Virus record (IMG/VR): IMGVR_UViG_3300045016_000151
Coordinates: 82,078 to 146,077 of that record
Direction: 5' to 3' (one strand)
Source of the DNA: a virus
Lineage: Duplodnaviria; Heunggongvirae; Uroviricota; Caudoviricetes
Length of the DNA stretch: 64,000 nt
Both the position numbers and the translations under genes were made by a program. Below are positions 1 to 64,000 of this stretch, piece after piece. Each line of letters begins with the position of its first letter. Within the stretch, counting starts at the first letter, position 1. Below the pieces are notes generated by a model that searched no databases, was not told the DNA's origin, and saw only the letters and a list, made by a program, of their open reading frames with translations.

Positions 1-108
1 TTAGCGGCGTGTGTAATATCGGCAAATAATTTTCCGCTTTTGGTGTACTTAACATAGTGTTAATATTTGAAATTGTATCCTGTATTAATTGTAATTGTTC
101 TTGCATAT

Positions 109-1461
109 TTAATCCTCTGTGAATTTATTTTCTATTCCCAACGCATCTAGTAAATTGGTAGATAATGCGTTTTGATCTATCATTGATGCATAAGATGGAT
201 TTTGAGTAAGTGCCAAATTAATAACATTTTTTATCAAAGTCATAAATCGTTTGCTAACAGGGATAGGAGTTTGTTCTAAAACCGCCGCAGCTGGAATGTA
301 TCCAAGTCTTACACCATCATCAGTGGCAGCAATTTCATAAGCATTCCACAACGAGCTTGTGCCAACATATGCGTCTCCCGCAATCCACTTCGGATCCAAA
401 GCTCCGCCAACAAAAGGATCTTGCAATAATAATGTTGTCTGTAAGGTTGTCTTATAAGCATCTTTTAAATAATAAATATTTGCATACTGCGCAGTAGTAA
501 ATTGTGTTATATATTCATCTGGTATAGGCATATCGGGTACTAATCCTGACGTGGTGGGGTCATCATAAAATAACGTCCAATATGCTTTACTTTGAGTATA
601 CGGATATTCATCAAATGATGGTACCGAATCAAACAAACCGCTTGTTCTTATGTAATATCCTCCAGAGGCAGAAATATAAAAATCTGTGACGCTGATCTTT
701 CCCCTATAGTCAACCAAATAATAATTTTCCAATGATTCAACCCCTGAATAATGTAAGTCACGTACCATACGATCATCGCCTGCACCAATAACTACTGTTT
801 CATATACTGACGGAAAATTTTCAGTAATAAGATTATTAAAACTCTGTTCGCTGGCAAGACTTCGGTTCATTACGGCGTTTATTAATCTTTCGGCATATTC
901 AGTATTTGTCTCTGCTAATATCCCGGCGGCAAACGCTACTGGGTTCGTTATCTGCGACGGTTCAATAGCAAAATCAGTTGATGTAATAGAATTTGGATCA
1001 AGTGGTGTTCCCAATGTGTCATATGTAGCTACTACGGGAATCAATCCAGTGGAATATAAGGGGAATCGCCATAAATTGGCATTCATGGTTCCTTCAGATA
1101 TAGTAAATGTTTTTGTCGTTGCATATATACGACTATCCAATGCAGTAAAAGTTGTACCAATTGGGATCGATATGTTTTGTGCGATATCATAAAACATTTC
1201 TACATAACCAGTGGATGGAATCGCTTGTCTGCGGTAAACTAAAAAATTACTGCCGATAGCATCTAGTTCGTCGGGGTTGATCTTCTCTGGGTCTTTCAAT
1301 CCCAAATTATCTAATAAATATTTTAATTGAGTAAGTACCGGGTCCATCATGGCCGCAGCTGGATTCACAAATAATTCAGACAGTGGAGAATTATCTGATA
1401 CATCTAGATTTGGCAGTTTAGCTTTTAAAATTATTTTTATGTATTCTCTTGTTGTTAACAT
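109..1461 (-). CDS. baseplate J-like / wedge protein
   Basis: 450 aa; N-terminal pattern (LD.IG.NF.V.R..A..STG.V, IP.GT.F, E.N.EY..RL) typical of baseplate J; tail-module context. Confidence 0.6.
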   Translation of the reverse strand: MLTTREYIKIILKAKLPNLDVSDNSPLSELFVNPAAAMMDPVLTQLKYLLDNLGLKDPEKINPDELDAIGSNFLVYRRQAIPSTGYVEMFYDIAQNISIPIGTTFTALDSRIYATTKTFTISEGTMNANLWRFPLYSTGLIPVVATYDTLGTPLDPNSITSTDFAIEPSQITNPVAFAAGILAETNTEYAERLINAVMNRSLASEQSFNNLITENFPSVYETVVIGAGDDRMVRDLHYSGVESLENYYLVDYRGKISVTDFYISASGGYYIRTSGLFDSVPSFDEYPYTQSKAYWTLFYDDPTTSGLVPDMPIPDEYITQFTTAQYANIYYLKDAYKTTLQTTLLLQDPFVGGALDPKWIAGDAYVGTSSLWNAYEIAATDDGVRLGYIPAAAVLEQTPIPVSKRFMTLIKNVINLALTQNPSYASMIDQNALSTNLLDALGIENKFTED

Positions 1462-1462
1462 A

Positions 1463-1963
1463 TTACACCGTTAATATATATTCTTCATTACTTTCTGTTA
1501 CCACAATGACCTCAACCAGCACTGTTGTACTATCTGTTGGATCTAAATAGATATCACTTAATTGTAAATCTACTAGTAGTTGATTAGCTGCTAATGTTTG
1601 ACCGGCTTGTGCTTCTAATATTTGTTTTTTTACCGATGCTAACGCTGATGTCACTCGAACATGTAGTTCTAATGTATCAGAAGTATTTTGGACTTTTATC
1701 TGCGTAATTAAAGAGCCCATACCAGGATTAAATAAGCTTTCCCCAAAAGTCGTAAGTAGTGCAAGAGTTATTTTATCTAATAAAACTTGCACACCAGTAG
1801 ATTTTTTCGGTGCCGCACCAAAAGTCAACGAAATTTCACCTGTATTTTCATCGACACTGACTATGGACATACTTACACCTTTGGTCGAGGTTGGTAAATT
1901 CTCAGTTAATTCAAAAGTTAGTCCAGTGTCAGATGATTTAAAAATTTCATTATATGCACTCAT
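1463..1963 (-). CDS. gp25/W-like baseplate wedge protein
   Basis: LLT..GE..FNP.MGS motif; directly upstream of J-like gene; start at MSAYNE overlaps upstream stop. Confidence 0.55.
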   Translation of the reverse strand: MSAYNEIFKSSDTGLTFELTENLPTSTKGVSMSIVSVDENTGEISLTFGAAPKKSTGVQVLLDKITLALLTTFGESLFNPGMGSLITQIKVQNTSDTLELHVRVTSALASVKKQILEAQAGQTLAANQLLVDLQLSDIYLDPTDSTTVLVEVIVVTESNEEYILTV

Positions 1964-3867
1964 AAAGCCAGCCCCATAAAAAAGTCTGATGTTGCGTCGC
2001 CAGTTCCTTCCCACCAAGGCGCGGTATCTGGCGGTTTGTTTTCGTCAGCCTTGGCTGTTTGTTCAACTTGTTTACCTTGAATCTTCGCTTCTTCGTCAAC
2101 TTTAGCATTTGTTAGCCCAGATTTATTATTAGCATGATTACAATCACCAGTTATTTTTTTAAATAGATTGTTTACATTATTTATTGCACCGGACGCCGTT
2201 TCAATCATAGCCGTTGCAACGCTACTTAATGTATTTGCCAGATTAGCAGTTTGGCCGGATACCAAACCAGTTACTAACGCGGCGCCAAATGGACTTTGCT
2301 GTGCTAATTGTGATAATGCTTTTGTAACCGCAGAAACCAGCGGATTATTTAATATATTTAATTGTTTTAACAAAGACAATAGATATGTATCTTCGGCGAT
2401 AGCGCGTAACAATAATGCCCGCACTTCAGTAAATAACACAACAGCTCTACGTAATACTGCTTTATTTAACGGTGCAGTGACAGCGAATCCTGTAATAACT
2501 AATGAGAGCTTTAACAAGCTATCTATAGCTTCCTCATCATACTTTTGATACGCAGTGGAATTTAAATATGTTTGTATTTTTTCTATTATATAGAAATCAC
2601 TGGCCACCGCGTTAAAAGCTTCGCCCGCTTCGGTTTGTTGTGCTAATAATTGTTTTGCACCTTCTAATTTAGTAACTGTCCATGCTTTAAATAAAACTGG
2701 TTTGGCAATGGCGTTTGTTAGTGTTCCTGCCGCAGCACTATCTCCTACTTCTTTCAGATGTTTTGCAACACTAGCTTCTACTTCTTCGATTATTGACTTG
2801 GCTGGACTCAAAGAATACCATAGTACTTTAGCAGAAGTCTTTAGTGTTGACCAATTGAGCGTCCAATTTTTAATTAATTCCACCTGCTTTTTTATTACAG
2901 CGTGAGTGGCAACCAATCCCTTATTTGTATCGATCCAAGATAAAGTTTGCAAAAATGAATTTTCTTTCGGTATATCTTTACTCCATTGTGTTTTTAACGT
3001 GTTGTATTGTTGTTGTCGTTGTATTAATATTGTATTGCGGTCTTTTGCAACGCCGGGGATGGACTTCCCAAATGTTAAATCGATACCTTTTATTTCAACA
3101 CCAAGGATACTTGCGCCAGAGGTTATGATTGCTAATTGTGTTAGATGCCAAATATATGCTTCAGCCAGCATTATATGCTCAGCAACTACACCTTCTAATA
3201 TAACATCTTTAAAGGCCTGTCCGACACTTTTCTTTTTTGTAAGTATATCGTTAAAAAACTTTTGTCCTAATTTGCGTGATCGATCCCCGGTTATAATTCC
3301 AATAGCTACGTCGATATTATAAATTACTTGCCTCAGTAATGATGTATTAAAACGTGGTTTTTCTGAAGATAAACTTTTTTGTATTACGTTTAAATCCTCC
3401 AATGCTTTTTTGATAAAGGGATAAGCGTATTTTAATTGAGTGTTAACTGATTTTATATATGGTTTTGATAATCTTCGTAATATATTTAATGCGCCGTCCG
3501 TATGATATAATATTTCATTTAGTGATAATAATCGTAATGCGACCTGCCTTTTCAGGGAATCCAAGGTCATCCCAAAAGAGACTGATTCGGCTTCCGCGGA
3601 TAGATTCAAAATAGAAACTAGGCCGGCCAAAGCACTAGATGCAAATGCGCCTAATTTTTCTTGTGCGGCTTCTTGCATTTGTGTCACAGCGGTTTGTATA
3701 CCTGCGGAAGTTAATCCTCCGATAGTATCAGATAATCCCGATATAATTGAATCCAGTGCAGGTATTCCAGTGCCAGCAAATGCACCTGCAACACTAGCTT
3801 CCTTTGAGGCTTTTACTTTCTTTAATATATCCTCCGAAGTAGTCGGAGGGCACACAAATGATGCCAT
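1960..3867 (-). CDS. hypothetical virion-associated protein (635 aa, helical)
   Basis: Long ORF coupled to neighbours in tail module; function not recognised. Confidence 0.6.
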   Translation of the reverse strand: MASFVCPPTTSEDILKKVKASKEASVAGAFAGTGIPALDSIISGLSDTIGGLTSAGIQTAVTQMQEAAQEKLGAFASSALAGLVSILNLSAEAESVSFGMTLDSLKRQVALRLLSLNEILYHTDGALNILRRLSKPYIKSVNTQLKYAYPFIKKALEDLNVIQKSLSSEKPRFNTSLLRQVIYNIDVAIGIITGDRSRKLGQKFFNDILTKKKSVGQAFKDVILEGVVAEHIMLAEAYIWHLTQLAIITSGASILGVEIKGIDLTFGKSIPGVAKDRNTILIQRQQQYNTLKTQWSKDIPKENSFLQTLSWIDTNKGLVATHAVIKKQVELIKNWTLNWSTLKTSAKVLWYSLSPAKSIIEEVEASVAKHLKEVGDSAAAGTLTNAIAKPVLFKAWTVTKLEGAKQLLAQQTEAGEAFNAVASDFYIIEKIQTYLNSTAYQKYDEEAIDSLLKLSLVITGFAVTAPLNKAVLRRAVVLFTEVRALLLRAIAEDTYLLSLLKQLNILNNPLVSAVTKALSQLAQQSPFGAALVTGLVSGQTANLANTLSSVATAMIETASGAINNVNNLFKKITGDCNHANNKSGLTNAKVDEEAKIQGKQVEQTAKADENKPPDTAPWWEGTGDATSDFFMGLAL

Positions 3868-4577
3868 TACATACTTTCCTTAACACGTTGTGCTATTCTT
3901 TTGCTTATTGTTCTAATCTCTTCTTCAGTTTTATGTAACTTACGTGATATTTGTTGTAAGTTTAACTTCGGGGCCCCACCTATTCCAAACCAATACTCTA
4001 TGACTTTTTGTTCTTCGGGGGTACTACTCCAATATACAAATTCTACGAGGTCTCTACTTGAATCTGTCATATTCAATTGACTATCAAAGAACGCCTCTTC
4101 CTTACCTTGTATGACGTTTAAGTCGGCGCGTAATTCAGCCTGCATACGTTCTACTTCTGCAGGCGACCACTGTAGTTCATCGGCCAGTTCTATTACTGTT
4201 GGCTCACGATTTAGTGATTCGGTTAAGTTGGCCTTTATATTTTTAAATTTACTTATGGCTATACCTCGGTTTTCGGGTATTTTTCCAACGTTTTGATACT
4301 CAAGCACATATCTATGTAAATGCTTTAACTCATGACCAACATGCGTATTTAATTGCGTACCCATCGTCGGCTTAAAGGTGCTAAACGCCTTTAAAGCCAA
4401 AATACGTGCCTGGCTTTCAATTGCGGGTCTAGGTAACGGCGCACCAGTATATTTATTTACATATGATTGTAAAAATGGATCCATTGAACGCAACAACTGA
4501 TTGGCGAATTGAGGATCACCTGTATGCTTCCATCGCTTCCAAATTGCTATCTCGTTTTGTTTTAAATTATTACTCAT
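3867..4577 (-). CDS. phage RNA polymerase sigma-factor-like protein
   Basis: Region-2-like segment (AF..F.P..G..L.THV), region-3 (L.REPT..ELA..L) and C-terminal HTH (L.QIS.KL). Confidence 0.7.
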   Translation of the reverse strand: MSNNLKQNEIAIWKRWKHTGDPQFANQLLRSMDPFLQSYVNKYTGAPLPRPAIESQARILALKAFSTFKPTMGTQLNTHVGHELKHLHRYVLEYQNVGKIPENRGIAISKFKNIKANLTESLNREPTVIELADELQWSPAEVERMQAELRADLNVIQGKEEAFFDSQLNMTDSSRDLVEFVYWSSTPEEQKVIEYWFGIGGAPKLNLQQISRKLHKTEEEIRTISKRIAQRVKESM

Positions 4578-5538
4578 TTTTTAGTGCTTTTCTATATTCA
4601 TTCAAATATGCAGAATATGCTGCATCCCGGTCTTTCTTCAACTTATCTAGTTTATCATCTGTCATACCTGTTCCTGCTTCGATGCCTATCGCTGCCTCGC
4701 GCTTTTCAGTAATTAGTTTAGCTTCGGCTTCCGTTACCTGAGCAACTAAATCATTGTATATCTTTAATAAATTATTCAAAGTTGTTTTTAAAGTCTTCGA
4801 TGTTGCTATTCCTGGAGTATACTGATTACGAACATAAGCGTTATAAAAGTTTTCTTCCATTACAGCCCAAGTCATTTGAAACTGTACCAAATACTGATTA
4901 TTGGTATCTCTAGTTAATTGTAATTGTACCGGATAACCAATAATTGATGACCGTTCAAAAAACAAGCCTGCTATATTATTCTGTTCCACTAGTTTTGTAC
5001 CGCGCAACTGCTCATCGTAAAACATTTGAAATGAGGTAGACCAACGATACTGATCGCGAGTACGCAAAGAAAACATTCTGTCGACATCGGCCAAGCCCAA
5101 TTCGACCGCCATTAATTCACCGTATATGTTGTCATTTGTATAACTTGAGTCTAATGCCTCAATAAGCATACCTTGAATTGTATATACCTTAGTACGCTCG
5201 CCGAAGAAAAATAATTTCGATTCTCGAAATGTCTCAATTATTTGAAATCGCTCCAATTTAGGTTTTGTTATACTTTGCAGAAAGAAATTTTTAGTCATAT
5301 ATTTAATACGACGATCAGTAGCATTAAATATTGATATAACTGCCGGTTGTTTTATCTCCGATAAATTTATTGTATGAGATTTTTCATTTTGTTCTGTTGA
5401 AATCGTTAAAGCATCGTCTGCATCTGGAGTAACCTGACTTTTTTCGGGTACAGTCATTATACTATTAAGTGAACCACCGGTAGCAGTAACTTTTGAATAA
5501 GTATTACTAATTACCGCAGGTATATAAAATAATGGCAT
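4570..5538 (-). CDS. putative tail/baseplate structural protein
   Basis: 322 aa ORF in tail operon. Confidence 0.5.
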   Translation of the reverse strand: MPLFYIPAVISNTYSKVTATGGSLNSIMTVPEKSQVTPDADDALTISTEQNEKSHTINLSEIKQPAVISIFNATDRRIKYMTKNFFLQSITKPKLERFQIIETFRESKLFFFGERTKVYTIQGMLIEALDSSYTNDNIYGELMAVELGLADVDRMFSLRTRDQYRWSTSFQMFYDEQLRGTKLVEQNNIAGLFFERSSIIGYPVQLQLTRDTNNQYLVQFQMTWAVMEENFYNAYVRNQYTPGIATSKTLKTTLNNLLKIYNDLVAQVTEAEAKLITEKREAAIGIEAGTGMTDDKLDKLKKDRDAAYSAYLNEYRKALKNE

Positions 5539-7910
5539 TATTCTAATCCTTTCCAAACAGCTACGGCCGGGTTTGTAGCTTTAAAAATATTTAATATCAT
5601 GTTTTGTCGTTCTCGTATAAAAGGTCTAGGAGAATCCATGTCAACTTGCCCTACGAAGTAAGGTTTTCCTGCGGAGTCACATAGTGATCTAGCGGTTAGT
5701 TTATCTACTGCATTTGATAATCCAGACATTAATTCTTTTAACGTAGCTAATCGTCGATATGTCAAATCATCTGTGAACTTTTTTAGGGTCGCCGTATCTT
5801 TTATAACATTGTATTTTTCTTGTAATTTTGCGGCGCATTTACTTGTAGAAAGTGGATCTATATCTTCGCCCCTAGCGTTTAATTGTAAATTATTAACACA
5901 ATAATCATAAACTGAACTATCTGAGCGTCCAGTCAAATACACGTATAACCTTCCACCAACTTCTTTAACATTAAATTCAGATAATGTCGGTGGCAATATG
6001 TCTTTATATGGATCAAGGAAATCGGCGTAACTTTCTGTCGGTAGAGATGTATCAACACAAGATACGTGTGATAAATTTATATTTTGTACTGCTTCTCCTT
6101 GCGCACTGATATTTATAATATTTGTAGTAATTACACCAGTGAGTGGACCAAAGTCTTTTAACAATAATAACGATTGTGCACCACACACTCGATATGGCGA
6201 AAAAGTAACACGCAAAGCAGCGGTTCTGCCTATACGACGCTTCTCTACGTAAATAGTTTCAGCAAGTTGCATTTTATAATTCATTAATGCTTCAGAACCA
6301 TTACCCATATTCATGCGATCAAATAATTTTTTATCTGTATCTATCTTTTCGAAATTTTTATCAGAAGAAATTGCTGCAGGAGATTCAACTTCGGTAGATA
6401 ACGAATCTTTTACCGCATTCAATAGGAATGCTTGTTCTAAAGCGCTATCATCTTTTTCCACCAATGACACGACACCACGCATTGCCTCTTCATTGGTGTA
6501 TTTTAATATATCAATAACATCTTTATTTAATACGGCATTATCATTAGATATAGTTTTATTTTGTGACAAAGTTTTAATTTGCTCATTTTCAGTGCTCGCT
6601 AATCCAATAGTTTTCTGGTTTTTAAAAGATTTTATATATTTGTCAAATGTATCCACAACCCAACGTTCGGATTCTTCAGATTTCACGGCGCCTTCTCGCA
6701 ACGCTTTTCTTGAAGACGCAGTTAACTTTGAAAGTTTATTTATTACATCACTGACCAGTATTTTTGCTGGCACAATAATAGCCAACATAGCATTTATAAT
6801 GATGTTGCCGCTTTCGTCTTTGGTTGGAATTGTATTGGAAGTATAAATCAATCTAGTTGGTTCATTTCTCCAAGAACGATTCATTTGTATTGTTTCGACG
6901 TCATCATCGAAAAATACATTATTGGATATGGGCGCCAACAGATTACATTCTGGTGCAACAATAACTTTAGACAAAGTTAATTCAGCAATGTCGCTTAAAG
7001 CATCGATTGTTAGAACCGGCGCCGCAAATTCCTGAAAAGTATATTTAAACGGCTCTAAAATTTTTCGGATAGCTGATGAAACAGGCATTGATCCTGAACT
7101 TGCGATACCACGTATACGTTCTTTTAGATATGCTAGCACGGCAGTACTCTTTGCAAGATTTTCCATAGTGCCAGACCCGATATAATTTATCATTGAATCA
7201 AATAATAAACTTTGCATCAAGCCATTTAAAAACGGGCCATACTTAAACAAAAAGTGATTTATAACTAGTGCAATTCTTGCACGCAATTTTGTACCGCGGT
7301 GAAATTTAAAATCCGGCCCCTCCGGCGGATTATTTTTCCAATATGCTTTTAAACCTGCCATTAATTTATTACGACTATTTGTCGAGCCTAAAACTTGTTC
7401 ATAATCTTTTATAGTTTTGTCGTCTTTGGTTGTATCCATAAAGTTCACAAGACTAAGTAATAGTGAAGGAAACTTACTATAATATATCCCCTTTCCATCT
7501 GCCCCAGTATTAGTAAAATAATTTATACCGAGCATAACGGATTCAGCTGCCGTTGGGATAGTAGCATCTATCGGTACTATCGGATTTGTATCCCAATTAC
7601 CTGTAAATCCAGTAAATGTTAACTGCACTTCGGATGAGGTCGCTGTACGATTCAGCCCGTTATCAGTGTATTCACCAAAAAATATAACCACTTCTTCATA
7701 TACAGGTATTCCATCTTTATAACTTTTAATTTCTTCCAAGGTTATAACACAAATAGTCTTCGGTAAAATATTAAAGATATTTTTTATAGGAACCACATTT
7801 ATGATAGCGGTTGGTGGTGTTCCGATTTGTTCGATTATATGTATATTTGAAAAATCAATTTCTACATTTTCAAGATATACATGACATTTTATTTTTGATG
7901 CTGATAGCAT
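5538..7910 (-). CDS. putative baseplate hub / tail protein (790 aa)
   Basis: Follows tape measure gene; beta-rich N-terminus as in hub proteins. Confidence 0.45.
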   Translation of the reverse strand: MLSASKIKCHVYLENVEIDFSNIHIIEQIGTPPTAIINVVPIKNIFNILPKTICVITLEEIKSYKDGIPVYEEVVIFFGEYTDNGLNRTATSSEVQLTFTGFTGNWDTNPIVPIDATIPTAAESVMLGINYFTNTGADGKGIYYSKFPSLLLSLVNFMDTTKDDKTIKDYEQVLGSTNSRNKLMAGLKAYWKNNPPEGPDFKFHRGTKLRARIALVINHFLFKYGPFLNGLMQSLLFDSMINYIGSGTMENLAKSTAVLAYLKERIRGIASSGSMPVSSAIRKILEPFKYTFQEFAAPVLTIDALSDIAELTLSKVIVAPECNLLAPISNNVFFDDDVETIQMNRSWRNEPTRLIYTSNTIPTKDESGNIIINAMLAIIVPAKILVSDVINKLSKLTASSRKALREGAVKSEESERWVVDTFDKYIKSFKNQKTIGLASTENEQIKTLSQNKTISNDNAVLNKDVIDILKYTNEEAMRGVVSLVEKDDSALEQAFLLNAVKDSLSTEVESPAAISSDKNFEKIDTDKKLFDRMNMGNGSEALMNYKMQLAETIYVEKRRIGRTAALRVTFSPYRVCGAQSLLLLKDFGPLTGVITTNIINISAQGEAVQNINLSHVSCVDTSLPTESYADFLDPYKDILPPTLSEFNVKEVGGRLYVYLTGRSDSSVYDYCVNNLQLNARGEDIDPLSTSKCAAKLQEKYNVIKDTATLKKFTDDLTYRRLATLKELMSGLSNAVDKLTARSLCDSAGKPYFVGQVDMDSPRPFIRERQNMILNIFKATNPAVAVWKGLE

Positions 7911-7919
7911 ATATCCTCG

Positions 7920-10691
7920 TTACCAATGTACTTTAACATTTATATAACCAGTGGCTTGATCAGCAGCTTTTTTCAGCGTAGCTGTGTTTGTAATAATTTC
8001 TTTCAATGCCGCTGCCTGCGCAGCGTTACTTTGTGCTTGCATCGTTGCTTCAGGACTTAGTCCTCCAGTCATACCTATTGCGCCGAACTGTTTCATTTGT
8101 TTTGCTATTAGATCCAGTTGGTCATTTACCTTTTTTTGATCTTTCAGCTGATCGTCTACTTTTGCTTTCTCGGCACTAATTCCTGATTCTTGTAATAGAT
8201 CACTGGTTTGAGAATTGAAAGTATCGGCACCAGTACCTCGTCCGATAAGCTCGGCGGCGCCACGAGCGACCACAGCGCCAGCGCGGTTTAATGTGGCTGT
8301 CAGCCATTTATTTGCTCGAAATGTCTTACTAACTTCAACACGCGATGCAATATCTTCACGTTCTAGCCCCCATTCATCTAGCCCCCGCGCTATTCCTCGT
8401 AAAAAAGAAACTTGCGGGCCTGCTAATATATCACTTACTGTTTGCTCTTCTTGTGCCGCAGTAGTTTTGTTATACAATTGTGTTATTCTAGTTGCTTCCC
8501 CCTTAGTCATCCCGGGTTTAGCAAAATCTTTTATATTTGACACCAACTTTTCATTTATAAGAAGTTGCATTTTTTCTTGTGTCATTGGCTCGGCAAGTCG
8601 TTCTTGCAGCGTCTTCTCCGCCGCCGTGGTTTTTGAATCAACTTGACGTAATTTATTTAAATTTCGATTTATAAAATATTCTCGTGCAAGAGTTGTTTGT
8701 TTGTCATTTGCGTCAGACACACTTTCAAGTATATTTTTTCGTTCATTTTCAGAAGCATATATTAAGTCGACCACCGCTTTTTCAGATCCAAGAACTTTTT
8801 GTAAATCATCGAAACGTTCGTGATCTATTCCAGTGAACAGGGCGTTTATAGCAGAAGTGCGTGTACGTGTTATATAATCAGGCTCTCTCAATGTTGCGTT
8901 ACCAAGTACTTTTTCAGCGTATTGTTCTAATCCTCGCAAAGCCGTAGGTAATCCTAGAAAGTTTCCTGTAGCAGCCATTGTATTACTAATGACATTTGTA
9001 AAACGATCAGACATCTGGGCAAGTGTCGATGGAGCCATATCAACCGCTGTTTGATAGCCGGTATTACGTAGTTTAGCTATATTAACCGTTGCACCTCCTG
9101 TAGCCATTCGATATGATGATTCGGCATCTGGTAACGACACCCCTAGTGTTGTCTGCGCAAATCCCATAAAATTTTCCATTGTAGGATTTATATTTAACAT
9201 CTTCATAACTGATGCTATATCTAATCCGCGCATAGCCGCAAGGACTGTGGGATTTTCATTACTGATTAATTTACCCATACGACCCTGCATTCCCAATATG
9301 CCTTCGATTCCCCCGGCACTAAGATTTGCAACTGCGGTACCAATCGCTTCTTGTGGACTCATACCAACGGTACCCATTAATCCGCCCGATGTCATACCCG
9401 CAGCAAAACGAGTAAAGCCATTCATACTATTAGCCCATTCGTATCCCATACGAGTTGTATTTAATGTATATTGTTGTATTCCACCATACTGTTGTATTAG
9501 TTCCATCGGAACGGTGCCTGCTTCGACAAATGATTTAGTACGTAATAATGCATCCATTCCTCCCGCAAACGCTGACCCTAAATTTATCCCGGTACCACGT
9601 ACCATCTCCGCAGCTTGTTGTGCAAATGACATAAATTCTTTTGGTGTATAACCAGCAGCATATGCCATTGTAGCTGTACCTATTGCTGAATTACCGGTTA
9701 TAGGTCGTCCATACATTTGCATGGTATTCATATACTGTAAAGCGTCTTCTTCAGTAAGACGTAATATCTGCATTACTTTGCGATGATTCTCAATCATATC
9801 TTTTGCACGAGTTCGATATTCTTCTGCTGATCTTACAGTATCGAACCCACCAATAGCGGTATATTCCTGCATTACACGTTGTACATCAGTATTTGTAACA
9901 CCATATCCAACCAATGCCTCGCTTCTTGCTACAGTTGATAAATCCTGGCCAATCTGTAAAGCTTGCTGTCTTGTGAATCTTCCAGCAAATGTACGCCAAG
10001 AAGTATTATATGCAAAATCACGGATTGCGCTTGCTTGTTCGTAATCTCGTAATATGGTAGTTCCTGCGACATCATATGCCATATCACCTACCATACCTCC
10101 GAGTACAGTTCCAATAACACTTCCAAAAGGTATTGGAGTTAGGCTTCCTGCTATACCACCAAGCATTGAACCGCCTATTCCAAATGTTAACCTGCCTGAT
10201 TGATTAGCAAATTCATAGCCTGCGCGTCGTCGGAACTCTCCTGGCGTAAGTGACATTGATGGGTCATATCCCAAACCAATAACATTGGCGGTTAAGTTTT
10301 GAAAAACACCGCGGTTATGAAATGACGGTATTGGCGCACCTTGTGCAGATGCAAACATGGGTACATCAACCTGTGATAAATAAGATGTCATTACATCGTT
10401 ATTAAATTTCTGAAATCCAAGACGCATGGATTGCATTGCACGATGTACATCGTTCTGCGCATTCTGTGCCGCGCTTATTGTATTATTTATATCTTGCCCT
10501 AGCGATATTTGTGCATTTGCCAGCGCTTGCTGCATTGGGAAAGCAAAAGCTGCGGGTTGTGTTGAAGGAGTAATTGTATTAAATACTTGCGCACCGAGGG
10601 CCTGGTCGATTTGTGCGCGTACCTGTTGTAGTTGAGAAGCTAAATCACTTGTGTCTATTTTTAGTCTATATTCAAGATCTTGATCTGCCAT
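7920..10691 (-). CDS. tape measure protein
   Basis: 923 aa Ala/Gly/Met-rich helical protein directly downstream of a frameshifting chaperone pair. Confidence 0.65.
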   Translation of the reverse strand: MADQDLEYRLKIDTSDLASQLQQVRAQIDQALGAQVFNTITPSTQPAAFAFPMQQALANAQISLGQDINNTISAAQNAQNDVHRAMQSMRLGFQKFNNDVMTSYLSQVDVPMFASAQGAPIPSFHNRGVFQNLTANVIGLGYDPSMSLTPGEFRRRAGYEFANQSGRLTFGIGGSMLGGIAGSLTPIPFGSVIGTVLGGMVGDMAYDVAGTTILRDYEQASAIRDFAYNTSWRTFAGRFTRQQALQIGQDLSTVARSEALVGYGVTNTDVQRVMQEYTAIGGFDTVRSAEEYRTRAKDMIENHRKVMQILRLTEEDALQYMNTMQMYGRPITGNSAIGTATMAYAAGYTPKEFMSFAQQAAEMVRGTGINLGSAFAGGMDALLRTKSFVEAGTVPMELIQQYGGIQQYTLNTTRMGYEWANSMNGFTRFAAGMTSGGLMGTVGMSPQEAIGTAVANLSAGGIEGILGMQGRMGKLISNENPTVLAAMRGLDIASVMKMLNINPTMENFMGFAQTTLGVSLPDAESSYRMATGGATVNIAKLRNTGYQTAVDMAPSTLAQMSDRFTNVISNTMAATGNFLGLPTALRGLEQYAEKVLGNATLREPDYITRTRTSAINALFTGIDHERFDDLQKVLGSEKAVVDLIYASENERKNILESVSDANDKQTTLAREYFINRNLNKLRQVDSKTTAAEKTLQERLAEPMTQEKMQLLINEKLVSNIKDFAKPGMTKGEATRITQLYNKTTAAQEEQTVSDILAGPQVSFLRGIARGLDEWGLEREDIASRVEVSKTFRANKWLTATLNRAGAVVARGAAELIGRGTGADTFNSQTSDLLQESGISAEKAKVDDQLKDQKKVNDQLDLIAKQMKQFGAIGMTGGLSPEATMQAQSNAAQAAALKEIITNTATLKKAADQATGYINVKVHW

Positions 10692-11028
10692 TGCGTTTTA
10701 CATAGTTTTTAGGAAACTTCTTTTCAAGCGCGGATAATTTTTTTATTTTATCTTCAAATTCCTGCTTGGGTAACTTCGTTTTTTGGTATCGTTCGGGAAA
10801 TGTCAGCTCATCCAAGTGTTGTTGTATCTCATTTAGATTTTTTACTTCAGCCGCATTTTCACGATCTACTATTGCCGCATATTTTTGCAGCGAACTATGT
10901 ATATACGCTAATAGATCTTGTCGTTGTAATTCATTTAACAGTACATATTCCCGTACTGATCCTTTGCCCCCAGGATTTATACCTTTGATGTAGAGTTGGA
11001 GTCTGCGCCTGTTCCTGGGGTCGTAGTA
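10672..11028 (-). CDS. -1 frameshift extension of tail assembly chaperone (GT-like; not in ORF track)
   Basis: 118-codon open -1 frame with no ATG, entered via A-AAT-TTT (11034-11028); ends overlapping the TMP start. Confidence 0.75.
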   Translation of the reverse strand, partial: YYDPRNRRRLQLYIKGINPGGKGSVREYVLLNELQRQDLLAYIHSSLQKYAAIVDRENAAEVKNLNEIQQHLDELTFPERYQKTKLPKQEFEDKIKKLSALEKKFPKNYVKRNGRSRS

Positions 11029-11417
11029 AAATTTTCCTGTAATGTCTCCGGGGTAATTAATTGCTTCAATTCTTTTTCGAATTTAGTTTGCACTTGTATC
11101 ATTTCATCGATAACTGCAGTAGGGCGGTTTTTTACAAACTCCAATGCTACTGCTGTACTGTCGAAGACGGTCTTTTTATCCTTTGTTTCATAAGCTTTTA
11201 ATACCTGTGCCAACGTTTGAATCGCAAAAGAATGCAAAACATACACCGAAGCACCTTCAGCCGGTATAGCTTGTTCAATTGCCAGCTGTGTTCCACCTAC
11301 TAATGAGGCGATAGTTATCTTGGCTAAACCGCGAATTATTTCTTCGGTAGTAGTTGTTTGACCGTTTATAACAAGATCTTCTAACCACTTTTGTTGTTTT
11401 TCTGTTAATTGTGTCAT
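10977..11417 (-). CDS. tail assembly chaperone (G-like)
   Basis: 146 aa upstream of TMP; slippery heptamer near 3' end; AGGAG SD. Confidence 0.7.
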   Translation of the reverse strand: MTQLTEKQQKWLEDLVINGQTTTTEEIIRGLAKITIASLVGGTQLAIEQAIPAEGASVYVLHSFAIQTLAQVLKAYETKDKKTVFDSTAVALEFVKNRPTAVIDEMIQVQTKFEKELKQLITPETLQENFTTTPGTGADSNSTSKV

Positions 11418-11436
11418 GTATTCTCCTTATGATATG

Positions 11437-11465
11437 ATTATACTGTTTTTTATAATCAAATGCAA
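11437..11465 (-). promoter_or_regulatory. sigma70-type promoter for tail operon
   Basis: TTGCAT-17 nt-TATAAT on minus strand. Confidence 0.65.
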
Positions 11466-11486
11466 GACTATTATGGTATAAGATTA

Positions 11487-11515
11487 TTGAGTTTCAGGTG
11501 TTTTATTATTATAAT
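11487..11515 (+). promoter_or_regulatory. sigma70-type promoter for helicase operon
   Basis: TTGAGT-17 nt-TATAAT. Confidence 0.65.
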
Positions 11516-11530
11516 TAATGAAAAGAATTG

Positions 11531-13850
11531 ATGAATGTAAATATAAGTGGTGAATTAACCATAACCGATTACACAGAAGACGAGGCACACCAGATAAAAG
11601 CGAGCCTTGTGACCGAAAATCCAACCTGGGTAACGGCTATGAGTATGAACAAAAGTCTGTGGGGGATCGAACCAAAGCTTCGATTTTACACAGAAGCAAA
11701 CAATACAATAACCGCCCCCGTTGGTTTCCTTTCGTCATTGAAGATAATAAATCCTAATTTACAGATTGATGATAATCGCTATTATAGCAAAACTCCTATA
11801 CAAATAGAATTTACCGGGGAGTTACGAGATTATCAAAAAACTGCAGTAGATGTATTAAGTAATACAACAAACGGGGTTTTATGCTCTATCACGGCTTCAG
11901 GAAAAACCGTTATAGCCTGTGCGTTACTTGCAAAACTAAAACAACCTACATTGATACTGGTAGATACTATAGAACTTGCGCATCAATTTATTGCGCGATT
12001 AAAACAGTTCACCTCAGTAAAGAATATAGGAAAAATCGGCGCGGGCGAAAGAAAAATAAAACCAATAACTGTAGGGCTATTACAAAGCGTAAAAAAAATT
12101 GATCAATCAGAATTAAATAAATTCGGAATGATAATATGCGATGAGGTATTGACAAGGTCCACATATTACGTATAATAACTTATGAAAAATAAAATTAAGA
12201 TATTATATAAAAGTGGGTTGTCGGCTTATCAAATAATGCAAAAACTACACATTGCTTCAAAAGAATTAGTATACAATGTTATACATGAAGAAAAATTAAC
12301 TAGGGACTACGAAGAATGCAGACACCCTGGTTTGAATAGTCGTTATTTTAAAAATATAGATACAGAAGAAAAAGCGTATATACTTGGATTAATATTCGCC
12401 GACGGTTGTGTTAGAAAAAATCGCCCAGGCATGACCTTAGCACTACATCCGAATGATCTGTACATGTTGCGACGGATTAAAGATATTTTAGGAACCAAGG
12501 CAAAGATTCAAATATCAAAACAACCTTTAGCGGTGTATTATATAAATAATAAACAAATGAGATTAGACGTCATAGCTAAAGGGTGCTTGCCACAAAAATC
12601 TCTACGAGGTGGAAAACCCAAAAATATTCCTATAAAATACACACATCATTTTATTAGGGGTATATTTGATGGTGATGGTTCGATATATATAAGAAAAGTT
12701 CCTCATCTTAGATACTGTTTTGACATATCTGGCAATATCGATGTTGTTTCTTGGTGCCATAAAAGATTAAAACTTTATACTAAGATAACAAAACACCGCT
12801 CAATATTTAGATTAGAGACGACTAATTTAATTGAAGTTGTTAGAATATTTAATTATTTATATAAAGACAGTACAATTTTTCTAAAGAGAAAAAAAGCATT
12901 ATTTGAAAAAGCTTGTGCCGCACTTGATCGTAAGATCAAAGGTGTAAATCAAGGAAAAACGGTAAAAACCCGTGATGGGCAATACCGTGCTAAACGCAAG
13001 GATAGCAAACAGGCCCTGCGCAGTGTAGAGCATAGGAATTGAATAAATATAATATTCCCAAGAGTCCTTGACATCCTTATAGGATGAAAATATATGCCGA
13101 GCTACAAAGTAATTTGTAGAAATTGAGATAACAACCTCAATGATAACAAAATGACACATCGTACCAGCAAAAACATACGCTGAAGTTATTTCAAAGATAC
13201 CAGCAAAATATAAATATGGATTATCAGCCACACCAGAACGAGCTGATGGTCTTACTAAAGTAATATTCTGGTTAACCGGCCCATTGGTACATCAGGTTCC
13301 AGATGCCGCTGTTGCAGATAGAATTGTAAAACCTGTATATGAGTATATAAAAACTTCATATACGTATCCATTATTTGATACGTCAGAATATGGTATCATG
13401 ATAACGGATATGGGTACTAATGACATAAGAAATAAATTAATAGTTGACACCGTAAATAAATATAAAACACAACAATGTGTTCTATTGTGTCATAGACAAG
13501 AACATGCTCAGAGACTGGGTGCGTTACTACCGGACTCCGTAGTTTTATTATCCAGTGTAAAGAAAAAAGATCGCGCCGCTATTATGCAGCAACTTGAAAG
13601 CGGTAAAAAGCGTATTGTTGTTACTACCTGGCAATTGTTTCATAAAGGCATCGATCTGAAGGAGCTTGAGATCTTATTTATATGCGCACCAACACGAAGT
13701 AAAGTGTGGTTAAAACAAAGCGCCGGCAGACTAATGCGAGTTTCAAATAAGATAAAAAAGAATCCAGTCATTATTGATTTTGCGGATGTAAATATAGATT
13801 TACTAAAATTCCAATGGTATGCAAGAAAGAGAGTATTTACACAACTATGA
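11531..13850 (+). CDS. SF2 DExH helicase (UvsW/XPB-like), exons 11531-12147 and 13154-13850
   Basis: Motif I (TASGKT), QSV, DEVH rebuilt by splicing (gat gag gt|a cac), SATPER, KGIDL, QSAGRLMR; joined length 437 aa. Confidence 0.85.
12149..12176 (+). promoter_or_regulatory. intron-internal consensus promoter for the endonuclease
   Basis: TTGACA-16 nt-TATAAT; ATG starts 6 nt after the -10 box. Confidence 0.6.
12182..13042 (+). CDS. LAGLIDADG homing endonuclease (double motif)
   Basis: YILGLIFADGCV and FIRGIFDGDGSI motifs. Confidence 0.9.
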   Translation: MKNKIKILYKSGLSAYQIMQKLHIASKELVYNVIHEEKLTRDYEECRHPGLNSRYFKNIDTEEKAYILGLIFADGCVRKNRPGMTLALHPNDLYMLRRIKDILGTKAKIQISKQPLAVYYINNKQMRLDVIAKGCLPQKSLRGGKPKNIPIKYTHHFIRGIFDGDGSIYIRKVPHLRYCFDISGNIDVVSWCHKRLKLYTKITKHRSIFRLETTNLIEVVRIFNYLYKDSTIFLKRKKALFEKACAALDRKIKGVNQGKTVKTRDGQYRAKRKDSKQALRSVEHRN

Positions 13851-14062
13851 TTATGACCAAGTACAGACGCAATTTTACAACATGCAAAATAATATTGAAA
13901 CCAGAAGAATCACACTGTTTATTAATATATATTCTTTACTTTCTTGGAATAAAAATTACTACTATAAAAGAAACATATAACACGTTATTGGACGCTGAAA
14001 ATGCGTATGATTATTTATGTAAATATCATGAAAGGTTAAAATATGGTTGTGTCGATAAATAA
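13847..14062 (+). CDS. hypothetical protein
   Basis: ATGA-coupled to helicase stop. Confidence 0.55.
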   Translation: MIMTKYRRNFTTCKIILKPEESHCLLIYILYFLGIKITTIKETYNTLLDAENAYDYLCKYHERLKYGCVDK

Positions 14063-14486
14063 AGCAGATAACGAGGCACAATTGCGGATATTACGAACAC
14101 CAGCTACTCGTGGTGAAGTGGGCCCAGCGGCCTTGTTGGCAGTAGATTTAATAGACACCGCTAAGAACTATGAAATATGTATGGGGCTGGCAAGTAATCA
14201 AATCTGGACAAAAGAAAATGAGCCCATACCGCATGTATTTGTAGTAAATATTTCTGATAATTGGAAAGTATTTATAAATGCAACGGCAAAAAGATCGGGT
14301 AAATACTTCTCGTTTGAAGAAGGATGTATGTCAAAACCCGGGTATAAGAAAAGATGTATTCGTCGAGAAATCGTTACCGTATCATATATGGATGAGGAAG
14401 GTACTCCACACGTTGATAAATTTGTCGGTATGCCGGCAATTATTATACAACATGAGTTGGATCATATGACCGGAAAATTAATTTAA
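14043..14486 (+). CDS. def: peptide deformylase
   Basis: GLASNQI, EGCMS and QHELDH motifs. Confidence 0.9.
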   Translation: MVVSINKADNEAQLRILRTPATRGEVGPAALLAVDLIDTAKNYEICMGLASNQIWTKENEPIPHVFVVNISDNWKVFINATAKRSGKYFSFEEGCMSKPGYKKRCIRREIVTVSYMDEEGTPHVDKFVGMPAIIIQHELDHMTGKLI

Positions 14487-14494
14487 GGACTTAA

Positions 14495-14863
14495 ATGACT
14501 GAAATTATAAAAGAAGTATTAAGAAAATATCCGACTGCAAATTTAGCGTCAGAGAGCACTATCGAAGAAATAGCGGATAAGATCGAAGCAAGATTTGACG
14601 AGTTATTACAAGACAAAAGCAATATACCAAAAGCAGTATTTACGCAACAAATGTTATATGTTTTCAAACAGGTGGCGCAACAACTAGAGAATGCAAATCA
14701 ATTAGACGCTATAAAGGTTCTTTATGAGGAACTAGTACAAGTCTGTAAATATTATAATAACGGACAGAATTTATTAGGACTTTCCGAAGCATTGTCGGAA
14801 TTAATAGCCACAGCTGCCGAAGCCACATCAGAACTAGAATCATGCGCTACGAACAAAAGCTAA
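14495..14863 (+). CDS. hypothetical protein
   Basis: AAGGA SD, in operon. Confidence 0.6.
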   Translation: MTEIIKEVLRKYPTANLASESTIEEIADKIEARFDELLQDKSNIPKAVFTQQMLYVFKQVAQQLENANQLDAIKVLYEELVQVCKYYNNGQNLLGLSEALSELIATAAEATSELESCATNKS

Positions 14864-15081
14864 CAAGTGGAATTGTTTTTTATTACGAGATAACCGGCAA
14901 ACAGGTAGATAAGTTGTTTGCCGTTTATTTTAGTTACGGCAGCGTAAAAGATGAGACAGATTTTCAGTTTCACCAAGAATTTTTAAAGCGAGATTCGTTT
15001 AGTAGTATGCAAAGTACTATTGAAGAACTAAAAAAATATTGTACTAATAAAGGATTTAAACATGTCTCTACCAAACACTGA
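14842..15081 (+). CDS. hypothetical protein
   Basis: ORF in operon. Confidence 0.5.
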   Translation: MRYEQKLTSGIVFYYEITGKQVDKLFAVYFSYGSVKDETDFQFHQEFLKRDSFSSMQSTIEELKKYCTNKGFKHVSTKH

Positions 15082-15319
15082 TTATACGCCGCCAGGGTAT
15101 CAGGTCGCTAGAGCGTGTGGCAATTGTTTATATTATAGAAAAGTAACTGTTTCACACGGCACATGTCGACTAGAAACACTAGCTAACCCGACAGCTCCAA
15201 AGCGACCGACGCATCTAATTTGTACTTGTGATGCGCATGTTTTTAAAAATCACAGCGTGACTATACATAGGATACACCATGATTTCAATGCAGCCATTCC
15301 AGATGACAGACAACTATGA
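15062..15319 (+). CDS. small Cys-rich hypothetical protein
   Basis: CGNC...C...C pattern. Confidence 0.55.
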   Translation: MSLPNTDYTPPGYQVARACGNCLYYRKVTVSHGTCRLETLANPTAPKRPTHLICTCDAHVFKNHSVTIHRIHHDFNAAIPDDRQL

Positions 15320-15722
15320 CTGCTTTCAGTTTGCATTCAGAGATAAATTTGATTATGTAGCGAAACAACTCGAGATTGCTACAGCATTGGACTCCAGTAA
15401 AATCTCCGTGCCTTTCTCCGTTGTACATTTAAATAATTTTTGGTTATTCTTACCAAGTACACAGCATGATGATACGCATCATATGATTATTACAAATGTA
15501 GTTTCATCGCTCGCACATGTATTTTTATCAAGAATACGTATGCGTGTACATTACACAAGACCACAGTCTATCAATGTCATAGGAATTATAGAGGGCCATA
15601 TTGGATTGAATTCACGACGATTATTTAATTCTATAAGTATGCAACCAGATATGTTTATGAAAGCACCGACATATGAAACTATGCGAGAAGACTTAAGAAC
15701 CGGTTTATGGATAACAACTTAA
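15279..15722 (+). CDS. hypothetical protein
   Basis: ORF in operon; start uncertain. Confidence 0.5.
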   Translation: MISMQPFQMTDNYDCFQFAFRDKFDYVAKQLEIATALDSSKISVPFSVVHLNNFWLFLPSTQHDDTHHMIITNVVSSLAHVFLSRIRMRVHYTRPQSINVIGIIEGHIGLNSRRLFNSISMQPDMFMKAPTYETMREDLRTGLWITT

Positions 15723-16774
15723 TCTTTGCTATTGAAAAACTAGGGGCCACGATCTACTTATTTGGTGAATGTGTTTGGGCAACAGCATTAAAAATAAAAG
15801 TGCAGTATTATAAGTTAGCTATAATTGGAGTAACCCGCGAACAGGTAATTCCATTGTTAGATAACTATACATTGCACAGAACAAAACCAACACTGCAGAT
15901 AAGTGACGGTGACACAACATATGAATTGTATTTTTTGAATAGTATAGATAGTGTACCATTTGATCCTATATCGATAAACAATGCTATTCTCAGTCTGGAT
16001 GGCAAGGTATTTCGCGCCGATGATTTAAAGAATAAACTCATTCGTGCCAATACCTCCACATTTCTCGATTACCCCGAAGAGTTATTACGGATATGTCGCA
16101 TTGCTGCGCAAACCTCTTTTGCCGTAGATGTCCCAACGTGGGTAACAATGTACGAACATTCACGATTGATCAAGAATGTAGTAAAGAGCAACCCAGCATA
16201 TATTGGAAAACAATTGCAACAAATAATTATGTCAAAAAATCCGGGGCATGGTTTTCGTTTGATGTTAGAGACCAACGTACTACAATATATTTTTCCAGAG
16301 TTAGCACGTTGTAACAATATTCGTCAAACACGTCGGGGCGAAGGCATCAATGTATTTGAACACATATTGTTGGCTATAAATGCGGCAGCACTTGAAGAAG
16401 AAATCAGATGGACTATGTTATTTCATGATATGGCAAAACCAACTACTATGGATATTACTTCCGATGGTAAAATGCATTTTTTCAAACACGAATTTGTAGG
16501 CGCCGAGCTCGCTGTAACATACATGACAAAATATAAATTACCGCCGTCTCTAATACAAACTGTAAAGATATTAATAGAGAATCATATGTTTGACGCGGAC
16601 CCGAAGTTAACCGTAAAGGGCGTGCGTCGTCTAATTAAAAGAGTCGGCAAAGAAAACATATATCAACTTATAAAAGTGCGAGAAGCGGATAGACGTGGTA
16701 CCATGGTTCCACCGTCAAATGATAAGATAGAATTGTTAAAAACCAAAATCGAAAAAGAATTATCAAATGTTTAA
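15707..16774 (+). CDS. CCA-adding-enzyme-like protein with degenerate NTase head and intact HD domain
   Basis: Overall layout of class II NTases; GGxVRD/DxD replaced by GECVWA/YYK; HD motifs FHDMAKP, HEFVGA, NHM, EAD intact. Confidence 0.7.
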   Translation: MDNNLIFAIEKLGATIYLFGECVWATALKIKVQYYKLAIIGVTREQVIPLLDNYTLHRTKPTLQISDGDTTYELYFLNSIDSVPFDPISINNAILSLDGKVFRADDLKNKLIRANTSTFLDYPEELLRICRIAAQTSFAVDVPTWVTMYEHSRLIKNVVKSNPAYIGKQLQQIIMSKNPGHGFRLMLETNVLQYIFPELARCNNIRQTRRGEGINVFEHILLAINAAALEEEIRWTMLFHDMAKPTTMDITSDGKMHFFKHEFVGAELAVTYMTKYKLPPSLIQTVKILIENHMFDADPKLTVKGVRRLIKRVGKENIYQLIKVREADRRGTMVPPSNDKIELLKTKIEKELSNV

Positions 16775-17189
16775 CACCTATATCATAATTATTGTTACAA
16801 CGTTAATTATTGCCTTAATTTATACGGCATTCTTTTACAGGGTGCAATATTTAAAGATATATCGACAAAAGAAAGCATCAGAAGTCCGCCTGGGACAAAT
16901 AGCCGAACATTTGGTTCCGTATCTGAAACATTTTCAATATGATCCAAAAAGAGCTCATTTTTTAGGGATGCCTGTAGATTATATTGTATTTGACGATAAT
17001 GCAATAATATTTTTAGAAATTAAAACTGGAGCGTCAGGACTAAATCGTACACAACGCAACATAAAAAAATTAATTGATGATGGTAAGGTTAGATGGGAAG
17101 AATTACGATTAACTTCGAATTCTATGTATCCTAAAGACGACCAAAAACATAGCTTTGACTTATTAAAAAGAGCAGGAGTAGAATTATAA
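16767..17189 (+). CDS. Holliday-junction-resolvase-like PD-(D/E)xK endonuclease with N-terminal TM helix
   Basis: GQIAEHL.PY...FLG.PVDYIVF....FLEIKTG...QR.IK. Confidence 0.75.
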   Translation: MFNTYIIIIVTTLIIALIYTAFFYRVQYLKIYRQKKASEVRLGQIAEHLVPYLKHFQYDPKRAHFLGMPVDYIVFDDNAIIFLEIKTGASGLNRTQRNIKKLIDDGKVRWEELRLTSNSMYPKDDQKHSFDLLKRAGVEL

Positions 17190-17196
17190 GTTTAAT

Positions 17197-17225
17197 TTGC
17201 TTTTAATACACAAATTTAGTATATT
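17197..17225 (+). promoter_or_regulatory. sigma70-type promoter, probably leaderless transcript
   Basis: TTGCTT-17 nt-TATATT; ATG at 17232. Confidence 0.55.
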
Positions 17226-17231
17226 TAAGCA

Positions 17232-17525
17232 ATGACAGACTTTAGTAAATACTTCGACAAATATATAGTTTTAGTGACAAACTACACCACATCTCCCCAA
17301 GAATTAAAATCATTAAAAAGCGAACAATACGATATAAAAATAGTTAAATATAACGATAAGTATGTATGCGTACGCAGTTTGAAAGAAGATGATTTGCGGG
17401 ATGAAGACTATGTTATTTGGCTGCAAACAATGTGGCAAATCGAAGAAGACATAACACTTTTCTTGAGGAATAGCAAAGAATGGATCGAAAAAGATCTAGT
17501 CAGAACATCACAAAAACAGCCTTAA
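17232..17525 (+). CDS. hypothetical protein
   Basis: ORF just after promoter. Confidence 0.6.
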   Translation: MTDFSKYFDKYIVLVTNYTTSPQELKSLKSEQYDIKIVKYNDKYVCVRSLKEDDLRDEDYVIWLQTMWQIEEDITLFLRNSKEWIEKDLVRTSQKQP

Positions 17526-17920
17526 AACCATACACACGCCTAAAACGCAAATATCATTCAGTCCAGGTACAAACTTTTTTGATAATGGTAACCACGGAAA
17601 ACGTCGAATCAGACGCAAATAAAAAATTTGATCATACCGGCTTTACATTAAAAGTTGTTGAAAGAGGTATCGATAATTACTATGGTGTGCGCACACAAGA
17701 ATTATCGTATACCAAAAGCGGTCATGTTGCATATCCGATTTTCACTGATTTTTCACGAACTACCGTTCTTGATACATTGCGTACACTAGGAAATACACCG
17801 TCTCCTGTAATACACCGCTTGATACGAATAGGATTAAGCGCCAGGCAAATAGGTCAAATACGAAGATGGCATATTTCCGACTGGCGGGTATTACCCGTAA
17901 AAATACATTTTAGTAAATAG
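17480..17920 (+). CDS. hypothetical protein
   Basis: 146 aa ORF. Confidence 0.5.
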   Translation: MDRKRSSQNITKTALKPYTRLKRKYHSVQVQTFLIMVTTENVESDANKKFDHTGFTLKVVERGIDNYYGVRTQELSYTKSGHVAYPIFTDFSRTTVLDTLRTLGNTPSPVIHRLIRIGLSARQIGQIRRWHISDWRVLPVKIHFSK

Positions 17921-17929
17921 GATTAAGTA

Positions 17930-18679
17930 ATGAAAATATTACCTGTGGGTTCCTCGAGTTCCGGGAACTGCACATTAATTTATAACGATAATACACGCAT
18001 CTTAATCGATTGCGGTATATCGGCAAAAAGGGTTTTTGAGAAAACAGGGCACAAGGAATTCAGCGCCCTGTTTATTTCTCACGAACATAGCGATCATATT
18101 GTTGGCGCAGGCCCTGTTGGGCGTAAAACCAAAGTTCCTATATATATTCATGAAGCTGTTTTCAAAGCAAAAGAAACAGATTTAAATGATTGTGAAATCA
18201 AATATATAAATGAGACATCTGTACTGCAAATTAAATCTTTGATAGTTAAACCTTTTTCAACAAAACACGACGCAAAGTTTGCACTGGGTTTTATAATTGA
18301 AGAGCCCGCTACAAATACGTTTCTCTGCTATTTAACCGATACTGGCAGCATCAGCAAAACTATGCGAGAACGTACAAAACATTGTAACGCCTTTTTCATC
18401 GAATGCGATTATGACGATGAATTATTGGCAACTTACGACGGATACGACCAATTATTAAAGGATCGTATTAGCTCCAACTTTGGTCACCTTAGTACATCAC
18501 AGGCTTTAGAATTTTTATCTGAGTTTGATTTGACTAAGACAAAGGGAATAGTTATTGGTCATATAAGTCCAAGGACTAATTCGCCCGAAAAAGTTAAGGA
18601 GCATTTTATGAAGAAATTTGCAACACTTGAAAATAAATTTCATATTGCTCCATTTGATGCCCCCTTAGAATTGACATGA
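17930..18679 (+). CDS. MBL-fold metallo-hydrolase/nuclease (YycJ/PhnP-like)
   Basis: GSSSSGN, IDCG, SHEHSDH, TDTG, GHLS, GHIS motifs. Confidence 0.85.
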   Translation: MKILPVGSSSSGNCTLIYNDNTRILIDCGISAKRVFEKTGHKEFSALFISHEHSDHIVGAGPVGRKTKVPIYIHEAVFKAKETDLNDCEIKYINETSVLQIKSLIVKPFSTKHDAKFALGFIIEEPATNTFLCYLTDTGSISKTMRERTKHCNAFFIECDYDDELLATYDGYDQLLKDRISSNFGHLSTSQALEFLSEFDLTKTKGIVIGHISPRTNSPEKVKEHFMKKFATLENKFHIAPFDAPLELT

Positions 18680-19005
18680 TATATAAAACATTCTTTAAAT
18701 CGGTTTATTCACTTGGGCAACATTCCGACGACTACAAAAAGTTGATTGGCAAACGTGTCGGCAAAGTATACGAATATACATCATCGTCAGACACCATTAT
18801 TGTGCATCTTGGCAATACCTATCTTCATATAGCAGTTGGTAAAGATGTTCAGGCGCCGGTATTAAAGAACTTAATAAGCGTTGCATTAACCCACAAGAAA
18901 CCAGTGAAGTTGGAATTCTGTGAAAACTTGCAGAACCTTCAGATGGTGGATCAGGTAGTTTTAAAAATAAATGAGTATTTAGGATTTCAAGATATTTTAA
19001 TATAA
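18676..19005 (+). CDS. hypothetical protein
   Basis: ATGA-coupled ORF. Confidence 0.55.
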   Translation: MIYKTFFKSVYSLGQHSDDYKKLIGKRVGKVYEYTSSSDTIIVHLGNTYLHIAVGKDVQAPVLKNLISVALTHKKPVKLEFCENLQNLQMVDQVVLKINEYLGFQDILI

Positions 19006-19012
19006 GGTATAA

Positions 19013-19681
19013 ATGGTTTTTCAAAAAGATACAACTGTTTTTAATAAACAATTAGCCTTCGACATCGAAACCATCCCTACGCGGGATGTTGTGCCCGATG
19101 AACTAGAAGAACTGATAACACGTAAGATAGAAAGGGCACAGAAGTCAAATCCACTGCTCAATGTTACAAGCGAACGCCGTAAAATTATGGCTACTGATCC
19201 TTTGTTAGGACAAATTATTTGTATAGGTATGTATTACTCTACAAGTGACACAAAAGTGGCACTCACCGATTCTTCTGAAAAAGTTATTTTAGAAAAATTT
19301 TGGAAAGCAATTAGTGTATTTAATGGTGTTTTCGTTGGGTTTAACTCAGTTAGATTCGATGTCCCCTTTATTATTAGACGAAGTATGTTACATAGGATAA
19401 TACCTACGAATTCGTCTTTTCTGCAATATACACGCTTTGATCCATTTCCTCCTCATTTTGATGTAATGCTTCAATTGTCTGGACGAGACGGATTTTTAAG
19501 TTTAAAAAATGCATGCGCGGCATTCGGTATTCCATCACCAAAAAACGGCAAGATACACGCAGAAAATGTCGAACAAGCATATAATGAAGGAAAAATAAAA
19601 GAGATCGCCGAGTATTGTTTAGGCGATGTTGTGGCTACTCACAAGTTATACGAAATTATAATCGATTATATAGTAAAATAA
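19013..19681 (+). CDS. PolB-like 3'-5' exonuclease (RNase H fold)
   Basis: FDIET, GFNSVRFDVPF and YCLGDV exonuclease motifs. Confidence 0.85.
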   Translation: MVFQKDTTVFNKQLAFDIETIPTRDVVPDELEELITRKIERAQKSNPLLNVTSERRKIMATDPLLGQIICIGMYYSTSDTKVALTDSSEKVILEKFWKAISVFNGVFVGFNSVRFDVPFIIRRSMLHRIIPTNSSFLQYTRFDPFPPHFDVMLQLSGRDGFLSLKNACAAFGIPSPKNGKIHAENVEQAYNEGKIKEIAEYCLGDVVATHKLYEIIIDYIVK

Positions 19682-19684
19682 TTA

Positions 19685-20885
19685 ATGAGCTTATTTAAAA
19701 AACCAACTAAAGACGATAGACGGTTAAAGATGTATGTATTCGGCGAAAGCGGTGTTGGGAAAACGCTAACTTCGCTATACTTTCCATCTCCTGCCGTAGT
19801 CGACATCGAAGGTGGCACACATTTTTATGTCGACAAATTTGAAATGACGCGATTACTTACAACGGATATAGATGAAATAAATCGAGCCGTCGATGAGTTA
19901 ATCGAAGATCCCACAGGAATAAAAACATTTGTTTTGGACAGTATGACCGCATACTGGGACTTGTTGCAAGACAAACACCTAAAACGTCTAAGGGTGAAAA
20001 AGGCAAAGCCTGATTATACATTTCAACCGATGGATTATCGGTTGCTTCAGGCTGATTTAAAATCCTTTATAAACAAGTTGTTAGCATTAGATCTTAATAT
20101 CATTGTAACAGCTAAATCAAAAAATGAATATTCTGCAGAGAGCAGTGAATTCATGAAAATAATTGGTAAAAAACCAGACGGTCCAAAGGAAGTACCGTTG
20201 ACATGAAAAGAAAATATACTGGTCCAATTCGTTTTTAAAATAAATATGTTTATCTTGAAATTACAGATAAAAACACGAATATTGGATAAAATAGCGGCCT
20301 ATGTAGAGAAATCTTATAGGAAAATCGGGAATAACGGAGAAACTCCTTAACCAGTAAGGACAATTCCGTAGCGGAAACGCTCGAACGACTGACAACCGAC
20401 TTCAAGTATGAAGATGATACAGTCTGCTCTATAGATATATATAAAACTATAGCTAACACATGGATTTATTTGACATAGTCCTTGAACTTATGTTTGGTCC
20501 AAATGATACCAGAATAGCAAAAGTTATAAAAGATCGTACTAACACATTACCAAAAGAGTTTGAATACACATATCAAGAGTTAACGAAGTACTTGGATATG
20601 AAAGAACTAGAGCGTGAACCTGTTGCACTCCGTGCGGTACAACGCTTGAATCAAGTTTCTAACCGTACCGTTGCTATAACACTAGATGGTCAAACCGTGA
20701 TGACCGGCGGTATAACAGTAGAAACTTTCACAAAACTTCGTGACATTATTCCACATTTTGAGGAACGGGAATTAAAAGATAAATTACAGGAGGACTATTA
20801 TGTTGGTTCTCTACTCGATCTGAAAGAAGACGAGGCAAAGCAGTTCCTTACTGATCTACAAGCAAAACTAGGTATTAATAATTAA
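19685..20885 (+). CDS. AAA_24/Sak4-like ATPase, exons 19685-20198 and 20464-20885
   Basis: GESGVGKT, DIEGG, VLDS; splicing restores P-Y-L-F-D-I-V (ccg t|at tta); 311 aa. Confidence 0.8.
20199..20463 (+). mobile_element. ORF-less group I intron (265 nt)
   Basis: U|...G| junctions; IGS GCGG pairs exon CCGU; P4 AACGGA/TCCGT; P7 GACTG/CAGTC. Confidence 0.85.
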
Positions 20886-21307
20886 TGAGCTATAACTTAC
20901 GCGATGTTAAGGGATCGAGTTTTGATCCTATTCCAGAAGGCCGTTATAACCTAACGGTGGATAAAGCAGAGTTAACAACTGCAAAAGATAGTGGTAATCC
21001 TATGATCAAAGCGACTTTGAAGATTCTCGATGGAGACTTTAAAGGTCGTTTAGTATGGGATAATTTTGTATTAACAGATAAATCCCTGTGGAAGTTAAAG
21101 GGAATTCTAGAAGCAATTGGTAGTAATATTGCTGAATCTGTAAATGCTACTGAACAAGATATAGCCAATGCATTACAAGGTGCAAAGGTGAATGCTTGGT
21201 TAGAAATTCGTATTGGTCCAAACGATCAAACATCAAATACAGTAAAAAACTACGCCAAAATAACCGAAGAAACGGTTGCAAGCAAAAAGAACAGTCTTTT
21301 AGCTTAA
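20885..21307 (+). CDS. DUF669-family ssDNA-binding-like protein
   Basis: FDPIPEGRY, S.NPMIK....I..G...GR.VWDN pattern, next to Sak4-like ATPase. Confidence 0.75.
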   Translation: MSYNLRDVKGSSFDPIPEGRYNLTVDKAELTTAKDSGNPMIKATLKILDGDFKGRLVWDNFVLTDKSLWKLKGILEAIGSNIAESVNATEQDIANALQGAKVNAWLEIRIGPNDQTSNTVKNYAKITEETVASKKNSLLA

Positions 21308-21317
21308 TAGCTTTATT

Positions 21318-21345
21318 GGCCTCGGTAAATATCGAGGCCTTCATG
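21318..21345 (+). terminator. possible intrinsic terminator
   Basis: GGCCTCG-8 nt-CGAGGCC hairpin, weak U tail. Confidence 0.4.
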
Positions 21346-21349
21346 TATT

Positions 21350-22072
21350 ATGGATAAATTCATACAAAGAGCTTTAACACGTTCACAAATAAATGAGATA
21401 CTACAATTTTTGTCGTATCATTTAGGGTATACGCCGCCGCAAAAGTTTACTATAATTTTTGCTAAGACTCCAGAACAATTCGCAAAGTTGCATGGAACAG
21501 AGCCGGGCCAAACGACGGTAGAGGAAATAAATTCAGCTGTACCTACGTTACCGGCAATATTTGATCATGGAACGAATACGGCGGTATTTCAAGGATTTTC
21601 TTACGTTCAAGGTCTTGCGGTACCGCATTTCATAATACCTATGGCCACAATCTTACATGAATGTATACACTTTTACCAGTATTCCGCCGGAAATTTTGGG
21701 TCGTGGCAAACAATGTACGAAGGAACCAGCGAAATATTGGCTTGCTTCTTTGCCGATGATTACCAGTTCGATTACAAGAACGAAGTCATATATAGCTTTA
21801 ACTTGGCAATGATCATCAACGATAATAATTTCTGGGAAGCAATGAACTGGATAAAACGCTACACTGTTCATAGTGATAAAAATGGATTCGTAGCACGTAG
21901 TATTTTACAGACACCCACATTTGCAAAATTTAGACCGACTAATTTGATGCGGTGGTTAGATGCTAATACGTTACATAAGATTAAAAACGAAGAGATACGA
22001 AATTTATTTACAAAGTACAATCTTTCGTATATTAAAAAACAATTACATAAGAATCGTCAACTAATTTCATGA
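21350..22072 (+). CDS. putative zinc metallopeptidase
   Basis: LHECIH (HExxH) followed by YEG..E. Confidence 0.5.
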   Translation: MDKFIQRALTRSQINEILQFLSYHLGYTPPQKFTIIFAKTPEQFAKLHGTEPGQTTVEEINSAVPTLPAIFDHGTNTAVFQGFSYVQGLAVPHFIIPMATILHECIHFYQYSAGNFGSWQTMYEGTSEILACFFADDYQFDYKNEVIYSFNLAMIINDNNFWEAMNWIKRYTVHSDKNGFVARSILQTPTFAKFRPTNLMRWLDANTLHKIKNEEIRNLFTKYNLSYIKKQLHKNRQLIS

Positions 22073-22078
22073 GGTAAT

Positions 22079-22315
22079 ATGAAGCTCACGATGCCATGCC
22101 CGGGCGGATGTAACGGTACAGGAAAAATAAAAGCATTACGAAGACGATGTGGTACATGTCACGCAGAGGGAGAGATCACTCTGACAAAATATCATAAAAT
22201 ACTAGGTAATTATACAGAACTTAGGAATGTATTAGCTTTTGAAGAATTCCTGGCTGATCAAAAACGAAAAAAGCATGAAATTTCAGTACAAGATAAACGG
22301 CAACCACAGGGGTAG
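22079..22315 (+). CDS. DnaJ-type zinc-finger small protein
   Basis: CPGGCNGTG and CGTCHAEG repeats. Confidence 0.55.
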   Translation: MKLTMPCPGGCNGTGKIKALRRRCGTCHAEGEITLTKYHKILGNYTELRNVLAFEEFLADQKRKKHEISVQDKRQPQG

Positions 22316-22934
22316 CCGTGATACAAAGGATAGTGCGATAAGAGCAGCCCGAAAAGCTGCTCTTTCCATTTCAGACAGAGGTATAATTCATGTAGAGGTA
22401 GTAGACGAAGCTTCTGAAAATGTCATACATAGAGACATGGTTTTAGATGAAAATATAAAATCATTAGAAACAGATGATTTAGCTTCGATCGGCATGATAG
22501 TACCTGGAACATACAAAATAAATAACGACATCAAACCAAAAGCTGCAGAAAAATTATTTAAGATTGGTGACTATACAAAGTTAAATAATGAACTGTATAA
22601 AATAATATCAGTATCGGAATCCTGCGCTCGCGCGCAACCGGTATTAAAGAAAAAAGTAAAAATAAAAGATAAACTTACAGATAAAGAACGAGAGTTCTCC
22701 ATAACTCGCCGTGCTGTATCATTAGCTCCTTCAGCAACAAATGTTTTAACTACGGAAGAAGTAGAAAAAGAATTAAAAAGAATAAAGGAATTAGAAAATG
22801 GAAATAGTAACACAAATAGTGGAGTCGATCGAAGCAATAGTAAACTCATTGCACAGCCAAAAGGAAAAAATTCTGGAACTGGTGGACACAGGAGTAAAAA
22901 TAGCAGAAAAAATAAAGTCCGAGGAAAAAGATGA
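22275..22934 (+). CDS. hypothetical protein
   Basis: Lys-rich ORF. Confidence 0.5.
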   Translation: MKFQYKINGNHRGSRDTKDSAIRAARKAALSISDRGIIHVEVVDEASENVIHRDMVLDENIKSLETDDLASIGMIVPGTYKINNDIKPKAAEKLFKIGDYTKLNNELYKIISVSESCARAQPVLKKKVKIKDKLTDKEREFSITRRAVSLAPSATNVLTTEEVEKELKRIKELENGNSNTNSGVDRSNSKLIAQPKGKNSGTGGHRSKNSRKNKVRGKR

Positions 22935-23110
22935 ACGACTTACTGATCCAAATTAAAGTTATAGAGGACGCCGCTGACTTTGTCACTAATCCTAATACAC
23001 AAAAGAAACTCTTGGATATATTATATAAAATATTCCAAGATAGAGGAATCGTAGTATCAATCGATGTCAATGAATCAACTAGAGAAGAGGATACAACAAG
23101 CCAATCTTAA
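22931..23110 (+). CDS. hypothetical protein (59 aa; not in track)
   Basis: ATGA-coupled, GAGG upstream, fills gap before recU. Confidence 0.4.
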   Translation: MNDLLIQIKVIEDAADFVTNPNTQKKLLDILYKIFQDRGIVVSIDVNESTREEDTTSQS

Positions 23111-23576
23111 GTACCGCAAAAATAAAGTTGCGGTAATCAATAAGGTTGAAGTTCCTATTCTCCTTACCAACCAAGGGCTCATACCAAAACAAAGTACAGT
23201 AGATTTCACAGGTATTTATAAAAGATCAATGAAAGAACATAATAAGTACTCTTCCATTGATTATGACGAAATCGTTGTAGGGCAAGGTATAGCCTTTGAT
23301 GCAAAAGAAACGTTAAGTAAAACTTCGTTTCCTCTAAATAATATTAAACAGCATCAATTAATATTTTTGGAGTATTTTGAAGACTGTGGAGGAACAGCCT
23401 TTTTTCTGATACATTTTAAGAAACTACATGTCGATCATGCGTTTGTCACGCCACTTGCTTTTGTCAAAAAATATTGGTATGATGAATCCTCACGCCGAAG
23501 CCTTCCTTATGCTGAATTCGACCAGAAATGGCTTACGGAAATCGATAATTATTTAAAGTATTTTAATGACATTTGA
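23070..23576 (+). CDS. recU: RecU Holliday junction resolvase
   Basis: STVDF.G, FDAKET, FPL.NIK.HQ motifs. Confidence 0.85.
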   Translation: MNQLEKRIQQANLKYRKNKVAVINKVEVPILLTNQGLIPKQSTVDFTGIYKRSMKEHNKYSSIDYDEIVVGQGIAFDAKETLSKTSFPLNNIKQHQLIFLEYFEDCGGTAFFLIHFKKLHVDHAFVTPLAFVKKYWYDESSRRSLPYAEFDQKWLTEIDNYLKYFNDI

Positions 23577-23850
23577 CACTTTTAACAATGAATGTTTAGG
23601 TATTGTTATACAAGATTGGCCACACATGTCTATTGGTATGTTTATGGCTATAGATGTAGAATGGGGAAAATTATCTCCGATTCCAACAACTAATCCACTA
23701 TCGAAAGAATGGGCCTGTGTTGATTCCGATCTTTATATACGCTTAGACAAAATAAAATTAATTAAACATATAAAATATGCAGAAAAACTCAAACAAGAAA
23801 CAAAAAGTATCTTCGACGATAACAGTCCCGGTAAAAGTGCTATCGGATAA
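23566..23850 (+). CDS. hypothetical protein
   Basis: ORF in operon. Confidence 0.5.
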   Translation: MTFDTFNNECLGIVIQDWPHMSIGMFMAIDVEWGKLSPIPTTNPLSKEWACVDSDLYIRLDKIKLIKHIKYAEKLKQETKSIFDDNSPGKSAIG

Positions 23851-24241
23851 AGCTATATTACCAACTAAAACACATGATACAGACGCATGCTACGATTTGT
23901 ATTCTGTAAAGCAAATCAGACTAGCTGCGAATGGCTTTGATGCCGTTCAGACTGGGATCGCGTTCAATATTCCAAAAGGATATTTTGGCAAAATATATGA
24001 ACGCAGTGGAGTATCGTTACAACGTCCTATAACAGTGAAAGCTGGGGTTATAGATGCTGGATACACCGGTGAAGTAAAGGTGATCGTACACAATCACGGT
24101 GATTATCCAGAAATGATCGATGCTGGTACAAAATTGGCGCAAATTGCGTTTCATGCGGTACCTGACATCGAATTAGTTAAGGTAGATGAATTTAAAATCA
24201 CCGCACGTGGTGATAAAGGATTTGGTAGCAGCGATCAATGA
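23777..24241 (+). CDS. dut: trimeric dUTPase
   Basis: DLYS, RSG, GVIDAGYTGE, RGDKGFGSS. Confidence 0.92.
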   Translation: MQKNSNKKQKVSSTITVPVKVLSDKAILPTKTHDTDACYDLYSVKQIRLAANGFDAVQTGIAFNIPKGYFGKIYERSGVSLQRPITVKAGVIDAGYTGEVKVIVHNHGDYPEMIDAGTKLAQIAFHAVPDIELVKVDEFKITARGDKGFGSSDQ

Positions 24242-26361
24242 ATTATTTAGAGGAATTATCCAATTTTATTTTTACGAGCAAATATGCTCGTTACAATGAA
24301 AAAGCTGGTCGTAGAGAGTCTTGGGAAGAGGCTATAAAACGACTTGAATCCATGCACAAAAAACACTATTCATTTCTATCTGATGAAGATAAAAAAGAAA
24401 TCGAATGGGCTTTTGACCTTGTGCGTGTAAAACGTGTAGTACCGTCAATGAGATCAATACAATTTGGTGGCAAAGCGATTGAAGCACATCAATCACGTAT
24501 TTTCAATTGTGCTTGTCGCCATGTTGATTCTCTTCGTGCGTTTTCGGAGATATTTTATTTGTTATTATGTGGTAATGGCGTAGGAATTGGTTTATCAAAT
24601 ATGTTTCTTAGCCGATTACCTAATTTAGTAACTGAAAAAGACAAAACAGGCACAATCATTACTTACGCAGTAGAAGATACCATCGAAGGATGGGCCGACA
24701 GTTTAGAAGCGTTGTTGAACTGTTATTTTAAAAATACTGCATACACAGGTAGAAAGATTGTGTTTGATTACAGTAAAATACGTTCTGCCGGCACTCCGTT
24801 AAAAACGGGTGGTGGCCGTGCTCCCGGATATAGAGGTCTAAAGAATGCTCATAAAAAAATAAAACTTTTATTAGACCATATTATCGAGGATTTGCATCAA
24901 TTAAATTTAAAATCTATCAATGCATATGATATATTAATGCATGTAGCCGACGCAGTAATAAGTGGAGGTATTCGTCGAAGTGCTACGTTAGTATTATTCG
25001 ATAAAAACGATATTGATATGATAAATGCAAAAGCATTCTTTACTGTACATAAAAAAGGTCGTTTTGAGCTAAACGCGAAAACAAATAAACACGAAGGTTA
25101 TGTAATACTAGAAGATCCTGCATACCCAGGCAAACAAAAAATCGAGGTAGAACTAGATGACTGGGCTTTATCTGATTTGCAACAGAATCAACGTATAAGT
25201 TGGTTTGATGTTTATAAACATAGAGCAAGAAGTAATAATAGTGTTTTGTTACTTCGAGACCAGTTAACTTCAGAAGAGTTTAAAGAAATATTCGAACGAA
25301 CAAAAAATTTCGGTGAACCCGGGTTTATATTTGGTAACCATCCATGGATGAGTACTAATCCATGTGCAGAGATCGGCTTTATTCCGGTAACTGATGATGG
25401 TGTTTGTGGCGTACAATTTTGTAATTTAACTTCCATTAATGGTGCAGAAATACATACACTAGATGATTATTTAACTTGTGTAAAAGCTGCCACAATCATT
25501 GGGACACTACAGGCCGGCTACACATATTTTCCTTATTTATCACCGGCCGCAAAAAAACTAACTGAAGATGAAGCATTGCTGGGTGTATCAATGACCGGTA
25601 TGATGGATAATCCTCAAATATTATTGAATCCTGCGTATCAAAAACAAGCTGCGCAATTAGCAGTTGCAACAAATAAAGTGTGGGCAGAGAAACTTTATAT
25701 AAAACAAGCTGCCCGCGTGACGTGTATAAAACCAGAAGGAACCGCAAGTTTAGTATTGGGAAGTGCGTCTGGTATACATGCACATCATGCAAAAAAATAT
25801 TTTCGACGGGTGCAAGTAAATAAACTTGATCCGGTATATATGCACTTCAAAATCGCAAATCCGCACATGAGCGAAGAGTCGGTTTGGAGCGCAAATAAAA
25901 CAGACGATGTAATCACCTTTCCTATAGAGGTTCCGGAAGGGGCGATAGTAAAAAAAGATCTAGATGCCATAGCGCATTTAGACCTCATTAAATCAACACA
26001 ACAAAACTGGGTATTACCAGGAACCAGTGTTGCTAATAGAAAAAATGTTACGCATAACGTATCATGTACAGTCATAGTAAAAGCTGATGAATGGGACAAG
26101 GTGCGTGAGTATTTATTTAATAACAAAAATAATTTCGCCGCTGTAGCATTGTTGGCACAAACAGGTGATAAAGATTTCAAACAACCGCCACTTGAAGCTG
26201 TGATAACAGAGCAAGATAAACAATTGTGGGATACTATTATAACTTCGTTCAAATCTGTAAATTACAAGACACTAAAAGAAGAAGAGGATAGTACTACATT
26301 ACAGCAAGAATTAGTATGCGCAGGCGGACAATGTGAATTACCAATTTTAAGTAACGGATGA
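24238..26361 (+). CDS. nrdJ: class II (B12-dependent) ribonucleotide reductase
   Basis: TNPCAEI, FCNL, KPEGT..L, C-terminal CAGGQC; monomeric type. Confidence 0.9.
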   Translation: MNYLEELSNFIFTSKYARYNEKAGRRESWEEAIKRLESMHKKHYSFLSDEDKKEIEWAFDLVRVKRVVPSMRSIQFGGKAIEAHQSRIFNCACRHVDSLRAFSEIFYLLLCGNGVGIGLSNMFLSRLPNLVTEKDKTGTIITYAVEDTIEGWADSLEALLNCYFKNTAYTGRKIVFDYSKIRSAGTPLKTGGGRAPGYRGLKNAHKKIKLLLDHIIEDLHQLNLKSINAYDILMHVADAVISGGIRRSATLVLFDKNDIDMINAKAFFTVHKKGRFELNAKTNKHEGYVILEDPAYPGKQKIEVELDDWALSDLQQNQRISWFDVYKHRARSNNSVLLLRDQLTSEEFKEIFERTKNFGEPGFIFGNHPWMSTNPCAEIGFIPVTDDGVCGVQFCNLTSINGAEIHTLDDYLTCVKAATIIGTLQAGYTYFPYLSPAAKKLTEDEALLGVSMTGMMDNPQILLNPAYQKQAAQLAVATNKVWAEKLYIKQAARVTCIKPEGTASLVLGSASGIHAHHAKKYFRRVQVNKLDPVYMHFKIANPHMSEESVWSANKTDDVITFPIEVPEGAIVKKDLDAIAHLDLIKSTQQNWVLPGTSVANRKNVTHNVSCTVIVKADEWDKVREYLFNNKNNFAAVALLAQTGDKDFKQPPLEAVITEQDKQLWDTIITSFKSVNYKTLKEEEDSTTLQQELVCAGGQCELPILSNG

Positions 26362-26364
26362 TTA

Positions 26365-26637
26365 GTGAGATATGAATGTGTACGGGATGATATTCCTGTA
26401 AAATGGCATGAATTGGATTTACTACCCGGATTAAATAACGAGTGGATACTAATTCAGTCAAACGGTATCGTAGATCCTTCTAAAACAGAATTAATTAGGA
26501 ACCAACCGGCTGCCGAGTTTCGTGGAACCTTTGAACAAGCTAATATAGAATTAGAAAAACGTATAAAAACGCTTGAGCAGCTAGGTTACGTTAAAGTCGA
26601 AAAAAAGACGGATGATACAGAATTATTACAACCTTAA
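26365..26637 (+). CDS. hypothetical protein
   Basis: ORF in operon. Confidence 0.5.
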   Translation: MRYECVRDDIPVKWHELDLLPGLNNEWILIQSNGIVDPSKTELIRNQPAAEFRGTFEQANIELEKRIKTLEQLGYVKVEKKTDDTELLQP

Positions 26638-26953
26638 AATAGGTTGTCCATTAAAAAAAGTAACAATTGAAAACCTAGAAATACGCCGCCCTATGGGGCG
26701 AAATAAGTTATATCTTAAAGTAACTGATGGGCAGCGCTCATTCACTGTAAACGAAATATGGTGTAAAGATGATAACAAACCTACACAAGGCTTATGGATG
26801 GATTTTGACCAAGACGGTCAAATTTTTGCTACAAGCGACTTGGCTCGATTACTTGCTTCTTTGGATATTAGTTCAATTGGCGAATTAATCGGCAAAGTTA
26901 TAACAGTGAAACCAAAAAATAATGGATTTCTTTGTGTAAAAATAGGTGCCTGA
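26612..26953 (+). CDS. hypothetical protein
   Basis: ORF in operon. Confidence 0.55.
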   Translation: MIQNYYNLKIGCPLKKVTIENLEIRRPMGRNKLYLKVTDGQRSFTVNEIWCKDDNKPTQGLWMDFDQDGQIFATSDLARLLASLDISSIGELIGKVITVKPKNNGFLCVKIGA

Positions 26954-26974
26954 CAACAGGCACCACCAAAAAAA

Positions 26975-27256
26975 ATGACTATACAAAAAGCTATTACGTT
27001 GATTCCCGATGAAGAGTTGAGAAAAATGTTTTATACCTTTCTTGACAAACATAAACTTCTTGATCATGAAGTAATTACTTGTTACCAAAACATGGGCGGG
27101 ATTATATATATTGAACCATTTACTGCAATCGTTAAAAATAATCGTACAACACTTTCGCCTGTTCCATCATATCATGTATCCGGAGGATACCATGGGCCGA
27201 ATCAGGAGTTAATGTGTTTATATGGTTTGATGTCGATTTTGCTTGACACTAAATAA
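26975..27256 (+). CDS. hypothetical protein
   Basis: ORF after hairpin at 26945-26964. Confidence 0.5.
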   Translation: MTIQKAITLIPDEELRKMFYTFLDKHKLLDHEVITCYQNMGGIIYIEPFTAIVKNNRTTLSPVPSYHVSGGYHGPNQELMCLYGLMSILLDTK

Positions 27257-27271
27257 AAAATTACGTATATT
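27243..27271 (+). promoter_or_regulatory. sigma70-type promoter at start of RNA island
   Basis: TTGACA-17 nt-TATATT; ATG of 44-aa ORF at 27277. Confidence 0.65.
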
Positions 27272-27414
27272 AATACATGCAATTCTTCGAACAAAAATAT
27301 CGCACATTTATTGTAGGACTTGATAACCCATCTGTCATGCCCTGTGGGTGGTATTTATGTTCACCATCCAGACCCCATCTATGGGGCGTACTGACAAGGT
27401 CCGTGAACTAAACC

Positions 27415-27487
27415 GCCGCTATCATCTAGTGGCCCAGGATATAAGATTCTCAATCTTAATACACGAGTTCGAATCTCGTTAGCGGTA
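27415..27487 (+). tRNA. tRNA-Glu(CTC)
   Basis: Full cloverleaf. Confidence 0.85.
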
Positions 27488-27492
27488 CAAAA

Positions 27493-27759
27493 ATTACAAG
27501 AGAACCCGTTACACCACGGTGAGGAACTTCAGCTCATACAAAGAAGCGAGTGGGAGAAGAATGTGACCAAGATATACTGAGGAAGTTTGTGGCTATCTTT
27601 CCGAACGTAATTCAAAGCCATCACATTATTCGTTCGCACCACCAGCAAGTATGCAACTCAAACAGACCCAGGACGGCACGCTTCTTGTCTAATAACGGTC
27701 GGGTAGAGGCCAATAGAGAAATGACGGGATAAAACAAAAAGCTGGGTAAGCTCGGTAAT
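27493..27759 (+). ncRNA. rnpB: compact RNase P RNA candidate
   Basis: GAGGAACTTCAGCT (27521-34) pairs AGCTGGGT (27740-47) as P4 with bulged U; P2 CCCGTTA/TGACGGG; AGAGAAAT and AACAAAAA in CR-IV/V positions; P15 loop with GGGTAG. Confidence 0.75.
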
Positions 27760-27763
27760 AAAT

Positions 27764-27836
27764 GGCGCTATCGTCTAGTTGGTTAGGACACGACTCTTTC
27801 AAGGTCAAAAGGCCGGTTCAATCCCGGCTAGCGCTA
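27764..27836 (+). tRNA. tRNA-Glu(TTC)
   Basis: Full cloverleaf. Confidence 0.85.
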
Positions 27837-27839
27837 CTA

Positions 27840-28055
27840 ATGAAACAGAAAGAACCGAATTTCATAGCTCCGAAGTTTAAATGTACTTGCGGACAAAAAT
27901 TAAAAGCAACAGACCCCGAAGCATTCTTTAATACTGCATATACATATATTTATAAATGTCCGGTTTGTGGAATAAAGTGGATAGTAACCTGCGAAGAATC
28001 TGGAAATGATTATGAAAATGGTATTAATCTTTTGACAGGTGTTATAGAAGAATAA
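27840..28055 (+). CDS. zinc-ribbon small protein
   Basis: CTCG and CPVCG; ATG 3 nt after tRNA. Confidence 0.6.
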   Translation: MKQKEPNFIAPKFKCTCGQKLKATDPEAFFNTAYTYIYKCPVCGIKWIVTCEESGNDYENGINLLTGVIEE

Positions 28056-28060
28056 TATTA

Positions 28061-28357
28061 ATGTATTTACAAGATGAAGAACTTCAAAAATGGATTTCAC
28101 AAAAAACAGGGCTTGCTTTTGACTCAATAAGTGAAATCGATTTATTACAAATTATACATAAAAAACATTGGAATTGCTATGTAAGTACGATAGGATATGC
28201 CAGCGAGGCGCGGGTTGATGTTGCACATCTTTATTCTTTATTAATGGATCCTAGACAATATTATTATCGTATTTTAACCTGTACGGGCGTACAAATTTGT
28301 CATTATAATAAATTATTTCCATGTTTGGTACATGGTGCAATTGGGGCGTTAGTGTAA
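28061..28357 (+). CDS. hypothetical protein; stop inside tRNA-Asp
   Basis: ORF. Confidence 0.5.
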   Translation: MYLQDEELQKWISQKTGLAFDSISEIDLLQIIHKKHWNCYVSTIGYASEARVDVAHLYSLLMDPRQYYYRILTCTGVQICHYNKLFPCLVHGAIGALV

Positions 28358-28416
28358 TTGGTTAACACGCCTGCCTGTCACGCAGAAGAGTACGGATTCG
28401 AGTTCCGTACGCCCCG
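28343..28416 (+). tRNA. tRNA-Asp(GTC)
   Basis: Full cloverleaf. Confidence 0.9.
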
Positions 28417-28417
28417 C

Positions 28418-28651
28418 ATGAAACACAACAGAGACAAAGATGAATTAAAGGTTTTAAAACGTAAAAGAGTTTGGGATAGATTTAAGTGGTGGTATAATAA
28501 TCAAACGAATAGGTTGTTTAAAAATCATTGGTTGAAAGATAGTTGTAGTATGTGTAAATATGAACAAGCTATCAAATATCGCGAACATACTATACAACGC
28601 AGAAAAGATAAAAAAGTCATTAATGAACAATTAAATGACATGGAGACATAG
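28418..28651 (+). CDS. basic hypothetical protein; stop inside tRNA-Phe
   Basis: ATG 1 nt after tRNA-Asp. Confidence 0.5.
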   Translation: MKHNRDKDELKVLKRKRVWDRFKWWYNNQTNRLFKNHWLKDSCSMCKYEQAIKYREHTIQRRKDKKVINEQLNDMET

Positions 28652-28715
28652 CTCAGTCGGTAGAGCTCTAGGCTGAAGACCTGGGTATGCACTGGTTCGA
28701 TTCCGGTTGTCTCCA
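28642..28715 (+). tRNA. tRNA-Phe(GAA)
   Basis: Full cloverleaf. Confidence 0.9.
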
Positions 28716-28722
28716 CAATAAA

Positions 28723-28797
28723 CGACGCGTAGCTAAATTGGTGACGGCAGCCGCCTTATACACGGAAGATATGTGGGTTCAAGTCCTACCGCGTCGA
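28723..28797 (+). tRNA. tRNA-Ile(TAT)
   Basis: Cloverleaf; anticodon stem with two mismatches. Confidence 0.7.
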
Positions 28798-28815
28798 CTA
28801 AAAAATACAATAAAT

Positions 28816-28887
28816 TCAGCAGTAACTCAACGGTAGAGTGCCTGGCTGTTAACCAGGATGTTGAAGGTTCGAGCCCTTCCTGCTGAG
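28816..28887 (+). tRNA. tRNA-Asn(GTT)
   Basis: Full cloverleaf. Confidence 0.9.
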
Positions 28888-28890
28888 CTA

Positions 28891-29022
28891 GCGGGTCGAT
28901 AGATGTTAGTTATCGGTTAAAGCATATATCTCAAAAATATAACACTCTAGGTTCAAGTCCTAGCGCGTATGAAAATACGTAGTAGCTAAATTAAAAACAC
29001 TGACGTCGCTTAAATTACCCGC
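28891..29022 (+). ncRNA. YrlA-type Y RNA candidate 1
   Basis: Terminal helix GCGGGT(C)GAT/ATTACCCGC with bulged C; T arm, then closed acceptor-like hairpin (GAAA loop), then degenerate D loop. Confidence 0.6.
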
Positions 29023-29027
29023 GATAT

Positions 29028-29110
29028 GTATCTGTTGAGCAACTGGCTGGCTCGCCTGACTGTAGATCAGGTCCCCTTTGGGCGTGGGGGTTCGAATCCC
29101 TCCAGATACA
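29028..29110 (+). tRNA. tRNA-Tyr(GTA)
   Basis: Class II cloverleaf. Confidence 0.9.
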
Positions 29111-29112
29111 CT

Positions 29113-29187
29113 GTGGCCGTAGGACAATTGGCTTAGTCCGACAGGTTGTGGCCCTGTACGTTATGGGTTCGAATCCCATCGGTCACC
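29113..29187 (+). tRNA. tRNA-His(GTG), no encoded G-1
   Basis: Cloverleaf, C73; base -1 is T. Confidence 0.9.
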
Positions 29188-29244
29188 TACATTCCCCTTG
29201 TGTCCCTGAAGAAATTCAAACCTTGGGTAGAAAGGAAAAACATC

Positions 29245-29911
29245 ATGAGTAACATTTTATTGGAATTACAAGCTGGCGAGGGTGGAGCGGATGCAAAACT
29301 CCTCGTCGAGGATCAATTAAGTATTTATTTAAAAGTCGCGTATAAACACGGACTTTGAGGCAATTCCAATATATGTTAGTGATGGGTTTGCTTCAGTTCA
29401 GGTTATCGGACAAAGAGCAAAGGAATTATTTGAAAACGAGGGTGGTGCGCACCAATGGCACAGAGTTCCTCCTACAGAAAACCGAGGACGAACACATACC
29501 TCTGTTGTAACAGTTGCAGTGTTGGATCTTATAGAACTTCCCGAGGTCAGTATAAATTTTAATGACGTTGAAGTTACAACCACTAAAGGAAGCGGTCCTG
29601 GAGGACAGAATCGTAATAAAGTTGAAACAGTTGTTGTATTAAAACATAAATCAGGGTTAACTGTTCGTTGCGGTTCCGAAAGATCCCAGTACCAAAACAA
29701 ACAACTTGCTTTTGAAATATTATATTCTAAGTTACAACGTATCGCTAAATATAATCATCAAAAACAAGCGGCCCAAAATAAACGATTGCAGATGGGGTCG
29801 GGACATCGAGCAGAAAAAATTCGTACTTATATGGTAAAACATAATTTATGGATTGACCATAGAACAAACGAGCGACGCGATCTGAAAGCGTGGATAAAGG
29901 GTAAATGGTAA
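29245..29911 (+). CDS. truncated class I release factor homologue (GGQ, PxT) with +1 frameshift at CTT-TGA
   Basis: LELQAGEGG; +1 frame continues EGGAHQWHRVPPTENRGRTHTS, GPGGQNRNK, SERSQYQNK, EKIRTY; about 221 aa. Confidence 0.85.
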
Positions 29912-30166
29912 TAGCATAGACATAATGACAGACATTATATCTACGTTACGATCTTTGAAAATAGAGTACCAAATATGTTTGAATCAATGTTGCGCATGGT
30001 TTGCCCAGCAATATACATTGTCGTAAAAGGTACAAAGCTATAATAGCTACTCGTGCATACGCATAAAAATATAATTAATGGACTGCGGCTTTAATTGAAG
30101 TATTTTATGCCTGGAAATGAAACGTTCCATTAAGAGTAACCGCAGAGTCACAGCTATTATAGTTAT

Positions 30167-30241
30167 GGGAGATTAGCTCAGCTGGTTTAGAGCGTCGGTC
30201 CTACAAACCGAAGGTCCACGGTTCGATCCCGTGATCTCCCA
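30167..30241 (+). tRNA. tRNA-Val(TAC), C33
   Basis: Cloverleaf, loop CC-TAC-AA. Confidence 0.9.
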
Positions 30242-30246
30242 CACAT

Positions 30247-30729
30247 ATGGAAAAGACAGACAATACAATCACTGTCGATATGCGCAAACATTTTAGCAGG
30301 CGTCTTCGAGAGGCTGCTAATAAAAAACTTGCTTCCATAAAGCAAGAGTACGGCGATCTCGACAAACACATGTACGATTATAAGGATGAACGGGACACGG
30401 CTGCTTTATTACCATTAATCCTAAGCAAAGAAATTACGGTTGCGGATATAGATATATCCAAACTAATCAATCCTTTAAAAGAAGCCATAGATGAAATTTA
30501 TTCTCCAAGTATCGATATCCTCGATCTTTTCGGTTCCACGGCATCGGCAAAAATAAGTAAACAAGGAAAGCAGTTACTACTTAAACATAAGGCGGCATTA
30601 GCTGAATGTGCAAAACGTGAAAATGCCGTCGAGAAGGAAATAGCCCGTATTGAGGATAAATTATTTTTTGGTGGAAGCGGAAAATCATTATTAAAGCTTC
30701 TAAAAGAGTTCATTGCAAAAAAGTTTTAA
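30247..30729 (+). CDS. hypothetical protein
   Basis: ATG 5 nt after tRNA-Val. Confidence 0.65.
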   Translation: MEKTDNTITVDMRKHFSRRLREAANKKLASIKQEYGDLDKHMYDYKDERDTAALLPLILSKEITVADIDISKLINPLKEAIDEIYSPSIDILDLFGSTASAKISKQGKQLLLKHKAALAECAKRENAVEKEIARIEDKLFFGGSGKSLLKLLKEFIAKKF

Positions 30730-30763
30730 ATAACAACCGACAACATCATTGATGTTGTCTTAC

Positions 30764-30837
30764 CGGAGTGTAGCGTAGTTGGCTAACGCACATGCCCTGG
30801 GCGCATGGGATCGCTGGTTCGAGTCCAGTCACTCCGA
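30764..30837 (+). tRNA. tRNA-Pro(TGG), C33
   Basis: Cloverleaf, loop CC-TGG-GC; preceded by perfect hairpin 30739-30759. Confidence 0.85.
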
Positions 30838-30877
30838 CACTATAAATAACTAATGTTAAACAATTTCTTGGTTTAAT

Positions 30878-31720
30878 TTGACAACTTATAAGAAAACCGT
30901 TCATGATTTAGAAAGACGTTTTAAGGTAGCAGAAATTTTTATATCTACATTAAATGCACATAGGTATCATGTCACAAAAGAATTAATTCCGTCGTTATTA
31001 GAGGTTGGAACTTATTTTGAATATTATGGAACAGTTTTGGGACATACATTATTGTTAGGAATATTTCGACACATTAGTGGAGCAGCTACGTATGATGTAG
31101 AATCAGGTGAGGATAATTTTCAATTTAGTCAGGCTAATTTTTTAAGAACGTGTGTTTTTGCAGCTAGATGTTTATACAGGTCAGATCAAAAAATAAATTA
31201 CAGGTACGAAATTCCCGGTATTCCGGAAACTTACTTCTGTCAAACAATTCATTGTTATTCTATAGCAGATATAATAAAGGCGATTGATGATAATCATGCA
31301 TTTAGACGACCACTTTCAGCGGCTGCAAATAAACGTGGTCTTTACACATTAGAAGATCGAAAACGTGTTGCACCTGAATGGTTTGATAAGCATCCTCACG
31401 AAGAATCCGTAATTTTAGCGAAAGAAAAATATGTAAAGACCAAGATGCTTATTATTACTGATACACCAAAAAAAATTATATCAGCACCAGAACTTCTTAT
31501 GGATGCCGAATTATGTGATTCGCTGGAAAGAATATATCCAGATCTTGAATTAATATTAAAATTCACAGGTATTGAATCCCCATTCATACGAAAAGGATTT
31601 GATGCTAAAAAAAGTGAGGACGGAAAATTAATAATCGCTAGCGGAGAAGGATATTTCAATTTTCATGCTGATGAAATGATTCGTGCATTAGTCCAATTAA
31701 AAGAACAGGGGCTGTTTTAA
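30878..31720 (+). CDS. hypothetical protein (280 aa)
   Basis: Long ORF, TTG start. Confidence 0.65.
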   Translation: MTTYKKTVHDLERRFKVAEIFISTLNAHRYHVTKELIPSLLEVGTYFEYYGTVLGHTLLLGIFRHISGAATYDVESGEDNFQFSQANFLRTCVFAARCLYRSDQKINYRYEIPGIPETYFCQTIHCYSIADIIKAIDDNHAFRRPLSAAANKRGLYTLEDRKRVAPEWFDKHPHEESVILAKEKYVKTKMLIITDTPKKIISAPELLMDAELCDSLERIYPDLELILKFTGIESPFIRKGFDAKKSEDGKLIIASGEGYFNFHADEMIRALVQLKEQGLF

Positions 31721-31727
31721 AATTAAA

Positions 31728-31802
31728 CGGAATATGGGCCAATTGGTAGGCCACCAGTTTCGGGAACTGGACATCGTGTGGGTTCAAGCCCCACTATTCC
31801 GA
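31728..31802 (+). tRNA. tRNA-Pro(CGG)
   Basis: Cloverleaf. Confidence 0.85.
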
Positions 31803-31805
31803 CAA

Positions 31806-32018
31806 ATGCCAAAACAATACAAGATATTGACAAGCCGAGGTATACATTTATCGTTTAGAAAAGGCATACTTGCGGGAAATAGGAAATTAAAAATTTACGG
31901 AACATTAGATTGTTATAGCGGCAAACGTATGAAAAAAAAGAATCGAGTATTTTTTCTTACAGAACTAGATGCATTACAATGTAGTTATCGCCCCTGTAAA
32001 ATTTGTATGTATAAATGA
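31806..32018 (+). CDS. Ada metal-binding-domain small protein
   Basis: C.SGKR....NRVFF.....A....YRPC..C. Confidence 0.7.
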   Translation: MPKQYKILTSRGIHLSFRKGILAGNRKLKIYGTLDCYSGKRMKKKNRVFFLTELDALQCSYRPCKICMYK

Positions 32019-32224
32019 ATTATTATAAACAAGTAAAAATACAATATGATGATGGTGCATTTGAAATATGTTGGATACCTGAAGAATTTGCACACAAGCA
32101 TCGCCGAATTATAGTAGATGATAAATATGCTAGAGTATTAATAATCTATATGGACATTCGTTTGACTGAAGATCTTATTGAAATAAATCAAAAATTTCCG
32201 TTACGGAAAGCAACCGATATATGA
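32015..32224 (+). CDS. hypothetical protein
   Basis: ATGA-coupled. Confidence 0.5.
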   Translation: MNYYKQVKIQYDDGAFEICWIPEEFAHKHRRIIVDDKYARVLIIYMDIRLTEDLIEINQKFPLRKATDI

Positions 32225-32829
32225 AACAATATCCAGAAATTCCTAAAGATGTGCCATCTTTTAATGCACACGTGTTCGATAAAATAGATGGTAGTAACTT
32301 ACGTTTTGAATACAGCAAAAAACGTGGTTGGTTTAAATTCGGTACGCGCACAAGATTATTTGACCAATCAGATGACGTATTTGGATCAGCAGTTCCTTTA
32401 TTTCACGAAACGTTGTTATTCCCGCTTACCCAAATTATGATTGATAACCGATTTGAACATGCGGTAGTGTTTGCAGAATTTGCTGGGAAAAGAAGTTTTG
32501 CTGGACAACATGAAAAAGATGATGTGAAGACACTGACGGTGTTTGATGTGGCCTTAGATAAAAAAGGATTCGTATCTCCTAAGATGTTCATAAAATTATT
32601 TGACGGTAAAGTACTGATACCAAAATATCTTGGATATTATCGCTGGAATAAAGAATTTACCACTAAGATCTATTATAATGAAATAGAAGGAATCACTTTT
32701 GAAGGAGTCGTCGGCAAAGATGGGGAGGGGACGCACTACAATATGGCAAAAGCTAAGACATTGCAGTGGTTAAATAAAGTACATGCTTTATATTCAGATA
32801 ATCTAGCAGATAAGATAATAAATAGTTAA
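32221..32829 (+). CDS. ATP-dependent RNA ligase (Rnl2-like adenylyltransferase domain)
   Basis: Motif I KIDGSN, FAEF, VFDV, EGVV, K.K. Confidence 0.7.
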   Translation: MKQYPEIPKDVPSFNAHVFDKIDGSNLRFEYSKKRGWFKFGTRTRLFDQSDDVFGSAVPLFHETLLFPLTQIMIDNRFEHAVVFAEFAGKRSFAGQHEKDDVKTLTVFDVALDKKGFVSPKMFIKLFDGKVLIPKYLGYYRWNKEFTTKIYYNEIEGITFEGVVGKDGEGTHYNMAKAKTLQWLNKVHALYSDNLADKIINS

Positions 32830-33389
32830 TGGAACAACTAATCTGCGGTAAAAACCATAAGAAGATCGGGGTAACTCCTTCGATCGTACTAATTAATCCT
32901 AAATATCCAAGAAACGTTGGCGCAATAATACGTGCTGCATCTTGTTTTGGTATAGCCCAGGTTTGGTACACCGGCAATCGTGTATCAATGACACCAACAA
33001 AAGATTATCGTTTACCAAGAGAAGAACGGATGAAGGGTTATAAAGAAGTTACACTCACACAATTTGATTATCCGTTTGATATGTTTGAAAAAGCAATTCC
33101 TATTGCAATTGAAGTGCGAGAAAACTCTGAAAACTTATTAGACTTTGAACATCCATATAATGCAGTGTATGTTTTTGGTCCAGAAGATGGTGGTATTGAA
33201 CGAGTACATATGCAACACTGCCATCGAATTGTCACTATACCCACGAAACATTGCACAAACTTGGCAGCGGCTGTTTATCTTACTTTATATGATAGATATG
33301 CCAAACGAGTACGTGCAGGAAAAGATCAAATATTCAATATAGGAAAAAATGAACAACGAGGTTATGAAGAAGGGGCTGAATTTGGATGA
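32829..33389 (+). CDS. SpoU/TrmH-family RNA methyltransferase
   Basis: NPKYPRNVGAIIR, VFGPEDGGI, TNLAAAV SPOUT motifs. Confidence 0.85.
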   Translation: MEQLICGKNHKKIGVTPSIVLINPKYPRNVGAIIRAASCFGIAQVWYTGNRVSMTPTKDYRLPREERMKGYKEVTLTQFDYPFDMFEKAIPIAIEVRENSENLLDFEHPYNAVYVFGPEDGGIERVHMQHCHRIVTIPTKHCTNLAAAVYLTLYDRYAKRVRAGKDQIFNIGKNEQRGYEEGAEFG

Positions 33390-33871
33390 TACCAAAAGAA
33401 ATTGAATATAAATTTTTGTTCTTTGATGAGAATGTTGTGCTTCCACAGCTGGCTCAAGCTAGTAAATCAATAAAATTAATGCAGGGTTATACAATAGATG
33501 GGATTAGGTTTACTCAACGAGTACATGAAGATAATACAAAAGATTATAAAATAAATTATAAATTAGGAATGGGTGTAGTTCGGGACGAAGCACAATGTCA
33601 AATAGATGAAAATGTGTTTATTGCAATTTGGCCCTTAACAATTGGTCGACGTGTTTACAAAACACGTTATCACTTTCCACTGGAATCTGGTCTTATATTA
33701 GAATTAGATGTATATCAACATTCGAGGAAATGGCCATTGATCACTGGAGAAATAGAGTTTGCTACGGAAGAGGAAGCAGATAATTACTCAGACACTGAAT
33801 TGGGGCGCTTCGGCAGTTTTTTATATGTAACTGGCGACTCTGAGTATCTGAATATAAACTTAGCCTGTTAA
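33386..33871 (+). CDS. CYTH-domain protein
   Basis: EIEYK, KTRY, ELDVY, EIEF. Confidence 0.8.
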   Translation: MIPKEIEYKFLFFDENVVLPQLAQASKSIKLMQGYTIDGIRFTQRVHEDNTKDYKINYKLGMGVVRDEAQCQIDENVFIAIWPLTIGRRVYKTRYHFPLESGLILELDVYQHSRKWPLITGEIEFATEEEADNYSDTELGRFGSFLYVTGDSEYLNINLAC

Positions 33872-33879
33872 TAAATTAT

Positions 33880-33953
33880 GCTCTCGTACATCAATTGGAC
33901 AGAGCTGCGCCTTCTAAGCGTGAGCGTTGCGAGTTCGAGTCTCGCCGAGAGTA
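33880..33953 (+). tRNA. tRNA-Arg(TCT)
   Basis: Cloverleaf. Confidence 0.85.
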
Positions 33954-33996
33954 CAAGATGCCCCTTAGCGTATTTTCATTCATAAGGAGAAAATAT

Positions 33997-34449
33997 ATGC
34001 TACCTATTTTAAAAAGAGACTTTGCCTCTGATATAGAATATTGGCTTAATGATATTAGAAAAGCCTTTGAGGAGGCAGCAAATTTGGAACTATGTTTTGA
34101 ACCTATTGGTCGAGCATTTCCAAAAGTAAACATTTCCGAAACAGACAAGGAATTTGTCATAGAAGCGGCTTTGCCTGGTTATGGAAAAGATCAAATTAAA
34201 TTAGAAGTTACAAATGATAAAGGAAGAAAGTTTCTTACTGTAAAAGGTGAGAAATCTGGGAAGGCTTCTAAGAAAGATACACGTTATCTTGCTCAAGAAG
34301 TACATTTTTCCTCGTTTCATCGTTCCTGGGCGCTTCCAGCCGATGTAGATGTAGATGCCATCAAAACTAATATGGATAGTGGAGTTCTTACTATCGAACT
34401 TCCAAAAACAAGTCCAAGCATCGACAAAAAAGAAATAACTATTAGCTAA
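33997..34449 (+). CDS. Hsp20 small heat-shock protein
   Basis: P.VNI.ET, LPG, F.RS..LP..VD, GVLTI.LPK. Confidence 0.9.
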   Translation: MLPILKRDFASDIEYWLNDIRKAFEEAANLELCFEPIGRAFPKVNISETDKEFVIEAALPGYGKDQIKLEVTNDKGRKFLTVKGEKSGKASKKDTRYLAQEVHFSSFHRSWALPADVDVDAIKTNMDSGVLTIELPKTSPSIDKKEITIS

Positions 34450-34472
34450 CTACGCTCAAGGGGCATCACTTT

Positions 34473-35084
34473 ATGACAATACATATAATTGGTGATATAC
34501 ATGGATTATACACAGAAATATATTTGCCTATGATCAAGAAGATTGATGGACCTTCAATTCAATTAGGCGATATGGCCCATGGATTCCCAAATACATTTTT
34601 ACCTGAGTTGCCGTCTCAACATAAATTTATCCGCGGTAATCATGATAATCCAGAACTATGTAAAACACATCCTAATTATCTTGGAGAATTTGGATATATC
34701 GAAGAATGGGATATATTCTATCTAGGGGGTGGTTGGTCGACAGATTGGGACAGTAGAATTCCTGGTGTATCTTGGTGGTATGATGAGGAACTGTCAATGC
34801 GACAATGTTATGAAGCCTTAAAATTATACGAGGTGTCAAAACCACGAATAGTGCTTTCACATGATTGTCCGGAAATAGCAAAGATAAGTATGCTGATATA
34901 TTTATACGGAAAACATGCGTATAATCAACCTTCCAGAACAAATCAATTATTGCAAGCCATGTTTGAACTTCATAATCCATCTTATTGGTGTTTCGGTCAT
35001 TTCCATCATACACGAAAATTTATAATTCACAAAACTGCCTTTCAGTGTTTAGGAAAGGCACAATACACAACAATAGAGGTTTAA
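34473..35084 (+). CDS. calcineurin-like metallophosphoesterase
   Basis: GDIHG, LGD, RGNHD, SHDCP, FGHFH. Confidence 0.85.
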   Translation: MTIHIIGDIHGLYTEIYLPMIKKIDGPSIQLGDMAHGFPNTFLPELPSQHKFIRGNHDNPELCKTHPNYLGEFGYIEEWDIFYLGGGWSTDWDSRIPGVSWWYDEELSMRQCYEALKLYEVSKPRIVLSHDCPEIAKISMLIYLYGKHAYNQPSRTNQLLQAMFELHNPSYWCFGHFHHTRKFIIHKTAFQCLGKAQYTTIEV

Positions 35085-35086
35085 CA

Positions 35087-35803
35087 ATGCACGAACTAGT
35101 AAAAAAGGCACGAAGCTTTGCAGAGAAACGACATGCAGGACATAAATATGGTACATTGCCAGTGGATATTATAGTACATCTTGATAACGTTTATCATGTT
35201 TTAATGGAATTTGGCGAAACCGACCCATCGATGTTAGCGGCAGGATTCTTACATGATATATTAGAAGACACAAAAACTTCGCAAGAGGAACTGCAAGAAG
35301 AATTTGGTATGATAACTACTGCATTGGTTTTAGCGGTTACTGATGGAGAAGGTAAGAATCGTAAGGAACGCAAAGAAGCAATGTACAATAAAACGGCGGG
35401 TCATTTGCGATTCACACGTTTAAAATTAGCTGACCGTATAGCAAACATGCGGTATTCCAAGGCTGAAAAGTCTCCGCAGCTGACAATGTATATGAAGGAG
35501 TATCCAGAATTTAAAGCTCGCTTATTCTTTGCGAACGATGGTAACGAAAAAATGTGGGAAACATTAGACGCTTTAATGAAAAGTGTGATTCCACGGACAT
35601 TCAAATTGAGTCGTGAAAAAGATGTTAGCGGTGTTTCTGGAAAAGGTATAGTAGGAGAAGGAGTTATATTTACAAACGGTAAATGCGTAGTAACATGGTA
35701 TGGAAAAATAGCATCAGTCACTGTTTATAACACATTCGAGGATTGTGAGCAAATACATGGACACGAAGGAGCAACAAAATTTGTATTCGATAACAAGTTT
35801 TAA
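35087..35803 (+). CDS. HD-domain (p)ppGpp-hydrolase-like protein with extra C-terminal domain
   Basis: H...K.G..P...H, AGFLHDILEDT, KLADRIAN; then DVSGVSG.G.V.EGV domain. Confidence 0.75.
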   Translation: MHELVKKARSFAEKRHAGHKYGTLPVDIIVHLDNVYHVLMEFGETDPSMLAAGFLHDILEDTKTSQEELQEEFGMITTALVLAVTDGEGKNRKERKEAMYNKTAGHLRFTRLKLADRIANMRYSKAEKSPQLTMYMKEYPEFKARLFFANDGNEKMWETLDALMKSVIPRTFKLSREKDVSGVSGKGIVGEGVIFTNGKCVVTWYGKIASVTVYNTFEDCEQIHGHEGATKFVFDNKF

Positions 35804-36233
35804 GGACGAGTGGGAATTCTTATCAAATTTCTATCCAGCCCCCATCACATATGATGGCGCTGAATATCCTACGGTTGAACATGCTTTTCAGGCGGCCAAA
35901 ACATTGAATCCTGCGCAGCGCGAAGAAATTCGAGTTGCACCGACTCCGGGTAAAGCAAAACAGTTAGGACGAATAGTTGATCGTCGTCCTGATTGGGAAC
36001 TTATAAAACAAACTGTTATGGCCCAGTTGTTGGCGGCCAAGTTCACTAATTACCCCGAATTACGAAAAAAGTTAATAGCGACGGGTAATCTTTTTCTTGA
36101 AGAAGGTAATACTTGGCATGATAATTACTGGGGAGCATGTACGTGTGATTACTGCAAAACTCAATACAAGTATAATATTCTGGGTACGTTATTAATGACA
36201 ACTAGAGTATTTTTGCAATTGGATTTGGCATGA
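35757..36233 (+). CDS. NADAR (YbiA/DUF1768) family protein
   Basis: FLSNFY, TVEH.FQAAK, AK.LGR, KF, D.YWG, N.LG.LLM. Confidence 0.88.
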   Translation: MDTKEQQNLYSITSFKDEWEFLSNFYPAPITYDGAEYPTVEHAFQAAKTLNPAQREEIRVAPTPGKAKQLGRIVDRRPDWELIKQTVMAQLLAAKFTNYPELRKKLIATGNLFLEEGNTWHDNYWGACTCDYCKTQYKYNILGTLLMTTRVFLQLDLA

Positions 36234-36255
36234 AAGGATTGTGAATAATATTAAA

Positions 36256-36329
36256 CGGCATCTAGCTCAACTGGTTAGAGCATTGGTCTGATAAGCCAAA
36301 GGTTCTGGGTTCAACCCCCAGGGTGCCGA
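36256..36329 (+). tRNA. tRNA-Ile(GAT)
   Basis: Cloverleaf. Confidence 0.9.
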
Positions 36330-36331
36330 CG

Positions 36332-36550
36332 ATGAAAGCAAAAATCACATGGAGTATGGACGTTTATAAAGATCTCGACAAATTTGTAGACAGGTCCGCA
36401 AAAAATATTACGGACGAAATAGACAAAGCCTTTGTTAACATAATTACACGAGAATATTACAAAACAAATCCATTAGTATTTAAATTAAGTTACAGAACAA
36501 CCTCTTTACAAGAATTCTTGAAAAGCAGCACTCGTAGCAAAACTGGATAA
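36332..36550 (+). CDS. hypothetical protein; stop inside tRNA-Lys
   Basis: ATG 2 nt after tRNA-Ile. Confidence 0.5.
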   Translation: MKAKITWSMDVYKDLDKFVDRSAKNITDEIDKAFVNIITREYYKTNPLVFKLSYRTTSLQEFLKSSTRSKTG

Positions 36551-36601
36551 TGCAGCGGACTTTTAATCCGTTAGGTGGAGGTTCGAGTCCTCTCGGGTGC
36601 A
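36528..36601 (+). tRNA. tRNA-Lys(TTT)
   Basis: Cloverleaf. Confidence 0.9.
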
Positions 36602-36610
36602 CAAATTATT

Positions 36611-36736
36611 ACGGCGACAAAGGAGCGAGATAGAGTGCCGAAGGTCTGAAGTGGGTGAAAGGTAACGCAAGCAGACTGCTCAAAGCTCATAAGGGATAAT
36701 GACTTTCACTACCCCCGATCCATATTTGAGCGCCGT
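36611..36736 (+). ncRNA. unclassified structured RNA candidate
   Basis: ACGGCG/CGCCGT closing stem; GTCTG/CAGAC; GCTCA/TGAGC; loop-loop GTGAAAG/CTTTCAC. Confidence 0.5.
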
Positions 36737-36751
36737 AATAAATTATAAATT

Positions 36752-36994
36752 ATGCTAGAACAATATAAACAAGAGGTGCGCAAGTATTTAACTTGGTGCT
36801 ATAATTTAAAAGTTTCATATGGCTGGAATCCAGCATCAAAACTTGAATTCGATCAGTTCGAATTAAGTCCAAGAGATTATTTAATACTCCTTGAAAAAAA
36901 TGCTTATCTAAAAGGTATGGAAGCATTATTGAATCTTAATAACATAGATATTAAAAAAATATATGCAGAAGTAGAATTATCCGGGGGATGGTGA
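36752..36994 (+). CDS. hypothetical protein; stop inside tRNA-Leu
   Basis: ORF. Confidence 0.5.
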   Translation: MLEQYKQEVRKYLTWCYNLKVSYGWNPASKLEFDQFELSPRDYLILLEKNAYLKGMEALLNLNNIDIKKIYAEVELSGGW

Positions 36995-37062
36995 AATTGG
37001 CAGCCACATGGTCCTTAAAAGGCCACGCGAACAGCATGAGGGTTCGAATCCCTCTCTCCCGA
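36982..37062 (+). tRNA. tRNA-Leu(TAA)
   Basis: Class II cloverleaf. Confidence 0.9.
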
Positions 37063-37125
37063 CTATTAGGAGTTGCACAATAAGTGCACCTAATGCAACA
37101 AAACAACATAAAGGATCAAAGCAAC

Positions 37126-37332
37126 ATGGAACAAGGCACAGTCAAGTGGTTCAATAATGCCAAAGGTTATGGTTTCATAACCCGTGCCACCGGTGAAGAT
37201 GTTTTTGTACATTACAAGGCAATCACGGGTGATGGTTATAAATCACTAAAAGACGGCGAAGCGGTTAATTTCGACGTCGAGCAAGGAGAGAAAGGTCTCC
37301 AAGCGAAAAATGTTACAAAAGCAACTTCGTAA
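37126..37332 (+). CDS. cspA: cold-shock protein
   Basis: [27 protein letters not shown]. Confidence 0.95.
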
Positions 37333-37356
37333 CGACTGGTGGGAGTAATCCCACCT

Positions 37357-37437
37357 CGTCTCTTGGTGGAATTGGTAGACACAACGCGTCCAGAACGCGT
37401 CGCGAATAGCATGAGAGTTCGAGTCTCTCAGAGACGA
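37357..37437 (+). tRNA. tRNA-Leu(CAG), C33
   Basis: Class II cloverleaf, loop TC-CAG-AA; hairpin 37338-37355 directly upstream. Confidence 0.85.
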
Positions 37438-37439
37438 CT

Positions 37440-37883
37440 ATGGAATGGTCTAAATATTTTTTTGATTTAGTAACTGTTATTAAAACAAAGTCCAAGGATC
37501 CCTCTACAAAGGTTGGATGTGTTATAGTTGGGCCGTATAATGAAATTATATCTACGGGTTTTAATGGTATTCCTAGATTAGTAAATGAATCTCCAGAACG
37601 ATTCGAACGCCCGGCTAAGTATATGTACACAGAACACGCCGAAAGGAATGCAATTTACTTAGCAGCACGTCGTGGCGTATCTCTAGATGGTGCACGTATT
37701 TACTTAAGTTGGTATCCATGTGCAGAATGTGCCAGAGCTATAATTCAATCAGGTATCTGTGAAGTTTATATCGATAATACACGATGTGAAGATAACCCCG
37801 AAGCTAACGAGCGTTGGGGCGAAAATTTTAAAGCGGCGTTAATAATGTTGAATGAAGCAAAAATACCGATTTATGTTATATAG
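37440..37883 (+). CDS. dCMP deaminase
   Basis: SKDPSTKVG, HAERNA, PCAEC. Confidence 0.92.
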   Translation: MEWSKYFFDLVTVIKTKSKDPSTKVGCVIVGPYNEIISTGFNGIPRLVNESPERFERPAKYMYTEHAERNAIYLAARRGVSLDGARIYLSWYPCAECARAIIQSGICEVYIDNTRCEDNPEANERWGENFKAALIMLNEAKIPIYVI

Positions 37884-37889
37884 TGTTAA

Positions 37890-37969
37890 GGCCTTGTGGT
37901 GAAACTGGCAGACACAACAGATTCAAGATCTGTCGCGAAAGCATAAGAGTTCGAGTCTCTTCAAGGTCA
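37890..37969 (+). tRNA. tRNA-Leu(CAA)
   Basis: Class II cloverleaf. Confidence 0.9.
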
Positions 37970-37971
37970 CT

Positions 37972-38157
37972 ATGAAACAAATAAATCTAAAACCAAAATG
38001 GTTAAATAAGTATTCGCAAACTCCTTTACATAAAAAACTCTATGGCGAAGAAAAACAATATGACCATATGATAATTTGTAGTGCAGACCGTCGAAAACCA
38101 ATAGGGTGTGATCTCTGTATATGTCTAAAATTTTTAAGAAAGGATGTAAAATGTTAG
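37972..38157 (+). CDS. hypothetical protein
   Basis: ATG 2 nt after tRNA. Confidence 0.5.
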   Translation: MKQINLKPKWLNKYSQTPLHKKLYGEEKQYDHMIICSADRRKPIGCDLCICLKFLRKDVKC

Positions 38158-38286
38158 AACTATTACAATTCATTATGTCAGATTTTTGGATATGGTTAGG
38201 TACTTGTTTATTAATATTAGCTATAGGTGTTGCTATAAATAATATAATTGTCGGTTTTAAAGGCAAATGTGTAAATTGGAATTTCT

Positions 38287-38366
38287 AGCCTCTTGGCGTA
38301 ATTGGCAGCCGCGTACGGCTTAGGACCGTATTCTTCGGAGTAAGGGTTCGAGTCCCTTAGAGGCTA
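38287..38366 (+). tRNA. tRNA-Leu(TAG)
   Basis: Class II cloverleaf. Confidence 0.9.
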
Positions 38367-38370
38367 CACT

Positions 38371-38853
38371 ATGAAAAAAATAAAAAATATATGGCCAGAG
38401 ACTAAAGGCATGTCCTGGCGAGGTAAATTATATGAATGGTGGTACTGGTTTATTGCTTGGAGACACCCCCATAATATACTGATTTTAAATCGACCACCAA
38501 CATGGTGCGATAAGGACGAACTTATTCGTTTAGCAGTATTTGAATATCTCGTACGTTTCATTGAGGATGAGTTTGCAATGAATCGTGTTGATTGGGACAG
38601 TGATCCAAAACATCAAGAAGCTGCAAAGGCTTTATTAAAAGCATATAAATGGATAAAAGAGGAACGTCCCAAAGCAGTAGAAAAATACGAGACATTACTA
38701 CACAATGTTTTTGGCAGTATTTCGTGGGAGGAACTAGATAAAATAAGCAAAAAAGATGCAGAATCTGTGCATAAAGCAGAAAGATTTTATGAAGCTAAAG
38801 ACCAAGAAATTTTACATTTAATAATTCAATATCGATCTTACATGTGGACATAA
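38371..38853 (+). CDS. hypothetical protein
   Basis: ATG 4 nt after tRNA. Confidence 0.65.
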   Translation: MKKIKNIWPETKGMSWRGKLYEWWYWFIAWRHPHNILILNRPPTWCDKDELIRLAVFEYLVRFIEDEFAMNRVDWDSDPKHQEAAKALLKAYKWIKEERPKAVEKYETLLHNVFGSISWEELDKISKKDAESVHKAERFYEAKDQEILHLIIQYRSYMWT

Positions 38854-39008
38854 TATGAACCAATCAATAGATACCTACGGATGTTTTGATATGGATTTTA
38901 ATTCACTCGAAATATCTAATAAACAAATTATAACCGGTGTGATAATCGGCGTGACACTTTTAGGGTTAGGTATATTCCTTTATTATAAGTCACACAAATG
39001 AATATATG

Positions 39009-39080
39009 GCCGGAGTAACTCAGCGGTAGAGTACCTGCATGGTAAGCAGGAGGTCATGGGTTCAAGTCCCATCTCTGGCT
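39009..39080 (+). tRNA. tRNA-Thr(GGT)
   Basis: Cloverleaf, loop AT-GGT-AA. Confidence 0.88.
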
Positions 39081-39143
39081 CATGAAAAAAATAAGTTTCA
39101 TATATACCAACTAATTCCAATCATATAGTAATAAGGAAATCTA

Positions 39144-39347
39144 ATGATACGTGTTGATTTACGTTTACCTGCTGGTAATGGCAGAGCTGTACTACATCAG
39201 TGTTTGCTTCCTGATACATGGGCGGTATTAGGTAAATTTATTGATATAGAACTTGGTGGAGAAGTTAGGCATGTTGAAATATATAATATACATCAAGCCC
39301 TAGAAAAGTTTAAAGATAATAATGGAATATTAATTCCAGATAATTAA
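39144..39347 (+). CDS. hypothetical protein
   Basis: AAGGA SD. Confidence 0.55.
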   Translation: MIRVDLRLPAGNGRAVLHQCLLPDTWAVLGKFIDIELGGEVRHVEIYNIHQALEKFKDNNGILIPDN

Positions 39348-39420
39348 GCATCCGTAACTTAATTGGTAGAGTGCCGGTCTCTTAAACCGGAAGTTACAGG
39401 TTCAAGTCCTGTCGGATGCA
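39348..39420 (+). tRNA. tRNA-Lys(CTT)
   Basis: Cloverleaf. Confidence 0.9.
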
Positions 39421-39461
39421 CCTAACTCACAATTTTCAAAAAATATAAAAGGAATAACTCA

Positions 39462-40337
39462 GTGGAAAATCAACAAGATGCGTTGTTAGATACTTCTAAC
39501 ACGTCATTGATTAACATGGCCGATACCAGACCTATAGCTTTTTGGGCCGATAACAAAAAGAACGAATTCTTAAAAACGTTTAAAGAACGTGTTGAAGTGG
39601 CAGCGTGGTTATTGGAACATACAGCGCACGTAATTATAGATAAAGCGATTGATCGCAAATTTATAAGTAACAAACATACAAGAAATATACAATGTGTGAG
39701 TGCAGTTATTACTAATAGTAACTGCGGTTCTTTGCACGGTAGAAATTGGGATGAGTTACAAAAAATTGCCGAAGAACGTGCCAATACCGTGCTAAAAAAA
39801 CTACCGATCTTAAAAAATGCCATTAAAGTAGTTGATGCAGAAACATTCAAACTATTGGAGCAATATGATAGAGATCAAAAATCCCTACAAGAAAAGAAAG
39901 ATACGTTGGATGAATTGTCTGGTACAATAGATATGAATGAGCTAGATCAAAACATGACAATCGGTGCTTTCAGAAAATATGTCAAAAAGATCGAAGCTGA
40001 TCGTGCTTCATTATTGGCTCAGCTTTCACGGGAAGGACGTGCTTTGCAAGAATTAGATGTTACTATTTCTAAACGACTATATGCAGGTATTCCTGGAATA
40101 TCGGAAGCTATCATTAAAGTTATAAATCAACATTATGAACGTATCACTGCGTTGCAGGCTATGACACGGCGTGTGGAAGAGCAAGTGAAATTCGGTGACA
40201 GTGCACAAGCTCTAGAATTATTAAAGCATTTTGAAAAAGATGAGGCAATAGTTTCCGATACAGTACAGGCGGAGTTTGACGAGGCGTTGAAGAAATTAGC
40301 GTTGTATAAAAAACCTAAAACAAAAGGTAAAAAATGA
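39462..40337 (+). CDS. coiled-coil hypothetical protein
   Basis: 291 aa, AAGGA SD. Confidence 0.7.
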   Translation: MENQQDALLDTSNTSLINMADTRPIAFWADNKKNEFLKTFKERVEVAAWLLEHTAHVIIDKAIDRKFISNKHTRNIQCVSAVITNSNCGSLHGRNWDELQKIAEERANTVLKKLPILKNAIKVVDAETFKLLEQYDRDQKSLQEKKDTLDELSGTIDMNELDQNMTIGAFRKYVKKIEADRASLLAQLSREGRALQELDVTISKRLYAGIPGISEAIIKVINQHYERITALQAMTRRVEEQVKFGDSAQALELLKHFEKDEAIVSDTVQAEFDEALKKLALYKKPKTKGKK

Positions 40338-40567
40338 CTTATTGTTTGGATAATGATAAATTCACTGACTGCTATAAGTCCATGGTGCGCCCCACGGGAT
40401 ACGAACACCACAACTTCGACGCTCCTTTTCATATCACACACAAGGGTAATGTAAAAGCTTTCATACGTGGCACCACCGTAGACAGTGATGGTGAAGTGTG
40501 TAAGAGTAATGCCATTATTGAGCATAATTGGTTATATAATACACAAATAATAAGGATAAAAATATGA
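40334..40567 (+). CDS. hypothetical protein
   Basis: ATGA-coupled. Confidence 0.5.
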   Translation: MTYCLDNDKFTDCYKSMVRPTGYEHHNFDAPFHITHKGNVKAFIRGTTVDSDGEVCKSNAIIEHNWLYNTQIIRIKI

Positions 40568-41961
40568 ACTACGGGTTATACACAGATATGTATCAACTTG
40601 TTATGGCACAAGGATATTTCCAGATGAGCCGCCATAATGACCGAGCCACGTATGATTATTTTTATCGACGTAACCCATACGGCGGCGGTTATGCATTATT
40701 TGCCGGATTAAGTGAGTTGTTAGATATCTTAAAGAATTGGAAATTTACCGAAGAAGATACAACGTATTTATTTCATCAAGGAATTTTTCACGCAGGCTTT
40801 TTGAGTTATTTACGTGACTTTCAATTCAAAGGCGATATCTATTCTGTGCGTGAGGGCGAAGTTGTTTTTCCAAATGAACCTATACTGCGAATTGAAGGTG
40901 GTTGGCTAGAGTGTCAATTATTAGAAACTCTGTTGCTCAACATTATCAACTTCAGTACATTGATCGCAACTAAAGCAGCACGTATAAAACAAGTTGTAAA
41001 CGAACGACCTATAATTGATATGGGATTACGACGTGCACAGGGGTTGGGAGGTATTTTGGCGAGTAAAGCCGCTATTATTGGTGGTGCAACTTCAACTTCT
41101 AATGTTTATGCCGCAAAGAAATACGATCTCTTAGCGGTAGGTACAATGGCTCATGCCTGGATACTTGGTTTTGAAAACGAGTTAACTGCATTTCGTGCGT
41201 TTGCTAAAGAATATCCGCACAACACAGTGTTGCTAGTTGATACTTATGATACATTAAAAAGTGGTGTGCCGAATGCAATAATCGTAGCTAAAGAACTTGA
41301 AGCCAACGGATGTAAATTACATGGTATCCGATTAGATAGCGGCGACTTTGCGTACCTAAGCAAAAAAGCAAGAAATCTTCTTGATGAGGCCAATTTGTCT
41401 TATGTAAAAATAGTTGCATCTAATCAATTAGATGAATATGTAATTCGTAGTCTAGAAGAACAGGACGCTCCTATTGATATTTATGGTGTAGGCACAAATT
41501 TAATTATCGGTGCTGGCGCTGGAGCTCATGATGGTGTATATAAACTATCATCGATTCAAGGACAGCCGAAAATGAAATTTTCAGATAATCCTGAAAAAGC
41601 TACATTACCCGGACCAAAAGATCTGTATCGTTATTATAATAACGACGGCACTTTTTATGGCGACGGTATTACTTGCGCAGGAATGCCTCCACCGAAGAAG
41701 TTGTATGATCCTGTTTATCCAGATAGATTATCAGATGTTGGAGATCTAAAAAACGAAGCGCTTTTAATAAAGTGCGTGGAAAATGGAAAGGTTGTAATAA
41801 CTAATCCTATCGTACGTACATCAAGACTTTATGCGGAAAGTCGTCTGCAGAGCTTAGGAAAAGAATTCACTAGATTTGAAAACCCACATATCTATAAAGT
41901 AGGTGTAAGTGATATATTACTTAAGCATAAAACAGATATGATTGCCGCACTTAGAAAATAA
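40564..41961 (+). CDS. pncB: nicotinate phosphoribosyltransferase
   Basis: TDMYQL.M, GLRRAQG, GTMAH, VDTYDTLKSG, GIRLDSGD, GVGT. Confidence 0.92.
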   Translation: MNYGLYTDMYQLVMAQGYFQMSRHNDRATYDYFYRRNPYGGGYALFAGLSELLDILKNWKFTEEDTTYLFHQGIFHAGFLSYLRDFQFKGDIYSVREGEVVFPNEPILRIEGGWLECQLLETLLLNIINFSTLIATKAARIKQVVNERPIIDMGLRRAQGLGGILASKAAIIGGATSTSNVYAAKKYDLLAVGTMAHAWILGFENELTAFRAFAKEYPHNTVLLVDTYDTLKSGVPNAIIVAKELEANGCKLHGIRLDSGDFAYLSKKARNLLDEANLSYVKIVASNQLDEYVIRSLEEQDAPIDIYGVGTNLIIGAGAGAHDGVYKLSSIQGQPKMKFSDNPEKATLPGPKDLYRYYNNDGTFYGDGITCAGMPPPKKLYDPVYPDRLSDVGDLKNEALLIKCVENGKVVITNPIVRTSRLYAESRLQSLGKEFTRFENPHIYKVGVSDILLKHKTDMIAALRK

Positions 41962-41964
41962 ATT

Positions 41965-42193
41965 TTACGAGCCGAAGTATATCGTTATCAAAGAACTGTG
42001 TGTCGTAGGTCCGAATCCTACTCTCTCCACCCTGAAAGATAGTTGGTCCCTTTTGTTGAATGATTAAATTCATTTTATGGTATAGGACATGACAATATAA
42101 AAGAAGCCTCCTATAACTATCTTTCTGGTTGGGAGAGATAGCTCAGTCGGTAGAGCAACAGTATAAAGATGGTATATGACCATTTGCTCGTAA
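41965..42193 (+). ncRNA. YrlA-type Y RNA candidate 2 / circularly permuted tRNA-Phe-like gene
   Basis: tRNA 3' half (41995-42029) precedes 5' half (42132-42162); acceptor GGAGAGA/TCTCTCC; terminal helix TTACGAGC(C)GAA/TTTGCTCGTAA with bulged C. Confidence 0.75.
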
Positions 42194-42301
42194 TTTAATT
42201 TTATTATGGCTCATTCTCTAAGGTAAGCTGTAACGAGCACGCTTCAGCCATAGATAGCTATCTATGTTAAATCAAAGCACGCATATGGAATGAGTTATTT
42301 C

Positions 42302-42373
42302 AGGGCGTTCGGTTAATTGGTAAACCAACGGTCTCCAAAACCGTGACTACGGGTTCAAGTCCTGTACGCCCTG
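42302..42373 (+). tRNA. tRNA-Trp(CCA)
   Basis: Cloverleaf. Confidence 0.9.
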
Positions 42374-42537
42374 CTATGAAATATCACTTATATGAAGAAA
42401 AAACTGTGTGTTGTGGAACAACAGTCATACGGAAATTAAGTGCCAACATTTGTTGTAATTGTCGTAAAATTTTAACTCTTTCAGATACTTATATTACTTT
42501 AGCAGTACGTAAATTCACATTAACAAAAAGAAAAGAT

Positions 42538-42610
42538 GTCAAGTTGGCCGAGTGGTTAAGGCATAGGTCTGCAAAACCTATATGCGTCGGTTCGAATCCG
42601 ACACTTGACT
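42538..42610 (+). tRNA. tRNA-Cys(GCA)
   Basis: Cloverleaf. Confidence 0.9.
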
Positions 42611-42638
42611 CATGTAAAACTAATTAGGACATGATTTT

Positions 42639-43739
42639 ATGGGACGAAAAACTATTAGCCGACTGCAAGAAAAAATGCGTAGGCTAGCTTCATTCGATAA
42701 CACGCTAAAAACATATAAATCGGTCAAACCAGCAAAAAGTAAAAAACTCACTGGTGAAGAAGTATATAAATTGATGCCAGCTTTGACAAATTATTCGAAA
42801 TTTTTCATAAATAATCTTTCTTTATGGAAATGTCCATCATATAATACAGATCGGCAGAAAACCAGTCTCATACGATTTTTGCTTTTTAAATATCCGGTAC
42901 ATGATATGTTTATCAATGCTTTCTTAACTACCCCAAAAGAAATAAATACGTTCGTTCAAGAACTATTCTATTGGGCGATAGATCTCGGCCAAGGGCGCTC
43001 TATAAAAGATCGAGTGAAGGGAATATTTACGGCAAAAGAGCTGCATTGGTTTTTAAACGGGCCTAAAAATAACGTGTTCTACAACAGTTGGTATGCAAAA
43101 TGTAGGGCGCGTCATTGGCCTACTAATCTAATTAATTCGTTTGCCAACCGGTTAGGTCCATTTCCTATACATGATTGGAAAGAAGTTGCTTATTGGGACA
43201 AAATAATACAATTCTTTACAAACTATTTGGAAGAGTTGGACTCGGATATGTTATCTGAACTGTTGGATTTTATAAAATATGCCCATGACTACGAAAATTT
43301 TCAAATTGAGGGACGTACATTATCGTCCCTTATACGATTTTCTAATCGTTGGCATATGGGTCGTAGATTAACCGGCAAGTCAATTATTGAAGGCACATGG
43401 ATGCCAATGAATATCCCGACATGGGAATATTATGATAAGGTCACGAAGATACATTGGAAGATTCATCAGTTATTGACCGGAAAAGATCTTGCATATGAAA
43501 GTAAGATACAACACCATTGTGTATGGTCGTATTCTCAGGCATGCGTGCGTGGACAAAGCAGAATATTCACTTTGCATAGTATCGATGGGATAGGCGACGA
43601 ACGAAAGCATCTTACCATAGAAGTGTCTCCACAAGATAAAATGGTCAGACAGGTCCGTGGAAAATTAAACCGTAGGGCGACCAACGGAGAAAGAAATATT
43701 TTGTACAAATGGATTGATCAGTATAAACTAATTTATTAA
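42639..43739 (+). CDS. PcfJ-domain protein
   Basis: L.YESKIQHHCV.SY...C..G.SRIFTL...TIEV......QVRGK.N. Confidence 0.75.
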   Translation: MGRKTISRLQEKMRRLASFDNTLKTYKSVKPAKSKKLTGEEVYKLMPALTNYSKFFINNLSLWKCPSYNTDRQKTSLIRFLLFKYPVHDMFINAFLTTPKEINTFVQELFYWAIDLGQGRSIKDRVKGIFTAKELHWFLNGPKNNVFYNSWYAKCRARHWPTNLINSFANRLGPFPIHDWKEVAYWDKIIQFFTNYLEELDSDMLSELLDFIKYAHDYENFQIEGRTLSSLIRFSNRWHMGRRLTGKSIIEGTWMPMNIPTWEYYDKVTKIHWKIHQLLTGKDLAYESKIQHHCVWSYSQACVRGQSRIFTLHSIDGIGDERKHLTIEVSPQDKMVRQVRGKLNRRATNGERNILYKWIDQYKLIY

Positions 43740-43746
43740 GGATAAA

Positions 43747-44337
43747 ATGAAACCTACTGAAATAATTGTTGTAATCGATCGCTCGGGATCGATGTCTGGA
43801 TTTGTGGCTGACACAATAGGTGGTTATAACACATTTATTGATGAGCAGAAAAAACTCCCTGGCGATGCAAAAATAACTACTGTTTTATTTGACACTGAAT
43901 ATGATGTATTTGAAGATGGTGTAGAATTGCAAAAAGCTGTACCACTTTCACGTATATCTTATGTGCCAAGAGGCAATACTGCATTGTTAGATGCCATTGG
44001 TGATGCCGTGAAACGCGTTGAGGATCGTCAAGCAAAACTTCCGGACGATCAAAAAACTGATCACGTGATTATGGTAATCATAACCGATGGGCAAGAAAAC
44101 TCAAGCGTGAGGTTTTCGAAAGATCAAATTAAAGATATCATTACGGCAAAAACAGCGCTTGGATGGAAATTCGATTTCTTCTCAGCAAATATGGATGCTA
44201 TAAATGATGCTACACGTTCATATGGATTTGATAGCAAAAACGTATTGTGTTTTGCAGCAAACACAGATGGTTTTCAGAAGAGTTATAAGTCAATGAATAT
44301 CTCTACAAGTAATTATCGTTTGGACAAAGATTCATAA
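43747..44337 (+). CDS. von Willebrand factor A domain protein
   Basis: DRSGSM MIDAS, TALLDAIG, ITDGQEN. Confidence 0.85.
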   Translation: MKPTEIIVVIDRSGSMSGFVADTIGGYNTFIDEQKKLPGDAKITTVLFDTEYDVFEDGVELQKAVPLSRISYVPRGNTALLDAIGDAVKRVEDRQAKLPDDQKTDHVIMVIITDGQENSSVRFSKDQIKDIITAKTALGWKFDFFSANMDAINDATRSYGFDSKNVLCFAANTDGFQKSYKSMNISTSNYRLDKDS

Positions 44338-44346
44338 TGTCCAAAT

Positions 44347-44420
44347 GCGGGTATCGCCTAGTCGGTATGGCACCACGCTTCCAACGTGGAATAAGGCCGG
44401 TTCGAGACCGGTTACCCGCT
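44347..44420 (+). tRNA. tRNA-Gly(TCC)
   Basis: Cloverleaf. Confidence 0.88.
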
Positions 44421-44422
44421 CT

Positions 44423-44674
44423 ATGGAAACAATAAAAAAAGCATTGCAGCAGCCATGCAAACGATGTAATGAGGTTAAACTTGCATATATTTCGGCAAGA
44501 TGTAAAGACATGTGTTTCTTTATTACGTATCAAGACTCTTACGAAACTGTAAACGAGTTTAGTAGTTTTGAAAGTTACCCACCAAGGGATGTAGGTTTAA
44601 TGGGGGATGGTGATAACGTAACATTTATTTATTGTCTAAATTGTGGACAAATACAAGGACAATTTCCAGTATGA
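44423..44674 (+). CDS. zinc-finger hypothetical protein
   Basis: CKRC...C.D.C...CLNCGQIQG.FP; ATG 2 nt after tRNA. Confidence 0.6.
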   Translation: METIKKALQQPCKRCNEVKLAYISARCKDMCFFITYQDSYETVNEFSSFESYPPRDVGLMGDGDNVTFIYCLNCGQIQGQFPV

Positions 44675-44907
44675 CCTACACAATATATTTAAATTGGTGG
44701 TATGGTTCCCAGGAAGAGGAATCAGTGTTAAATCGCAGCGGTTATCCCGTACGCACAGAATTCCAGACTGACGAAGATCCATTCGAGATTGCGAGAAAAT
44801 TATATGCAAACAATGTGACTGTTGTTATACATAAAGTACAAGAATTATATCATGGGTCGAAATATGTAATTTCGGTATGTGATGATTCTAGACCAGGACA
44901 AAGATGA
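44671..44907 (+). CDS. hypothetical protein
   Basis: ATGA-coupled. Confidence 0.5.
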   Translation: MTYTIYLNWWYGSQEEESVLNRSGYPVRTEFQTDEDPFEIARKLYANNVTVVIHKVQELYHGSKYVISVCDDSRPGQR

Positions 44908-45131
44908 GATCCATCGTTTTTCATTTTCCAACTGAATTACCATATAATGCAATCAGATATGAATTAAAATGTGATTGGGGTTTGTATTACAAATGTCGCA
45001 CACAACAAGAATTTGAACAATTAGATCCGCACCTGATAATACAAGAAGGTTGTTTGATTCAGGCAATAGGTATTGATGATAATGTTATTGCAAACTGGCA
45101 CTATGAGAAGAACAAATGGATAAAAAATTAG
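44904..45131 (+). CDS. hypothetical protein
   Basis: ATGA-coupled. Confidence 0.5.
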   Translation: MRSIVFHFPTELPYNAIRYELKCDWGLYYKCRTQQEFEQLDPHLIIQEGCLIQAIGIDDNVIANWHYEKNKWIKN

Positions 45132-45562
45132 AATTTGTTTGTTATTTTCGGTATACAAAATGGTATTTTATCAGTTTAGGACTTCATTTGAGTTTAAAAC
45201 CATTTAATATTGAAATACATTTACCTGCAGGATTTATACGTATAGGAGTGGAAGAACGATATCCAACAGCACCGATAAATTGGCAAGAATGTGATAAAAA
45301 GTGTTTTGGAAAAAGAATAACATATTCTCTAAACGAAAAAGAACTAGTTACTAAACTACACGCGTTTATTCTTGTGCAAGATTCTCTGTCTTCAATAAAG
45401 GACGCGCGAAAACGTCATAGCGATGCTATGGAACTATTGCATAGATATAAAATGCTAGAACGGGAATATTTACAAAATAAATATTCTGTGCCCAATGAGT
45501 TAATAACTGCAAAGAACTTTTTACTTAGAGACGAACTAGGAGTACAAATTTGTCAAACTTAA
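45116..45562 (+). CDS. hypothetical protein
   Basis: ORF in operon. Confidence 0.55.
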   Translation: MDKKLEFVCYFRYTKWYFISLGLHLSLKPFNIEIHLPAGFIRIGVEERYPTAPINWQECDKKCFGKRITYSLNEKELVTKLHAFILVQDSLSSIKDARKRHSDAMELLHRYKMLEREYLQNKYSVPNELITAKNFLLRDELGVQICQT

Positions 45563-46053
45563 AAGACGATATCGATTTACCATTGGTAAAAACCATTGCT
45601 TATTTAAACTTATTAGGTATCAAAACACTTTGGTCGTGTTGCGGATATAATTATCCTGAACAACCTGCGCATAAGGCGCACCAAATCGGTCAAATAAATA
45701 TTTCAATGGAATTTTCTGATAAGGCGGCCTCAGTCGGTATTTATATTTTACAACTTAATTATGAATGGGCTTTAAAATGTCAATTAGTGAATCCTGCTCC
45801 ATTACGAGCATATATTATATATAGTGACATTAAAAGATTTCATCCTAATTGGGATGAAAACTCCGTACATTATCATGAGCATCCTTCACAGATGATTAAT
45901 GGGTTGGAAAAGCGTTTGTATAAACTAAAGGATCAATTTATGGATGAAGTAGTATTAACTGATACAAACCACGCATCAAAACAAGCAAATCCCTATTGGG
46001 CTTATCCAGGGAGTGATCCATGGGTTATACGAAAAAATGATTTTATTTGTTGA
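45550..46053 (+). CDS. hypothetical protein
   Basis: I.T..SCCG.. motif seen in phage proteins. Confidence 0.55.
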   Translation: MSNLKDDIDLPLVKTIAYLNLLGIKTLWSCCGYNYPEQPAHKAHQIGQINISMEFSDKAASVGIYILQLNYEWALKCQLVNPAPLRAYIIYSDIKRFHPNWDENSVHYHEHPSQMINGLEKRLYKLKDQFMDEVVLTDTNHASKQANPYWAYPGSDPWVIRKNDFIC

Positions 46054-46384
46054 TGATGAAAAACAACCGGAGTGGTTTGATTTAAACCGCACCAATATTC
46101 ATGTAGCCACAACATTTGAAGATGCGTTGAAATTAATTCAGAAAAATGTATATGACATTATTTACATGGATCATGATCTTGGAGATAGTTGTCATGATGG
46201 TTCTCATTTAATAACCGAATATGGCAAAGCAGGTAAGTCAATACAAAAAGTTTGTTGTATTTCGTGGAATCCACTTGGAGTAGAACGAATACGACTTGCT
46301 TGTAAAGATTTTAATATACCTTTCGAATCACATGGTATGCGTATATTTGATTTGTTTCCAGTTATAGATGGACAATCTCACTAA
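46037..46384 (+). CDS. cyclic-phosphate-processing receiver-like domain protein
   Basis: LFVDDEK.P, ALKLI, IYMDHDLG, S.NP.G..RI. Confidence 0.7.
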   Translation: MILFVDDEKQPEWFDLNRTNIHVATTFEDALKLIQKNVYDIIYMDHDLGDSCHDGSHLITEYGKAGKSIQKVCCISWNPLGVERIRLACKDFNIPFESHGMRIFDLFPVIDGQSH

Positions 46385-46413
46385 ATTTTCAACTTTTATA
46401 AAGGATCACATAT

Positions 46414-46770
46414 ATGAAAACATATTTTAATAAGATCAAATTATTTAAAAGTAATTCTGACAGCCCGGAAAAAATATTAAAAGAAGTAACTGAATTTGCA
46501 GCTACTCAAAATATTTCGGCACATAGCTTAGGTGTGGAATATGTAGAACCCCTTGATCAACTAATTATCAGTTTGGGATACAGAGAAGAAGACGATCCCA
46601 CATCGATAGAAATAATTCAACATACTATCGGAAATATATCAACCAACAGTTTGGCTGAGCTGGAGAGTAACTTTAAAAAGATACTTGATACTTTTGAAAA
46701 ACCTATCTGTCATGAATTTTTCGTAAATAACGCTTTCGATCTTATCGGAATCTTTATGATAGAAAAGTAA
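46414..46770 (+). CDS. hypothetical protein
   Basis: AAGGA SD. Confidence 0.6.
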   Translation: MKTYFNKIKLFKSNSDSPEKILKEVTEFAATQNISAHSLGVEYVEPLDQLIISLGYREEDDPTSIEIIQHTIGNISTNSLAELESNFKKILDTFEKPICHEFFVNNAFDLIGIFMIEK

Positions 46771-46777
46771 TAATTAG

Positions 46778-46851
46778 GCGGTTGTCGCATAGAGGCCTAG
46801 TGCGTCTGCTTGCCATGCAGAATCTCGTGGGTTCGAATCCCATCAACCGCT
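46778..46851 (+). tRNA. tRNA-Gly(GCC)
   Basis: Cloverleaf. Confidence 0.88.
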
Positions 46852-46853
46852 CT

Positions 46854-47312
46854 ATGGTTCAAATAATATATGTATTTCTCGCAGCATTTGTGCTCGGCTT
46901 TTTATATTCATATTATATACGACGCACAGCACATGCGCAAACTTTAAAAAAACAACTACAAGCGGCAAGCTCCGGTTCAGTATTATATTTGCTTGGCGCG
47001 GTAATTGTTATATCATATGTAAGTGACCCTTGGCTATTAATTCCCGCCTGTGTGGGGGATTGGCTAGGATCCCTACTACAACTAAGGATCGATATGAATA
47101 AAGAACAATACGAAGAAAACTTAAGACGAATCCAAAAACAACATTTGGAAAATATTCAAAAACATACACATTGGCAGCCATGCATGCACGACCAATGTAC
47201 AGAATGTCATGGTACTGGTATGAAACTAGATGGGACTCCCTGTGTACACGGTATAAGTTGCCCATGCCCAAAATGTAGTCCACGATGTAACACCTCCACC
47301 CTCGTAACTTAA
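46854..47312 (+). CDS. membrane protein with C-terminal Cys-rich domain; stop inside tRNA-Arg
   Basis: Hydrophobic helices then CTECHGTG..CPCPKC. Confidence 0.55.
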   Translation: MVQIIYVFLAAFVLGFLYSYYIRRTAHAQTLKKQLQAASSGSVLYLLGAVIVISYVSDPWLLIPACVGDWLGSLLQLRIDMNKEQYEENLRRIQKQHLENIQKHTHWQPCMHDQCTECHGTGMKLDGTPCVHGISCPCPKCSPRCNTSTLVT

Positions 47313-47372
47313 ATGGAATAGAGTCAGTCCCTCCTAAGGACTTGTGTGTGGGTTCGACTCCCATCGAGGGTA
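47298..47372 (+). tRNA. tRNA-Arg(CCT)
   Basis: Cloverleaf. Confidence 0.88.
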
Positions 47373-47375
47373 CAT

Positions 47376-47449
47376 GCTCCTATAGCTCAATTGGATAGAG
47401 CGCTTCGCTACGAACGAAGAGGTTGTAGGTTCAAGTCCTATTAGGAGTA
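47376..47449 (+). tRNA. tRNA-Arg(ACG)
   Basis: Cloverleaf. Confidence 0.9.
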
Positions 47450-47451
47450 CT

Positions 47452-48015
47452 ATGATAGCACAATTACTATTTCAAATACTACAGTTTATAGCTATTTCAC
47501 TTTTTGACTTGTGGCAAATGGCTAAAAAAGAATTATTATATTGGGAAGCAATAATGGATACATTACCGTTTTTACCTCCCGACGTTGAAGAAGATACATT
47601 AATACTAAAAAACACTGCATCAGAGAATATATCTGTGGGCCAATTTATATTTTGGTTTGCTGAAGTCGCATTAATGTTAATATTCTGGAGTGGTTATACA
47701 TTTGTATCGCTTGTAATGTTTCTATGTACGGTATTTTTATTCTATGCGGGGGTTGAAGACTTAATGTTCTTTTTGTTTTCTCGTTGGATAAAATTACCGG
47801 AAAGTTGGTGGCGCTCTCGAGAAGTTATTCACATTCTAGGATTTCGTTTACCAAAATATATGCCTTGGTTACCAAGAACGCGCCAAATCGGAAAGTTAAA
47901 AATACCTAGTTATTGGATGAAATTTTTCGGCGGAGAGGTTGGTGATACCGTTGAATTATATAAAGGTGGAATTATTGCTTGGATATTAGTTATTGCTATA
48001 ATAAGTTTGGTATAA
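47452..48015 (+). CDS. membrane protein
   Basis: Several hydrophobic segments; ATG 2 nt after tRNA. Confidence 0.6.
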   Translation: MIAQLLFQILQFIAISLFDLWQMAKKELLYWEAIMDTLPFLPPDVEEDTLILKNTASENISVGQFIFWFAEVALMLIFWSGYTFVSLVMFLCTVFLFYAGVEDLMFFLFSRWIKLPESWWRSREVIHILGFRLPKYMPWLPRTRQIGKLKIPSYWMKFFGGEVGDTVELYKGGIIAWILVIAIISLV

Positions 48016-48024
48016 GATAATTAT

Positions 48025-48098
48025 ACCCCTATAGTCTAATTGGATAAAACGTCGCGCTTCGGACGCGAATAGTGCGGGTTCGAGTCCTGCTGGGGGTA
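48025..48098 (+). tRNA. tRNA-Arg(TCG)
   Basis: Cloverleaf. Confidence 0.88.
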
Positions 48099-48099
48099 C

Positions 48100-48456
48100 A
48101 TGTTTAAGGCATATGAACAAATAGAATTAGCAGTTATTACTACCGCTGCTATAAAAAAATTATTCTTTGACGATTACTCAACTCTCACTTTCACAATCAA
48201 ACCTATGGAACAACATATAACAGATATAGAAAATTTTATACACAATGCTACAACAGACAAATGTGTAGAATTGTTAAGGACGTTGTCCAAAGATATAGAA
48301 CTTGCTATTAAACCGGACGCCATACATGTTAAACTGAGGGCGTTGGCGCTAGAAATGGATTTAGAAGATTACCGAAAATTATTATTAACACAGTTACTCA
48401 ATTCAATGGCCGCCGTAAAAAGCAAATTACATACTAATTTGGGAATTAAAGAATGA
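48100..48456 (+). CDS. hypothetical protein
   Basis: ATG 1 nt after tRNA. Confidence 0.6.
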   Translation: MFKAYEQIELAVITTAAIKKLFFDDYSTLTFTIKPMEQHITDIENFIHNATTDKCVELLRTLSKDIELAIKPDAIHVKLRALALEMDLEDYRKLLLTQLLNSMAAVKSKLHTNLGIKE

Positions 48457-48635
48457 GAAAAATAACAGTAGAAAAAGCAGATAATACCAGACATTGTCAT
48501 AAATGTCAAGCAAAGATAATAAAAAATGAAAAATTTGTACTTTGCACTAATGATGCTTATATACCTGTTTATTGTAATATTTGTTCAATTTGTATGACAA
48601 ATCTAACTAATAAGGTGCTCGGATTAAAAAATTAA
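48453..48635 (+). CDS. small Cys-rich protein
   Basis: CHKC...CNICSIC. Confidence 0.5.
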   Translation: MRKITVEKADNTRHCHKCQAKIIKNEKFVLCTNDAYIPVYCNICSICMTNLTNKVLGLKN

Positions 48636-48637
48636 CT

Positions 48638-49852
48638 TTGTACCAAAAAAGCAAAACAGGAAAAATTAAAGTATTAGAATTCTGGACTGTAAAAGAAAAA
48701 TTCTATACTCGTTGGGGGCAATTAAACGGTAAACAGCAAGAAACTGTGAAGGTATGTGTGGGAATGAATATCGGTAAAGCTAATGAAACTACACCTGCAG
48801 AGCAGGCATTGGCAGAGATGGAAGCCAAGATCGTAATTAAGAAAAAAGAAGGTTACGATACAAAGATGCCTTCAGTTACCTCATCAATAGTGCAAACTGT
48901 TATTGATCTGGATAATATACCAGAAGCATTTTGTCCTAATAAACCTATATCTAAAACACCACAATCAATTATTGATGGTAAAAATACGTATGGACAAAGA
49001 AAATTCGATGGGCATTGCTTATTCTTGGTTAAAGGCAAAACTACCGAAAAAGTATTTTCACGTCGTATGGAAGATCGTACAGACGTATTAATACAGTTAC
49101 CGCCTATAAAAAAATTATTGGCTATACTACCAAGTGAAACGTTTTTATTAACCGAATTTATATATTATAACAACACAACAAAACGTGAATCGCCTAGACA
49201 TGTAGCGCAGGTTGTTCGTAAAGATGATGCTGCGGAGGCTATATCGCGTTATAACGAGTTATCAAAAGATGGACAATTCAACTGTATCCCCTTCGATGTC
49301 CTATTCTTCAAAGGAGATTTTGTCGGAAATAGAGAATATACTAAACGATTCGAATTACTCAAATCTATCAATATCAACGTGCCCCCCATATACACAGATT
49401 GGAAGGAGCTACTTCAATTTGCCGAAGAAGAAAATTGGGAGGGTTTTGTCCTTCGTGTGCCAGGTGAGAAATCATATATCTCTTATACAATGGATGGAGA
49501 AGCACATCGAGCGGGAAGTTATAAATACAAATTTCTCAAAACTGATGACTTTTTTGTCACAGAATGGCTTAAGGGAAAATCCGGAAAACACGCCAATTTT
49601 TATGCGAAGTTTGCTGTGGCACAATACGACTCCAAAGGCACCATTATCGATCGTGGATATGTCGGCCCTGGTAAACTAACTCACGATGAACTAGCACAAC
49701 TTACAAAGGATCTAAATTCTGGTAAAGTAAAAAAGAACTTTGTAATCGAAGCTGAATATCAGGATATTCAAGATTCTGGAAAATTACAGTTTGGAATAAT
49801 TCAGCGACTACGACCAGATAAAATACACACAGAATGCGTGGTTGAAGAATGA
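48638..49852 (+). CDS. ATP-dependent DNA ligase with N-terminal WGR-like domain
   Basis: TRWGQLNGK, KFDG motif I, FDVL, EGFVLR, YKYKF, C-terminal OB fold. Confidence 0.8.
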   Translation: MYQKSKTGKIKVLEFWTVKEKFYTRWGQLNGKQQETVKVCVGMNIGKANETTPAEQALAEMEAKIVIKKKEGYDTKMPSVTSSIVQTVIDLDNIPEAFCPNKPISKTPQSIIDGKNTYGQRKFDGHCLFLVKGKTTEKVFSRRMEDRTDVLIQLPPIKKLLAILPSETFLLTEFIYYNNTTKRESPRHVAQVVRKDDAAEAISRYNELSKDGQFNCIPFDVLFFKGDFVGNREYTKRFELLKSININVPPIYTDWKELLQFAEEENWEGFVLRVPGEKSYISYTMDGEAHRAGSYKYKFLKTDDFFVTEWLKGKSGKHANFYAKFAVAQYDSKGTIIDRGYVGPGKLTHDELAQLTKDLNSGKVKKNFVIEAEYQDIQDSGKLQFGIIQRLRPDKIHTECVVEE

Positions 49853-50012
49853 ATGGAAAACGAGCTAAGGCTTTGCGTAAGAAAGCCTATAAAATAACAA
49901 AAGATGCGCCTTGGGTAGAATATTACGATAAAAAATCAGTTCCATTAGTAATGAAACCCACTTGCACAAGAAAAGTGTATCAACTATTGAAAGCCAAATA
50001 ATTGGCTTTCTT

Positions 50013-50099
50013 GGAGAGTGTCCGGTTTGGTCGAGGAACCAATCTTGAAAATTGCGCGCGGCATTATGTCCGTCTGGGGTTCGAATCCCTAACTCTCCG
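50013..50099 (+). tRNA. tRNA-Ser(TGA)
   Basis: Class II cloverleaf; hairpin 49990-50010 upstream. Confidence 0.85.
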
Positions 50100-50103
50100 C
50101 ATA

Positions 50104-50192
50104 GGAAAGTCTGACCTCATTGGTGCGGGGCCTGGTCTCGAAAACCAGTAGGCGTGTAGTGCGCCATAGGAGTTCGAATCTCCTACTTTCCG
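50104..50192 (+). tRNA. tRNA-Ser(CGA)
   Basis: Class II cloverleaf. Confidence 0.85.
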
Positions 50193-50193
50193 C

Positions 50194-50508
50194 ATGAGAC
50201 AATATCTTATTATAAAAACTAAAACAAATGGTATAGTGGCAATAGTAGCCTCGGAAAATAATGTATTACGTGTAGTATTTGCATATACTAATAATTTAAG
50301 AATTGCGTTGGAAGAGACTATTAAACATGGTCTACATAAAAGAAGATTCGTCACGAAAACTAAATTGATAACTATTAATGCATCACCAAAAGACGCCGAC
50401 TTTTTGAAAAAGCTAAAACAATATTTAATATTGTCGTTTGATTATGACGTAAAATTAATGGAGATAAAAAATGAACATATACAGCATGACGACAGAAAAC
50501 ATGACTGA
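50194..50508 (+). CDS. hypothetical protein
   Basis: ATG 1 nt after tRNA. Confidence 0.55.
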   Translation: MRQYLIIKTKTNGIVAIVASENNVLRVVFAYTNNLRIALEETIKHGLHKRRFVTKTKLITINASPKDADFLKKLKQYLILSFDYDVKLMEIKNEHIQHDDRKHD

Positions 50509-50716
50509 GTTTGCAAACCAAGTAAAGGAAGTGCTTGTTAACAATCTATTAGAAAATAAAGTTATAACTAAAGAACAACATGCACTCGTATCAGAAGATT
50601 ATTGTGTAGTAGTTACACCTAAAGACATATTAGGACGAGTTTTTGATAAAGTACGAAATCGGAAAGATACAGAAAAGCTACTAATAACTGTTTTAAAAGG
50701 ACAGCATGTAAAATGA
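50471..50716 (+). CDS. hypothetical protein
   Basis: GGAG SD. Confidence 0.55.
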   Translation: MNIYSMTTENMTEFANQVKEVLVNNLLENKVITKEQHALVSEDYCVVVTPKDILGRVFDKVRNRKDTEKLLITVLKGQHVK

Positions 50717-50925
50717 GTACATTGTTGGCTACATTTCATAAACCAATAAATTGTCGGGCGATAAATCCAAAATTCCAGGACGAAGAATCTGCAAAAGTGA
50801 TTGCAATACAAACAGAAACGGGCACCGACAAAAATGGTACATTAAATATTTATACTTCATATTTAGTAGTATTTCATAATATGAATTTGTGGATGGATAG
50901 CATAGAAGTTAAACTGCAACCTTAA
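50713..50925 (+). CDS. hypothetical protein
   Basis: ATGA-coupled. Confidence 0.5.
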   Translation: MSTLLATFHKPINCRAINPKFQDEESAKVIAIQTETGTDKNGTLNIYTSYLVVFHNMNLWMDSIEVKLQP

Positions 50926-50932
50926 AATAAAA

Positions 50933-51014
50933 GCGCAAATGGTGGAACTGGCAGACACACCATCTTGAGGGGGTGGCGGAGAAATCCATAAGGGTTCGAG
51001 TCCCTTTTTGCGCA
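50933..51014 (+). tRNA. tRNA-Leu(GAG)
   Basis: Class II cloverleaf. Confidence 0.88.
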
Positions 51015-51043
51015 CAATCATAAACTAAATAAAAAGGTATATT

Positions 51044-51583
51044 ATGGAAAGCAAAAGATTGTTATTTCAACGTGAAATAGAAACATCTATCAACGATATT
51101 CGGGATTACAGTGATTTTATATTTGCAGTTGGTTTGGATATAAAGGAACTCACACCAGAGGTGTTGAAACTAGATATTATACCAACAATGATAATTTCAA
51201 CATCCGCGTTTAACGCATTGGCCAAAATGAATATCCCAAAAGATTTTCTGGATAAATTAAAACAGGCTTCAATGTATACTTGTCCTTGGACTGAAAATAC
51301 GTATTTCGGTACATTACCGATAGCAGTGGCAACATTTAATAAAAACAATTATAAAGACTTATTAACGGATTATCAATTAGACACCGAATTTCATCTCAGT
51401 ATGAATGGCGGCGATGTTAAGAAATTACTTATTCCAAACCTTGTAGAATTATCATTTATAGGGCATGGTTATACGTCTGCAACACTTCCCAGCGATGGTT
51501 CCCATACACTAGTACTTTGTACGATTGAATTACCTAATAAAGATTTTGCTATCTGTTTAACTTATGCATGGCACAACAAATGA
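51044..51583 (+). CDS. hypothetical protein
   Basis: AAGG SD. Confidence 0.65.
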   Translation: MESKRLLFQREIETSINDIRDYSDFIFAVGLDIKELTPEVLKLDIIPTMIISTSAFNALAKMNIPKDFLDKLKQASMYTCPWTENTYFGTLPIAVATFNKNNYKDLLTDYQLDTEFHLSMNGGDVKKLLIPNLVELSFIGHGYTSATLPSDGSHTLVLCTIELPNKDFAICLTYAWHNK

Positions 51584-52281
51584 TCAGAATATTTCAAGTT
51601 GGTGGTAGTGTTAGAGATTTAATATTACGCGTTAAGTCAAAAGATATTGATTATGCAGTAGTAGCAGTTTCTTGGGAAGAAATGAGAAATTATATTCTTG
51701 CCAAAGGCAAAATATATCTCGAGACCCCAGAATACTTCACTATCCGTGCTCATATAGATGGTTTTGGTGATGCTGATTTTGTGTTATGTCGAAAGGATGG
51801 TAACTATTCAGACGGTCGTAGACCTGATACTGTTGAGTTGGGCACATTGTATGACGATCTAGCCAGACGTGATTTCACAATGAATGCTATTGCGATCGAC
51901 ATGCAAGATCCAAAGCGTCCTTTTATTGACCCGCATGGTGGGTTGATTGACATACAAAATAATCTCATTAAATGTGTTGGTAAGCCCGAAGATCGCTTCA
52001 ATGAAGATGCTTTACGCATGCTACGCGCGTTAAGATTTGCCGTAACCAAAAAAATGCAGATCGACTTATCAGTAGAAGCATGTTTTGGTAATCGTGAGTT
52101 ATTAAACAAATTGAATAATCGTATTTCTTGGGAACGTAAAAAAGACGAATTGTTTAAAATGTTCAAAACAAGTACAACACGAACTTTTGAATTGTTTGAT
52201 CGATACCCATCAATGCGCGACGTATTACTTTCTGATGACAAACCTTTGTGGCTTGAACCAACTTTACGAGCACGCCCATGA
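51580..52281 (+). CDS. short tRNA nucleotidyltransferase (CCA/poly(A) polymerase family)
   Basis: VGGSVRD, DID, DLARRDFTMNA, EDALRMLRALRF; no HD domain. Confidence 0.88.
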   Translation: MIRIFQVGGSVRDLILRVKSKDIDYAVVAVSWEEMRNYILAKGKIYLETPEYFTIRAHIDGFGDADFVLCRKDGNYSDGRRPDTVELGTLYDDLARRDFTMNAIAIDMQDPKRPFIDPHGGLIDIQNNLIKCVGKPEDRFNEDALRMLRALRFAVTKKMQIDLSVEACFGNRELLNKLNNRISWERKKDELFKMFKTSTTRTFELFDRYPSMRDVLLSDDKPLWLEPTLRARP

Positions 52282-52844
52282 AACTAGGAATATTTGGTGG
52301 CAGTTTTGATCCGCCGCACGCTGGACATTTATGGTTGTGTAGAAGTGCTCAGGAATTATATCATTTGGATAGTATAGCTATGGTGCCTAATGCGCTTTCT
52401 CCATTAAAGGATCATAAACATACAGAAGCTCATCATATAGTCGCTATGACACGATTAACGGCGTTCGAATGCGAAAGTACTTATTGTGATACAACAGAGA
52501 TTTGCCGTGATAAGGTATCATATACTATAGACACTGTAAAATTATTTAAAGATCATTATCCAGAAGATGATTTATATTTGCTGTTAGGTGGTGATTCATT
52601 ATTAGATTTTTACCGTTGGAAGGACCCTAATGAACTTGTAGAGATTATCGGGCACGAACATATTTTAGTGGCTGAACGAAGTACTGCACCTCTGATGGCA
52701 CATAAGTTTCGGTCGCTACCTATGCCCTACATACAAGTGAGTTCAACGGATATTCGTAATCGAATAAAAAATCATTTGACAATAAAAGGATTAGTAGTTG
52801 ATTCGGTGCGTGAATATATAATCGAACGTAAGCTGTATCTATAA
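52278..52844 (+). CDS. nadD: nicotinate-nucleotide adenylyltransferase
   Basis: GGSFDPPHAGH, SPLK, SYTIDT, LLGGD, W, SST.IR. Confidence 0.92.
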   Translation: MKLGIFGGSFDPPHAGHLWLCRSAQELYHLDSIAMVPNALSPLKDHKHTEAHHIVAMTRLTAFECESTYCDTTEICRDKVSYTIDTVKLFKDHYPEDDLYLLLGGDSLLDFYRWKDPNELVEIIGHEHILVAERSTAPLMAHKFRSLPMPYIQVSSTDIRNRIKNHLTIKGLVVDSVREYIIERKLYL

Positions 52845-52848
52845 TTAT

Positions 52849-52922
52849 AGAGCTATCGTACAATTGGTTTAGTACACAAGACTTTGGATCTTGGAATCGG
52901 AGTTCGAATCTCTGTAGCTCTG
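52849..52922 (+). tRNA. tRNA-Gln(TTG)
   Basis: Cloverleaf. Confidence 0.88.
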
Positions 52923-52929
52923 CATTTTT

Positions 52930-53002
52930 TGGGATGTAGTTCAATTGGTGGAACGTCAGTCTCTGGAACTGAATGATAAAGGTTCGAGTCCTTTCATCCC
53001 AG
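52930..53002 (+). tRNA. tRNA-Gln(CTG)
   Basis: Cloverleaf. Confidence 0.88.
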
Positions 53003-53005
53003 CGT

Positions 53006-53293
53006 ATGAAACAAATTTTATATTATGAAATGGACTACATGGAATTTGATAAATTAGTTAATAAACATATTCCAGCGTTTAAAGGTGATTACGAATTTGT
53101 GGCCTGTCATGAAGCAAATAATTATGCAGCATATACTTTTAATGTTGAAATGCCTAAAGATGACAAGTCATATTTAGATATTGAGCGTAAAATCCTATTA
53201 GGAGAAGATCGATATACGCGTTATATATTAATGTATTTGGTAAAACTCGGTGTACTGGCGCCAGGAAATTATTTAATAAACGTATTTTGGTAA
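53006..53293 (+). CDS. hypothetical protein
   Basis: ATG 3 nt after tRNA. Confidence 0.55.
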   Translation: MKQILYYEMDYMEFDKLVNKHIPAFKGDYEFVACHEANNYAAYTFNVEMPKDDKSYLDIERKILLGEDRYTRYILMYLVKLGVLAPGNYLINVFW

Positions 53294-53295
53294 TT

Positions 53296-53370
53296 GCAAA
53301 AGATCGTCTAATATGAATAAGACAGCGGAGTACATCCGCTAAATAGTAGATTCAAAACCTACCTTTTGCT
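53296..53370 (+). pseudogene. degenerate tRNA-like element
   Basis: Acceptor GCAAAAG/CTTTTGC, D and T arms present; anticodon arm AGCGGA-GTACA-TCCGCT lacks a U33 loop. Confidence 0.6.
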
Positions 53371-53372
53371 TC

Positions 53373-53546
53373 ATGTATAATTTTAAACGTGGTGATAAGG
53401 TTGTAGATATATTAGACGGTCAGAAAGGCATTGTTATGCGTTATGCTTCTGAAGACCGTGATAATTATACTTATGTACAAGTAAGATGGGAAAATGGTGA
53501 TACAACAATAATAAGAGAAATGGAATTAGTATATGATAAACACTAA
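53373..53546 (+). CDS. small SH3-like hypothetical protein (57 aa; not in track)
   Basis: FKRGDKV....G..G.V...V.V.W; ATG 2 nt after tRNA-like element. Confidence 0.55.
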   Translation: MYNFKRGDKVVDILDGQKGIVMRYASEDRDNYTYVQVRWENGDTTIIREMELVYDKH

Positions 53547-53820
53547 ACAATCCTGCGGCGAAGCAAAGGCTACAAACATAATGGAAGGTAGTTTGTATAA
53601 ACTGCAGACATTACAAGATGAAACACAGGCAATAATTAACACGATCGCAGAAAAAACCGAGTCAATTCGGCAACAATTGCCGAAGGAAGCTATATTGGAT
53701 ATGGGATGCAATAAAGGTATAAATACTTCAAAAATACAAAATATACTACAAGATCGTATTAGTCAACAAGATCTTATCGTAAAATTATTGCAGGAATTAC
53801 TTTCAGAGTTAATTATATAA
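53533..53820 (+). CDS. coiled-coil hypothetical protein
   Basis: ORF. Confidence 0.5.
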   Translation: MINTKQSCGEAKATNIMEGSLYKLQTLQDETQAIINTIAEKTESIRQQLPKEAILDMGCNKGINTSKIQNILQDRISQQDLIVKLLQELLSELII

Positions 53821-53826
53821 TACAAT

Positions 53827-54049
53827 ACATAGAATACGAGTATAGACGAACTGGAAAATTTCTCGTAGCGTAGAGTCACTCCATAACGCCCAGATATACA
53901 CGGAATCTGGGGTCGCGGTCAAAGCCCTAAATGCAATGCATACCTGAGTCCAGTTAGGCTGTAATTAGATAATGGTTATAATTACAATTGACAGGCCAAT
54001 AGGGAGGAGAAAACCTTTTCACGGTGACATCGGAAATCCGTGACTATGT
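53827..54049 (+). ncRNA. unclassified pseudoknotted RNA candidate (about 220 nt)
   Basis: ACATAG/CTATGT ends; TACGAG/CTCGTA; AACTGGA/TCCAGTT; CCCAGAT/ATCTGGG; TGTAATTA/TAATTACA; TCACGG/CCGTGA. Confidence 0.55.
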
Positions 54050-54051
54050 GT

Positions 54052-54123
54052 GCCGGCTTAGCTCAGCGGTAGAGCAGGGCACCTGTAATGCTCAGGTCGG
54101 GGGTTCAAATCCCTCAGTCGGCT
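54052..54123 (+). tRNA. tRNA-Thr(TGT), C33
   Basis: Cloverleaf, loop CC-TGT-AA. Confidence 0.88.
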
Positions 54124-54145
54124 CAGAAAAATATACAATTGTATA

Positions 54146-54218
54146 GCCAGCTTAGCTCAATTGGTGGAGCAGTGCTTTCGTAAAGCAAAGGTCAAGAGTT
54201 CGACTCTCTTAGTTGGCT
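54146..54218 (+). tRNA. tRNA-Thr(CGT)
   Basis: Cloverleaf. Confidence 0.88.
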
Positions 54219-54222
54219 CGTT

Positions 54223-54555
54223 ATGAAATTCCACATACCAAAAGAAAACATACCTTATCGTATTATGCGAGATATTGAAATAGAATTAGTGGGTCTTGAT
54301 AGTGATAGTCGAAAGAAAATGCAGACGCGTGGATTTCAAGAGACATTTCACACTGATCCTTTTTACTTACATGCGAAAGATATAATAAAAATCACTACTT
54401 GGAGCAATAAACAGGAATATGTGAAGATTCGTATATTATCCTCTAGTGATAAACTATATGAAAAATTATGTGGATATGTTCGAGATCCTTCGAATGATCC
54501 AAGTTCAACATTTGACTTTTTAAATGATGTTGAAATAGAAGAAATTCCGGTATAA
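54223..54555 (+). CDS. hypothetical protein
   Basis: ATG 4 nt after tRNA. Confidence 0.6.
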   Translation: MKFHIPKENIPYRIMRDIEIELVGLDSDSRKKMQTRGFQETFHTDPFYLHAKDIIKITTWSNKQEYVKIRILSSSDKLYEKLCGYVRDPSNDPSSTFDFLNDVEIEEIPV

Positions 54556-54585
54556 GATTATGTGGCAGAGGCGACTCTACCGCAC

Positions 54586-54614
54586 TTGCGTTTAATGTAT
54601 TAATTTAGTATATT
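54586..54614 (+). promoter_or_regulatory. sigma70-type promoter for tmRNA
   Basis: TTGCGT-17 nt-TATATT; tmRNA G1 lies 6 nt downstream. Confidence 0.6.
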
Positions 54615-55120
54615 AATTTGGGCTCGACAGGAATCGATTGAATGAGATGTAGTATAAATGCATAGCGTCAGTGAACCGATGACGTAAAATCCGTTTAAAC
54701 AATAAGTGCAGAAGAAAAATCTGACATGACTTTTGAACAGGCTTTGGCACTAGTCGAAGTACCTGTAGCCGTAATGGCCTAATCGCTGACAAGAGAACTC
54801 GATAGCAAGGCCCCAATTGCTATGAGTGCGATAAACGGGGATGTAGGCCACTTGTCCGAATACAAGTAAGTCCTAAGTATGTAGTTGTAGCAGACGACCG
54901 ACTAAAAATACAACTAACTATGTGAATGAATTTTTATTAAATCCATGCAAGACCGGGGTTCGACTTAGTATTAGGTCGCTTATATAGAAATATATATGAC
55001 AAAAGAAAGCTCAAACGGCGAAACCCCTGCTAATAGCGAGGTAACACCGTCGGGTATGTAAAGAAATTTAACAGCTCGCTATCGACTTATAGAACTCTAA
55101 AGTATAAAAACTATGAGTTA

Positions 55121-55543
55121 CTAGGATAGTTGGAAAAATTCTTTTTCAAATTGTTTTTTTCGTCGTATTTGTTCTTTGGTGTATTTACCGTTGCGAACAG
55201 TCAATTTAGCATAATATCTTATAATGAATTTCATCCGACGTGATTTCTTTGGATGTCTAATATAAGGCAATAATTTATGCATTACGTCTATTGCATCAGC
55301 ACGAGTTATTTTCCAACTATATGCAATCATGTAATTTCGCTTTTGACGGCCATGATTACAAATAATTCCGCCAAAATATCGTTGTAACGGTAATAAAATT
55401 TCTAAACACGTATTAGCTACAGATAACACAGGTGATCTGTACTCTCCGGAGTGATTATGTGTTAATGTAACTGAACCCTCACCATCGACGATGCCGGCGG
55501 TCCAACTATAAATGCTTTCTATCTTCGTAGTCTTTTTGGACAT
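55121..55543 (-). CDS. single-motif LAGLIDADG homing endonuclease, antisense within intron
   Basis: WTAGIVDGEGSV motif; AGGAG SD before MSKK. Confidence 0.88.
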   Translation of the reverse strand: MSKKTTKIESIYSWTAGIVDGEGSVTLTHNHSGEYRSPVLSVANTCLEILLPLQRYFGGIICNHGRQKRNYMIAYSWKITRADAIDVMHKLLPYIRHPKKSRRMKFIIRYYAKLTVRNGKYTKEQIRRKKQFEKEFFQLS

Positions 55544-55567
55544 GGTAATCTTTTCTCCTATATCCAA

Positions 55568-55596
55568 AATATACTAAAAGATAAGGGAATAGTCAA
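55568..55596 (-). promoter_or_regulatory. antisense promoter for intron endonuclease
   Basis: TTGACT-17 nt-TATATT on minus strand; -35 box overlaps P7 3' strand. Confidence 0.6.
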
Positions 55597-55709
55597 GTCT
55601 AAAATGAAAATTTTAGAGTTACTGCCCCGCGAGTCCACCAAGGAGGTTTCTTTTCGTAGTACGTTATACTTCCTCCGTTCAAAATAAATAAAGGAAAACG
55701 TACCAAGAC

Positions 55710-55784
55710 TGCGGGGTACGTTGGAAATGGTCCCCACGAGAGTCTCATAAGCTCTGCATGCAGGTTCAAGTCCTGTCCCCGCTA
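55710..55784 (+). tRNA. tRNA-Met/Ile2(CAT), atypical D arm
   Basis: Acceptor TGCGGGG/CCCCGCT (1:72 mismatch), CT-CAT-AA loop, good T arm; weak D stem. Confidence 0.65.
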
Positions 55785-55787
55785 CAA

Positions 55788-55895
55788 ATCGGCCGGATCG
55801 AGATTGTTATCATAGATTCGACTTCTATTTCTCCCGCCAAGAAAAAATTTGGGAGAAAGCGCAATGGACGCACTCAGTCTCACAACATTGCCGAT
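55788..55895 (+). ncRNA. YrlA-type Y RNA candidate 3 (108 nt)
   Basis: ATCGGC(C)GG/TTGCCGAT bulged-C helix; T arm, acceptor TTCTCCC-GCCA...GGGAGAA, D arm in permuted order. Confidence 0.75.
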
Positions 55896-56178
55896 CTATT
55901 TTTAAGGAAAATAAATGACTGCGTTATTCGTTATTTTCACTATAATTGTTTCAGTGCTTATTGATCTGGCTGTTCAAGCACATCGTAAACATAAATCATT
56001 AAAAACAAAGCCAGAGATTTATTTACATGATCCAACACTCACTATGTGTGATGGCGGACAATTAAAGGAACAAGATATGAAATAGGGCTATATCAATACC
56101 TCGTAAACTCACCAGTTTATAATATTAATAACCGCGACAATAAGTCGCTATATATTTTTACTAAAACTGGAGTTTACA

Positions 56179-56529
56179 ATGACAAAAGAACAATACAATC
56201 AACTAAAATCCGAGCTTAAAATCTTAGCTCAATTTCTTCATTACGACAACTATAATTCACGTGCCTACCAATCACAAAATGCCGGTGGCAAAAAGAAACC
56301 AAAAGAAATACCAGAACAATTAGAAAAGCAATTTAAGGAATTAAATATAAGTCCTTGGAGAGCTCACTATGAGTATAGACATAAACACATATTTATGTCT
56401 TTACAACGTGGTAAAAAACGTGAACAAATCGAAAGACCAAGACAAGGTAACGAACCCGATGAAAATTACATCAAAAAACTTGTGGAGCAGTATGAAACAG
56501 TTGAACAGACTGTATGTGTTAGTGCGTGA
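56179..56529 (+). CDS. hypothetical protein
   Basis: GGAG SD; overlaps the PTH2-like gene. Confidence 0.65.
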   Translation: MTKEQYNQLKSELKILAQFLHYDNYNSRAYQSQNAGGKKKPKEIPEQLEKQFKELNISPWRAHYEYRHKHIFMSLQRGKKREQIERPRQGNEPDENYIKKLVEQYETVEQTVCVSA

Positions 56530-56791
56530 AGACTTAAATCTTACATACGCTGGAGTTCAAGCTGGACATGCAGTAGCAAAATTTATGTTAGAATTCCCAG
56601 GTATATGGTGTAATACTACACTTATATATTTGCGGATAAAGAATGAGGATAAGCTTATAGAATGGCGTGACAAATTAATTGTCAGAGGTATTCCGTATGC
56701 TTTATTTAGAGAACCTGATTTAATGAATCAGGCAACTGCCGTCGCTGTATTGAGCGATGGTAATATATTTAAAAATGTAAAATTATTGTGA
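56492..56791 (+). CDS. PTH2-like peptidyl-tRNA hydrolase homologue
   Basis: LYVLVR.DL....AGVQAGHA, F.EPD....TAVA. Confidence 0.65.
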   Translation: MKQLNRLYVLVREDLNLTYAGVQAGHAVAKFMLEFPGIWCNTTLIYLRIKNEDKLIEWRDKLIVRGIPYALFREPDLMNQATAVAVLSDGNIFKNVKLL

Positions 56792-57079
56792 CAGTAAAAA
56801 ATGAAACTATGCAGTTAAAACCACCAAATGGGCCGGGGATCCATAGCCTCGTTAACCTCCTTTGGGCTGGCGTGTTGCCCATTAACCTTATTGGTTAGCT
56901 ATGAACAATCATAGTACTGTTCGCCAGAACTGCATTCCAGAATGATTTAGGTTAATTGCGAAAGCCCCTGGAACAGGGGAGTCCTACGCATACTTACCCG
57001 TCGTAGGTGAGCCTGTCTAATTATGGGTTAGACCCAGGGTCGATCCAAAAGGTAAGCTCGATCGAAATTAACTATTGTC
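56790..57079 (+). ncRNA. unclassified ornate RNA candidate (about 290 nt)
   Basis: At least nine helices including crossing pairs and a CTTACC/GGTAAG kissing loop. Confidence 0.6.
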
Positions 57080-57150
57080 TGCGTGGCCGAGAACGAAATA
57101 AGCACTAGTCTCTAAAACTAGTTACACGGGGTCGTTCCCCGTCGCAGACA
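57077..57150 (+). tRNA. amber-anticodon tRNA (CTA) with non-canonical D/T loops
   Basis: GTCTGCG/CGCAGAC; CTAGT-CTCTAAA-ACTAG; T loop GTCGTTC; no GG in D loop. Confidence 0.75.
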
Positions 57151-57155
57151 CTTAT

Positions 57156-57483
57156 TCCTCTGTGGTGAAATGAAAAGAGATGTATATTTGTTACGTATTA
57201 ATATACATTACTAAGTCACTAGATTGAATTAGTAGGTGACAGCATCGAGTTACCAGTATAGACTGTTCTTTATGGTCAAGTTCAGAGCAAGTGTATTGGA
57301 AGAATAACTAGGATGAAGCGATTAAACCAATTGTCATGCGACGAACGTTTAGTTGCGTAGCGGCTGAATATTCAATTGAAAATTAGAATGGGATCTTTAC
57401 TACTCCCTGTCGAACGCTTACAAACGGAACTGACTGTCAGTAGACTAAAAGTAATGCTGCAGGTTTGAGTCCTGCCAGAGGGA
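57156..57483 (+). ncRNA. expanded/interrupted tRNA-like RNA (328 nt)
   Basis: Acceptor TCCTCTG/CAGAGGG, T arm GCAGG/CCTGC, CATTACT/AGTAATG helix enclosing about 237 nt of structured insert. Confidence 0.65.
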
Positions 57484-57654
57484 TAAATTTTTATCCGGAC
57501 GGCGTATTATTCTCTCGACGCCTAATAAATATGGGGAGATTATCAGTCCTGTCATAAACAATTCCGCTCAATGAGCACCGGAGCCATTTGATAGGACTTT
57601 TGCATTATATATGGCTCCGCCACGATTACAAAAAACTTTATATCAGGAGATATA

Positions 57655-58323
57655 ATGAATGTACTAAAGAAGGCGCTATCCCCGTTCTGGAATTTTGCTC
57701 CAGATTCTGGGCAAGAAACCCCTTCTGCTGATGAGCAGCTGGCCACGCCCGAAAAAATGGCAACGCCCGCACAAAAAAGTATTAAGCCTGGACGTCAGAC
57801 AGTTGATGAAGAAATTCTGCAACAAATAGTTGCAGATGTTGATAAAGCAACGCCATCAGTCCTGTCGGATTTTTATGGTCTTGTCGAGTCATTATCGGAA
57901 GCTATTGCCGATGAGTCTGCTAGATTTAAATCTGCTTTTATTGCTTTGCAAAAACAAGGAAAAGCAAGTGTAGAAATTTTATTAAATGCTATTACCGCAA
58001 AATTCAGTGCTGTAGATGCGGCATCGGAGCAATTTGATGCTGAATTGTCCGAATCGCAAAAAGGTATTGATACAAAAAGACATCAAGCGGCAAAGATCGA
58101 TGATACCATTGCAGAATTAAATGATCAAATCGAGAAGCTAAAAGTACAAGCTAATGATTTATTGGTTGGTGCCGCACAAGAGGAGCAACAATTGTCTGCG
58201 CAAAAAGATGTATTTACTGCTACGCTCGATTCGGTACGTACTGCAATTAGAGAGCAAGAAACAAAAATAAAAACATATCTAGCAACACAAACAACTTCAA
58301 CGCAAAAGAGAAAGGCACGTTAA
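57655..58323 (+). CDS. coiled-coil protein
   Basis: AGGAG SD; first gene of ABC/OmpA operon. Confidence 0.7.
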   Translation: MNVLKKALSPFWNFAPDSGQETPSADEQLATPEKMATPAQKSIKPGRQTVDEEILQQIVADVDKATPSVLSDFYGLVESLSEAIADESARFKSAFIALQKQGKASVEILLNAITAKFSAVDAASEQFDAELSESQKGIDTKRHQAAKIDDTIAELNDQIEKLKVQANDLLVGAAQEEQQLSAQKDVFTATLDSVRTAIREQETKIKTYLATQTTSTQKRKAR

Positions 58324-59366
58324 TGACACCAGGATTATCTGATGGTCTCGCGAAGTCATTCTGGCAACGCAAAGAGGGCACATTTGGTATGATTGTCGCA
58401 GTAGCATTAGCGGCGGCAGCTTTATACGGACTAAATCTAGCATTACCATTTATTATTGGTTTGTTAGAAAATACATTAACGGCAGCGTTTCTTTTTATGA
58501 CTGTAGTTATTGTAGGTACGATCTTAACAAGTAAGCGATTTTGGACCTTATTTTTTGGTTCATTTAAACTTATTATGCGTTGGGTCACTGGGATTTTCAT
58601 TACTATTGATCCGATCGGTATATTAAAAAATTATGTAGATAAATTAGCTGATAAACTTGTCTTAATTGAAAAACAAATAAAGAATCTCCGAGGTCAGATG
58701 GGGCAATTAAAAGTCACCATTGACACCAACGAGAGAGATCGTCAGCGGTCTATTTCGATGGCAAAGGCGGCAAAAACTTCTGGTAAAAAAGCGGCATTAG
58801 TATTAAATGCACGTAGTGCTGGAAGGTTGAAAGAATCAAACATCACGTTACAGCAGCTCTACACAAAGCTGGAGAGTTTGATGCGTATGTTGAACAAGAT
58901 GCGAGAAGTCTCTGAATTTATGTATGAAGACATCAAACAAAATGTAGATACTCTCGAGCGACAAACCGCGGCAGTAACCACTGGTCACAAAGCCATGACT
59001 GCGGCAATGTCCTTTATTCGCGATGCATCTGATGATAAAAAGCTATATGATCAAACAGTTGAAAATCTACTCAATGATTATGGGCAGAAACTTGGAGAAA
59101 TCGATCAATTCATGGAAGTTGCAACTCCATTTATTGAGGGTGTTGATCTAGCTAATATGGCCTTTGAAGCAGACACATTAAAGGAACTTGAATTATGGGA
59201 AAGCAAAGTAGATAGTTTGTTGCTAGGCGACACAAAAGCATTACTTGTCGGTAATGAAGAACTCGCTCCTTTGTTAAACGAATTACCCTCGGCGCAACAA
59301 GTGCCAATAGAATCAAAATCACAATCAACCACAACATCCAAATATTTACGAAAGAATCGATCATGA
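58323..59366 (+). CDS. membrane-anchored PspA-like coiled-coil protein
   Basis: N-terminal TM helices then long heptad region. Confidence 0.6.
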   Translation: MTPGLSDGLAKSFWQRKEGTFGMIVAVALAAAALYGLNLALPFIIGLLENTLTAAFLFMTVVIVGTILTSKRFWTLFFGSFKLIMRWVTGIFITIDPIGILKNYVDKLADKLVLIEKQIKNLRGQMGQLKVTIDTNERDRQRSISMAKAAKTSGKKAALVLNARSAGRLKESNITLQQLYTKLESLMRMLNKMREVSEFMYEDIKQNVDTLERQTAAVTTGHKAMTAAMSFIRDASDDKKLYDQTVENLLNDYGQKLGEIDQFMEVATPFIEGVDLANMAFEADTLKELELWESKVDSLLLGDTKALLVGNEELAPLLNELPSAQQVPIESKSQSTTTSKYLRKNRS

Positions 59367-61153
59367 ACGAAGGAACCGGAATACGCCCAGCCGGAAGGCT
59401 GCTTATTATTATGGCAATAGTTGGAACATTATTCTATTTGTTATTTTTTGGACCTCTTAACCAATATATTCCCGGCAAAGAACCCGCCAAGGCAGTTGTA
59501 GCAAAAAGGGTAAATCTGGGAAATATTGCAAATACAAAAAGTATTGCAGCGGAACTTCCGCTTCCGTCGGCAGACCCAGCACCTGCTACAAACACAACTT
59601 TCAAGTATGAAATAATGGCCTGGAATTCACAGTTTTCTCTGATGCTTGCCAATGGTGGTATTGTTACCACATCGGGGTCGCTTATGGAAAAGTACGGGGT
59701 TAATATTACACTAGAGCGACAAGATGATTGTGAAAAAATGAAGGCAGACCTAGTGGCATTTGCAACTGAGCTCAAAGACGGAAATCCATATCCATCAGAA
59801 AAACCTGCATTTGTTGCTGTAATGGGAGATGGTGCTGCACAATTTATAGCCGCACTCAATCCAGTACTAGAAAAACTCGGCACTGAATATCGTGCTAAAG
59901 TCATAGGTTCAGCCGGTTATTCTTATGGTGAAGATAAATTGATGGGGCCACCGGAGTGGAAAAAGAATCCTGGGTCTATGCGCGGTTGTGTCATATCCGG
60001 TTATCTACGAGATGGCGACTGGAATATTGCAATGAAATATACTGGTGACAACGGCATTCCAAATAATCCTGATGAAACCACTTACGATCCTAATGCTGTA
60101 AATTGGGTTGCTGCTAATGACTTTTTAGATGCGCCAGCTAAATTAATTGCGGGATATGAAGAAGATCGTCCAGTAGTTATTAATGGCAAGAAAACTGGAA
60201 AAACACAACGTATCAAAGTTCAAGGTACAGTTACTTGGACTCCTGGTGATGTGAATGTCGTCGAACAATGCGACCAAGATATCATAAATATCGTAAGCAC
60301 ACGTGAATATGCGGGGCAAATGCCAAATGCTATTATTGGGATCGATGTGTGGTGCAAAGACAATCGTAAAATGGTTGAAGGAATGCTTCGAGCTATTGGC
60401 GAAGCCGGAGATCAAATAAAAAGATACGATGCCGCAAAACAACGCGCAGCAGAAATCTCGGCCAGTGTATATAAGGAGAAGGATGCTGAATACTGGTTAC
60501 GATATCATGATGGTACAGAAGAACTAAATAAACACGGTTCAGTAGTGCAATTAGGCGGTTCAAAACCAAACAATATTGCAGATATGGTACTTTTGTTTGG
60601 TCCTTCGGGATTATTTAAATCTACCTACGTCGCATTTGGTAATGTTGTAATTCAGCAATATCCAAAACTTGTACCAAGCGTACCAGCGCCAGAAATCGCT
60701 ATCGATGGTTCGTATGTATTAGCTGTTGCAAAAGAAACCAACACAAATACCTCTACGGCAGATCGTTTTACGTTCAAAAAGGGAAGTACCTTAAAAGAAG
60801 TTGTCGGCAAACGTAAATATAGTATTCAATTCGAAATCGGTAGATCAGCTATACGTGCAGGCCAAGAGAACACTCTCGAAGCATTAAAAGATGAGCTTGC
60901 GGTCAGCTTGTCATTGAAAGCTGTAATTCATGGACATACTGATAATACTGGTACTCCTGAAGGAAATATGCGTTTATCGGCAGATCGCGCACAAGCTGTA
61001 CAGTATTGGCTTGAAGGGAAATACCAAGATTTATTCCCGGAAGGTCGATTAAATATTGTTGCACACGGTCAAACCCGGCCAGTGGCTGACAATGATACAG
61101 AGACAGGACGTGCCAAAAACAGACGTGTCGAAATAGTAACTGGCACAGAGTAA
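59363..61153 (+). CDS. ABC substrate-binding protein (NMT1/SsuA-like) fused to OmpA C-terminal domain
   Basis: TM anchor; periplasmic binding fold; GHTDNTG, N..LS..RA, NRRVEI. Confidence 0.8.
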   Translation: MNEGTGIRPAGRLLIIMAIVGTLFYLLFFGPLNQYIPGKEPAKAVVAKRVNLGNIANTKSIAAELPLPSADPAPATNTTFKYEIMAWNSQFSLMLANGGIVTTSGSLMEKYGVNITLERQDDCEKMKADLVAFATELKDGNPYPSEKPAFVAVMGDGAAQFIAALNPVLEKLGTEYRAKVIGSAGYSYGEDKLMGPPEWKKNPGSMRGCVISGYLRDGDWNIAMKYTGDNGIPNNPDETTYDPNAVNWVAANDFLDAPAKLIAGYEEDRPVVINGKKTGKTQRIKVQGTVTWTPGDVNVVEQCDQDIINIVSTREYAGQMPNAIIGIDVWCKDNRKMVEGMLRAIGEAGDQIKRYDAAKQRAAEISASVYKEKDAEYWLRYHDGTEELNKHGSVVQLGGSKPNNIADMVLLFGPSGLFKSTYVAFGNVVIQQYPKLVPSVPAPEIAIDGSYVLAVAKETNTNTSTADRFTFKKGSTLKEVVGKRKYSIQFEIGRSAIRAGQENTLEALKDELAVSLSLKAVIHGHTDNTGTPEGNMRLSADRAQAVQYWLEGKYQDLFPEGRLNIVAHGQTRPVADNDTETGRAKNRRVEIVTGTE

Positions 61154-61175
61154 TTCACAAGTAATCAAAAATTTC

Positions 61176-61206
61176 GGGCAACCGTCAGTAATCCTGGCGG
61201 TTGCTC
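61176..61206 (+). other. intergenic stem-loop after substrate-binding gene
   Basis: GGGCAACCGTCAG-TAATC-CTGGCGGTTGCTC. Confidence 0.5.
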
Positions 61207-61222
61207 TAATTCAAGGAATAAA

Positions 61223-62008
61223 ATGAACCTTACATTGGAAATGTTTTCACCAAACAAGGTTATGTCCAAATCAATTATGACTTCTATGGCAGCAATTCAA
61301 CTTGCCATAGCTGTTGCAGTATGGTGGATTTGGCCCTCATACGTGGTTCCTAAACCATTAGAAGTTTTAGCTAGCTTTAGCAAGATATGGTACAATGGTT
61401 TCGGGCAAGAACTTATCACAAGTTTTATTTTATGTTTGCAAGCGATAGGTATTACATTGATCGTTTCATTAGGATTGACATATGCAACAGTAATGCCTTT
61501 TTTCAGACCTATAGCAATGTTTGTGACAAAAGGTCGTTTTTTAGGACTAGTTGGTTTTACATTTTTATTTACGTTAATCGCTAGTGGTGGGCACCAACTT
61601 AAATTGATGTTGGAAGTATTTGGTATGTCCGTGTTTTTCGTCACTTCAATGATGGCGGTTATAGAAGCAATTCCAAAAAGTGAGTTCGACTATGCACGTA
61701 CATTACAAATGAACGAATGGCGCGCAGTATTTGAAATCATTGTTTTGGGGCGCGCTAGCGATGCAATCGAGGTATTACAACAAAACTTTGCTATGGGATG
61801 GATGATGCTTACTATGGTTGAAGGAGTTGCTAGATCCGAGGGCGGTGTAGGTAAATTTTTACTTGATAGTAACAAACATTTTGAATTAGCAGATATTTTT
61901 GCTATTCAAATAACTATCTTTGTATTAGGTTTATTTATTGATTATGCTATCGGTGCTCTAAATAAAACTATTTGTCCATACGCATTTATTACGAGGGAAA
62001 GAACATGA
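61223..62008 (+). CDS. ABC transporter permease (NitT/TauT family)
   Basis: Multiple TM helices; ARTL EAA-like loop; W.MLT.VE. Confidence 0.8.
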   Translation: MNLTLEMFSPNKVMSKSIMTSMAAIQLAIAVAVWWIWPSYVVPKPLEVLASFSKIWYNGFGQELITSFILCLQAIGITLIVSLGLTYATVMPFFRPIAMFVTKGRFLGLVGFTFLFTLIASGGHQLKLMLEVFGMSVFFVTSMMAVIEAIPKSEFDYARTLQMNEWRAVFEIIVLGRASDAIEVLQQNFAMGWMMLTMVEGVARSEGGVGKFLLDSNKHFELADIFAIQITIFVLGLFIDYAIGALNKTICPYAFITRERT

Positions 62009-62799
62009 AACGGATAACAAAAGAAACTTTGCTTCGTATAGAAAACGTTTCTTTAACATACGGCAATCGACAGATTCTCAAAAATGTAAACGGCGAAATT
62101 AAAAATAACGTCGGACATGGGCAAGTTGTAGGATTATTGGGCCCATCAGGAATAGGCAAAACTCAACTATTTCGTATACTATCTGGTCTGCAGAAGCCCA
62201 CGACAGGAACAGTTCGTATCACTGAGAAAAATATAGAAGTAACCCCCGGCAGTGTTGGCGTCGTAGCTCAGAACTATCCTCTCTTCGCACATCGCACAGT
62301 TATTTCCAATTTACTGTTGGCTGGGCGAAATAGAAAGGATACTCCTGAAAAAGCACGTATATTTCTGGAGCGGTTTGATTTAAAAGCACAGACACATTTA
62401 TACCCATCACAGTTATCTGGAGGACAGCGGCAACGAATAGCCATCATACAACAATTACTATGTAGCGAACATTTTTTATTGATGGATGAACCCTTTTCTG
62501 GACTTGATCCTTTAATGATAGATGAAATCTGTACATTAATAACCGAAGTCGCAAACCTACATGAATTAAATACCATTATAGTAATCACACACGATCATCG
62601 GGCAGCTATTAAAGTCTCCGATATTCTGTGGTTAATGGGGCGCGATCGTGATGAAAACAACAAAGCAATACCAGGAGCTTATATTAAACATACTTATGAT
62701 CTTGTAGAAAATGGGTTGGCCTGGCAAACAGATTTATCATCTTCGCCAGTATTCACGTCATTTGCGAAGATGATAAAAGAACAATTTAAAACACTTTAA
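62005..62799 (+). CDS. ABC transporter ATP-binding protein
   Basis: GPSGIGKT, LSGGQRQR, LLMDEPFSGLD, ITHD. Confidence 0.92.
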   Translation: MKRITKETLLRIENVSLTYGNRQILKNVNGEIKNNVGHGQVVGLLGPSGIGKTQLFRILSGLQKPTTGTVRITEKNIEVTPGSVGVVAQNYPLFAHRTVISNLLLAGRNRKDTPEKARIFLERFDLKAQTHLYPSQLSGGQRQRIAIIQQLLCSEHFLLMDEPFSGLDPLMIDEICTLITEVANLHELNTIIVITHDHRAAIKVSDILWLMGRDRDENNKAIPGAYIKHTYDLVENGLAWQTDLSSSPVFTSFAKMIKEQFKTL

Positions 62800-62835
62800 T
62801 AAATAGCGAACAATAATCATTATATAAGGAACAAT

Positions 62836-63474
62836 ATGAAACGCATATTTATTTTTTTATTTTTATTGTTATTTATATCTATCGGACAAGCGCAATTTAA
62901 TTCTGGTGCTTGTTTCAAATCACAGTATGTAATAAAAGGTATACAGCTGTGTGCAACACCTACAATTGGAGGCTATCTTGAATATTCTACCAAAAACTTT
63001 ATCGCCAATATTACCGCAGATGCAAGTATATCTGAACGCTTCTCCGAAAATACTGTTACATTCGCTTGGAGTTTGGTCAATGACGGGTCAATTTGGCTTT
63101 GCGACTATTACTATCCGTATCCCGCCAATAAATATGGGAACTTTGCCAATAAAAATCTGGGCGCACATTTTATTGAAATCGGAGGAAGGTACAATTATGC
63201 GGGGTTTGAATTTATGGCGACAGGTAATGTTTACAACGACACTACACACAGCAAATACTTACAAATCAACCGAATTATCCGATTACCTGCCGAATCCGGC
63301 CAATTATCCTTCTTTATAGGTGCCGCCATAGGAAAAGCCTTTTTCTATAATACTGAAAAAGGATTGCATGTTATAAATGTTGGAATGAGCCATCAATATA
63401 AAAAACTTGTTGTTACATATTATGTTAATCCAACTGCCGAAGAAAGCAGTGTTATTGTTACTTACAATCTATAG
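62836..63474 (+). CDS. exported protein, putative outer-membrane beta-barrel
   Basis: Signal peptide; alternating beta strands; C-terminal V.V.YNL. Confidence 0.55.
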   Translation: MKRIFIFLFLLLFISIGQAQFNSGACFKSQYVIKGIQLCATPTIGGYLEYSTKNFIANITADASISERFSENTVTFAWSLVNDGSIWLCDYYYPYPANKYGNFANKNLGAHFIEIGGRYNYAGFEFMATGNVYNDTTHSKYLQINRIIRLPAESGQLSFFIGAAIGKAFFYNTEKGLHVINVGMSHQYKKLVVTYYVNPTAEESSVIVTYNL

Positions 63475-63488
63475 TTTATATATTTATT

Positions 63489-63570
63489 AGAGGTATGTGG
63501 GTAACTGGGCATCCCAGCAGAATCATAATCTGCCGCGAAAGCCTTGAGGGTTCAAGTCCCTCTACCTCTA
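63489..63570 (+). tRNA. CAT-anticodon tRNA with Leu-type long variable arm
   Basis: AGAGGTA/TACCTCT; GCAGA-ATCATAA-TCTGC; variable arm CGCGAAAGC. Confidence 0.8.
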
Positions 63571-63586
63571 CGAAAGGAGAAATCAT

Positions 63587-64000
63587 ATGTCAATAATGGA
63601 CAAAATTTTAGTATTAAAGTTAAATAGATCTTGGATGCCCGTAGGATTTTCTACGATCGCTAAGGCTGTTGTAGATTTATGTGCTGACATAAACTGTTAT
63701 GCACTTGACATTCAATATGAACTTGTTGAAGGTCAACCAGATCTCGATAAGCCTATAAGTATGAATCCTGTTACATGGGATAATTGGATACAATTACCCG
63801 TACGACCATGGGACATACCACTGCATTCACCAAGTATTACTGTGCGGGCACCAACGGTTCTTATAGCAAGACATTTTGACGCCATGCCTATTATTGCATA
63901 TGGTACTTATCCTACCACACGTCAGATCCAAGAACGAGATGAATTTACTGATCAATACACCGGAAGGAAACTCGCTCCCGCTGAGATGTCGATAGATCAT
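63587..64000 (+). CDS. HNH-endonuclease-family protein (runs off window)
   Basis: VL.LN..W.P, I.ERD.FTDQYTG...SIDH; AAGGAG SD. Confidence 0.7.
   Translation, partial: MSIMDKILVLKLNRSWMPVGFSTIAKAVVDLCADINCYALDIQYELVEGQPDLDKPISMNPVTWDNWIQLPVRPWDIPLHSPSITVRAPTVLIARHFDAMPIIAYGTYPTTRQIQERDEFTDQYTGRKLAPAEMSIDH

What the first reader, a model, noticed from the sequence alone, without database searches (positions are those of the whole stretch)
27493..27759. Phage-encoded compact RNase P RNA between two tRNA-Glu genes
Seen: a P4 helix ACT(T)CAGCT/AGCTGGGT with the bulged U, flanked by GAGGA and AACAAAA as in CR-I and CR-V. Also P1 ATTAC..GAG/CTC..GTAAT, P2 CCCGTTA/TGACGGG preceded by AGAGAAAT (CR-IV-like), a minimal P3, a P5/P7 helix ACAAAGAAGCG/CGCTTCTTGT, P15 GTCT/AGGC with an L15 GGGTAG, and no P18. 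The P4 sequence departs from the near-invariant GUCCGG/CCGGCUU but keeps every pair, which argues for selection on structure. Known: RNase P RNA is the ribozyme that makes tRNA 5' ends and is rarely reported in phages. Inference: the phage supplies its own 267-nt ribozyme for its tRNA array, probably using host RnpA.
Basis: partly seen in the sequence, partly recalled or inferred. Interest (0 to 1): 0.9.

Follow-up and report, generated by a model that had tools for sequence, protein, structure and literature searches.

The report
Phage-encoded miniature RNase P ribozyme gene
A 215-kb uncultured tailed phage carries, wedged between two of its tRNA genes, a 267-base stripped-down copy of RNase P RNA (the ribozyme that trims new tRNAs); it belongs to a family of at least 35 such phage genes that standard databases miss, though whether it actually cuts RNA is untested.

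Summary
The finding holds. Window 27493-27759 (+) is a real, intact homologue of RNase P RNA, encoded 4 nt after tRNA-Glu(CUC) and 4 nt before tRNA-Glu(UUC).

Rfam does not detect it directly. A covariance model built only from seven other phage elements hits it at 89.7 bits (E~4e-21), the only hit in the 215-kb genome. Those relatives hit Rfam bacterial RNase P at E down to 5e-17.

On 35 members, 95.7% of cells pair (33-45% when slid). 34 of 42 pairs show compensatory changes, including the P4 and P6 pseudoknots that the model did not fit.

The window keeps 40 of 42 family-invariant positions: CR-I, the bulged U, J5/15, L15 GGUA, CR-IV and CR-V. It lacks P18 and most of the specificity domain.

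Two reader assignments are wrong. Its 'P5/P7' helix is the P6 pseudoknot, and its 'P15 GTCT/AGGC' is not supported.

The phage has no RnpA or HARP gene, but it does encode a CCA-adding-type enzyme. Catalysis and the protein partner remain inferred.

I found no paper describing phage RNase P RNAs; an inactive orthopoxvirus RNase P-like RNA is the only viral precedent. This scan has met the family before on other DNA, including an identical 267-nt copy.

The parts
27243..27271 (+). Sigma-70-like promoter TTGACA-17-TATATT that could drive leader, tRNA-Glu, RNase P RNA and tRNA-Glu as one transcript
   Evidence: 11 of 12 matches. This is a consensus match only, and the number of such sites in the region is not above shuffles.
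27415..27488 (+). tRNA-Glu(CUC); it ends 4 nt before P1 of the ribozyme gene
   Evidence: 61.4 bits
27493..27502 (+). P1 5' strand (ATTAC + GAG), pairs with 27751-27759
   Evidence: Compensatory change in L260 (ATAAC/GTTAT). P1 covaries in the seeds: 7 of 8 pairs.
27505..27511 (+). P2 5' strand CCCGTTA, pairs with 27722-27728 TGACGGG
   Evidence: (97.5% paired, 5 of 6 pairs compensatory)
27512..27521 (+). Minimal P3 hairpin CAC-CACG-GTG
   Evidence: Relatives have longer P3 stems with GNRA loops.
27521..27534 (+). CR-I GAGGAA and P4 5' strand ACT(T)CAGCT, with bulged U at 27529
   Evidence: 8 of 8 pairs; bulged U invariant in all members tested; P4 92.6% paired, 6 of 8 pairs compensatory, not fitted by the model
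27535..27539 (+). P5 5' strand CATAC, pairs with GTATG 27649-27653
27541..27548 (+).
   Evidence: (P6 100% paired, 4 of 6 pairs compensatory)
27550..27642 (+). Remnant of the specificity domain: P7 (GTGG/CCAC) closing an 85-nt irregular arm (27554-27638). The family-conserved internal loop is GAGA... / ...TCGTTCGCA, and the distal hairpin is variable.
   Evidence: (P7 pairs compensatory). Relatives carry arms of about 30 to more than 150 nt at the same place.
27653..27659 (+). J5/15 GCAA and P15 5' strand CTC, pairs with GAG 27706-27708
   Evidence: The middle pair occurs as C-G, U-A, G-C and A-U across members.
27665..27700 (+). P16 (GACC/GGTC) and P17 (GGAC/GTCT). The P17 loop holds the 3' strand of P6.
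27701..27705 (+). L15 loop GGGTA (the GGU that binds the tRNA 3' CCA end in type A enzymes)
   Evidence: GGTAG is invariant in the family. The CCA-binding role comes from established knowledge of type A RNase P and was not tested here.
27715..27728 (+). CR-IV-like AGAGAAAT followed by P2 3' strand TGACGGG. There is no P18 between P15 and CR-IV.
   Evidence: (mapping of a relative onto the RF00010 consensus)
27734..27747 (+). CR-V ACAAAA (family consensus ACAGAA) and P4 3' strand AGCTGGGT
   Evidence: ACAAAA is also found in L135, L168, L238 and L260.
27751..27759 (+). P1 3' strand (CTC + GTAAT); it ends 4 nt before the next tRNA
27764..27837 (+). tRNA-Glu(UUC). RNase P cleavage at its +1 would create the ribozyme RNA's 3' end.
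   Evidence: The cleavage consequence is inference.
51568..52281 (+). Phage gene with a PolyA_pol (CCA-adding enzyme type) nucleotidyltransferase head domain: a second tRNA-maturation function in the same array
   Evidence: (PF01743, 74.6 bits, E=1.4e-21; genome 133669-134046 = window 51592-51969)

Best explanation
The segment is a transcribed gene for a reduced RNase P RNA of bacterial type A ancestry.

What it keeps: the whole catalytic domain. That is P1-P5, the P4 and P6 pseudoknots, P15-P17 with the L15 GGU loop, and CR-I, CR-IV and CR-V with the bulged U.

What it has lost: P18 and nearly all of the specificity domain. The latter is replaced by one P7-closed arm.

How it is probably made (inferred): as part of a polycistronic tRNA precursor. 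It would be freed by the tRNA-processing machinery itself, with 3' trimming of the upstream tRNA-Glu and RNase P cleavage at +1 of the downstream tRNA-Glu.

What it probably does (inferred): pairs with the host's RnpA protein and adds 5'-leader-cleaving capacity for the phage's ~35 tRNAs. Many of those tRNAs abut ORFs, so the same cuts may also separate mRNAs.

Shown here: homology, intactness, selection on structure, genomic embedding, and absence of a phage RnpA or HARP gene. Not shown: transcription, catalysis, and the protein partner.
For: 1. The family model R1, built from seven other phage elements without the window, hits 27505-27747 at 89.7 bits, E=3.9e-21. It is the only hit in the window and in the genome.
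2. Family members hit Rfam RNase P models significantly:
   - L241: RF00010, 63.5 bits, E=4.9e-17.
   - L121: RF00010, 57.1 bits, E=7.4e-15.
   - L243: RF00010, 45.2 bits, E=7.7e-11.
   - L119: RF00373, E=1.4e-6.
   - L242: RF02357 (RNaseP-T), E=2e-4.
   - In the L121 alignment the S-domain and P18 are deleted.
3. Covariation:
   - On the sequence-only MAFFT seed alignment, 97.1% of cells pair against 33-46% when slid. 35 of 50 pairs are compensatory and 0 of 500 shuffles reach this.
   - On 35 members, 95.7% pair against 33-45% slid, with 34 of 42 pairs compensatory. P4 (92.6%) and P6 (96-98%) were not part of the model.
   - RNAalifold independently recovers P1, P3, P4, P5, P7 and P15-P17.
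4. P4 is 8 of 8 pairs in the window. Nine different 5'-strand variants are compensated across members, and the bulged U is invariant.
5. The window keeps 40 of 42 positions that are at least 90% conserved in the family. Both deviations are at the base of P2.
6. The nearest relative, L260, has the same tRNA-flanked layout. It differs by compensatory changes in P1, P2, P4, P5, P6 and P7.
7. At least 13 of 35 members lie in tRNA arrays on the tRNA strand. In six (window, L243, L135, L143, L255, L267) the P4 3' end is 17-19 nt from a tRNA's first base.
8. The phage has 35 CCA-less tRNA genes in the window, its own PF01743 nucleotidyltransferase, no RnpA and no HARP.
Against: - There is no direct Rfam RNase P hit for the window, even when the 275 nt are searched alone at E<=10.
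- The single-sequence fold is no more stable than shuffles.
- The specificity domain, with CR-II and CR-III that read the tRNA elbow, is essentially gone. In bacterial enzymes that lowers substrate affinity.
- CR-V reads ACAAAA rather than ACAGAA.
- The one earlier viral RNase P-like RNA (orthopoxvirus) had no pre-tRNA cleavage activity in vitro (PMC3001073, its ref. 93). Resemblance therefore does not guarantee catalysis.
- No expression data could be obtained.
Confidence: 0.6

Rival explanations
1. Catalytically active RNase P RNA that works without bacterial RnpA: either RNA-alone in vivo or with an unrelated phage-encoded RNA-binding protein.
For: - The phage encodes no RnpA.
- In four other members a small WYL_2 (Sm-like SH3 barrel) gene sits 7-27 nt upstream of the RNA on the same strand. 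This hints that some lineages bring an RNA-binding partner.
- Natural S-domain-less type T RNase P RNAs work with non-RnpA proteins (established knowledge, not tested here).
Against: - No neighbouring gene is conserved across the family.
- The window's phage has no WYL_2 gene.
- The regions that contact RnpA in bacterial holoenzymes (P3, CR-IV, CR-V, P15) are the best-conserved parts. This fits use of the ubiquitous host protein.
Confidence: 0.15
2. Non-catalytic mimic: an RNase P RNA look-alike that binds and sequesters or redirects host RnpA (or pre-tRNAs), remodelling host tRNA maturation instead of cutting RNA itself.
For: - Loss of the S-domain and P18.
- CR-V has a G-to-A change in this copy.
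- Precedent of an inactive viral RNase P-like RNA that was discussed as a possible decoy (PMC3001073).
Against: - A decoy would need only the protein-binding surface. Here the active-site elements are under selection across 35 members: the bulged U, the P4 geometry, the J5/15 A's, the L15 GGU and the P6 pseudoknot.
- The gene sits among the phage's own tRNA substrates.
- Sequestering RnpA would also hurt the phage's 35 tRNAs.
Confidence: 0.12
3. Decaying relic of a captured host rnpB gene with no present function.
For: Large deletions relative to bacterial RNase P RNA, and no direct Rfam hit.
Against: - 40 of 42 family-invariant positions are kept.
- Every helix is intact.
- There are compensatory changes against the nearest relative in six helices.
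- The family is wide and diverse and maintains its pairing.
Confidence: 0.03
4. Chance resemblance or an unrelated structured RNA or small ORF (for example the 60-codon GTG frame at 27550-27732).
For: An ORF of 60 codons overlaps the element. The MFE z-score is unremarkable.
Against: - E~4e-21 against the family model.
- Transitive Rfam hits.
- RNA-level covariation, including two pseudoknots.
- The arm that the ORF spans varies in length among relatives.
Confidence: 0.02

Closest known systems
Bacterial type A RNase P RNA (E. coli M1 RNA / rnpB; Rfam RF00010)
   Same: - Same order and topology of P1-P2-P3-P4-P5-P6-P7 ... P15-P16-P17-P2'-P4'-P1'.
- CR-I GAGGAA with a bulged U in P4.
- J5/15 GCAA.
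- L15 GGUA.
- CR-IV AGAnAAAUG.
- CR-V ACArAA.
- The P6 pseudoknot, a type A hallmark.
- Relatives hit RF00010 at E down to 5e-17.
   Different: - About 267 nt instead of about 350-400.
- The specificity domain (P8-P14 with CR-II and CR-III) is replaced by one irregular arm.
- No P18.
- The P4 sequence is not the near-invariant GUCCGG/CCGGCUU.
- It scores below Rfam's gathering cut-off, and the window is not detected at all.
- It is encoded by a phage inside a tRNA array, with no rnpA in the genome.
Type T RNase P RNA of Thermoproteaceae (Rfam RF02357, 'RNaseP truncated form')
   Same: A natural RNase P RNA that keeps the catalytic domain and has lost almost the whole specificity domain, about 200 nt long. 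One family member (L242) gives its best Rfam hit to this model (37.1 bits, E=2e-4).
   Different: Type T is archaeal and works with archaeal Rpp proteins. The phage RNAs have bacterial type A features (P6 and the L15/P16/P17 arm), and their better Rfam hits are to RF00010. The reduction therefore looks convergent, not inherited.
Orthopoxvirus (camelpox) RNase P-like RNA (ref. 93 in PMC3001073)
   Same: A virus-encoded RNA proposed from sequence comparison to resemble bacterial/archaeal RNase P RNA.
   Different: - That RNA showed no pre-tRNA processing activity in vitro and only 'some secondary structure similarity' (PMC3001073).
- It belongs to a eukaryotic virus that has no tRNA array.
- The phage family has full core conservation, heavy covariation and tRNA-array embedding.
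Small self-cleaving ribozymes next to phage tRNA genes (hammerhead and HDV-like 'theta' ribozymes)
   Same: Phage-encoded ribozymes placed beside tRNA genes, with a presumed role in tRNA end formation.
   Different: Those are cis-acting self-cleavers of a different fold. I know of them only from an earlier scan note (e1-1833620) and did not check them here. The present RNA is a homologue of the trans-acting RNase P ribozyme.

Membership tests
RNase P RNA, bacterial type A (Rfam RF00010 / clan CL00002) | Score at or above the Rfam gathering cut-off (100 bits) | tested here: not met
   The window has no RNase P hit at gathering, at E<=10 on 801 nt, at E<=10 on the 275 nt alone, or in the whole genome. 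Relatives score 45-63 bits: significant, but below the cut-off.
RNase P RNA, bacterial type A (Rfam RF00010 / clan CL00002) | Homology to recognised RNase P RNAs | tested here: met
   Transitive. The window scores 89.7 bits, E=3.9e-21, against family model R1. Family members hit RF00010, RF00373 and RF02357 at E from 4.9e-17 to 2e-4.
RNase P RNA, bacterial type A (Rfam RF00010 / clan CL00002) | P4 long-range pseudoknot with a bulged U, flanked by CR-I (GAGGAA) and CR-V (ACAGAA-like) | tested here: met
   The window has 8 of 8 pairs with bulged U 27529. CR-I is exact and CR-V reads ACAAAA. Covariation: 6 of 8 pairs compensatory, 92.6% paired, not fitted by the model.
RNase P RNA, bacterial type A (Rfam RF00010 / clan CL00002) | CR-IV (AGAnnAAU) between P15/P18 and the P2 3' strand | tested here: met
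   AGAGAAAT at 27715. It is invariant in the family and aligned to the RF00010 consensus via L121.
RNase P RNA, bacterial type A (Rfam RF00010 / clan CL00002) | P15-L15-P16-P17 arm with a GGU loop, plus the P6 pseudoknot (type A hallmark) | tested here: met
   P15 CTC/GAG, L15 GGGTA, P16, P17, and P6 AAGAAGCG/CGCTTCTT. All covary in the family.
RNase P RNA, bacterial type A (Rfam RF00010 / clan CL00002) | Specificity domain with CR-II and CR-III (P10-P12 module that reads the tRNA T/D-loop elbow) | tested here: not met
   About 140 model positions are deleted in the RF00010 alignment of L121. In the window only P7 and an 85-nt arm occupy that place, with no match to the S-domain.
RNase P RNA, bacterial type A (Rfam RF00010 / clan CL00002) | P18 hairpin with a GNRA loop | tested here: not met
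   Only 6 nt (GCCAAT, 27709-27714) lie between the P15 3' strand and CR-IV in the window. P18-like hairpins are present in some relatives, L122 and L240.
RNase P RNA, bacterial type A (Rfam RF00010 / clan CL00002) | Site-specific cleavage of pre-tRNA at +1, alone at high salt or with RnpA | not testable with these tools
   Needs biochemistry. No RNA sequencing runs were listed for this DNA.
RNase P RNA, bacterial type A (Rfam RF00010 / clan CL00002) | Partner protein RnpA (PF00825) available | tested here: inconclusive
   There is no RnpA or HARP gene in the 215-kb phage record. The host is unknown but presumably bacterial, and RnpA is near-universal in bacteria (established knowledge).
Type T RNase P RNA (Rfam RF02357) | Score at or above the gathering cut-off (60 bits) and archaeal-type core | tested here: not met
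   The window has no hit. The best family member, L242, scores 37.1 bits. The type A features P6 and P16/P17 are present. The likeness is one of outcome (S-domain loss), not membership.

The most novel reading that the evidence does not exclude
The phage runs a mitochondrion-like 'tRNA punctuation' mode of gene expression.
- Long transcripts of its tRNA/ORF array would be cut at every tRNA by an RNase P built around the phage's own S-domain-less ribozyme.
- Those cuts would release tRNAs, the ribozyme itself, and leaderless mRNAs whose AUG lies 1-5 nt after a tRNA.
- The phage's own CCA-adding enzyme would finish the tRNAs.

The miniature ribozyme would then be a gene-expression factor for the phage, not only a tRNA-maturation helper.
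Probability: 0.25. Interest if true: 0.9.

Novelty: new variant of a known kind. Interest (0 to 1): 0.8.

Why it matters
RNase P RNA is one of the few ribozymes shared by all domains of life, and it is normally treated as a strictly cellular housekeeping gene.

- **Natural minimisation.** A diverse family of phage-encoded versions that keep only the catalytic half shows that viruses can carry this core ribozyme. It offers dozens of natural 'minimisation experiments', about 160-380 nt, for asking what an RNase P needs in order to work.
- **Annotation gap.** These genes score below Rfam's cut-offs, or are invisible to it, as this one is.
- **Phage biology.** The family adds to the picture of large phages importing translation-related machinery. 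This phage has 35 tRNAs, a CCA-adding-type enzyme and a suppressor tRNA; earlier notes report Ro60/Y RNAs in the same genome, and relatives carry tmRNA and SRP RNA.
- **Testable link.** It suggests a connection to the tRNA-punctuated ORF layout seen in this window.

Tried and rejected
- **Stock Rfam models on the window.** No RNase P hit at gathering, at E<=10 on 801 nt, at E<=10 on 275 nt, or with RF00010 over the whole genome. Direct CM support fails for this copy.
- **Single-sequence folding, both strands.** z=+0.7 and +0.85, uninformative.
- **Pattern scans.** The first scan, a 15-mer, was too short and gave only chance hits; L001-L118 are to be ignored. A loose gapped pattern was mostly chance, but a few real members were recovered by the model.
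- **MAFFT with the window and L240.** It mis-anchored on a second GAGGAA, so model-guided alignment was used instead.
- **First pair count.** I used one bracket type, which wrongly nested P4 with P2. This was corrected.
- **Free search for the best P6 helix per member.** It is not significant against shuffled loops for individual sequences. P6 rests on column-wise covariation instead.
- **Genome-contig scan.** 15 of 16 hits were chance. One was real, on a 7.4-kb MAG contig.
- **RNA runs.** No RNA holder was listed.
- **Conserved neighbouring protein across the family.** None found.
- **Leader RNA 27278-27414.** The fold is not unusual, z=-1.0.
- **TAG recoding.** Not supported.
- **Literature.** Seven searches found no phage RNase P RNA paper. 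PMC6582537 concerns host rnpB and GOLLD only.
- **Complex prediction.** Not used; it takes proteins only.

Full report
**What is there**

The window is bases 82078-146077 of a 215-kb IMG/VR virus record. It is a tailed phage (a Baseplate_J protein) with a class II ribonucleotide reductase, NAPRTase and a DNA ligase. ARAGORN finds 35 tRNA genes on the + strand of the window.

The flagged segment 27493-27759 lies 4 nt after tRNA-Glu(CUC) (27415-27488) and 4 nt before tRNA-Glu(UUC) (27764-27837). A strong sigma-70-like promoter (TTGACA-17-TATATT, 27243-27271) lies upstream.

**Direct tests fail**

Rfam gives no RNase P match for the window under any of these searches:
- at gathering thresholds;
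- at E<=10 on 801 nt;
- at E<=10 on the 275 nt alone;
- with RF00010 over the whole phage genome.

The minimum-free-energy fold is no better than shuffles on either strand.

**Relatives rescue it**

A sensitive blastn against phage genomes matched only the 3' part. The hits were in two huge phages, LR756502 and LR756511. The LR756502 locus gives a significant hit to archaeal RNase P (RF00373, E=1.4e-6) in which the S-domain is skipped.

Pattern scans built on the shared L15/CR-IV block recovered more loci from viral contigs, metagenomes and one MAG contig. Several of these hit Rfam RNase P models significantly although below gathering:

| Locus | Rfam model | Bits | E-value |
|---|---|---|---|
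| L241 | RF00010 | 63.5 | 4.9e-17 |
| L121 | RF00010 | 57.1 | 7.4e-15 |
| L243 | RF00010 | 45.2 | 7.7e-11 |
| L242 | RF02357 (truncated type T) | 37.1 | 2e-4 |

The RF00010 alignment of L121 maps P1-P3, CR-I/P4, P5, J5/15, P15/L15, CR-IV and CR-V. It deletes about 140 positions of the specificity domain and the 23-position P18.

**The window is a member**

I built a covariance model (R1) from seven compact phage members, without the window. It hits window 27505-27747 at 89.7 bits, E=3.9e-21. That is the only hit in the 64-kb window and in the whole 215-kb genome. It also identifies 35 members among the fetched loci, 34 of them distinct, with P2-to-P4 spans of 161-333 nt.

**Structure and covariation**

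- On the sequence-only MAFFT alignment of the seven seeds I tested the canonical type A catalytic-domain structure, with P4 and P6 written as pseudoknots. It pairs 97.1% of cells, against 33-46% when the partners are slid. 35 of 50 pairs have double-sided changes, and 0 of 500 shuffles reach this. My first count used a wrong nesting.
- RNAalifold, with no input from me, recovers P1, P3, P4, P5, P7 and P15-P17 on the same alignment.
- On the 35-member model-guided alignment, 95.7% of cells pair (33-45% slid) and 34 of 42 pairs are compensatory.
- P4 and P6 were not part of the model, so the alignment could not have been fitted to them. They hold at 92.6% and 96-98%.
- An anchor-based check shows nine different P4 5'-strand variants, each compensated, and an invariant bulged U. 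The window pairs 8 of 8.
- The middle pair of P15 occurs as all four Watson-Crick combinations.

**Anatomy of the window copy**

| Element | Coordinates | Sequence / note |
|---|---|---|
| P1 | 27493-97 + 27500-02 / 27751-53 + 27755-59 | ATTAC..GAG / CTC..GTAAT |
| P2 | 27505-11 / 27722-28 | CCCGTTA / TGACGGG |
| P3 | 27512-21 | 3 bp and a 4-nt loop |
| CR-I | 27521-26 | GAGGAA |
| P4 | 27526-34 / 27740-47 | bulged U at 27529 |
| P5 | 27535-39 / 27649-53 | CATAC / GTATG |
| P6 | 27541-48 / 27679-86 | AAGAAGCG / CGCTTCTT |
| P7 | 27550-53 / 27639-42 | closes an 85-nt arm |
| J5/15 | 27653-56 | GCAA |
| P15 | 27657-59 / 27706-08 | CTC / GAG |
| P16 | 27665-68 / 27697-700 | GACC / GGTC |
| P17 | 27671-74 / 27687-90 | GGAC / GTCT |
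| L15 | 27701-05 | GGGTA |
| CR-IV | 27715-22 | AGAGAAAT |
| CR-V | 27734-39 | ACAAAA |

There is no P18. Its 'P15 GTCT/AGGC' conflicts with the family structure, in which GTCT is the 3' strand of P17.

The copy is intact. It keeps 40 of the 42 positions that are at least 90% conserved among the other 34 members, and both deviations are at the base of P2.

Its nearest relative is L260, at 74% identity over model columns. L260 lies between tRNA-Asp and tRNA-Glu(UUC) and differs by compensatory changes in P1, P2, P4, P5, P6 and P7. It shares the ACAAAA form of CR-V.

**Context and likely mechanism**

At least 13 of the 35 members sit in tRNA arrays on the tRNA strand. In six of them (window, L243, L135, L143, L255, L267) the 3' end of P4 is 17-19 nt from the first base of a tRNA. 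The RNA is thus effectively the 5' leader of that tRNA, and RNase P cleavage would make its 3' end (inference).

The phage has no RnpA (PF00825) and no HARP (PF08745) gene. It does encode a PolyA_pol/CCA-adding-type nucleotidyltransferase in the array (window 51568-52281). This matches the fact that none of its 35 tRNA genes encodes CCA.

The most economical reading is a catalytic RNA that borrows host RnpA. The parts that contact RnpA and the substrate cleavage site in bacterial holoenzymes are exactly the parts conserved here; that statement rests on established knowledge of type A RNase P and was not tested.

Natural S-domain-less RNase P RNAs (type T) show that such reduction is compatible with function. 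The inactive orthopoxvirus RNase P-like RNA (PMC3001073) shows that resemblance alone is not proof.

I put these odds on the three steps:
- about 0.95 that this is a genuine, selected RNase P RNA homologue;
- about 0.65 that it is catalytic;
- about 0.5 that host RnpA is the partner.

**Why a phage might need it**

17 of the 35 tRNAs are followed within 1-5 nt by an ATG that opens a 61-187-codon ORF. Random positions give a mean of 1.9 and a maximum of 8 in 2000 trials. This leaves no room for a ribosome-binding site. It suggests that tRNA processing also separates, and perhaps creates, leaderless mRNAs. Such a layout would raise the demand for RNase P. This is a hypothesis, not a result.

**Novelty**

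Seven full-text searches found no description of phage-encoded RNase P RNA. The library lacks most subscription journals, so this is not proof of absence.

The only viral precedent I found is the inactive camelpox RNase P-like RNA. 'First in any virus' should therefore not be claimed without that caveat.

Within this scan the family has been reported several times on other DNA, including an identical 267-nt element in another 215-kb record. One earlier report carries the mark 'part of it fell', and I could not see which part. I did not use those notes as evidence. Everything above was tested here.

The pattern scan of 185,579 species genomes found only one real member, on a 7.4-kb MAG contig with an adjacent tRNA. 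At that sensitivity the compact P18-less form is a phage trait.

Noticed in passing
window 27837-54555 (tRNA array): 17 of 35 tRNA genes are followed within 1-5 nt by an ATG opening a 61-187-codon ORF. Random positions give a mean of 1.9 and a maximum of 8. There is no room for a Shine-Dalgarno site, so the layout looks like tRNA punctuation with possibly leaderless mRNAs.
   Followed up: partly
window, all 35 tRNA genes: None encodes CCA. In nearly all of them (33 of 35 by comparison of ARAGORN and Rfam ends) the base after the discriminator is C, a conserved C74 without C75/A76. U is at position -1 in 19 of 35 leaders.
   Followed up: partly
window 51568-52281 (+) and 15707-16771 (+): Two nucleotidyltransferase-related genes: a PolyA_pol head domain (PF01743, 74.6 bits) inside the tRNA array, and a PolyA_pol_RNAbd + HD domain protein. 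Together they may form a split CCA-adding enzyme.
   Followed up: partly
window 57077-57151 (+): tRNA with anticodon CUA (amber suppressor; ARAGORN calls it Pyl). Reading TAG through adds only about 8% to the long open frames, and TAG is a rare stop (8 of 88). Genome-wide TAG recoding is therefore not supported.
   Followed up: partly
L226:1556-1819(-), L255:5762-6019(-), L262:459-701(-), L273:322-570(-): In four other family members a small WYL_2 protein (PF10902, Sm-like SH3 barrel, 81-88 aa) is encoded 7-27 nt upstream of the RNase P-like RNA on the same strand. It is a candidate RNA-binding partner in that sub-lineage. It is absent from the window's phage.
   Followed up: partly
L240:5303-5806, L135:929-1353, L121:5828-5917: Other phages that carry the RNase P-like RNA also carry tmRNA (L240, L135) or a bacterial SRP RNA hit (L121, 49.9 bits) within a few kb. 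These are clusters of 'housekeeping' non-coding RNAs in phages.
   Followed up: no
L122 (3' part of its element) and L240:538-914: These two family members have a hairpin inserted between CR-IV/P2 and CR-V, at the place of a bacterial P18; L122's hairpin has a GUAA loop. L240 is 377 nt long with a large middle domain. The family therefore spans nearly full-size to about 160-nt forms.
   Followed up: no
L241:681-883(-): This member has the canonical bacterial P4 sequence (GAGGAAAGTCCGG / ACAGAATCCGGCTTA). It lacks the P16/P17 arm and P6: its P15 is a simple hairpin holding the GGTA loop.
   Followed up: no
window 27278-27414 (+): A ~135-nt leader lies between the promoter and the first tRNA. 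It has a long hairpin (27333-27392 region) and a terminator-like stem at 27328-27351. The fold is not more stable than shuffles, z=-1.0.
   Followed up: partly

Follow-up and report, generated by a model that had tools for sequence, protein, structure and literature searches.

Many genes and chains of overlapping genes in a 215-kb uncultured phage open 1-5 nt downstream of tRNAs, as they do in its relatives, which raises the question of how a message begins at such a junction. An earlier note on the 64,000-nucleotide window (the whole stretch of DNA analyzed here) had claimed that about 17 ORFs start 1-5 nt after a tRNA discriminator. ARAGORN and Rfam, which place the tRNA end at C74 and N73, respectively, located tRNAs at the positions it had named, and all 17 starts proved to be ATGs opening ORFs of 57-187 aa. 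The offset from C74 was 0 for 28418, 48100 and 50194; 1 for 36332, 37440, 37972, 42376, 44423, 46854, 47452 and 53373; 2 for 27840, 31806 and 53006; 3 for 38371 and 54223; and 4 for 30247. The tRNA-led segments are given below with the evidence for each in parentheses.

27764-28055, + strand: tRNA-Glu(ttc) 27764-27837, TA, ATG 27840, 71-aa ORF (coding score 0.318, exceeding all spurious ORFs).
28343-28651, + strand: tRNA-Asp 28343-28417, ATG 28418 abutting C74, 77 aa, stop within tRNA-Phe (tRNA/ORF calls, codon usage).
30167-30729, + strand: tRNA-Val 30167-30242, ACAT, ATG 30247, 160 aa (tRNA/ORF calls, codon usage).
31728-33871, + strand: tRNA-Pro(cgg) 31728-31803, AA, ATG 31806, Ada zinc-binding domain, then four more ORFs with successive overlaps of 1-4 nt, the chain ending 8 nt before tRNA-Arg(tct) (domain match, segment map).
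36256-36550, + strand: tRNA-Ile(gat) 36256-36330, G, ATG 36332, 72 aa, stop within tRNA-Lys(ttt) (tRNA/ORF calls, codon usage).
37357-37883, + strand: tRNA-Leu(cag) 37357-37438, T, ATG 37440, dCMP deaminase, 147 aa (Pfam PF00383, homologue in relative L006).
37890-38157, + strand: tRNA-Leu(caa) 37890-37970, T, ATG 37972, 61 aa (intermediate coding score).
38287-38853, + strand: tRNA-Leu(tag) 38287-38367, ACT, ATG 38371, 160 aa (codon usage; L001 homologue aligned from residue 6).
42302-42627, + strand: tRNA-Trp 42302-42374, T, ATG 42376, 83 aa, a doubtful gene crossing tRNA-Cys (low coding score).
44347-46770, + strand: tRNA-Gly(tcc) 44347-44421, T, ATG 44423, 83 aa, and a chain of six mostly overlapping ORFs ending 7 nt before tRNA-Gly(gcc) (codon usage, segment map).
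46778-47312, + strand: tRNA-Gly(gcc) 46778-46852, T, ATG 46854, 152 aa, hydrophobic, stop 15 nt into tRNA-Arg(cct) (junction and N-terminus common to L006 and L008; phrog_17149).
47376-48015, + strand: tRNA-Arg(acg) 47376-47450, T, ATG 47452, 187 aa (tRNA/ORF calls, codon usage).
48025-50001, + strand: tRNA-Arg(tcg) 48025-48099, ATG 48100 abutting C74, 118 aa, and coupled ORFs including an ATP-dependent DNA ligase at 48638-49852 (ORF calls, segment map).
50104-50925, + strand: tRNA-Ser(cga) 50104-50193, ATG 50194 abutting C74, 104 aa, and two overlapping ORFs, the chain stopping 7 nt short of tRNA-Leu(gag) (codon usage, segment map).
52930-53293, + strand: tRNA-Gln(ctg) 52930-53003, GT, ATG 53006, 95 aa (tRNA/ORF calls, codon usage).
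53296-53546, + strand: tRNA-like cloverleaf 53296-53369, not a canonical tRNA ("anticodon" stem of 6 bp, loop of 5 nt), TTC, ATG 53373, 57 aa (folding z = -4.2, codon usage).
54146-54555, + strand: tRNA-Thr(cgt) 54146-54219, GTT, ATG 54223, 110 aa (tRNA, protein and 3-nt offset all the same in L008).

The chance of finding such an ATG within 5 nt 3' of a random position in the region is 0.024, and flush ATGs at 17 of 38 tRNAs compare with about 0.9 expected (p = 7e-18). The junctions far exceed random expectation, but gene-to-gene gaps in the genome, with a median of 1 nt, are as tight as tRNA-to-gene gaps, and tightness by itself is what a compact genome yields. Beyond what compaction alone gives are the sharp offset, a preference for U75 and a dichotomy in Shine-Dalgarno use. 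In the segment map a flush AUG leads into ORFs overlapping by 1-4 nt, and the last stop lies within 0-10 nt of the following tRNA, in some cases alongside a hairpin. The tRNA-ORF junctions have no space for a promoter, so that each tRNA and its downstream ORF should share one transcript.

Related phages, to which the earlier note had pointed for comparison, showed the same layout: six closer relatives carry 5-18 tRNAs per locus with a flush ORF behind, and at 69-80% ligase identity the layout occurs at 5-9 tRNAs per 20-kb locus and, over the whole genome, at 18 of 38. Clustering reduced the 52 junctions to 47 groups of proteins and 48 independent combinations of tRNA and protein, so the layout arose many times. 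ATG was the start codon at all 52 junctions, and the offset from C74 was 1 in 30 of the 48 combinations (p 1.7e-10 against equal use of offsets 0-4). Of the 30 offset-1 junctions, 26 had U as the spacer, N73-C74-U-AUG being the form of 26/48 combinations, whereas tRNAs without a flush ORF had no U75 preference (Fisher p 2.6e-5). C74 was present in 152 of the 152 tRNAs examined, with A76 frequent and C75 avoided. Orthologues were found either flush behind a tRNA or where two genes overlap; the ORF of 186 aa at 32829 has an orthologue in L006 that follows tRNA-Val as CTATG, the ligase of L010 starts 3 nt behind tRNA-His, and in L006 A76 of tRNA-Trp is itself the A of the AUG. Judged from these comparisons, the view that selection acts on junction geometry throughout the clade is supported.

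It had also been argued that flush starts leave no room for a Shine-Dalgarno sequence. Such a sequence was indeed at background in the flush class (0-4 nt past C74; 15% versus 14%) and was present in 58% of the spaced class (7-70 nt past C74; flush versus spaced, Fisher p 1e-5). Spaced starts lay at offsets of at least 11 nt in 46 of 50 cases, with none at 5-6 and only four at 7-8, a near-absence over 5-10. However, its lack at flush ATGs is weak evidence, because most genes of this phage lack one (it occurs in 35-57% of the other genes, and about 60% of genes have no recognizable one).

Hairpins described just upstream of three tRNA 5' ends were confirmed, each within the lowest 0.1% of 30-nt windows by folding energy, and are listed here with two further features of the region.

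30739-30759, + strand: perfect 9-bp hairpin without a U tract, ending 4 nt before tRNA-Pro(tgg) (-11.4 kcal/mol).
37338-37355, + strand: 7-bp stem capped by a GUAA loop, 1 nt from the 5' end of tRNA-Leu(cag) (-13.4 kcal/mol).
49989-50010, + strand: 9-bp hairpin, its 3' end 1 nt from the tRNA-Ser-like gene 50012-50099 (-11.9 kcal/mol).
48009-48017, + strand: promoter motif GGTATAAGA, 7 nt before tRNA-Arg(tcg), the sole exact copy within the tRNA region (27-54 kb).
51568-52281, + strand: phage tRNA nucleotidyltransferase, head domain only (conserved in all relatives).

The hairpin at 37338-37355 is kept in L006 through compensatory stem changes, and across the clade tRNA 5' ends are preceded, at a distance of 1-5 nt, by hairpins more often than expected (14/128 in the lowest 2%, p 3e-7). 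Sigma-70-like promoter sites were not enriched in the tRNA region, and terminator-like sites, 18 on both strands versus 12.4 in shuffles, were just slightly over the shuffle mean.

From this anatomy, together with the statistics, conservation and repeated independent origin of the layout, we infer co-transcription, the cuts, the enzymes making them and leaderless initiation, and lean, with modest confidence, towards a tRNA region expressed as long multi-gene RNAs punctuated by tRNAs, whose excision would free near-leaderless mRNAs. An AUG 0-4 nt past C74, mostly as N73-C74-U75-A76UG, would open a single gene or a translationally coupled overlapping chain, which would end 0-10 nt before the next tRNA, in places behind a stable hairpin. 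Host RNase P would cut the tRNA 5' end, any hairpin there shielding the 3' end that this leaves on the upstream message, and a host endonuclease (RNase Z-type or RNase E-type candidate) would cleave the 3' side between N73 and the A of the AUG. The downstream RNA would keep a 5'-phosphate and a 0-5 nt leader, its first AUG would be initiated in leaderless fashion, and coupling would translate the genes behind it. The CCA would be completed by the phage nucleotidyltransferase, likely the enzyme serving the CCA-less tRNAs of the region. Of the original proposal of release by tRNA excision, the single transcript, the real ORFs, the selected geometry and the hairpin enrichment are supported; the MBL candidate is not, and the Shine-Dalgarno argument is weakened.

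As for the enzymes, the MBL protein at 17930, once suggested as the 3' nuclease, was rejected as an RNase Z (38.6 bits against a cut-off of 293) and is a member of the PhnP/Apyc1-like phosphodiesterase family. A search of the phage for RNase P RNA found none, and both cuts would thus fall to the host. RNase Z-type cleavage leaves a 5'-phosphate, a point for the model; the usual instability of 5'-monophosphate RNAs in bacteria is a point against it. The proposed RNase Z-type cut was itself weakened: Pellegrini et al. in 2003 reportedly traced the block of RNase Z mainly to the first C of CCA, so that C74 in every tRNA makes the canonical, Bacillus-type cut after N73 doubtful. Encoded CCA blocks RNase Z, and the universal C74 fits the L15 contact of RNase P (PMC1874595). 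Leaderless translation needs a 5'-phosphate and, in E. coli and Caulobacter, strongly favors AUG as the initiating codon (PMC9031893). Against the punctuation model, the commonest geometry keeps one or two bases before the AUG, and leaderless translation in E. coli drops with the distance of the AUG from the 5' end (PMC9031893). Moreover, the stop codons of six upstream ORFs fall within the following tRNA (ends 28357, 28651, 36550, 36994, 38288 and 47312), and RNase P cleavage would turn these ORFs into non-stop messages; this suggests either some translation of RNA not yet processed or the need for a rescue system.

Because these six ORFs reach their stops only on intact RNA, they favor an unlikely but serious alternative, in which the tRNA is a 5' leader and ribosomes translate the ORFs while tRNA and ORF are still joined in one RNA, for instance during transcription and ahead of excision. 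Maturation and translation would then be competing fates of each transcript, and N73-C-U-AUG would reflect ribosome tolerance beside the folded acceptor stem or RNase P needs at 74-76; C74, the frequent A76 and the avoided C75 do resemble an RNase P recognition tail (PMC1874595). Transcription from the motif at 48009 would likewise start near the mature 5' end of tRNA-Arg(tcg), so that this tRNA would literally form the leader of a message with five cistrons (48100-50001). However, initiation of both kinds is inhibited when structure adjoins the start codon (PMC9031893), and the mRNA path of the ribosome would be filled by a tRNA folded 1-5 nt away from the AUG. In addition, genes at least 11 nt from a tRNA mostly have a Shine-Dalgarno (58% for the whole spaced class), indicating that ordinary 30S loading is used where room exists, and the tRNA set is near-complete and well-scoring, so that most precursors must be cut.

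We regard as improbable that the layout is merely a by-product of compaction and shuffling, with tRNAs acting as recombination anchors behind which incoming ORFs, some of them resembling homing endonucleases, insert flush, the geometry recording cassette joining rather than expression. The equally tight gene-to-gene spacing agrees with this, as do the ORFs that vary among relatives between conserved syntenic tRNAs and the HNH-like protein found behind tRNA-Leu(taa) in L006 and behind tRNA-His in L012, with a TT spacer both times. Such an origin, which is compatible with the punctuation model, nevertheless leaves translation of the first ORF unexplained and does not account for the exclusive use of ATG, the preference for U75 or the nearly empty offsets 5-10; phage T5, compact and rich in HNH genes, still has 13-34 nt spacers.

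At least 14 of the 17 flush ORFs look like real genes. Codon usage in 12/17 exceeds that of 97% of spurious ORFs, and three more are backed by Pfam/PHROG matches and conserved N-termini. The Ada zinc-binding domain lies in ORF 31806; 37440 is a dCMP deaminase as previously read, with position 1 of the PF00383 profile aligned to residue 1 and the L006 homologue also aligned from residue 1; and two relatives conserve ORF 46854, a match to phrog_17149, from its first residue onward. ORFs 37972 and 44423 have intermediate coding evidence. Hence, although ORF 42376 is doubtful (low coding score, reading across tRNA-Cys) and the flush ATG 33958, absent from the earlier list, was rejected as the HSP20 start because the homologue in L006 aligns to ATG 33997, which has a Shine-Dalgarno, it is very improbable that the flush ATGs are not true starts or the ORFs not genes (internal initiation or none): the internal starts feared as a refutation were all without a Shine-Dalgarno within 40 in-frame codons of the flush ORFs, and five ORFs had no alternative start within 30 codons.

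A literature search found no published description of a flush tRNA-ORF expression layout in phages. The E. coli thrU-tyrU-glyT-thrT-tufB transcript is a tRNA-mRNA co-transcript. Another bacterial example is secG-leuU (PMC2241853). In these and in the T5 tRNA region, tRNAs and protein genes share a transcript, which RNase P and RNase E separate, as would be the case here in the punctuation model; unlike here, their spacers fit a Shine-Dalgarno, and both the flush class and the N73-C-U-AUG consensus are absent (in T5, used as control, 13/13 tRNA-to-CDS spacings are 13-34 nt, spaced class only). Leaderless mRNAs are known from lambda cI and Tn1721 tetR, with many in Actinobacteria and Deinococcus (PMC9031893, PMC4681348). 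They would share with the predicted phage messages an AUG at or beside the 5' end, no Shine-Dalgarno, strict AUG and the 5'-phosphate need, but their 5' end comes from transcription initiation and bears a triphosphate, whereas that of the phage would be processed, with a monophosphate and usually one or two extra bases. MazF cleavage leaves a 5'-OH. According to the passage of PMC4681348 citing Vesper et al. 2011, MazF yields leaderless mRNAs in E. coli. An endonuclease cut just before the AUG would generate a leaderless message in both systems, but MazF is a stress-induced toxin that cuts at ACA and has no link to tRNAs.

Mitochondrial tRNA punctuation was reportedly described by Ojala, Montoya and Attardi in 1981. 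There, as in the phage, tRNA and protein genes of the same strand abut almost without spacers, and RNase P and RNase Z excision would set the ends of mRNAs with little or no leader; the base shared between tRNA-Trp and AUG in L006 recalls the gene overlaps mentioned for mitochondria in a passage of PMC4787750. Differing from mitochondria, the phage is a bacterial virus, known here from its sequence, with bacterial-type translation and mixed Shine-Dalgarno use; its segments are multi-gene and reliant on translational coupling, its stops are complete or inside the next tRNA and not finished by polyadenylation, and its tRNAs retain C74. Across these differences, the start of the message in this phage is probably created, as in mitochondria, by the excision of a tRNA.

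Seventeen ORFs of 57-187 aa in the window were found to open with an ATG located 0-4 nt after C74 of a tRNA (1-5 nt after the discriminator N73), an arrangement referred to here as a flush junction, and all of them lay where the earlier note had placed tRNA-abutting start codons. The probability of meeting such an ATG within 5 nt of a random position between 27 and 58 kb was 0.024; the observed 17 flush ATGs among 38 tRNAs (p = 7e-18) bear out the suspicion that the spacing is tighter than random positions would give. The abutment was two-sided and on the same strand: the upstream stop codon preceded the tRNA by 0-10 nt at 11 sites, and at 6 others it fell within the tRNA. As for the coding status of these ORFs, named by their start positions, the codon usage of 12 of the 17 exceeded that of 97% of spurious ORFs, taken as ORFs lying out of frame within long genes, and ORFs 37972 and 44423 gave intermediate scores. 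ORF 46854 scored poorly because of its hydrophobic nature; it matched phrog_17149 and was conserved from the first residue onward in two relatives. ORF 42376 is doubtful as a gene, because it runs through tRNA-Cys. The Pfam alignment of the dCMP deaminase (ORF 37440) begins with residue 1 at profile position 1, and ORF 31806 carries an Ada zinc-binding domain. No Shine-Dalgarno sequence was found at in-frame alternative starts within 40 codons, and five ORFs had no alternative start within 30 codons.

A further flush ATG at 33958 following tRNA-Arg(tct), absent from the earlier list of 17, was rejected as the start of an HSP20 gene (33958-34449), since the homologue in the related locus L006 aligns from 33997, where an ATG is preceded by an AAGGAG Shine-Dalgarno sequence; the start is thus most likely 33997. 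Three other tRNAs are followed directly by an ATG that opens no long ORF:

39082-39123, 13-codon ORF after tRNA-Thr(ggt)
42612-42617, ATG-TAA after tRNA-Cys
47374-47376, ATG completed by the first G of the next tRNA

Such short cases numbered 8 across the clade against about 2.6 expected, and may be what is left of former junctions, or may themselves serve as a processing signal.

The record, of which the window covers bases 82078-146077, comprises 215,016 bp with 37% G+C and is rated complete by CheckV; beyond about 12 kb, almost all genes of the window lie on the + strand. ARAGORN detected 38 tRNAs in the genome, 35 of them within the window, and Rfam added tRNAs at 28899-28971 and 50012-50099; ARAGORN coordinates end at position 74 and those of Rfam at N73. 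Further RNA genes were as follows:

53296-53369, tRNA-like cloverleaf
54627-54966, tmRNA-like RNA (Rfam RF00023, 37.4 bits against a gathering score of 47, E 1.5e-13)
57077-57151, tRNA with anticodon CTA (amber suppressor), likewise present in the related loci L008, L010 and L012

The acceptor ends of the tmRNA-like RNA were unaligned in the RF00023 match, and the predicted tag, read from the alignment by eye, has about 24 residues (AEEK...VAVMA) and not the usual ALAA ending. Regarding the host, isolated phages yielded no close DNA relatives, the ATP-dependent DNA ligase (48638-49852) gave only weak partial matches among them, to Vibrio and Pseudoalteromonas phages, and the list of cluster members gave no hint.

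The significance of the junctions has to be weighed against the compactness of the genome, in which same-strand genes are separated by a median of 1 nt and frequently overlap by 1 or 4 nt. Shine-Dalgarno use is moderate: G peaks at -8, and pairing reaches -4.4 kcal/mol or better at 37% of first starts vs 14% of internal ATGs, so that neither tightness nor a missing Shine-Dalgarno sequence is special by itself. Flush starts do lack it, as leaderless mRNAs do: Shine-Dalgarno-like pairing occurred at 3 of the 17 in the window and at 15% of 52 across the clade, which matches the 14% background, and fell within the acceptor stem. On both tightness and the missing Shine-Dalgarno sequence, the earlier argument carries less weight than it seemed to; tight gene-gene junctions have a Shine-Dalgarno sequence in only about 35% of cases, from which 3/17 did not differ significantly. 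Of the genes starting 7-70 nt after a tRNA, 58% showed such pairing vs 15% of flush starts (Fisher p = 1e-5); ATG-start genes with 11-50 nt spacers nearly all had a visible Shine-Dalgarno sequence (such as GAGGAG, AAAGGAG or TAAGGAG). Starts were absent from offsets 5-6 and numbered just four at 7-8. A gene behind a tRNA receives no ribosomes from upstream, and initiation must therefore be de novo, a demand that the phage seems to meet either by a normal leader or by a flush junction. In phage T5, tRNAs are likewise scattered among small ORFs; unlike here, each of the 13 coding sequences that follow a tRNA is set off from it by 13-34 nt.

A comparison with related phages, as proposed in the earlier note, was made on 20-kb stretches fetched by means of NAPRTase and DNA ligase anchors (ligase identity 50-80%), which retain much of the tRNA order. 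Searches by other routes were unproductive: ORF 38371 led to five loci, none with tRNAs, ORF 47452 led to none, and alignment of the ligase gave no match in metagenomes and, among viral sequences, only the same contig once more. As summarized below, the flush layout recurred 5-9 times in each locus of the closer relatives.

Flush junctions per number of tRNAs (ORFs of 50 aa or more with an ATG 0-4 nt past C74)
Whole genome of the studied phage: 18/38
L006: 9/19
L008: 5/14
L009: 6/18
L010: 7/16
L012: 5/16
L011 (more distant): 2/27
L013 (more distant): 0/4

The 52 flush ORFs represented 47 protein clusters and 48 distinct pairings of a tRNA with a protein, and thus the arrangement formed repeatedly with different genes. 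A 186-aa ORF whose start in the window (32829) lies in an overlapping junction is found in L006 behind tRNA-Val, with C-T-ATG. The ligase of L010 starts 3 nt after tRNA-His, and in L009 and L012 a single nucleotide separates a tRNA from the genes of an IMPDH-like enzyme, a 5'-nucleotidase and a response regulator. Judging from these sequences, orthologous genes shift between junction contexts. The same HNH-like protein was encountered after tRNA-Leu(taa) in L006 (5649-6101) and after tRNA-His in L012 (9440-9874), with a TT spacer in both; a mobile endonuclease gene seems to land flush against tRNAs.

The geometry of the junction was sharp. Among 48 independent junctions, the offsets of 0, 1, 2, 3 and 4 nt from C74 occurred 3, 30, 5, 8 and 2 times, respectively (p = 1.7e-10 vs uniform), and the single spacer base at offset 1 was T in 26 of 30, as against no T preference at position 75 of tRNAs lacking a flush ORF (A 35, T 29; Fisher p = 2.6e-5). 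These preferences define a consensus N73-C74-U75-A76-U-G, the first base of the start codon occupying the position that A76 would have in CCA. The start codon was ATG in 52/52, the AUG expected of leaderless messages. All phage tRNA genes have C at 74 and none encodes CCA; position 74 was C in all 152 tRNA genes of the window and the seven related loci, C75 was rare (6/121 tRNAs of the closer relatives), and A76 was common (80% of tRNAs that a flush ORF follows and 58% of the others). The tRNA 3' ends thereby resemble CCA minus its middle C, the full CCA appearing only in a few tRNAs of relatives, and in tRNA-Trp of L006 ATG and CCA have their A in common. Its occurrence across the clade, sharp geometry, exclusive use of ATG and the two Shine-Dalgarno classes mark the junction as a selected feature.

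The region is built from a repeated unit consisting of a tRNA, 0-4 nt, an AUG opening 1-7 ORFs, a stop codon and 0-10 nt before the next tRNA, the ORFs mostly overlapping by 1-4 nt and a perfect hairpin preceding the next tRNA at three places. Representative segments are:

31806-33871, tRNA-Pro(cgg) segment, five ORFs with overlaps of 4, 4, 1 and 4 nt, 8 nt before tRNA-Arg(tct)
48100-50001, tRNA-Arg(tcg) segment, four ORFs including the ligase, then the hairpin and tRNA-Ser
50194-50925, tRNA-Ser(cga) segment, 7 nt before tRNA-Leu(gag)

With this layout, whole chains of genes depend on the first tRNA-adjacent AUG. A consensus scan for sigma-70-like sites in 27-47 kb gave no more than shuffled expectation, and terminator-like sites on both strands were in slight excess (18 vs 12.4 in shuffles). 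Since a flush ATG stands too close to its tRNA for a promoter to fit in between, the tRNA and the ORF should be co-transcribed; on the sequence, a single precursor RNA carrying the tRNAs and their flanking ORFs is a nearly forced reading. Of the putative phage promoter motif GGTATAAGA, 27-54 kb contains a single exact copy, which ends 7 nt upstream of tRNA-Arg(tcg) (48009-48025). A primary transcript from it would begin at about the mature 5' end of this tRNA, making the tRNA the leader of the ligase-containing message. The same motif stands directly after tRNA-Arg(acg) in L006 and after tRNA-Thr(cgt) in L009.

The three window hairpins pointed out previously were located as described, belong to the most stable 0.1% of 30-nt windows and have no U tract. 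Across the clade, stable hairpins ending 1-5 nt before a tRNA were enriched: 14 of 128 upstream 32-mers ranked among the lowest 2% of local windows, where 2.6 would be expected (p = 3e-7). The windows upstream of tRNAs as a whole had no extra structure (Mann-Whitney p 0.28), only the extreme tail being enriched. The hairpin before tRNA-Leu(cag) has a GUAA loop, and L006 keeps a hairpin there with a different stem (GGTGGGA/TCCCACC vs GTGGAGGA/TCCTCCAC). A role in guarding the 3' end left by RNase P, as suggested before, would fit these observations, but only a minority of junctions have a hairpin. A few hairpins of relatives do have a U tract and could be terminators.

We therefore turn to how such a layout could be expressed. 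Leaderless initiation needs a 5'-phosphate, strongly prefers AUG (strictly so in E. coli and Caulobacter), and is weakened when structure lies nearby or the 5' end is distant (PMC9031893). In the proposed mechanism, tRNAs would be excised from multi-gene precursors, each downstream piece, released by a cut between N73 and the AUG, would start 0-5 nt before the AUG with a 5'-phosphate, its first AUG would be read in a leaderless manner, and a phage nucleotidyltransferase would complete CCA on the excised tRNAs. We lean, by a modest degree, toward this combination of tRNA excision and leaderless translation of the 5'-phosphorylated piece. The commonest geometry would leave 1-2 bases before the AUG, a distance that lowers leaderless translation in E. 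coli (PMC9031893).

Unlike the layout, which is strongly non-random and for which punctuation by tRNAs is the best available reading, the enzymes assigned in the earlier note found no support. The phage encodes no RNase P RNA and no RNase Z; its MBL protein (17930-18679), put forward as a possible 3' nuclease, fails RNase Z models (TIGR02651, 38.6 bits vs a cut-off of 292.95, with only the HxHxDH region aligned). At 249 aa it is shorter than the short form of RNase Z (about 300 aa). The only MBL-fold protein of the phage, it has as its best family phrog_392 'metal-dependent hydrolase', a large and widespread phage family annotated as PhnP/Apyc1-like phosphodiesterase. Its homologues bear the precomputed assignment PF23023 (Apyc1) and the JGI name phosphoribosyl 1,2-cyclic phosphodiesterase. 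Rather than cutting tRNA, the protein more probably acts as a phosphodiesterase on cyclic nucleotides or cyclic phosphates. Orthology with the Apyc1-annotated MBL protein of L009 was rejected.

The base preceding the tRNA 5' end is mostly T, and short tRNA-tRNA spacers (1-3 nt) end in T or AT; bacterial RNase P prefers U at -1, with which the T before the window tRNAs agrees. At the 3' side, the first C of CCA was reportedly recognized by Pellegrini et al. in 2003 as the main block to Bacillus RNase Z, and because C74 is invariant in the phage tRNAs, a canonical cut after N73 is doubtful. An encoded CCA blocks RNase Z of Bacillus, and bacterial RNase P RNA base-pairs with C74 (PMC1874595), in agreement with its invariance in the phage; U75 could wobble-pair with the second G of the RNase P RNA loop. 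In Streptomyces coelicolor cleavage after C74 has been mapped within CCA (PMC4681348), and one report describes RNase E cutting E. coli precursors a few bases beyond the acceptor end (PMC2190699). By analogy, the phage tRNAs may be cut either after C74 or by an RNase E-type activity, which could act directly before the AUG. For CCA completion the phage has the following candidate:

51568-52281, tRNA nucleotidyltransferase, head domain only (PF01743, 2.7e-20; phrog_2244, phrog_24229)

It carries the class II head domain and is kept in every relative; lacking the body and tail domains, it falls short of the cut-offs of the NCBIfam CCA models. The relatives also encode the following proteins, the first of which reportedly counteracts leaderless initiation:

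L013:6573-6995, IF3 homologue
L012:4919-5677, Thg1 (tRNA-His guanylyltransferase)
L012:19489-19791, PTH2-like peptidyl-tRNA hydrolase
L013:14466-14999, peptide deformylase

The main rival reading, that the ORFs are partly translated on unprocessed RNA, draws its support from six ORFs whose stop codon lies 2-23 nt inside the next tRNA, so that an RNase P cut would leave six messages without a stop. The overlaps between the ORF ends and the tRNAs span:

28343-28357
28642-28651
36528-36550
36982-36994
38287-38288
47298-47312

Such non-stop messages might alternatively be dealt with by ribosome rescue, for which the phage tmRNA-like RNA is the obvious candidate, and we consider translation on unprocessed RNA rather unlikely.

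Excision with leaderless translation may extend further. Tentatively, and with a little less confidence than in the core mechanism, we propose mitochondrial-type expression of the tRNA-rich early and middle region throughout the clade, in which host tRNA excision would be obligatory for nearly leaderless multi-gene messages, N73-C74-U75-AUG (the A of AUG being A76) would act as a dedicated processing-and-initiation signal, and terminal hairpins, possibly with the tmRNA, would handle the raw 3' ends. As here, tRNAs in mitochondria directly abut same-strand protein genes on both sides, and the concept combines mitochondrial tRNA punctuation with bacterial leaderless initiation. Our search of the literature on phages and bacteria found no description of tRNA punctuation or of leaderless mRNAs made by processing beside tRNAs.

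If true, tRNAs that punctuate and activate mRNAs would be known for the first time outside organelles, and the bacterial world would gain a third route to leaderless mRNAs, after promoters and MazF. The sharp N73-C-U-AUG rule offers a ready reporter design. Annotation would be affected as well, since flush starts will be misplaced by any gene caller that insists on a ribosome-binding site. For the phages themselves, dozens of genes would be tied to host RNase P and 3'-processing activity, and tRNA genes would acquire a second job in punctuating expression as well as aiding decoding, which may help to account for their scattered placement among the small ORFs of large phages.

What the first reader, a model, noticed from the sequence alone, without database searches (positions are those of the whole stretch)
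41965..42193. Circularly permuted tRNA-Phe-like RNA with a Ro60-type helix: a Y RNA that still looks like its tRNA ancestor
Seen: a complete tRNA 3' half (AAAGA-ACTGT-GTGTC-T arm-TCTCTCC-A, 41990-42029) lies upstream of the matching 5' half (GGAGAGA-TA-GCTC-AGTCGGTA-GAGC-A-ACAGT-ATAAAGA, 42132-42169). That D arm is identical to the one in tRNA-Phe at 28642. Both halves carry AAAGA, so joining them gives the loop AT-AAA-GA (Phe AAA). The 102-nt linker is structured (11-bp GAAAGATAGTT/AACTATCTTTC; TATAGG/CCTATA). The outer ends form TTACGAGC(C)GAA/TTTGCTCGTAA, a bulged-C helix with the GNCGAAG motif. Known: bacterial YrlA Y RNAs have T arm-acceptor-D arm order and this Ro-binding helix; permuted tRNA genes are known from algae and a crenarchaeon. 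Inference: a Y RNA derived from tRNA-Phe, or a true permuted tRNA matured by circularisation plus RNase P/Z.
Basis: partly seen in the sequence, partly recalled or inferred. Interest (0 to 1): 0.85.

Follow-up and report, generated by a model that had tools for sequence, protein, structure and literature searches.

The report
Phage Y RNA with extended acceptor arm
This is a tRNA-shaped "Y RNA", the small RNA partner of the ring protein Ro60, encoded by a 215-kb lake-water phage that has its own Ro60 gene; it is a known kind of RNA, unusual only in carrying a 102-base structured insert and lying 100 kb from the Ro60 gene among the phage's tRNA genes.

Summary
Window 41965-42193 (+) folds into a tRNA body lacking an anticodon loop (T arm, 7-bp acceptor stem, D arm, 5-bp anticodon-like stem), closed by a terminal helix with a bulged C (z -4.8).

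It is a YrlA-type Y RNA, not a permuted tRNA. The evidence:
- The phage encodes a full Ro60 (TROVE + Ro60-vWA), about 100 kb away on the same strand.
- The RNA has the published YrlA marks: GNCGAAG, UUAUC, and T, AS and D elements in that order.
- Two related phages carry an orthologue in the same place (NAPRTase stop | RNA | tRNA-Trp). It has compensatory changes in the terminal helix, T stem, D stem and acceptor stem, but no 102-nt insert.
- A covariance model built only from other phages' YrlAs hits the orthologues at E 6e-9 and 3e-6, and the 5' half of this RNA at E 9e-4.
- A strict Ro-module descriptor finds six copies in the genome against 0.08 expected; a seventh was found by eye and by the model.

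Unusual points are the 102-nt structured insert in the acceptor loop (3-21 nt in 25 other phage YrlAs; one 465-kb phage has about 93 nt), the distance from Ro60, and an acceptor end and D arm nearly identical to the phage's tRNA-Phe. Binding and processing are untested.

The parts
41965..41976 (+). Ro60-module 5' strand: stem 1 UUACGAGC (41965-41972), bulged C (41973), GAA (41974-41976). Contains the YrlA motif GNCGAAG (GCCGAAG, 41971-41977).
   Evidence: Sequence; MFE fold; 5 of the 8 stem-1 pairs show changes on both sides in orthologues, and bulged C + G.U is invariant; same motif in 12 canonical phage YrlAs
41977..41989 (+). Stem 2 5' strand GUAUAUCG followed by UUAUC (the YUAY element of YrlA). 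The 13-mer is identical in all three orthologues.
   Evidence: pairs with UGGUAUAU at 42170-42177, 91.7% of cells paired across orthologues
41995..42004 (+). Anticodon-like stem 3' strand ACUGU (41995-41999) and 5-nt variable region GUGUC, whose last C can form the G15:C48 Levitt pair.
   Evidence: stem is 5/5 paired here, 4/5 in L269, about 2/5 in L268
42005..42021 (+). T arm GUAGG-UCCGAAU-CCUAC. The loop has C at tRNA position 55 where tRNAs and canonical YrlAs have U.
   Evidence: 3 T-stem pairs with double changes; U55C shared with L268, not with L269
42022..42029 (+). Acceptor-stem 3' strand UCUCUCC plus A at the discriminator position, followed by CC.
   Evidence: orthologues have UCUCCGG/CCGGAGA and ACGAGCAG/CUGCUCGU, fully compensated
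42030..42131 (+). 102-nt structured insert in the acceptor loop: 2x3 internal loop, CC/GG, an 11-bp helix and a branched tip. It extends the acceptor arm. Absent from both orthologues (loops of 15 and 16 nt).
   Evidence: Folds alone with z -3.55; unique in the genome; no match in phage collections; present unchanged in independent runs
42132..42162 (+). Acceptor 5' strand GGAGAGA, U8 A9, D arm GCUC-AGUCGGUA-GAGC, A26, and anticodon-like stem 5' strand ACAGU.
   Evidence: 24/25 identical to tRNA-Phe 28642; 3 D-stem pairs with double changes
42163..42193 (+). A-rich joiner AUAAAGA, stem 2 3' strand UGGUAUAU (42170-42177), spacer GACCA, UUU (pairs with GAA), and stem 1 3' strand GCUCGUAA (42186-42193).
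   Evidence: The MFE fold instead makes a local hairpin from 42169-42183; stem 2 is preferred here by homology with L268, L269 and the paralogues
28889..29024 (+). Paralogue: a second YrlA-type Y RNA between tRNA-Asn and tRNA-Tyr, with stem 1 GCGGGU/ACCCGC, bulged C, UUAUC, a T arm and a GAAA-capped acceptor hairpin.
   Evidence: R1 model 37.2 bits, E 1e-6, full length; weak Rfam tRNA hit at 28899-28971
55786..55897 (+). Paralogue: a short Y RNA module (stem 1 AUCGGC/GCCGAU, bulged C, GGA, stem 2, UUAUC) without a tRNA-like body.
   Evidence: Strict descriptor hit; R1 23.3 bits, E 1.6e-3; overlaps a 68-aa ORF of unknown reality

Best explanation
The locus is a gene for a YrlA-type Y RNA, the non-coding RNA partner of the phage's own Ro60 protein.

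The RNA has two modules.
- Docking module. The paired 5' and 3' ends form a helix with a bulged C followed by G.U and A-U pairs. A second 8-bp helix and UUAUC follow. This is the conserved site by which Y RNAs bind the outer surface of the Ro60 ring.
- tRNA mimic. This module has a T arm, a D arm, a 7-bp acceptor stem and a short anticodon-like stem. In characterised systems it is recognised by tRNA enzymes, and the Y RNA tethers Ro60 to another factor such as polynucleotide phosphorylase.

The acceptor arm here is lengthened by a 102-nt structured insert.

Shown: the sequence and fold, conservation with covariation, family resemblance, and the presence of Ro60 and of six more Y RNA modules in the genome.

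Inferred:
- The RNA is transcribed with the neighbouring NAPRTase gene and tRNA genes.
- It binds Ro60.
- The RNA-protein particle redirects or blunts a host RNA-decay or tRNA-directed activity during infection.

More speculative, about even odds: RNase P and 3' trimming cut the acceptor end, as they do in Mycobacterium smegmatis YrlA. That would remove the insert and leave a two-piece RNA ending in A-CC(A).
For: 1. Partner gene. A 552-596-aa ORF at C1:21768-23558 has TROVE (5e-38) and Ro60-vWA (1.8e-54) domains. Homologues are 550-552 aa. It lies on the same strand as the RNA.

2. Published YrlA marks (PMC4201824) are all present: GNCGAAN0-1G (GCCGAAG), YUAY (UUAUC), T, AS and D in that order, and a possible G15:C48 pair.

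3. Orthologues lie in conserved synteny in phages whose NAPRTase is 62-66% identical: L268/L267:3898-4043 and L269:3921-4064. Across the three, 89.7% of cells are paired. Thirteen pairs changed on both sides, against 4.4 in shuffles (0 of 500 reach it). Slid controls pair at 30-44%. The L267 contig also holds a Ro60 that is 73% identical.

4. Independent model. R1 was built from 12 YrlAs of unrelated phages.
- L268 orthologue: 47.4 bits, E 6e-9.
- L269 orthologue: 35.7 bits, E 3e-6.
- Window 41965-42083: 24.4 bits, E 9e-4.
- All tRNAs: 19 bits or less.

5. Rfam. YrlA (RF02553) is the top family for the L268 orthologue at 20.9 bits. Canonical phage YrlAs themselves reach only 31-37 bits.

6. 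Paralogues. A strict descriptor of the docking module finds six copies, all on the + strand, against 0.08 per shuffled genome. Four lie just upstream of Ro60.

7. Precedent. Phage Ro60 binds phage Y RNAs and acts on host PNPase (PMC12135203). M. smegmatis YrlA, which also has a 7-bp acceptor stem, is cut by RNase P and receives CA (PMC4201824).

8. The phage has a poly(A)-polymerase-head (CCA-adding type) ORF at 51568-52281.
Against: - No transcript, Ro60-binding or processing data exist for this RNA.
- The gene lies about 100 kb from Ro60. The published criterion for calling a YrlA was within 4 kb.
- Rfam YrlA does not hit the window even at E 10, and my own model aligns only the 5' half because of the insert.
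- The T loop has C instead of the universally conserved U55.
- The L268 orthologue has GCCGGUCGG instead of GNCGAAG.
- The 102-nt insert is found only in this phage among the three orthologues, so it could be a neutral or even damaging insertion.
- No promoter or terminator was recognised.
Confidence: 0.85

Rival explanations
1. A true circularly permuted tRNA gene. The transcript's ends would be joined (circularised or ligated), then RNase P and RNase Z would open the acceptor end. The product would be a working tRNA-Phe with anticodon AAA.
For: The 3' half lies upstream of the 5' half. All four tRNA stems are present. The acceptor stem, A73 and D arm closely match the phage tRNA-Phe. AAAGA occurs on both sides of the anticodon-like stem. 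A CCA-adding-type enzyme is encoded.
Against: - Joining would need precise removal of about 25 nt from the 5' end and about 24 nt from the 3' end, and these form a helix kept by compensatory changes.
- The orthologues have no matching loop halves, and L268 has almost no anticodon-like stem.
- There is no RtcB in the phage.
- A34 in a Phe anticodon is not a natural bacterial decoding solution (general knowledge), and tRNA-Phe(GAA) is already present.
- The T loop lacks U55.
- The flanking module is the YrlA docking module found seven times in this genome.
Confidence: 0.02
2. A decaying copy. It was once a YrlA, was disabled by a 102-nt insertion into its acceptor loop, and is now drifting without function.
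For: The insert is absent from both orthologues. It is five times longer than any acceptor loop in 25 resolved phage YrlAs. The T loop carries a U55C change. The phage has six other Y RNA modules that could cover the function.
Against: - Every helix is intact and the fold is strongly favoured (z -4.79).
- The insert sits in the one place where length varies naturally, and it forms a stable extension of the acceptor arm (z -3.55).
- A 465-kb phage has a comparable extension of about 93 nt in its YrlA.
- U55C is shared with the L268 lineage, so it is old and tolerated.
- The sequence is unchanged in runs dated 2019 and 2025.
Confidence: 0.07
3. A tRNA-like processing or stability element that works without Ro60. 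It could act as a 'punctuation' signal letting RNase P separate the NAPRTase mRNA from the downstream tRNAs, or as a partner RNA of some other protein.
For: The RNA starts 3 nt after the NAPRTase stop codon and sits before tRNA-Trp in three phage lineages. Permuted tRNA-like RNAs without the Ro motif exist in other phages (L029, L015). The gene is far from Ro60.
Against: The conserved and covarying part is precisely the Ro60 docking module: bulged C, G.U, stem 2 and UUAUC. A mere RNase P signal would not need it. The same module recurs beside Ro60.
Confidence: 0.05

Closest known systems
YrlA Y RNAs of bacteria and phages (Rfam RF02553; Chen et al. 2014, PMC4201824), especially Mycobacterium smegmatis YrlA
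   Same: GNCGAAG motif near the 5' end, YUAY element, T arm - acceptor-like stem - D arm order, possible G15:C48 pair, and a Ro60 orthologue in the same genome on the same strand. Like M. smegmatis YrlA, it has a full 7-bp acceptor stem, the feature that makes that RNA an RNase P substrate.
   Different: - About 100 kb from Ro60 instead of within 4 kb.
- 102-nt structured insert in the acceptor loop instead of 3-21 nt.
- Both strands of the Ro helix are recognisable.
- U55 is replaced by C.
- A clean 5-bp anticodon-like stem.
- No hit to RF02553, although canonical phage YrlAs also fall far below its threshold.
Thermus phage phiLo Ro60 with Yrl1 and Yrl2 (PMC12135203)
   Same: A phage-encoded Ro60 together with phage-encoded Y RNAs that have a 5'-3' stem and the CGAA motif. 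For that system, binding and an effect on host PNPase were shown experimentally.
   Different: The phiLo RNAs lie directly upstream of Ro60. Here the RNA is one of seven modules, three of them scattered through a 35-tRNA island, and nothing has been tested experimentally.
Deinococcus radiodurans Yrn1/Yrn2 and metazoan Y RNAs (Rfam RF00019)
   Same: A terminal helix from both ends with a bulged C followed by G.U and A-U. In human Y1 this reads GGUC-C-GA over UUGACC (my recollection); here it reads GAGC-C-GAA over UUUGCUC. Yrn2 is co-transcribed with a tRNA.
   Different: No sequence-level family match. The effector module here is a near-complete tRNA body rather than a pyrimidine-rich loop.
YrlA of a 465-kb phage contig, L307:11234-11469 (-), found here
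   Same: Canonical docking module and T arm. The acceptor 3' strand is followed by A-CCA and a linker of about 93 nt that folds back as a long extension of the acceptor arm.
   Different: Unrelated insert sequence, a class-II-like D arm, and CCA fully encoded (here A-CC-C).
Circularly permuted tRNA genes of the red alga Cyanidioschyzon merolae (recalled from memory; not checked in a paper here)
   Same: The 3' half of a tRNA is encoded upstream of the 5' half.
   Different: Those are matured by circularisation at a bulge-helix-bulge splice motif and yield real tRNAs with anticodon loops. Here there is no such motif or loop, and the ends form a conserved protein-docking helix.

Membership tests
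YrlA-type Y RNA (Chen et al. 2014; Rfam RF02553) | GNCGAAN0-1G motif near the 5' end | tested here: met
   GCCGAAG at 41971-41977; same motif in 12 canonical phage YrlAs. The L268 orthologue deviates (GCCGGUCGG).
YrlA-type Y RNA (Chen et al. 2014; Rfam RF02553) | T-like and D-like stem-loops with an acceptor-like stem-loop between them, in the order T-AS-D | tested here: met
   covariation in the T and D stems, 3 pairs each; acceptor stems compensated. Deviations: T loop UCCGAAU, and the AS loop (A73 plus the 102-nt insert) is 103 nt.
YrlA-type Y RNA (Chen et al. 2014; Rfam RF02553) | YUAY element before the variable region, and a possible 15:48 Levitt pair | tested here: met
   UUAUC at 41985-41989; G15 in the D loop AGUCGGUA and C at the end of GUGUC; the same in both orthologues.
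YrlA-type Y RNA (Chen et al. 2014; Rfam RF02553) | Encoded within about 4 kb of a Ro60 orthologue, on the same strand | tested here: not met
   Ro60 is present and on the same strand, but it lies at C1:21768-23558 while the RNA is at C1:124042-124270, about 100 kb away. This was a search criterion of the authors rather than a property of the RNA.
YrlA-type Y RNA (Chen et al. 2014; Rfam RF02553) | Score at or above the Rfam gathering threshold (69 bits) | tested here: not met
   No hit in the window at E up to 10; L268 orthologue 20.9 bits; L269 none. Control: textbook-looking phage YrlAs reach only 31-37 bits, so the threshold does not discriminate for phage sequences.
YrlA-type Y RNA (Chen et al. 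2014; Rfam RF02553) | Recognised by a covariance model of phage YrlAs built without this clade | tested here: met
   R1 scores: L268 47.4 bits (E 6e-9), L269 35.7 bits (E 3e-6), window 41965-42083 24.4 bits (E 9e-4 over 87 kb; 5' half only); tRNAs 19 bits or less.
YrlA-type Y RNA (Chen et al. 2014; Rfam RF02553) | Physical association with Ro60/Rsr | not testable with these tools
   Needs a pull-down or gel shift with the phage Ro60.
Circularly permuted tRNA gene | After joining the ends, a 7-nt anticodon loop on a 5-bp stem, conserved in relatives | tested here: not met
   A loop would need about 25 nt removed from the 5' end and about 24 nt from the 3' end. The orthologues lack matching halves, and L268 lacks the stem.
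Circularly permuted tRNA gene | Splice or ligation machinery, and a processing motif at the transcript ends | tested here: not met
   No RtcB in the phage. The ends form a covarying bulged-C helix, not a bulge-helix-bulge motif. Host enzymes could not be examined.
Canonical tRNA (Rfam RF00005 / ARAGORN) | Contiguous cloverleaf detected by tRNA finders | tested here: not met
   No ARAGORN or Rfam tRNA call at 41965-42193.

The most novel reading that the evidence does not exclude
RNase P and 3' trimming cut the RNA at its acceptor end. This releases the 99-102-nt insert as a separate RNA. What remains is a two-piece, CCA-tailed look-alike of the phage's own tRNA-Phe acceptor/D half, clamped by Ro60. 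The particle then serves as a decoy or tether for a tRNA-directed host factor (a nuclease, repair enzyme or synthetase) and so protects the phage's 35-tRNA translation set. The dispersal of Y RNA genes among the tRNA genes would then reflect shared transcription and processing.
Probability: 0.12. Interest if true: 0.7.

Novelty: new member of a known kind. Interest (0 to 1): 0.35.

Why it matters
Ro60-Y RNA particles are known in animals, bacteria and a few phages, but what phages use them for is still open. This case adds three points of detail.
- Y RNA genes can lie far from Ro60, hidden among tRNA genes. Published searches, which were limited to 4 kb around Ro60, and Rfam thresholds would both miss them.
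- The acceptor arm of the tRNA mimic tolerates extensions of about 100 nt, at least twice independently in very large phages.
- A subset of phage YrlAs encodes N73-CCA directly after the acceptor strand. This hints that the RNase P and CCA processing seen in M. smegmatis is widespread.

With a Ro60 gene, seven candidate partner RNAs and a CCA-adding-type enzyme in one genome, this phage clade would make a compact system for testing how Y RNA variety is used. None of this changes the basic picture of what a Y RNA is.

Tried and rejected
- Rfam at the gathering threshold and at E up to 10 on the window: no Y_RNA or YrlA hit at the locus. Whole-genome YrlA hits were all adjacent tRNA pairs.
- ARAGORN: no call at the locus.
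- megablast and blastn against cultured-phage records: no relatives, only tRNA 5'-half similarity.
- Loose DNA patterns in viral contigs returned almost only chance hits. The single metagenome scan, using the conserved 13-mer plus the T loop, returned only chance matches, mostly one coding gene.
- A search for the insert in viral contigs found nothing, and the insert has no second copy in the genome.
- NAPRTase homologues at or below 59% identity turned out to be bacterial genes with no RNA downstream. One phage relative had glycoside hydrolase there instead (L266). Two relatives gave no DNA.
- Expression: no RNA holder was listed among public runs.
- Laying four DNA runs gave no sequence variants to use for covariation.
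- The whole records behind L266, L267 and L269 could not be searched.
- The sigma-70 promoter and terminator scan was at or below shuffle level.
I treat it as an unverified lead.
- The first, loose docking-module descriptor did not beat shuffles (18 hits against 14.5) and was replaced by the strict one.
- My automatic measurement of acceptor-linker length mis-assigned all nine values above 50 nt. Only the 25 values of 3-21 nt and the hand-checked L307 case are used.
- No Thg1 in this phage, although its relatives have one.

Full report
**What is there.** The window is bases 82078-146077 of a 215,016-bp virus record rated complete. It carries 35 tRNA genes, all on the + strand. The flagged stretch begins 3 nt after the stop codon of a nicotinate phosphoribosyltransferase (NAPRTase) gene (40564-41961). 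It ends about 108 nt before tRNA-Trp.

An unconstrained fold of 41960-42200 reproduces the following (-69.5 kcal/mol, z -4.79, 0 of 200 shuffles as good):
- a terminal helix UUACGAGC/GCUCGUAA with a bulged C, followed by G.U, A-U, A-U;
- a 5-bp anticodon-like stem;
- a T arm;
- a 7-bp acceptor stem;
- a D arm.

The 102-nt linker between the two acceptor strands folds by itself into a long irregular hairpin that extends the acceptor arm (z -3.55). ARAGORN and Rfam report nothing at the locus.

**The partner protein is in the phage.** A search of the whole record with Pfam TROVE finds one gene at C1:21768-23558, on the + strand. It has TROVE (5e-38) and Ro60-vWA (1.8e-54) domains. Its homologues are 550-552 aa and cover 92% of the ORF. 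The true start is therefore probably the ATG at L001:1409, which is preceded by a ribosome-binding site. The RNA lies at C1:124042-124270, about 100 kb downstream. There is no RtcB ligase.

**Orthologues and covariation.** The NAPRTase protein led to related large phages.
- L008 = L268, and L267. L267 is a 215,066-bp contig that also carries a Ro60 73% identical to this one.
- L269, from a 130-kb contig.

Both lineages have an RNA in the same place: NAPRTase stop, then the RNA, then tRNA-Trp. The 13-mer GUAUAUCGUUAUC is identical in all three.

The helices differ by compensated changes:

| Helix | This phage | L268 | L269 |
|---|---|---|---|
| Stem 1 | ACGAGC/GCUCGU | same | GUGGGU/ACCCAC |
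| T stem | GUAGG/CCUAC | GUAAAG/CUUUAC | AUGGG/CCCAU |
| D stem | GCUC/GAGC | same | GACU/AGUC |
| Acceptor stem | UCUCUCC/GGAGAGA | UCUCCGG/CCGGAGA | ACGAGCAG/CUGCUCGU |

On the three-sequence alignment, 89.7% of cells pair. Thirteen of 33 pairs have changes on both sides, against 4.4 in shuffles (0 of 500 reach it). Sliding the partner columns drops pairing to 30-44%. The bulged C and the following G.U are invariant.

Neither orthologue has the 102-nt insert; their acceptor loops are 15 and 16 nt. The anticodon-like stem is 5/5 paired here, 4/5 in L269 and only about 2/5 in L268.

**Family assignment.** Chen et al. 2014 (PMC4201824) define YrlA RNAs by four things:
- the motif GNCGAAN0-1G near the 5' end;
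- a YUAY element;
- nearly invariant T-like and D-like stem-loops with an acceptor-like stem-loop between them;
- a 15:48 pair.

They found these RNAs within 4 kb of Ro60 in 254 bacteria and 22 phages. This RNA has GCCGAAG, UUAUC, T-AS-D in that order, and G15 with C48.

A pattern search in viral contigs recovered textbook phage YrlAs. They share the extended signature GAGC-C-GAAG ... GGUUAUC ... T arm ... D arm ... UUGCUC, and their terminal helix covaries.

Results with the two models:
- Rfam's YrlA model is the best family for the L268 orthologue, but at only 20.9 bits.
- As a control, the textbook phage YrlAs reach only 31-37 bits against a threshold of 69. Failing the threshold says little.
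- I therefore built a model, R1, from 12 YrlAs of unrelated phages.
- R1 scores the L268 orthologue at 47.4 bits (E 6e-9), L269 at 35.7 bits (E 3e-6) and the window RNA at 24.4 bits (E 9e-4 over 87 kb).
- For the window RNA, R1 aligns only the 5' half, because the insert breaks the alignment.
- No tRNA exceeds 19 bits.

**A family of paralogues.** The docking module can be written as a strict descriptor:
- stem 1 of 6 bp;
- bulged C, then G;
- 2-6 nt;
- stem 2 of 7 bp, directly followed by UUAYC;
- later, the stem 2 partner;
- 4-9 nt ending in UU;
- the stem 1 partner.

The descriptor finds six copies in the genome, all on the + strand. One hundred dinucleotide shuffles of the genome give a mean of 0.08 and a maximum of 1. 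Four copies lie just upstream of Ro60: C1:20516-20590, 20602-20712, 21292-21397 and 21663-21863. The last ends GCCUCAUUUUUUU shortly before the Ro60 start. The other two are this RNA and window 55788-55895. A seventh, window 28889-29024, was found by eye and by R1 (37.2 bits).

**Why it is not a permuted tRNA.**
- The 'anticodon loop halves' are not conserved.
- An A-rich stretch after the D arm is common to YrlAs.
- The flanks that would have to be removed form the most strongly covarying helix.
- The phage already has tRNA-Phe(GAA).

The likeness to that tRNA-Phe is real for the acceptor stem, A73 and D arm (24/25 nt). It does not extend to the T arm, and the orthologues do not share it. It may reflect descent, gene conversion or mimicry; I cannot tell which.

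**The insert and possible processing.**
- In 25 phage YrlAs where my script gave a plausible acceptor hairpin, the loop is 3-21 nt, most often 6.
- One YrlA from a 465-kb phage contig (L307:11234-11469, - strand) has the acceptor 3' strand, then A-CCA, then about 93 nt that fold back as a long arm.
- A cyanobacterial MAG shows linkers of about 55 nt. This fits the remark in Chen et al. about longer acceptor stems in cyanobacteria.
- Several phage YrlAs with linkers of 6-15 nt encode N-CCA directly after a 7-bp acceptor strand: L016a, three in L072, L268 and L029. Here the sequence is A-CC-C.
- M. smegmatis YrlA, the one characterised YrlA with a 7-bp acceptor stem, is cut by RNase P and receives CA in vivo.
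- The phage encodes a 237-aa nucleotidyltransferase with the poly(A)-polymerase head domain typical of CCA-adding enzymes.

Together these make excision of the insert plausible, but it is only an inference. The extension is base-paired right up to a 2x3 loop at the acceptor end, which may hinder RNase P.

**Mechanism.** By homology, the terminal module docks on Ro60 and the tRNA-like module engages a tRNA-recognising or RNA-decay factor. In Deinococcus and Salmonella the Y RNA tethers Ro60 to PNPase (PMC4201824). In Thermus phage phiLo, the phage Ro60 and its Y RNAs bind host PNPase and damp its activity (PMC12135203). The likely role here is similar control of host RNA turnover during infection, but nothing in the sequence tells which factor is addressed.

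**Context.** The same sequence occurs in lake-water metagenomes from 2018 to 2025, with no variants in the four runs laid. The NAPRTase is closest to Bacteroidota and Balneolaceae genes at 55-58% identity, a weak hint at the host. No RNA run was listed.

**Verdict.** The reading as a YrlA-type Y RNA is supported, and the permuted-tRNA reading is not. The kind is known. The long acceptor-arm insert, the position far from Ro60 inside a tRNA island, and the close copy of the tRNA-Phe acceptor/D half are points of detail worth a note, not a new class.

Noticed in passing
window 28889-29024 (+): A second YrlA-type Y RNA lies between tRNA-Asn and tRNA-Tyr. It has stem 1 GCGGGU/ACCCGC with a bulged C, UUAUC, T arm CUAGG-UUCAAGU-CCUAG, a GAAA-capped acceptor hairpin and a degenerate D region. 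R1 scores it 37.2 bits (E 1e-6); Rfam calls part of it a weak tRNA (31 bits).
   Followed up: partly
window 55786-55897 (+): A short Y RNA docking module without a tRNA body (strict descriptor hit; R1 23.3 bits). It overlaps a 68-aa ORF (55758-55964) that may not be real.
   Followed up: partly
L001:24-1385 (= C1:20513-21874), upstream of Ro60: Four docking-module RNAs in a row. One is a minimal 75-nt form with a pyrimidine-rich loop. There is also a tRNA-like element at L001:729-799 whose T arm is 16/17 identical to the one in the finding. The annotated 596-aa Ro60 ORF probably starts 44 codons too early; the true ATG is at L001:1409, just after the last RNA's U-run.
   Followed up: partly
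L268:4050-4186 and L267:4171-4307: The related phages carry a second YrlA directly after the orthologue (R1 40-42 bits). Its terminal helix UGAGGC-C-G / UUUGCCUCA matches that of this phage's Ro60-adjacent RNA at C1:21663-21863. This suggests that Y RNA genes moved between the Ro60 locus and the tRNA island.
   Followed up: partly
L016, L072, L268, L029, L307 (phage YrlAs): A subset of phage YrlAs encodes discriminator + CCA directly after a 7-bp acceptor 3' strand, followed by a linker of 4-93 nt. Others close the acceptor stem with a tetraloop. These look like two classes, processed and unprocessed.
   Followed up: partly
L029 (- strand, near reverse-complement position 1373) and L015 (- strand, near 3057): Permuted tRNA-like RNAs (T arm - acceptor - D arm inside a long terminal helix) with no GNCGAAG or bulged-C motif. 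L029 has the same acceptor stem as the finding (UCUCUCC/GGAGAGA) followed by G-CCA.
   Followed up: no
window 51568-52281 and 52278-52844 (+): A 237-aa poly(A)-polymerase-head nucleotidyltransferase (CCA-adding type). It is followed, with an overlapping stop and start, by a cytidylyltransferase-like (NMNAT-type) gene inside the tRNA island.
   Followed up: partly
window 57077-57151 (+): A tRNA with anticodon CUA (ARAGORN labels it 'Pyl'; Rfam tRNA 43.6 bits). This is a candidate amber-suppressor tRNA, which could mean stop-codon reassignment late in infection.
   Followed up: no
window 42195-42301 (+): The spacer between the Y RNA and tRNA-Trp can close into a 12-bp helix (AUGGCUCAUUCU/GGAAUGAGUUAU) around two small hairpins, but the fold is not significant (z -1.45).
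   Followed up: partly
L267:5730-6401, and the P0004 contig: Related phages encode a Thg1-family (tRNA 5'-end repair) protein near the NAPRTase-Y RNA locus. This phage has none.
   Followed up: partly
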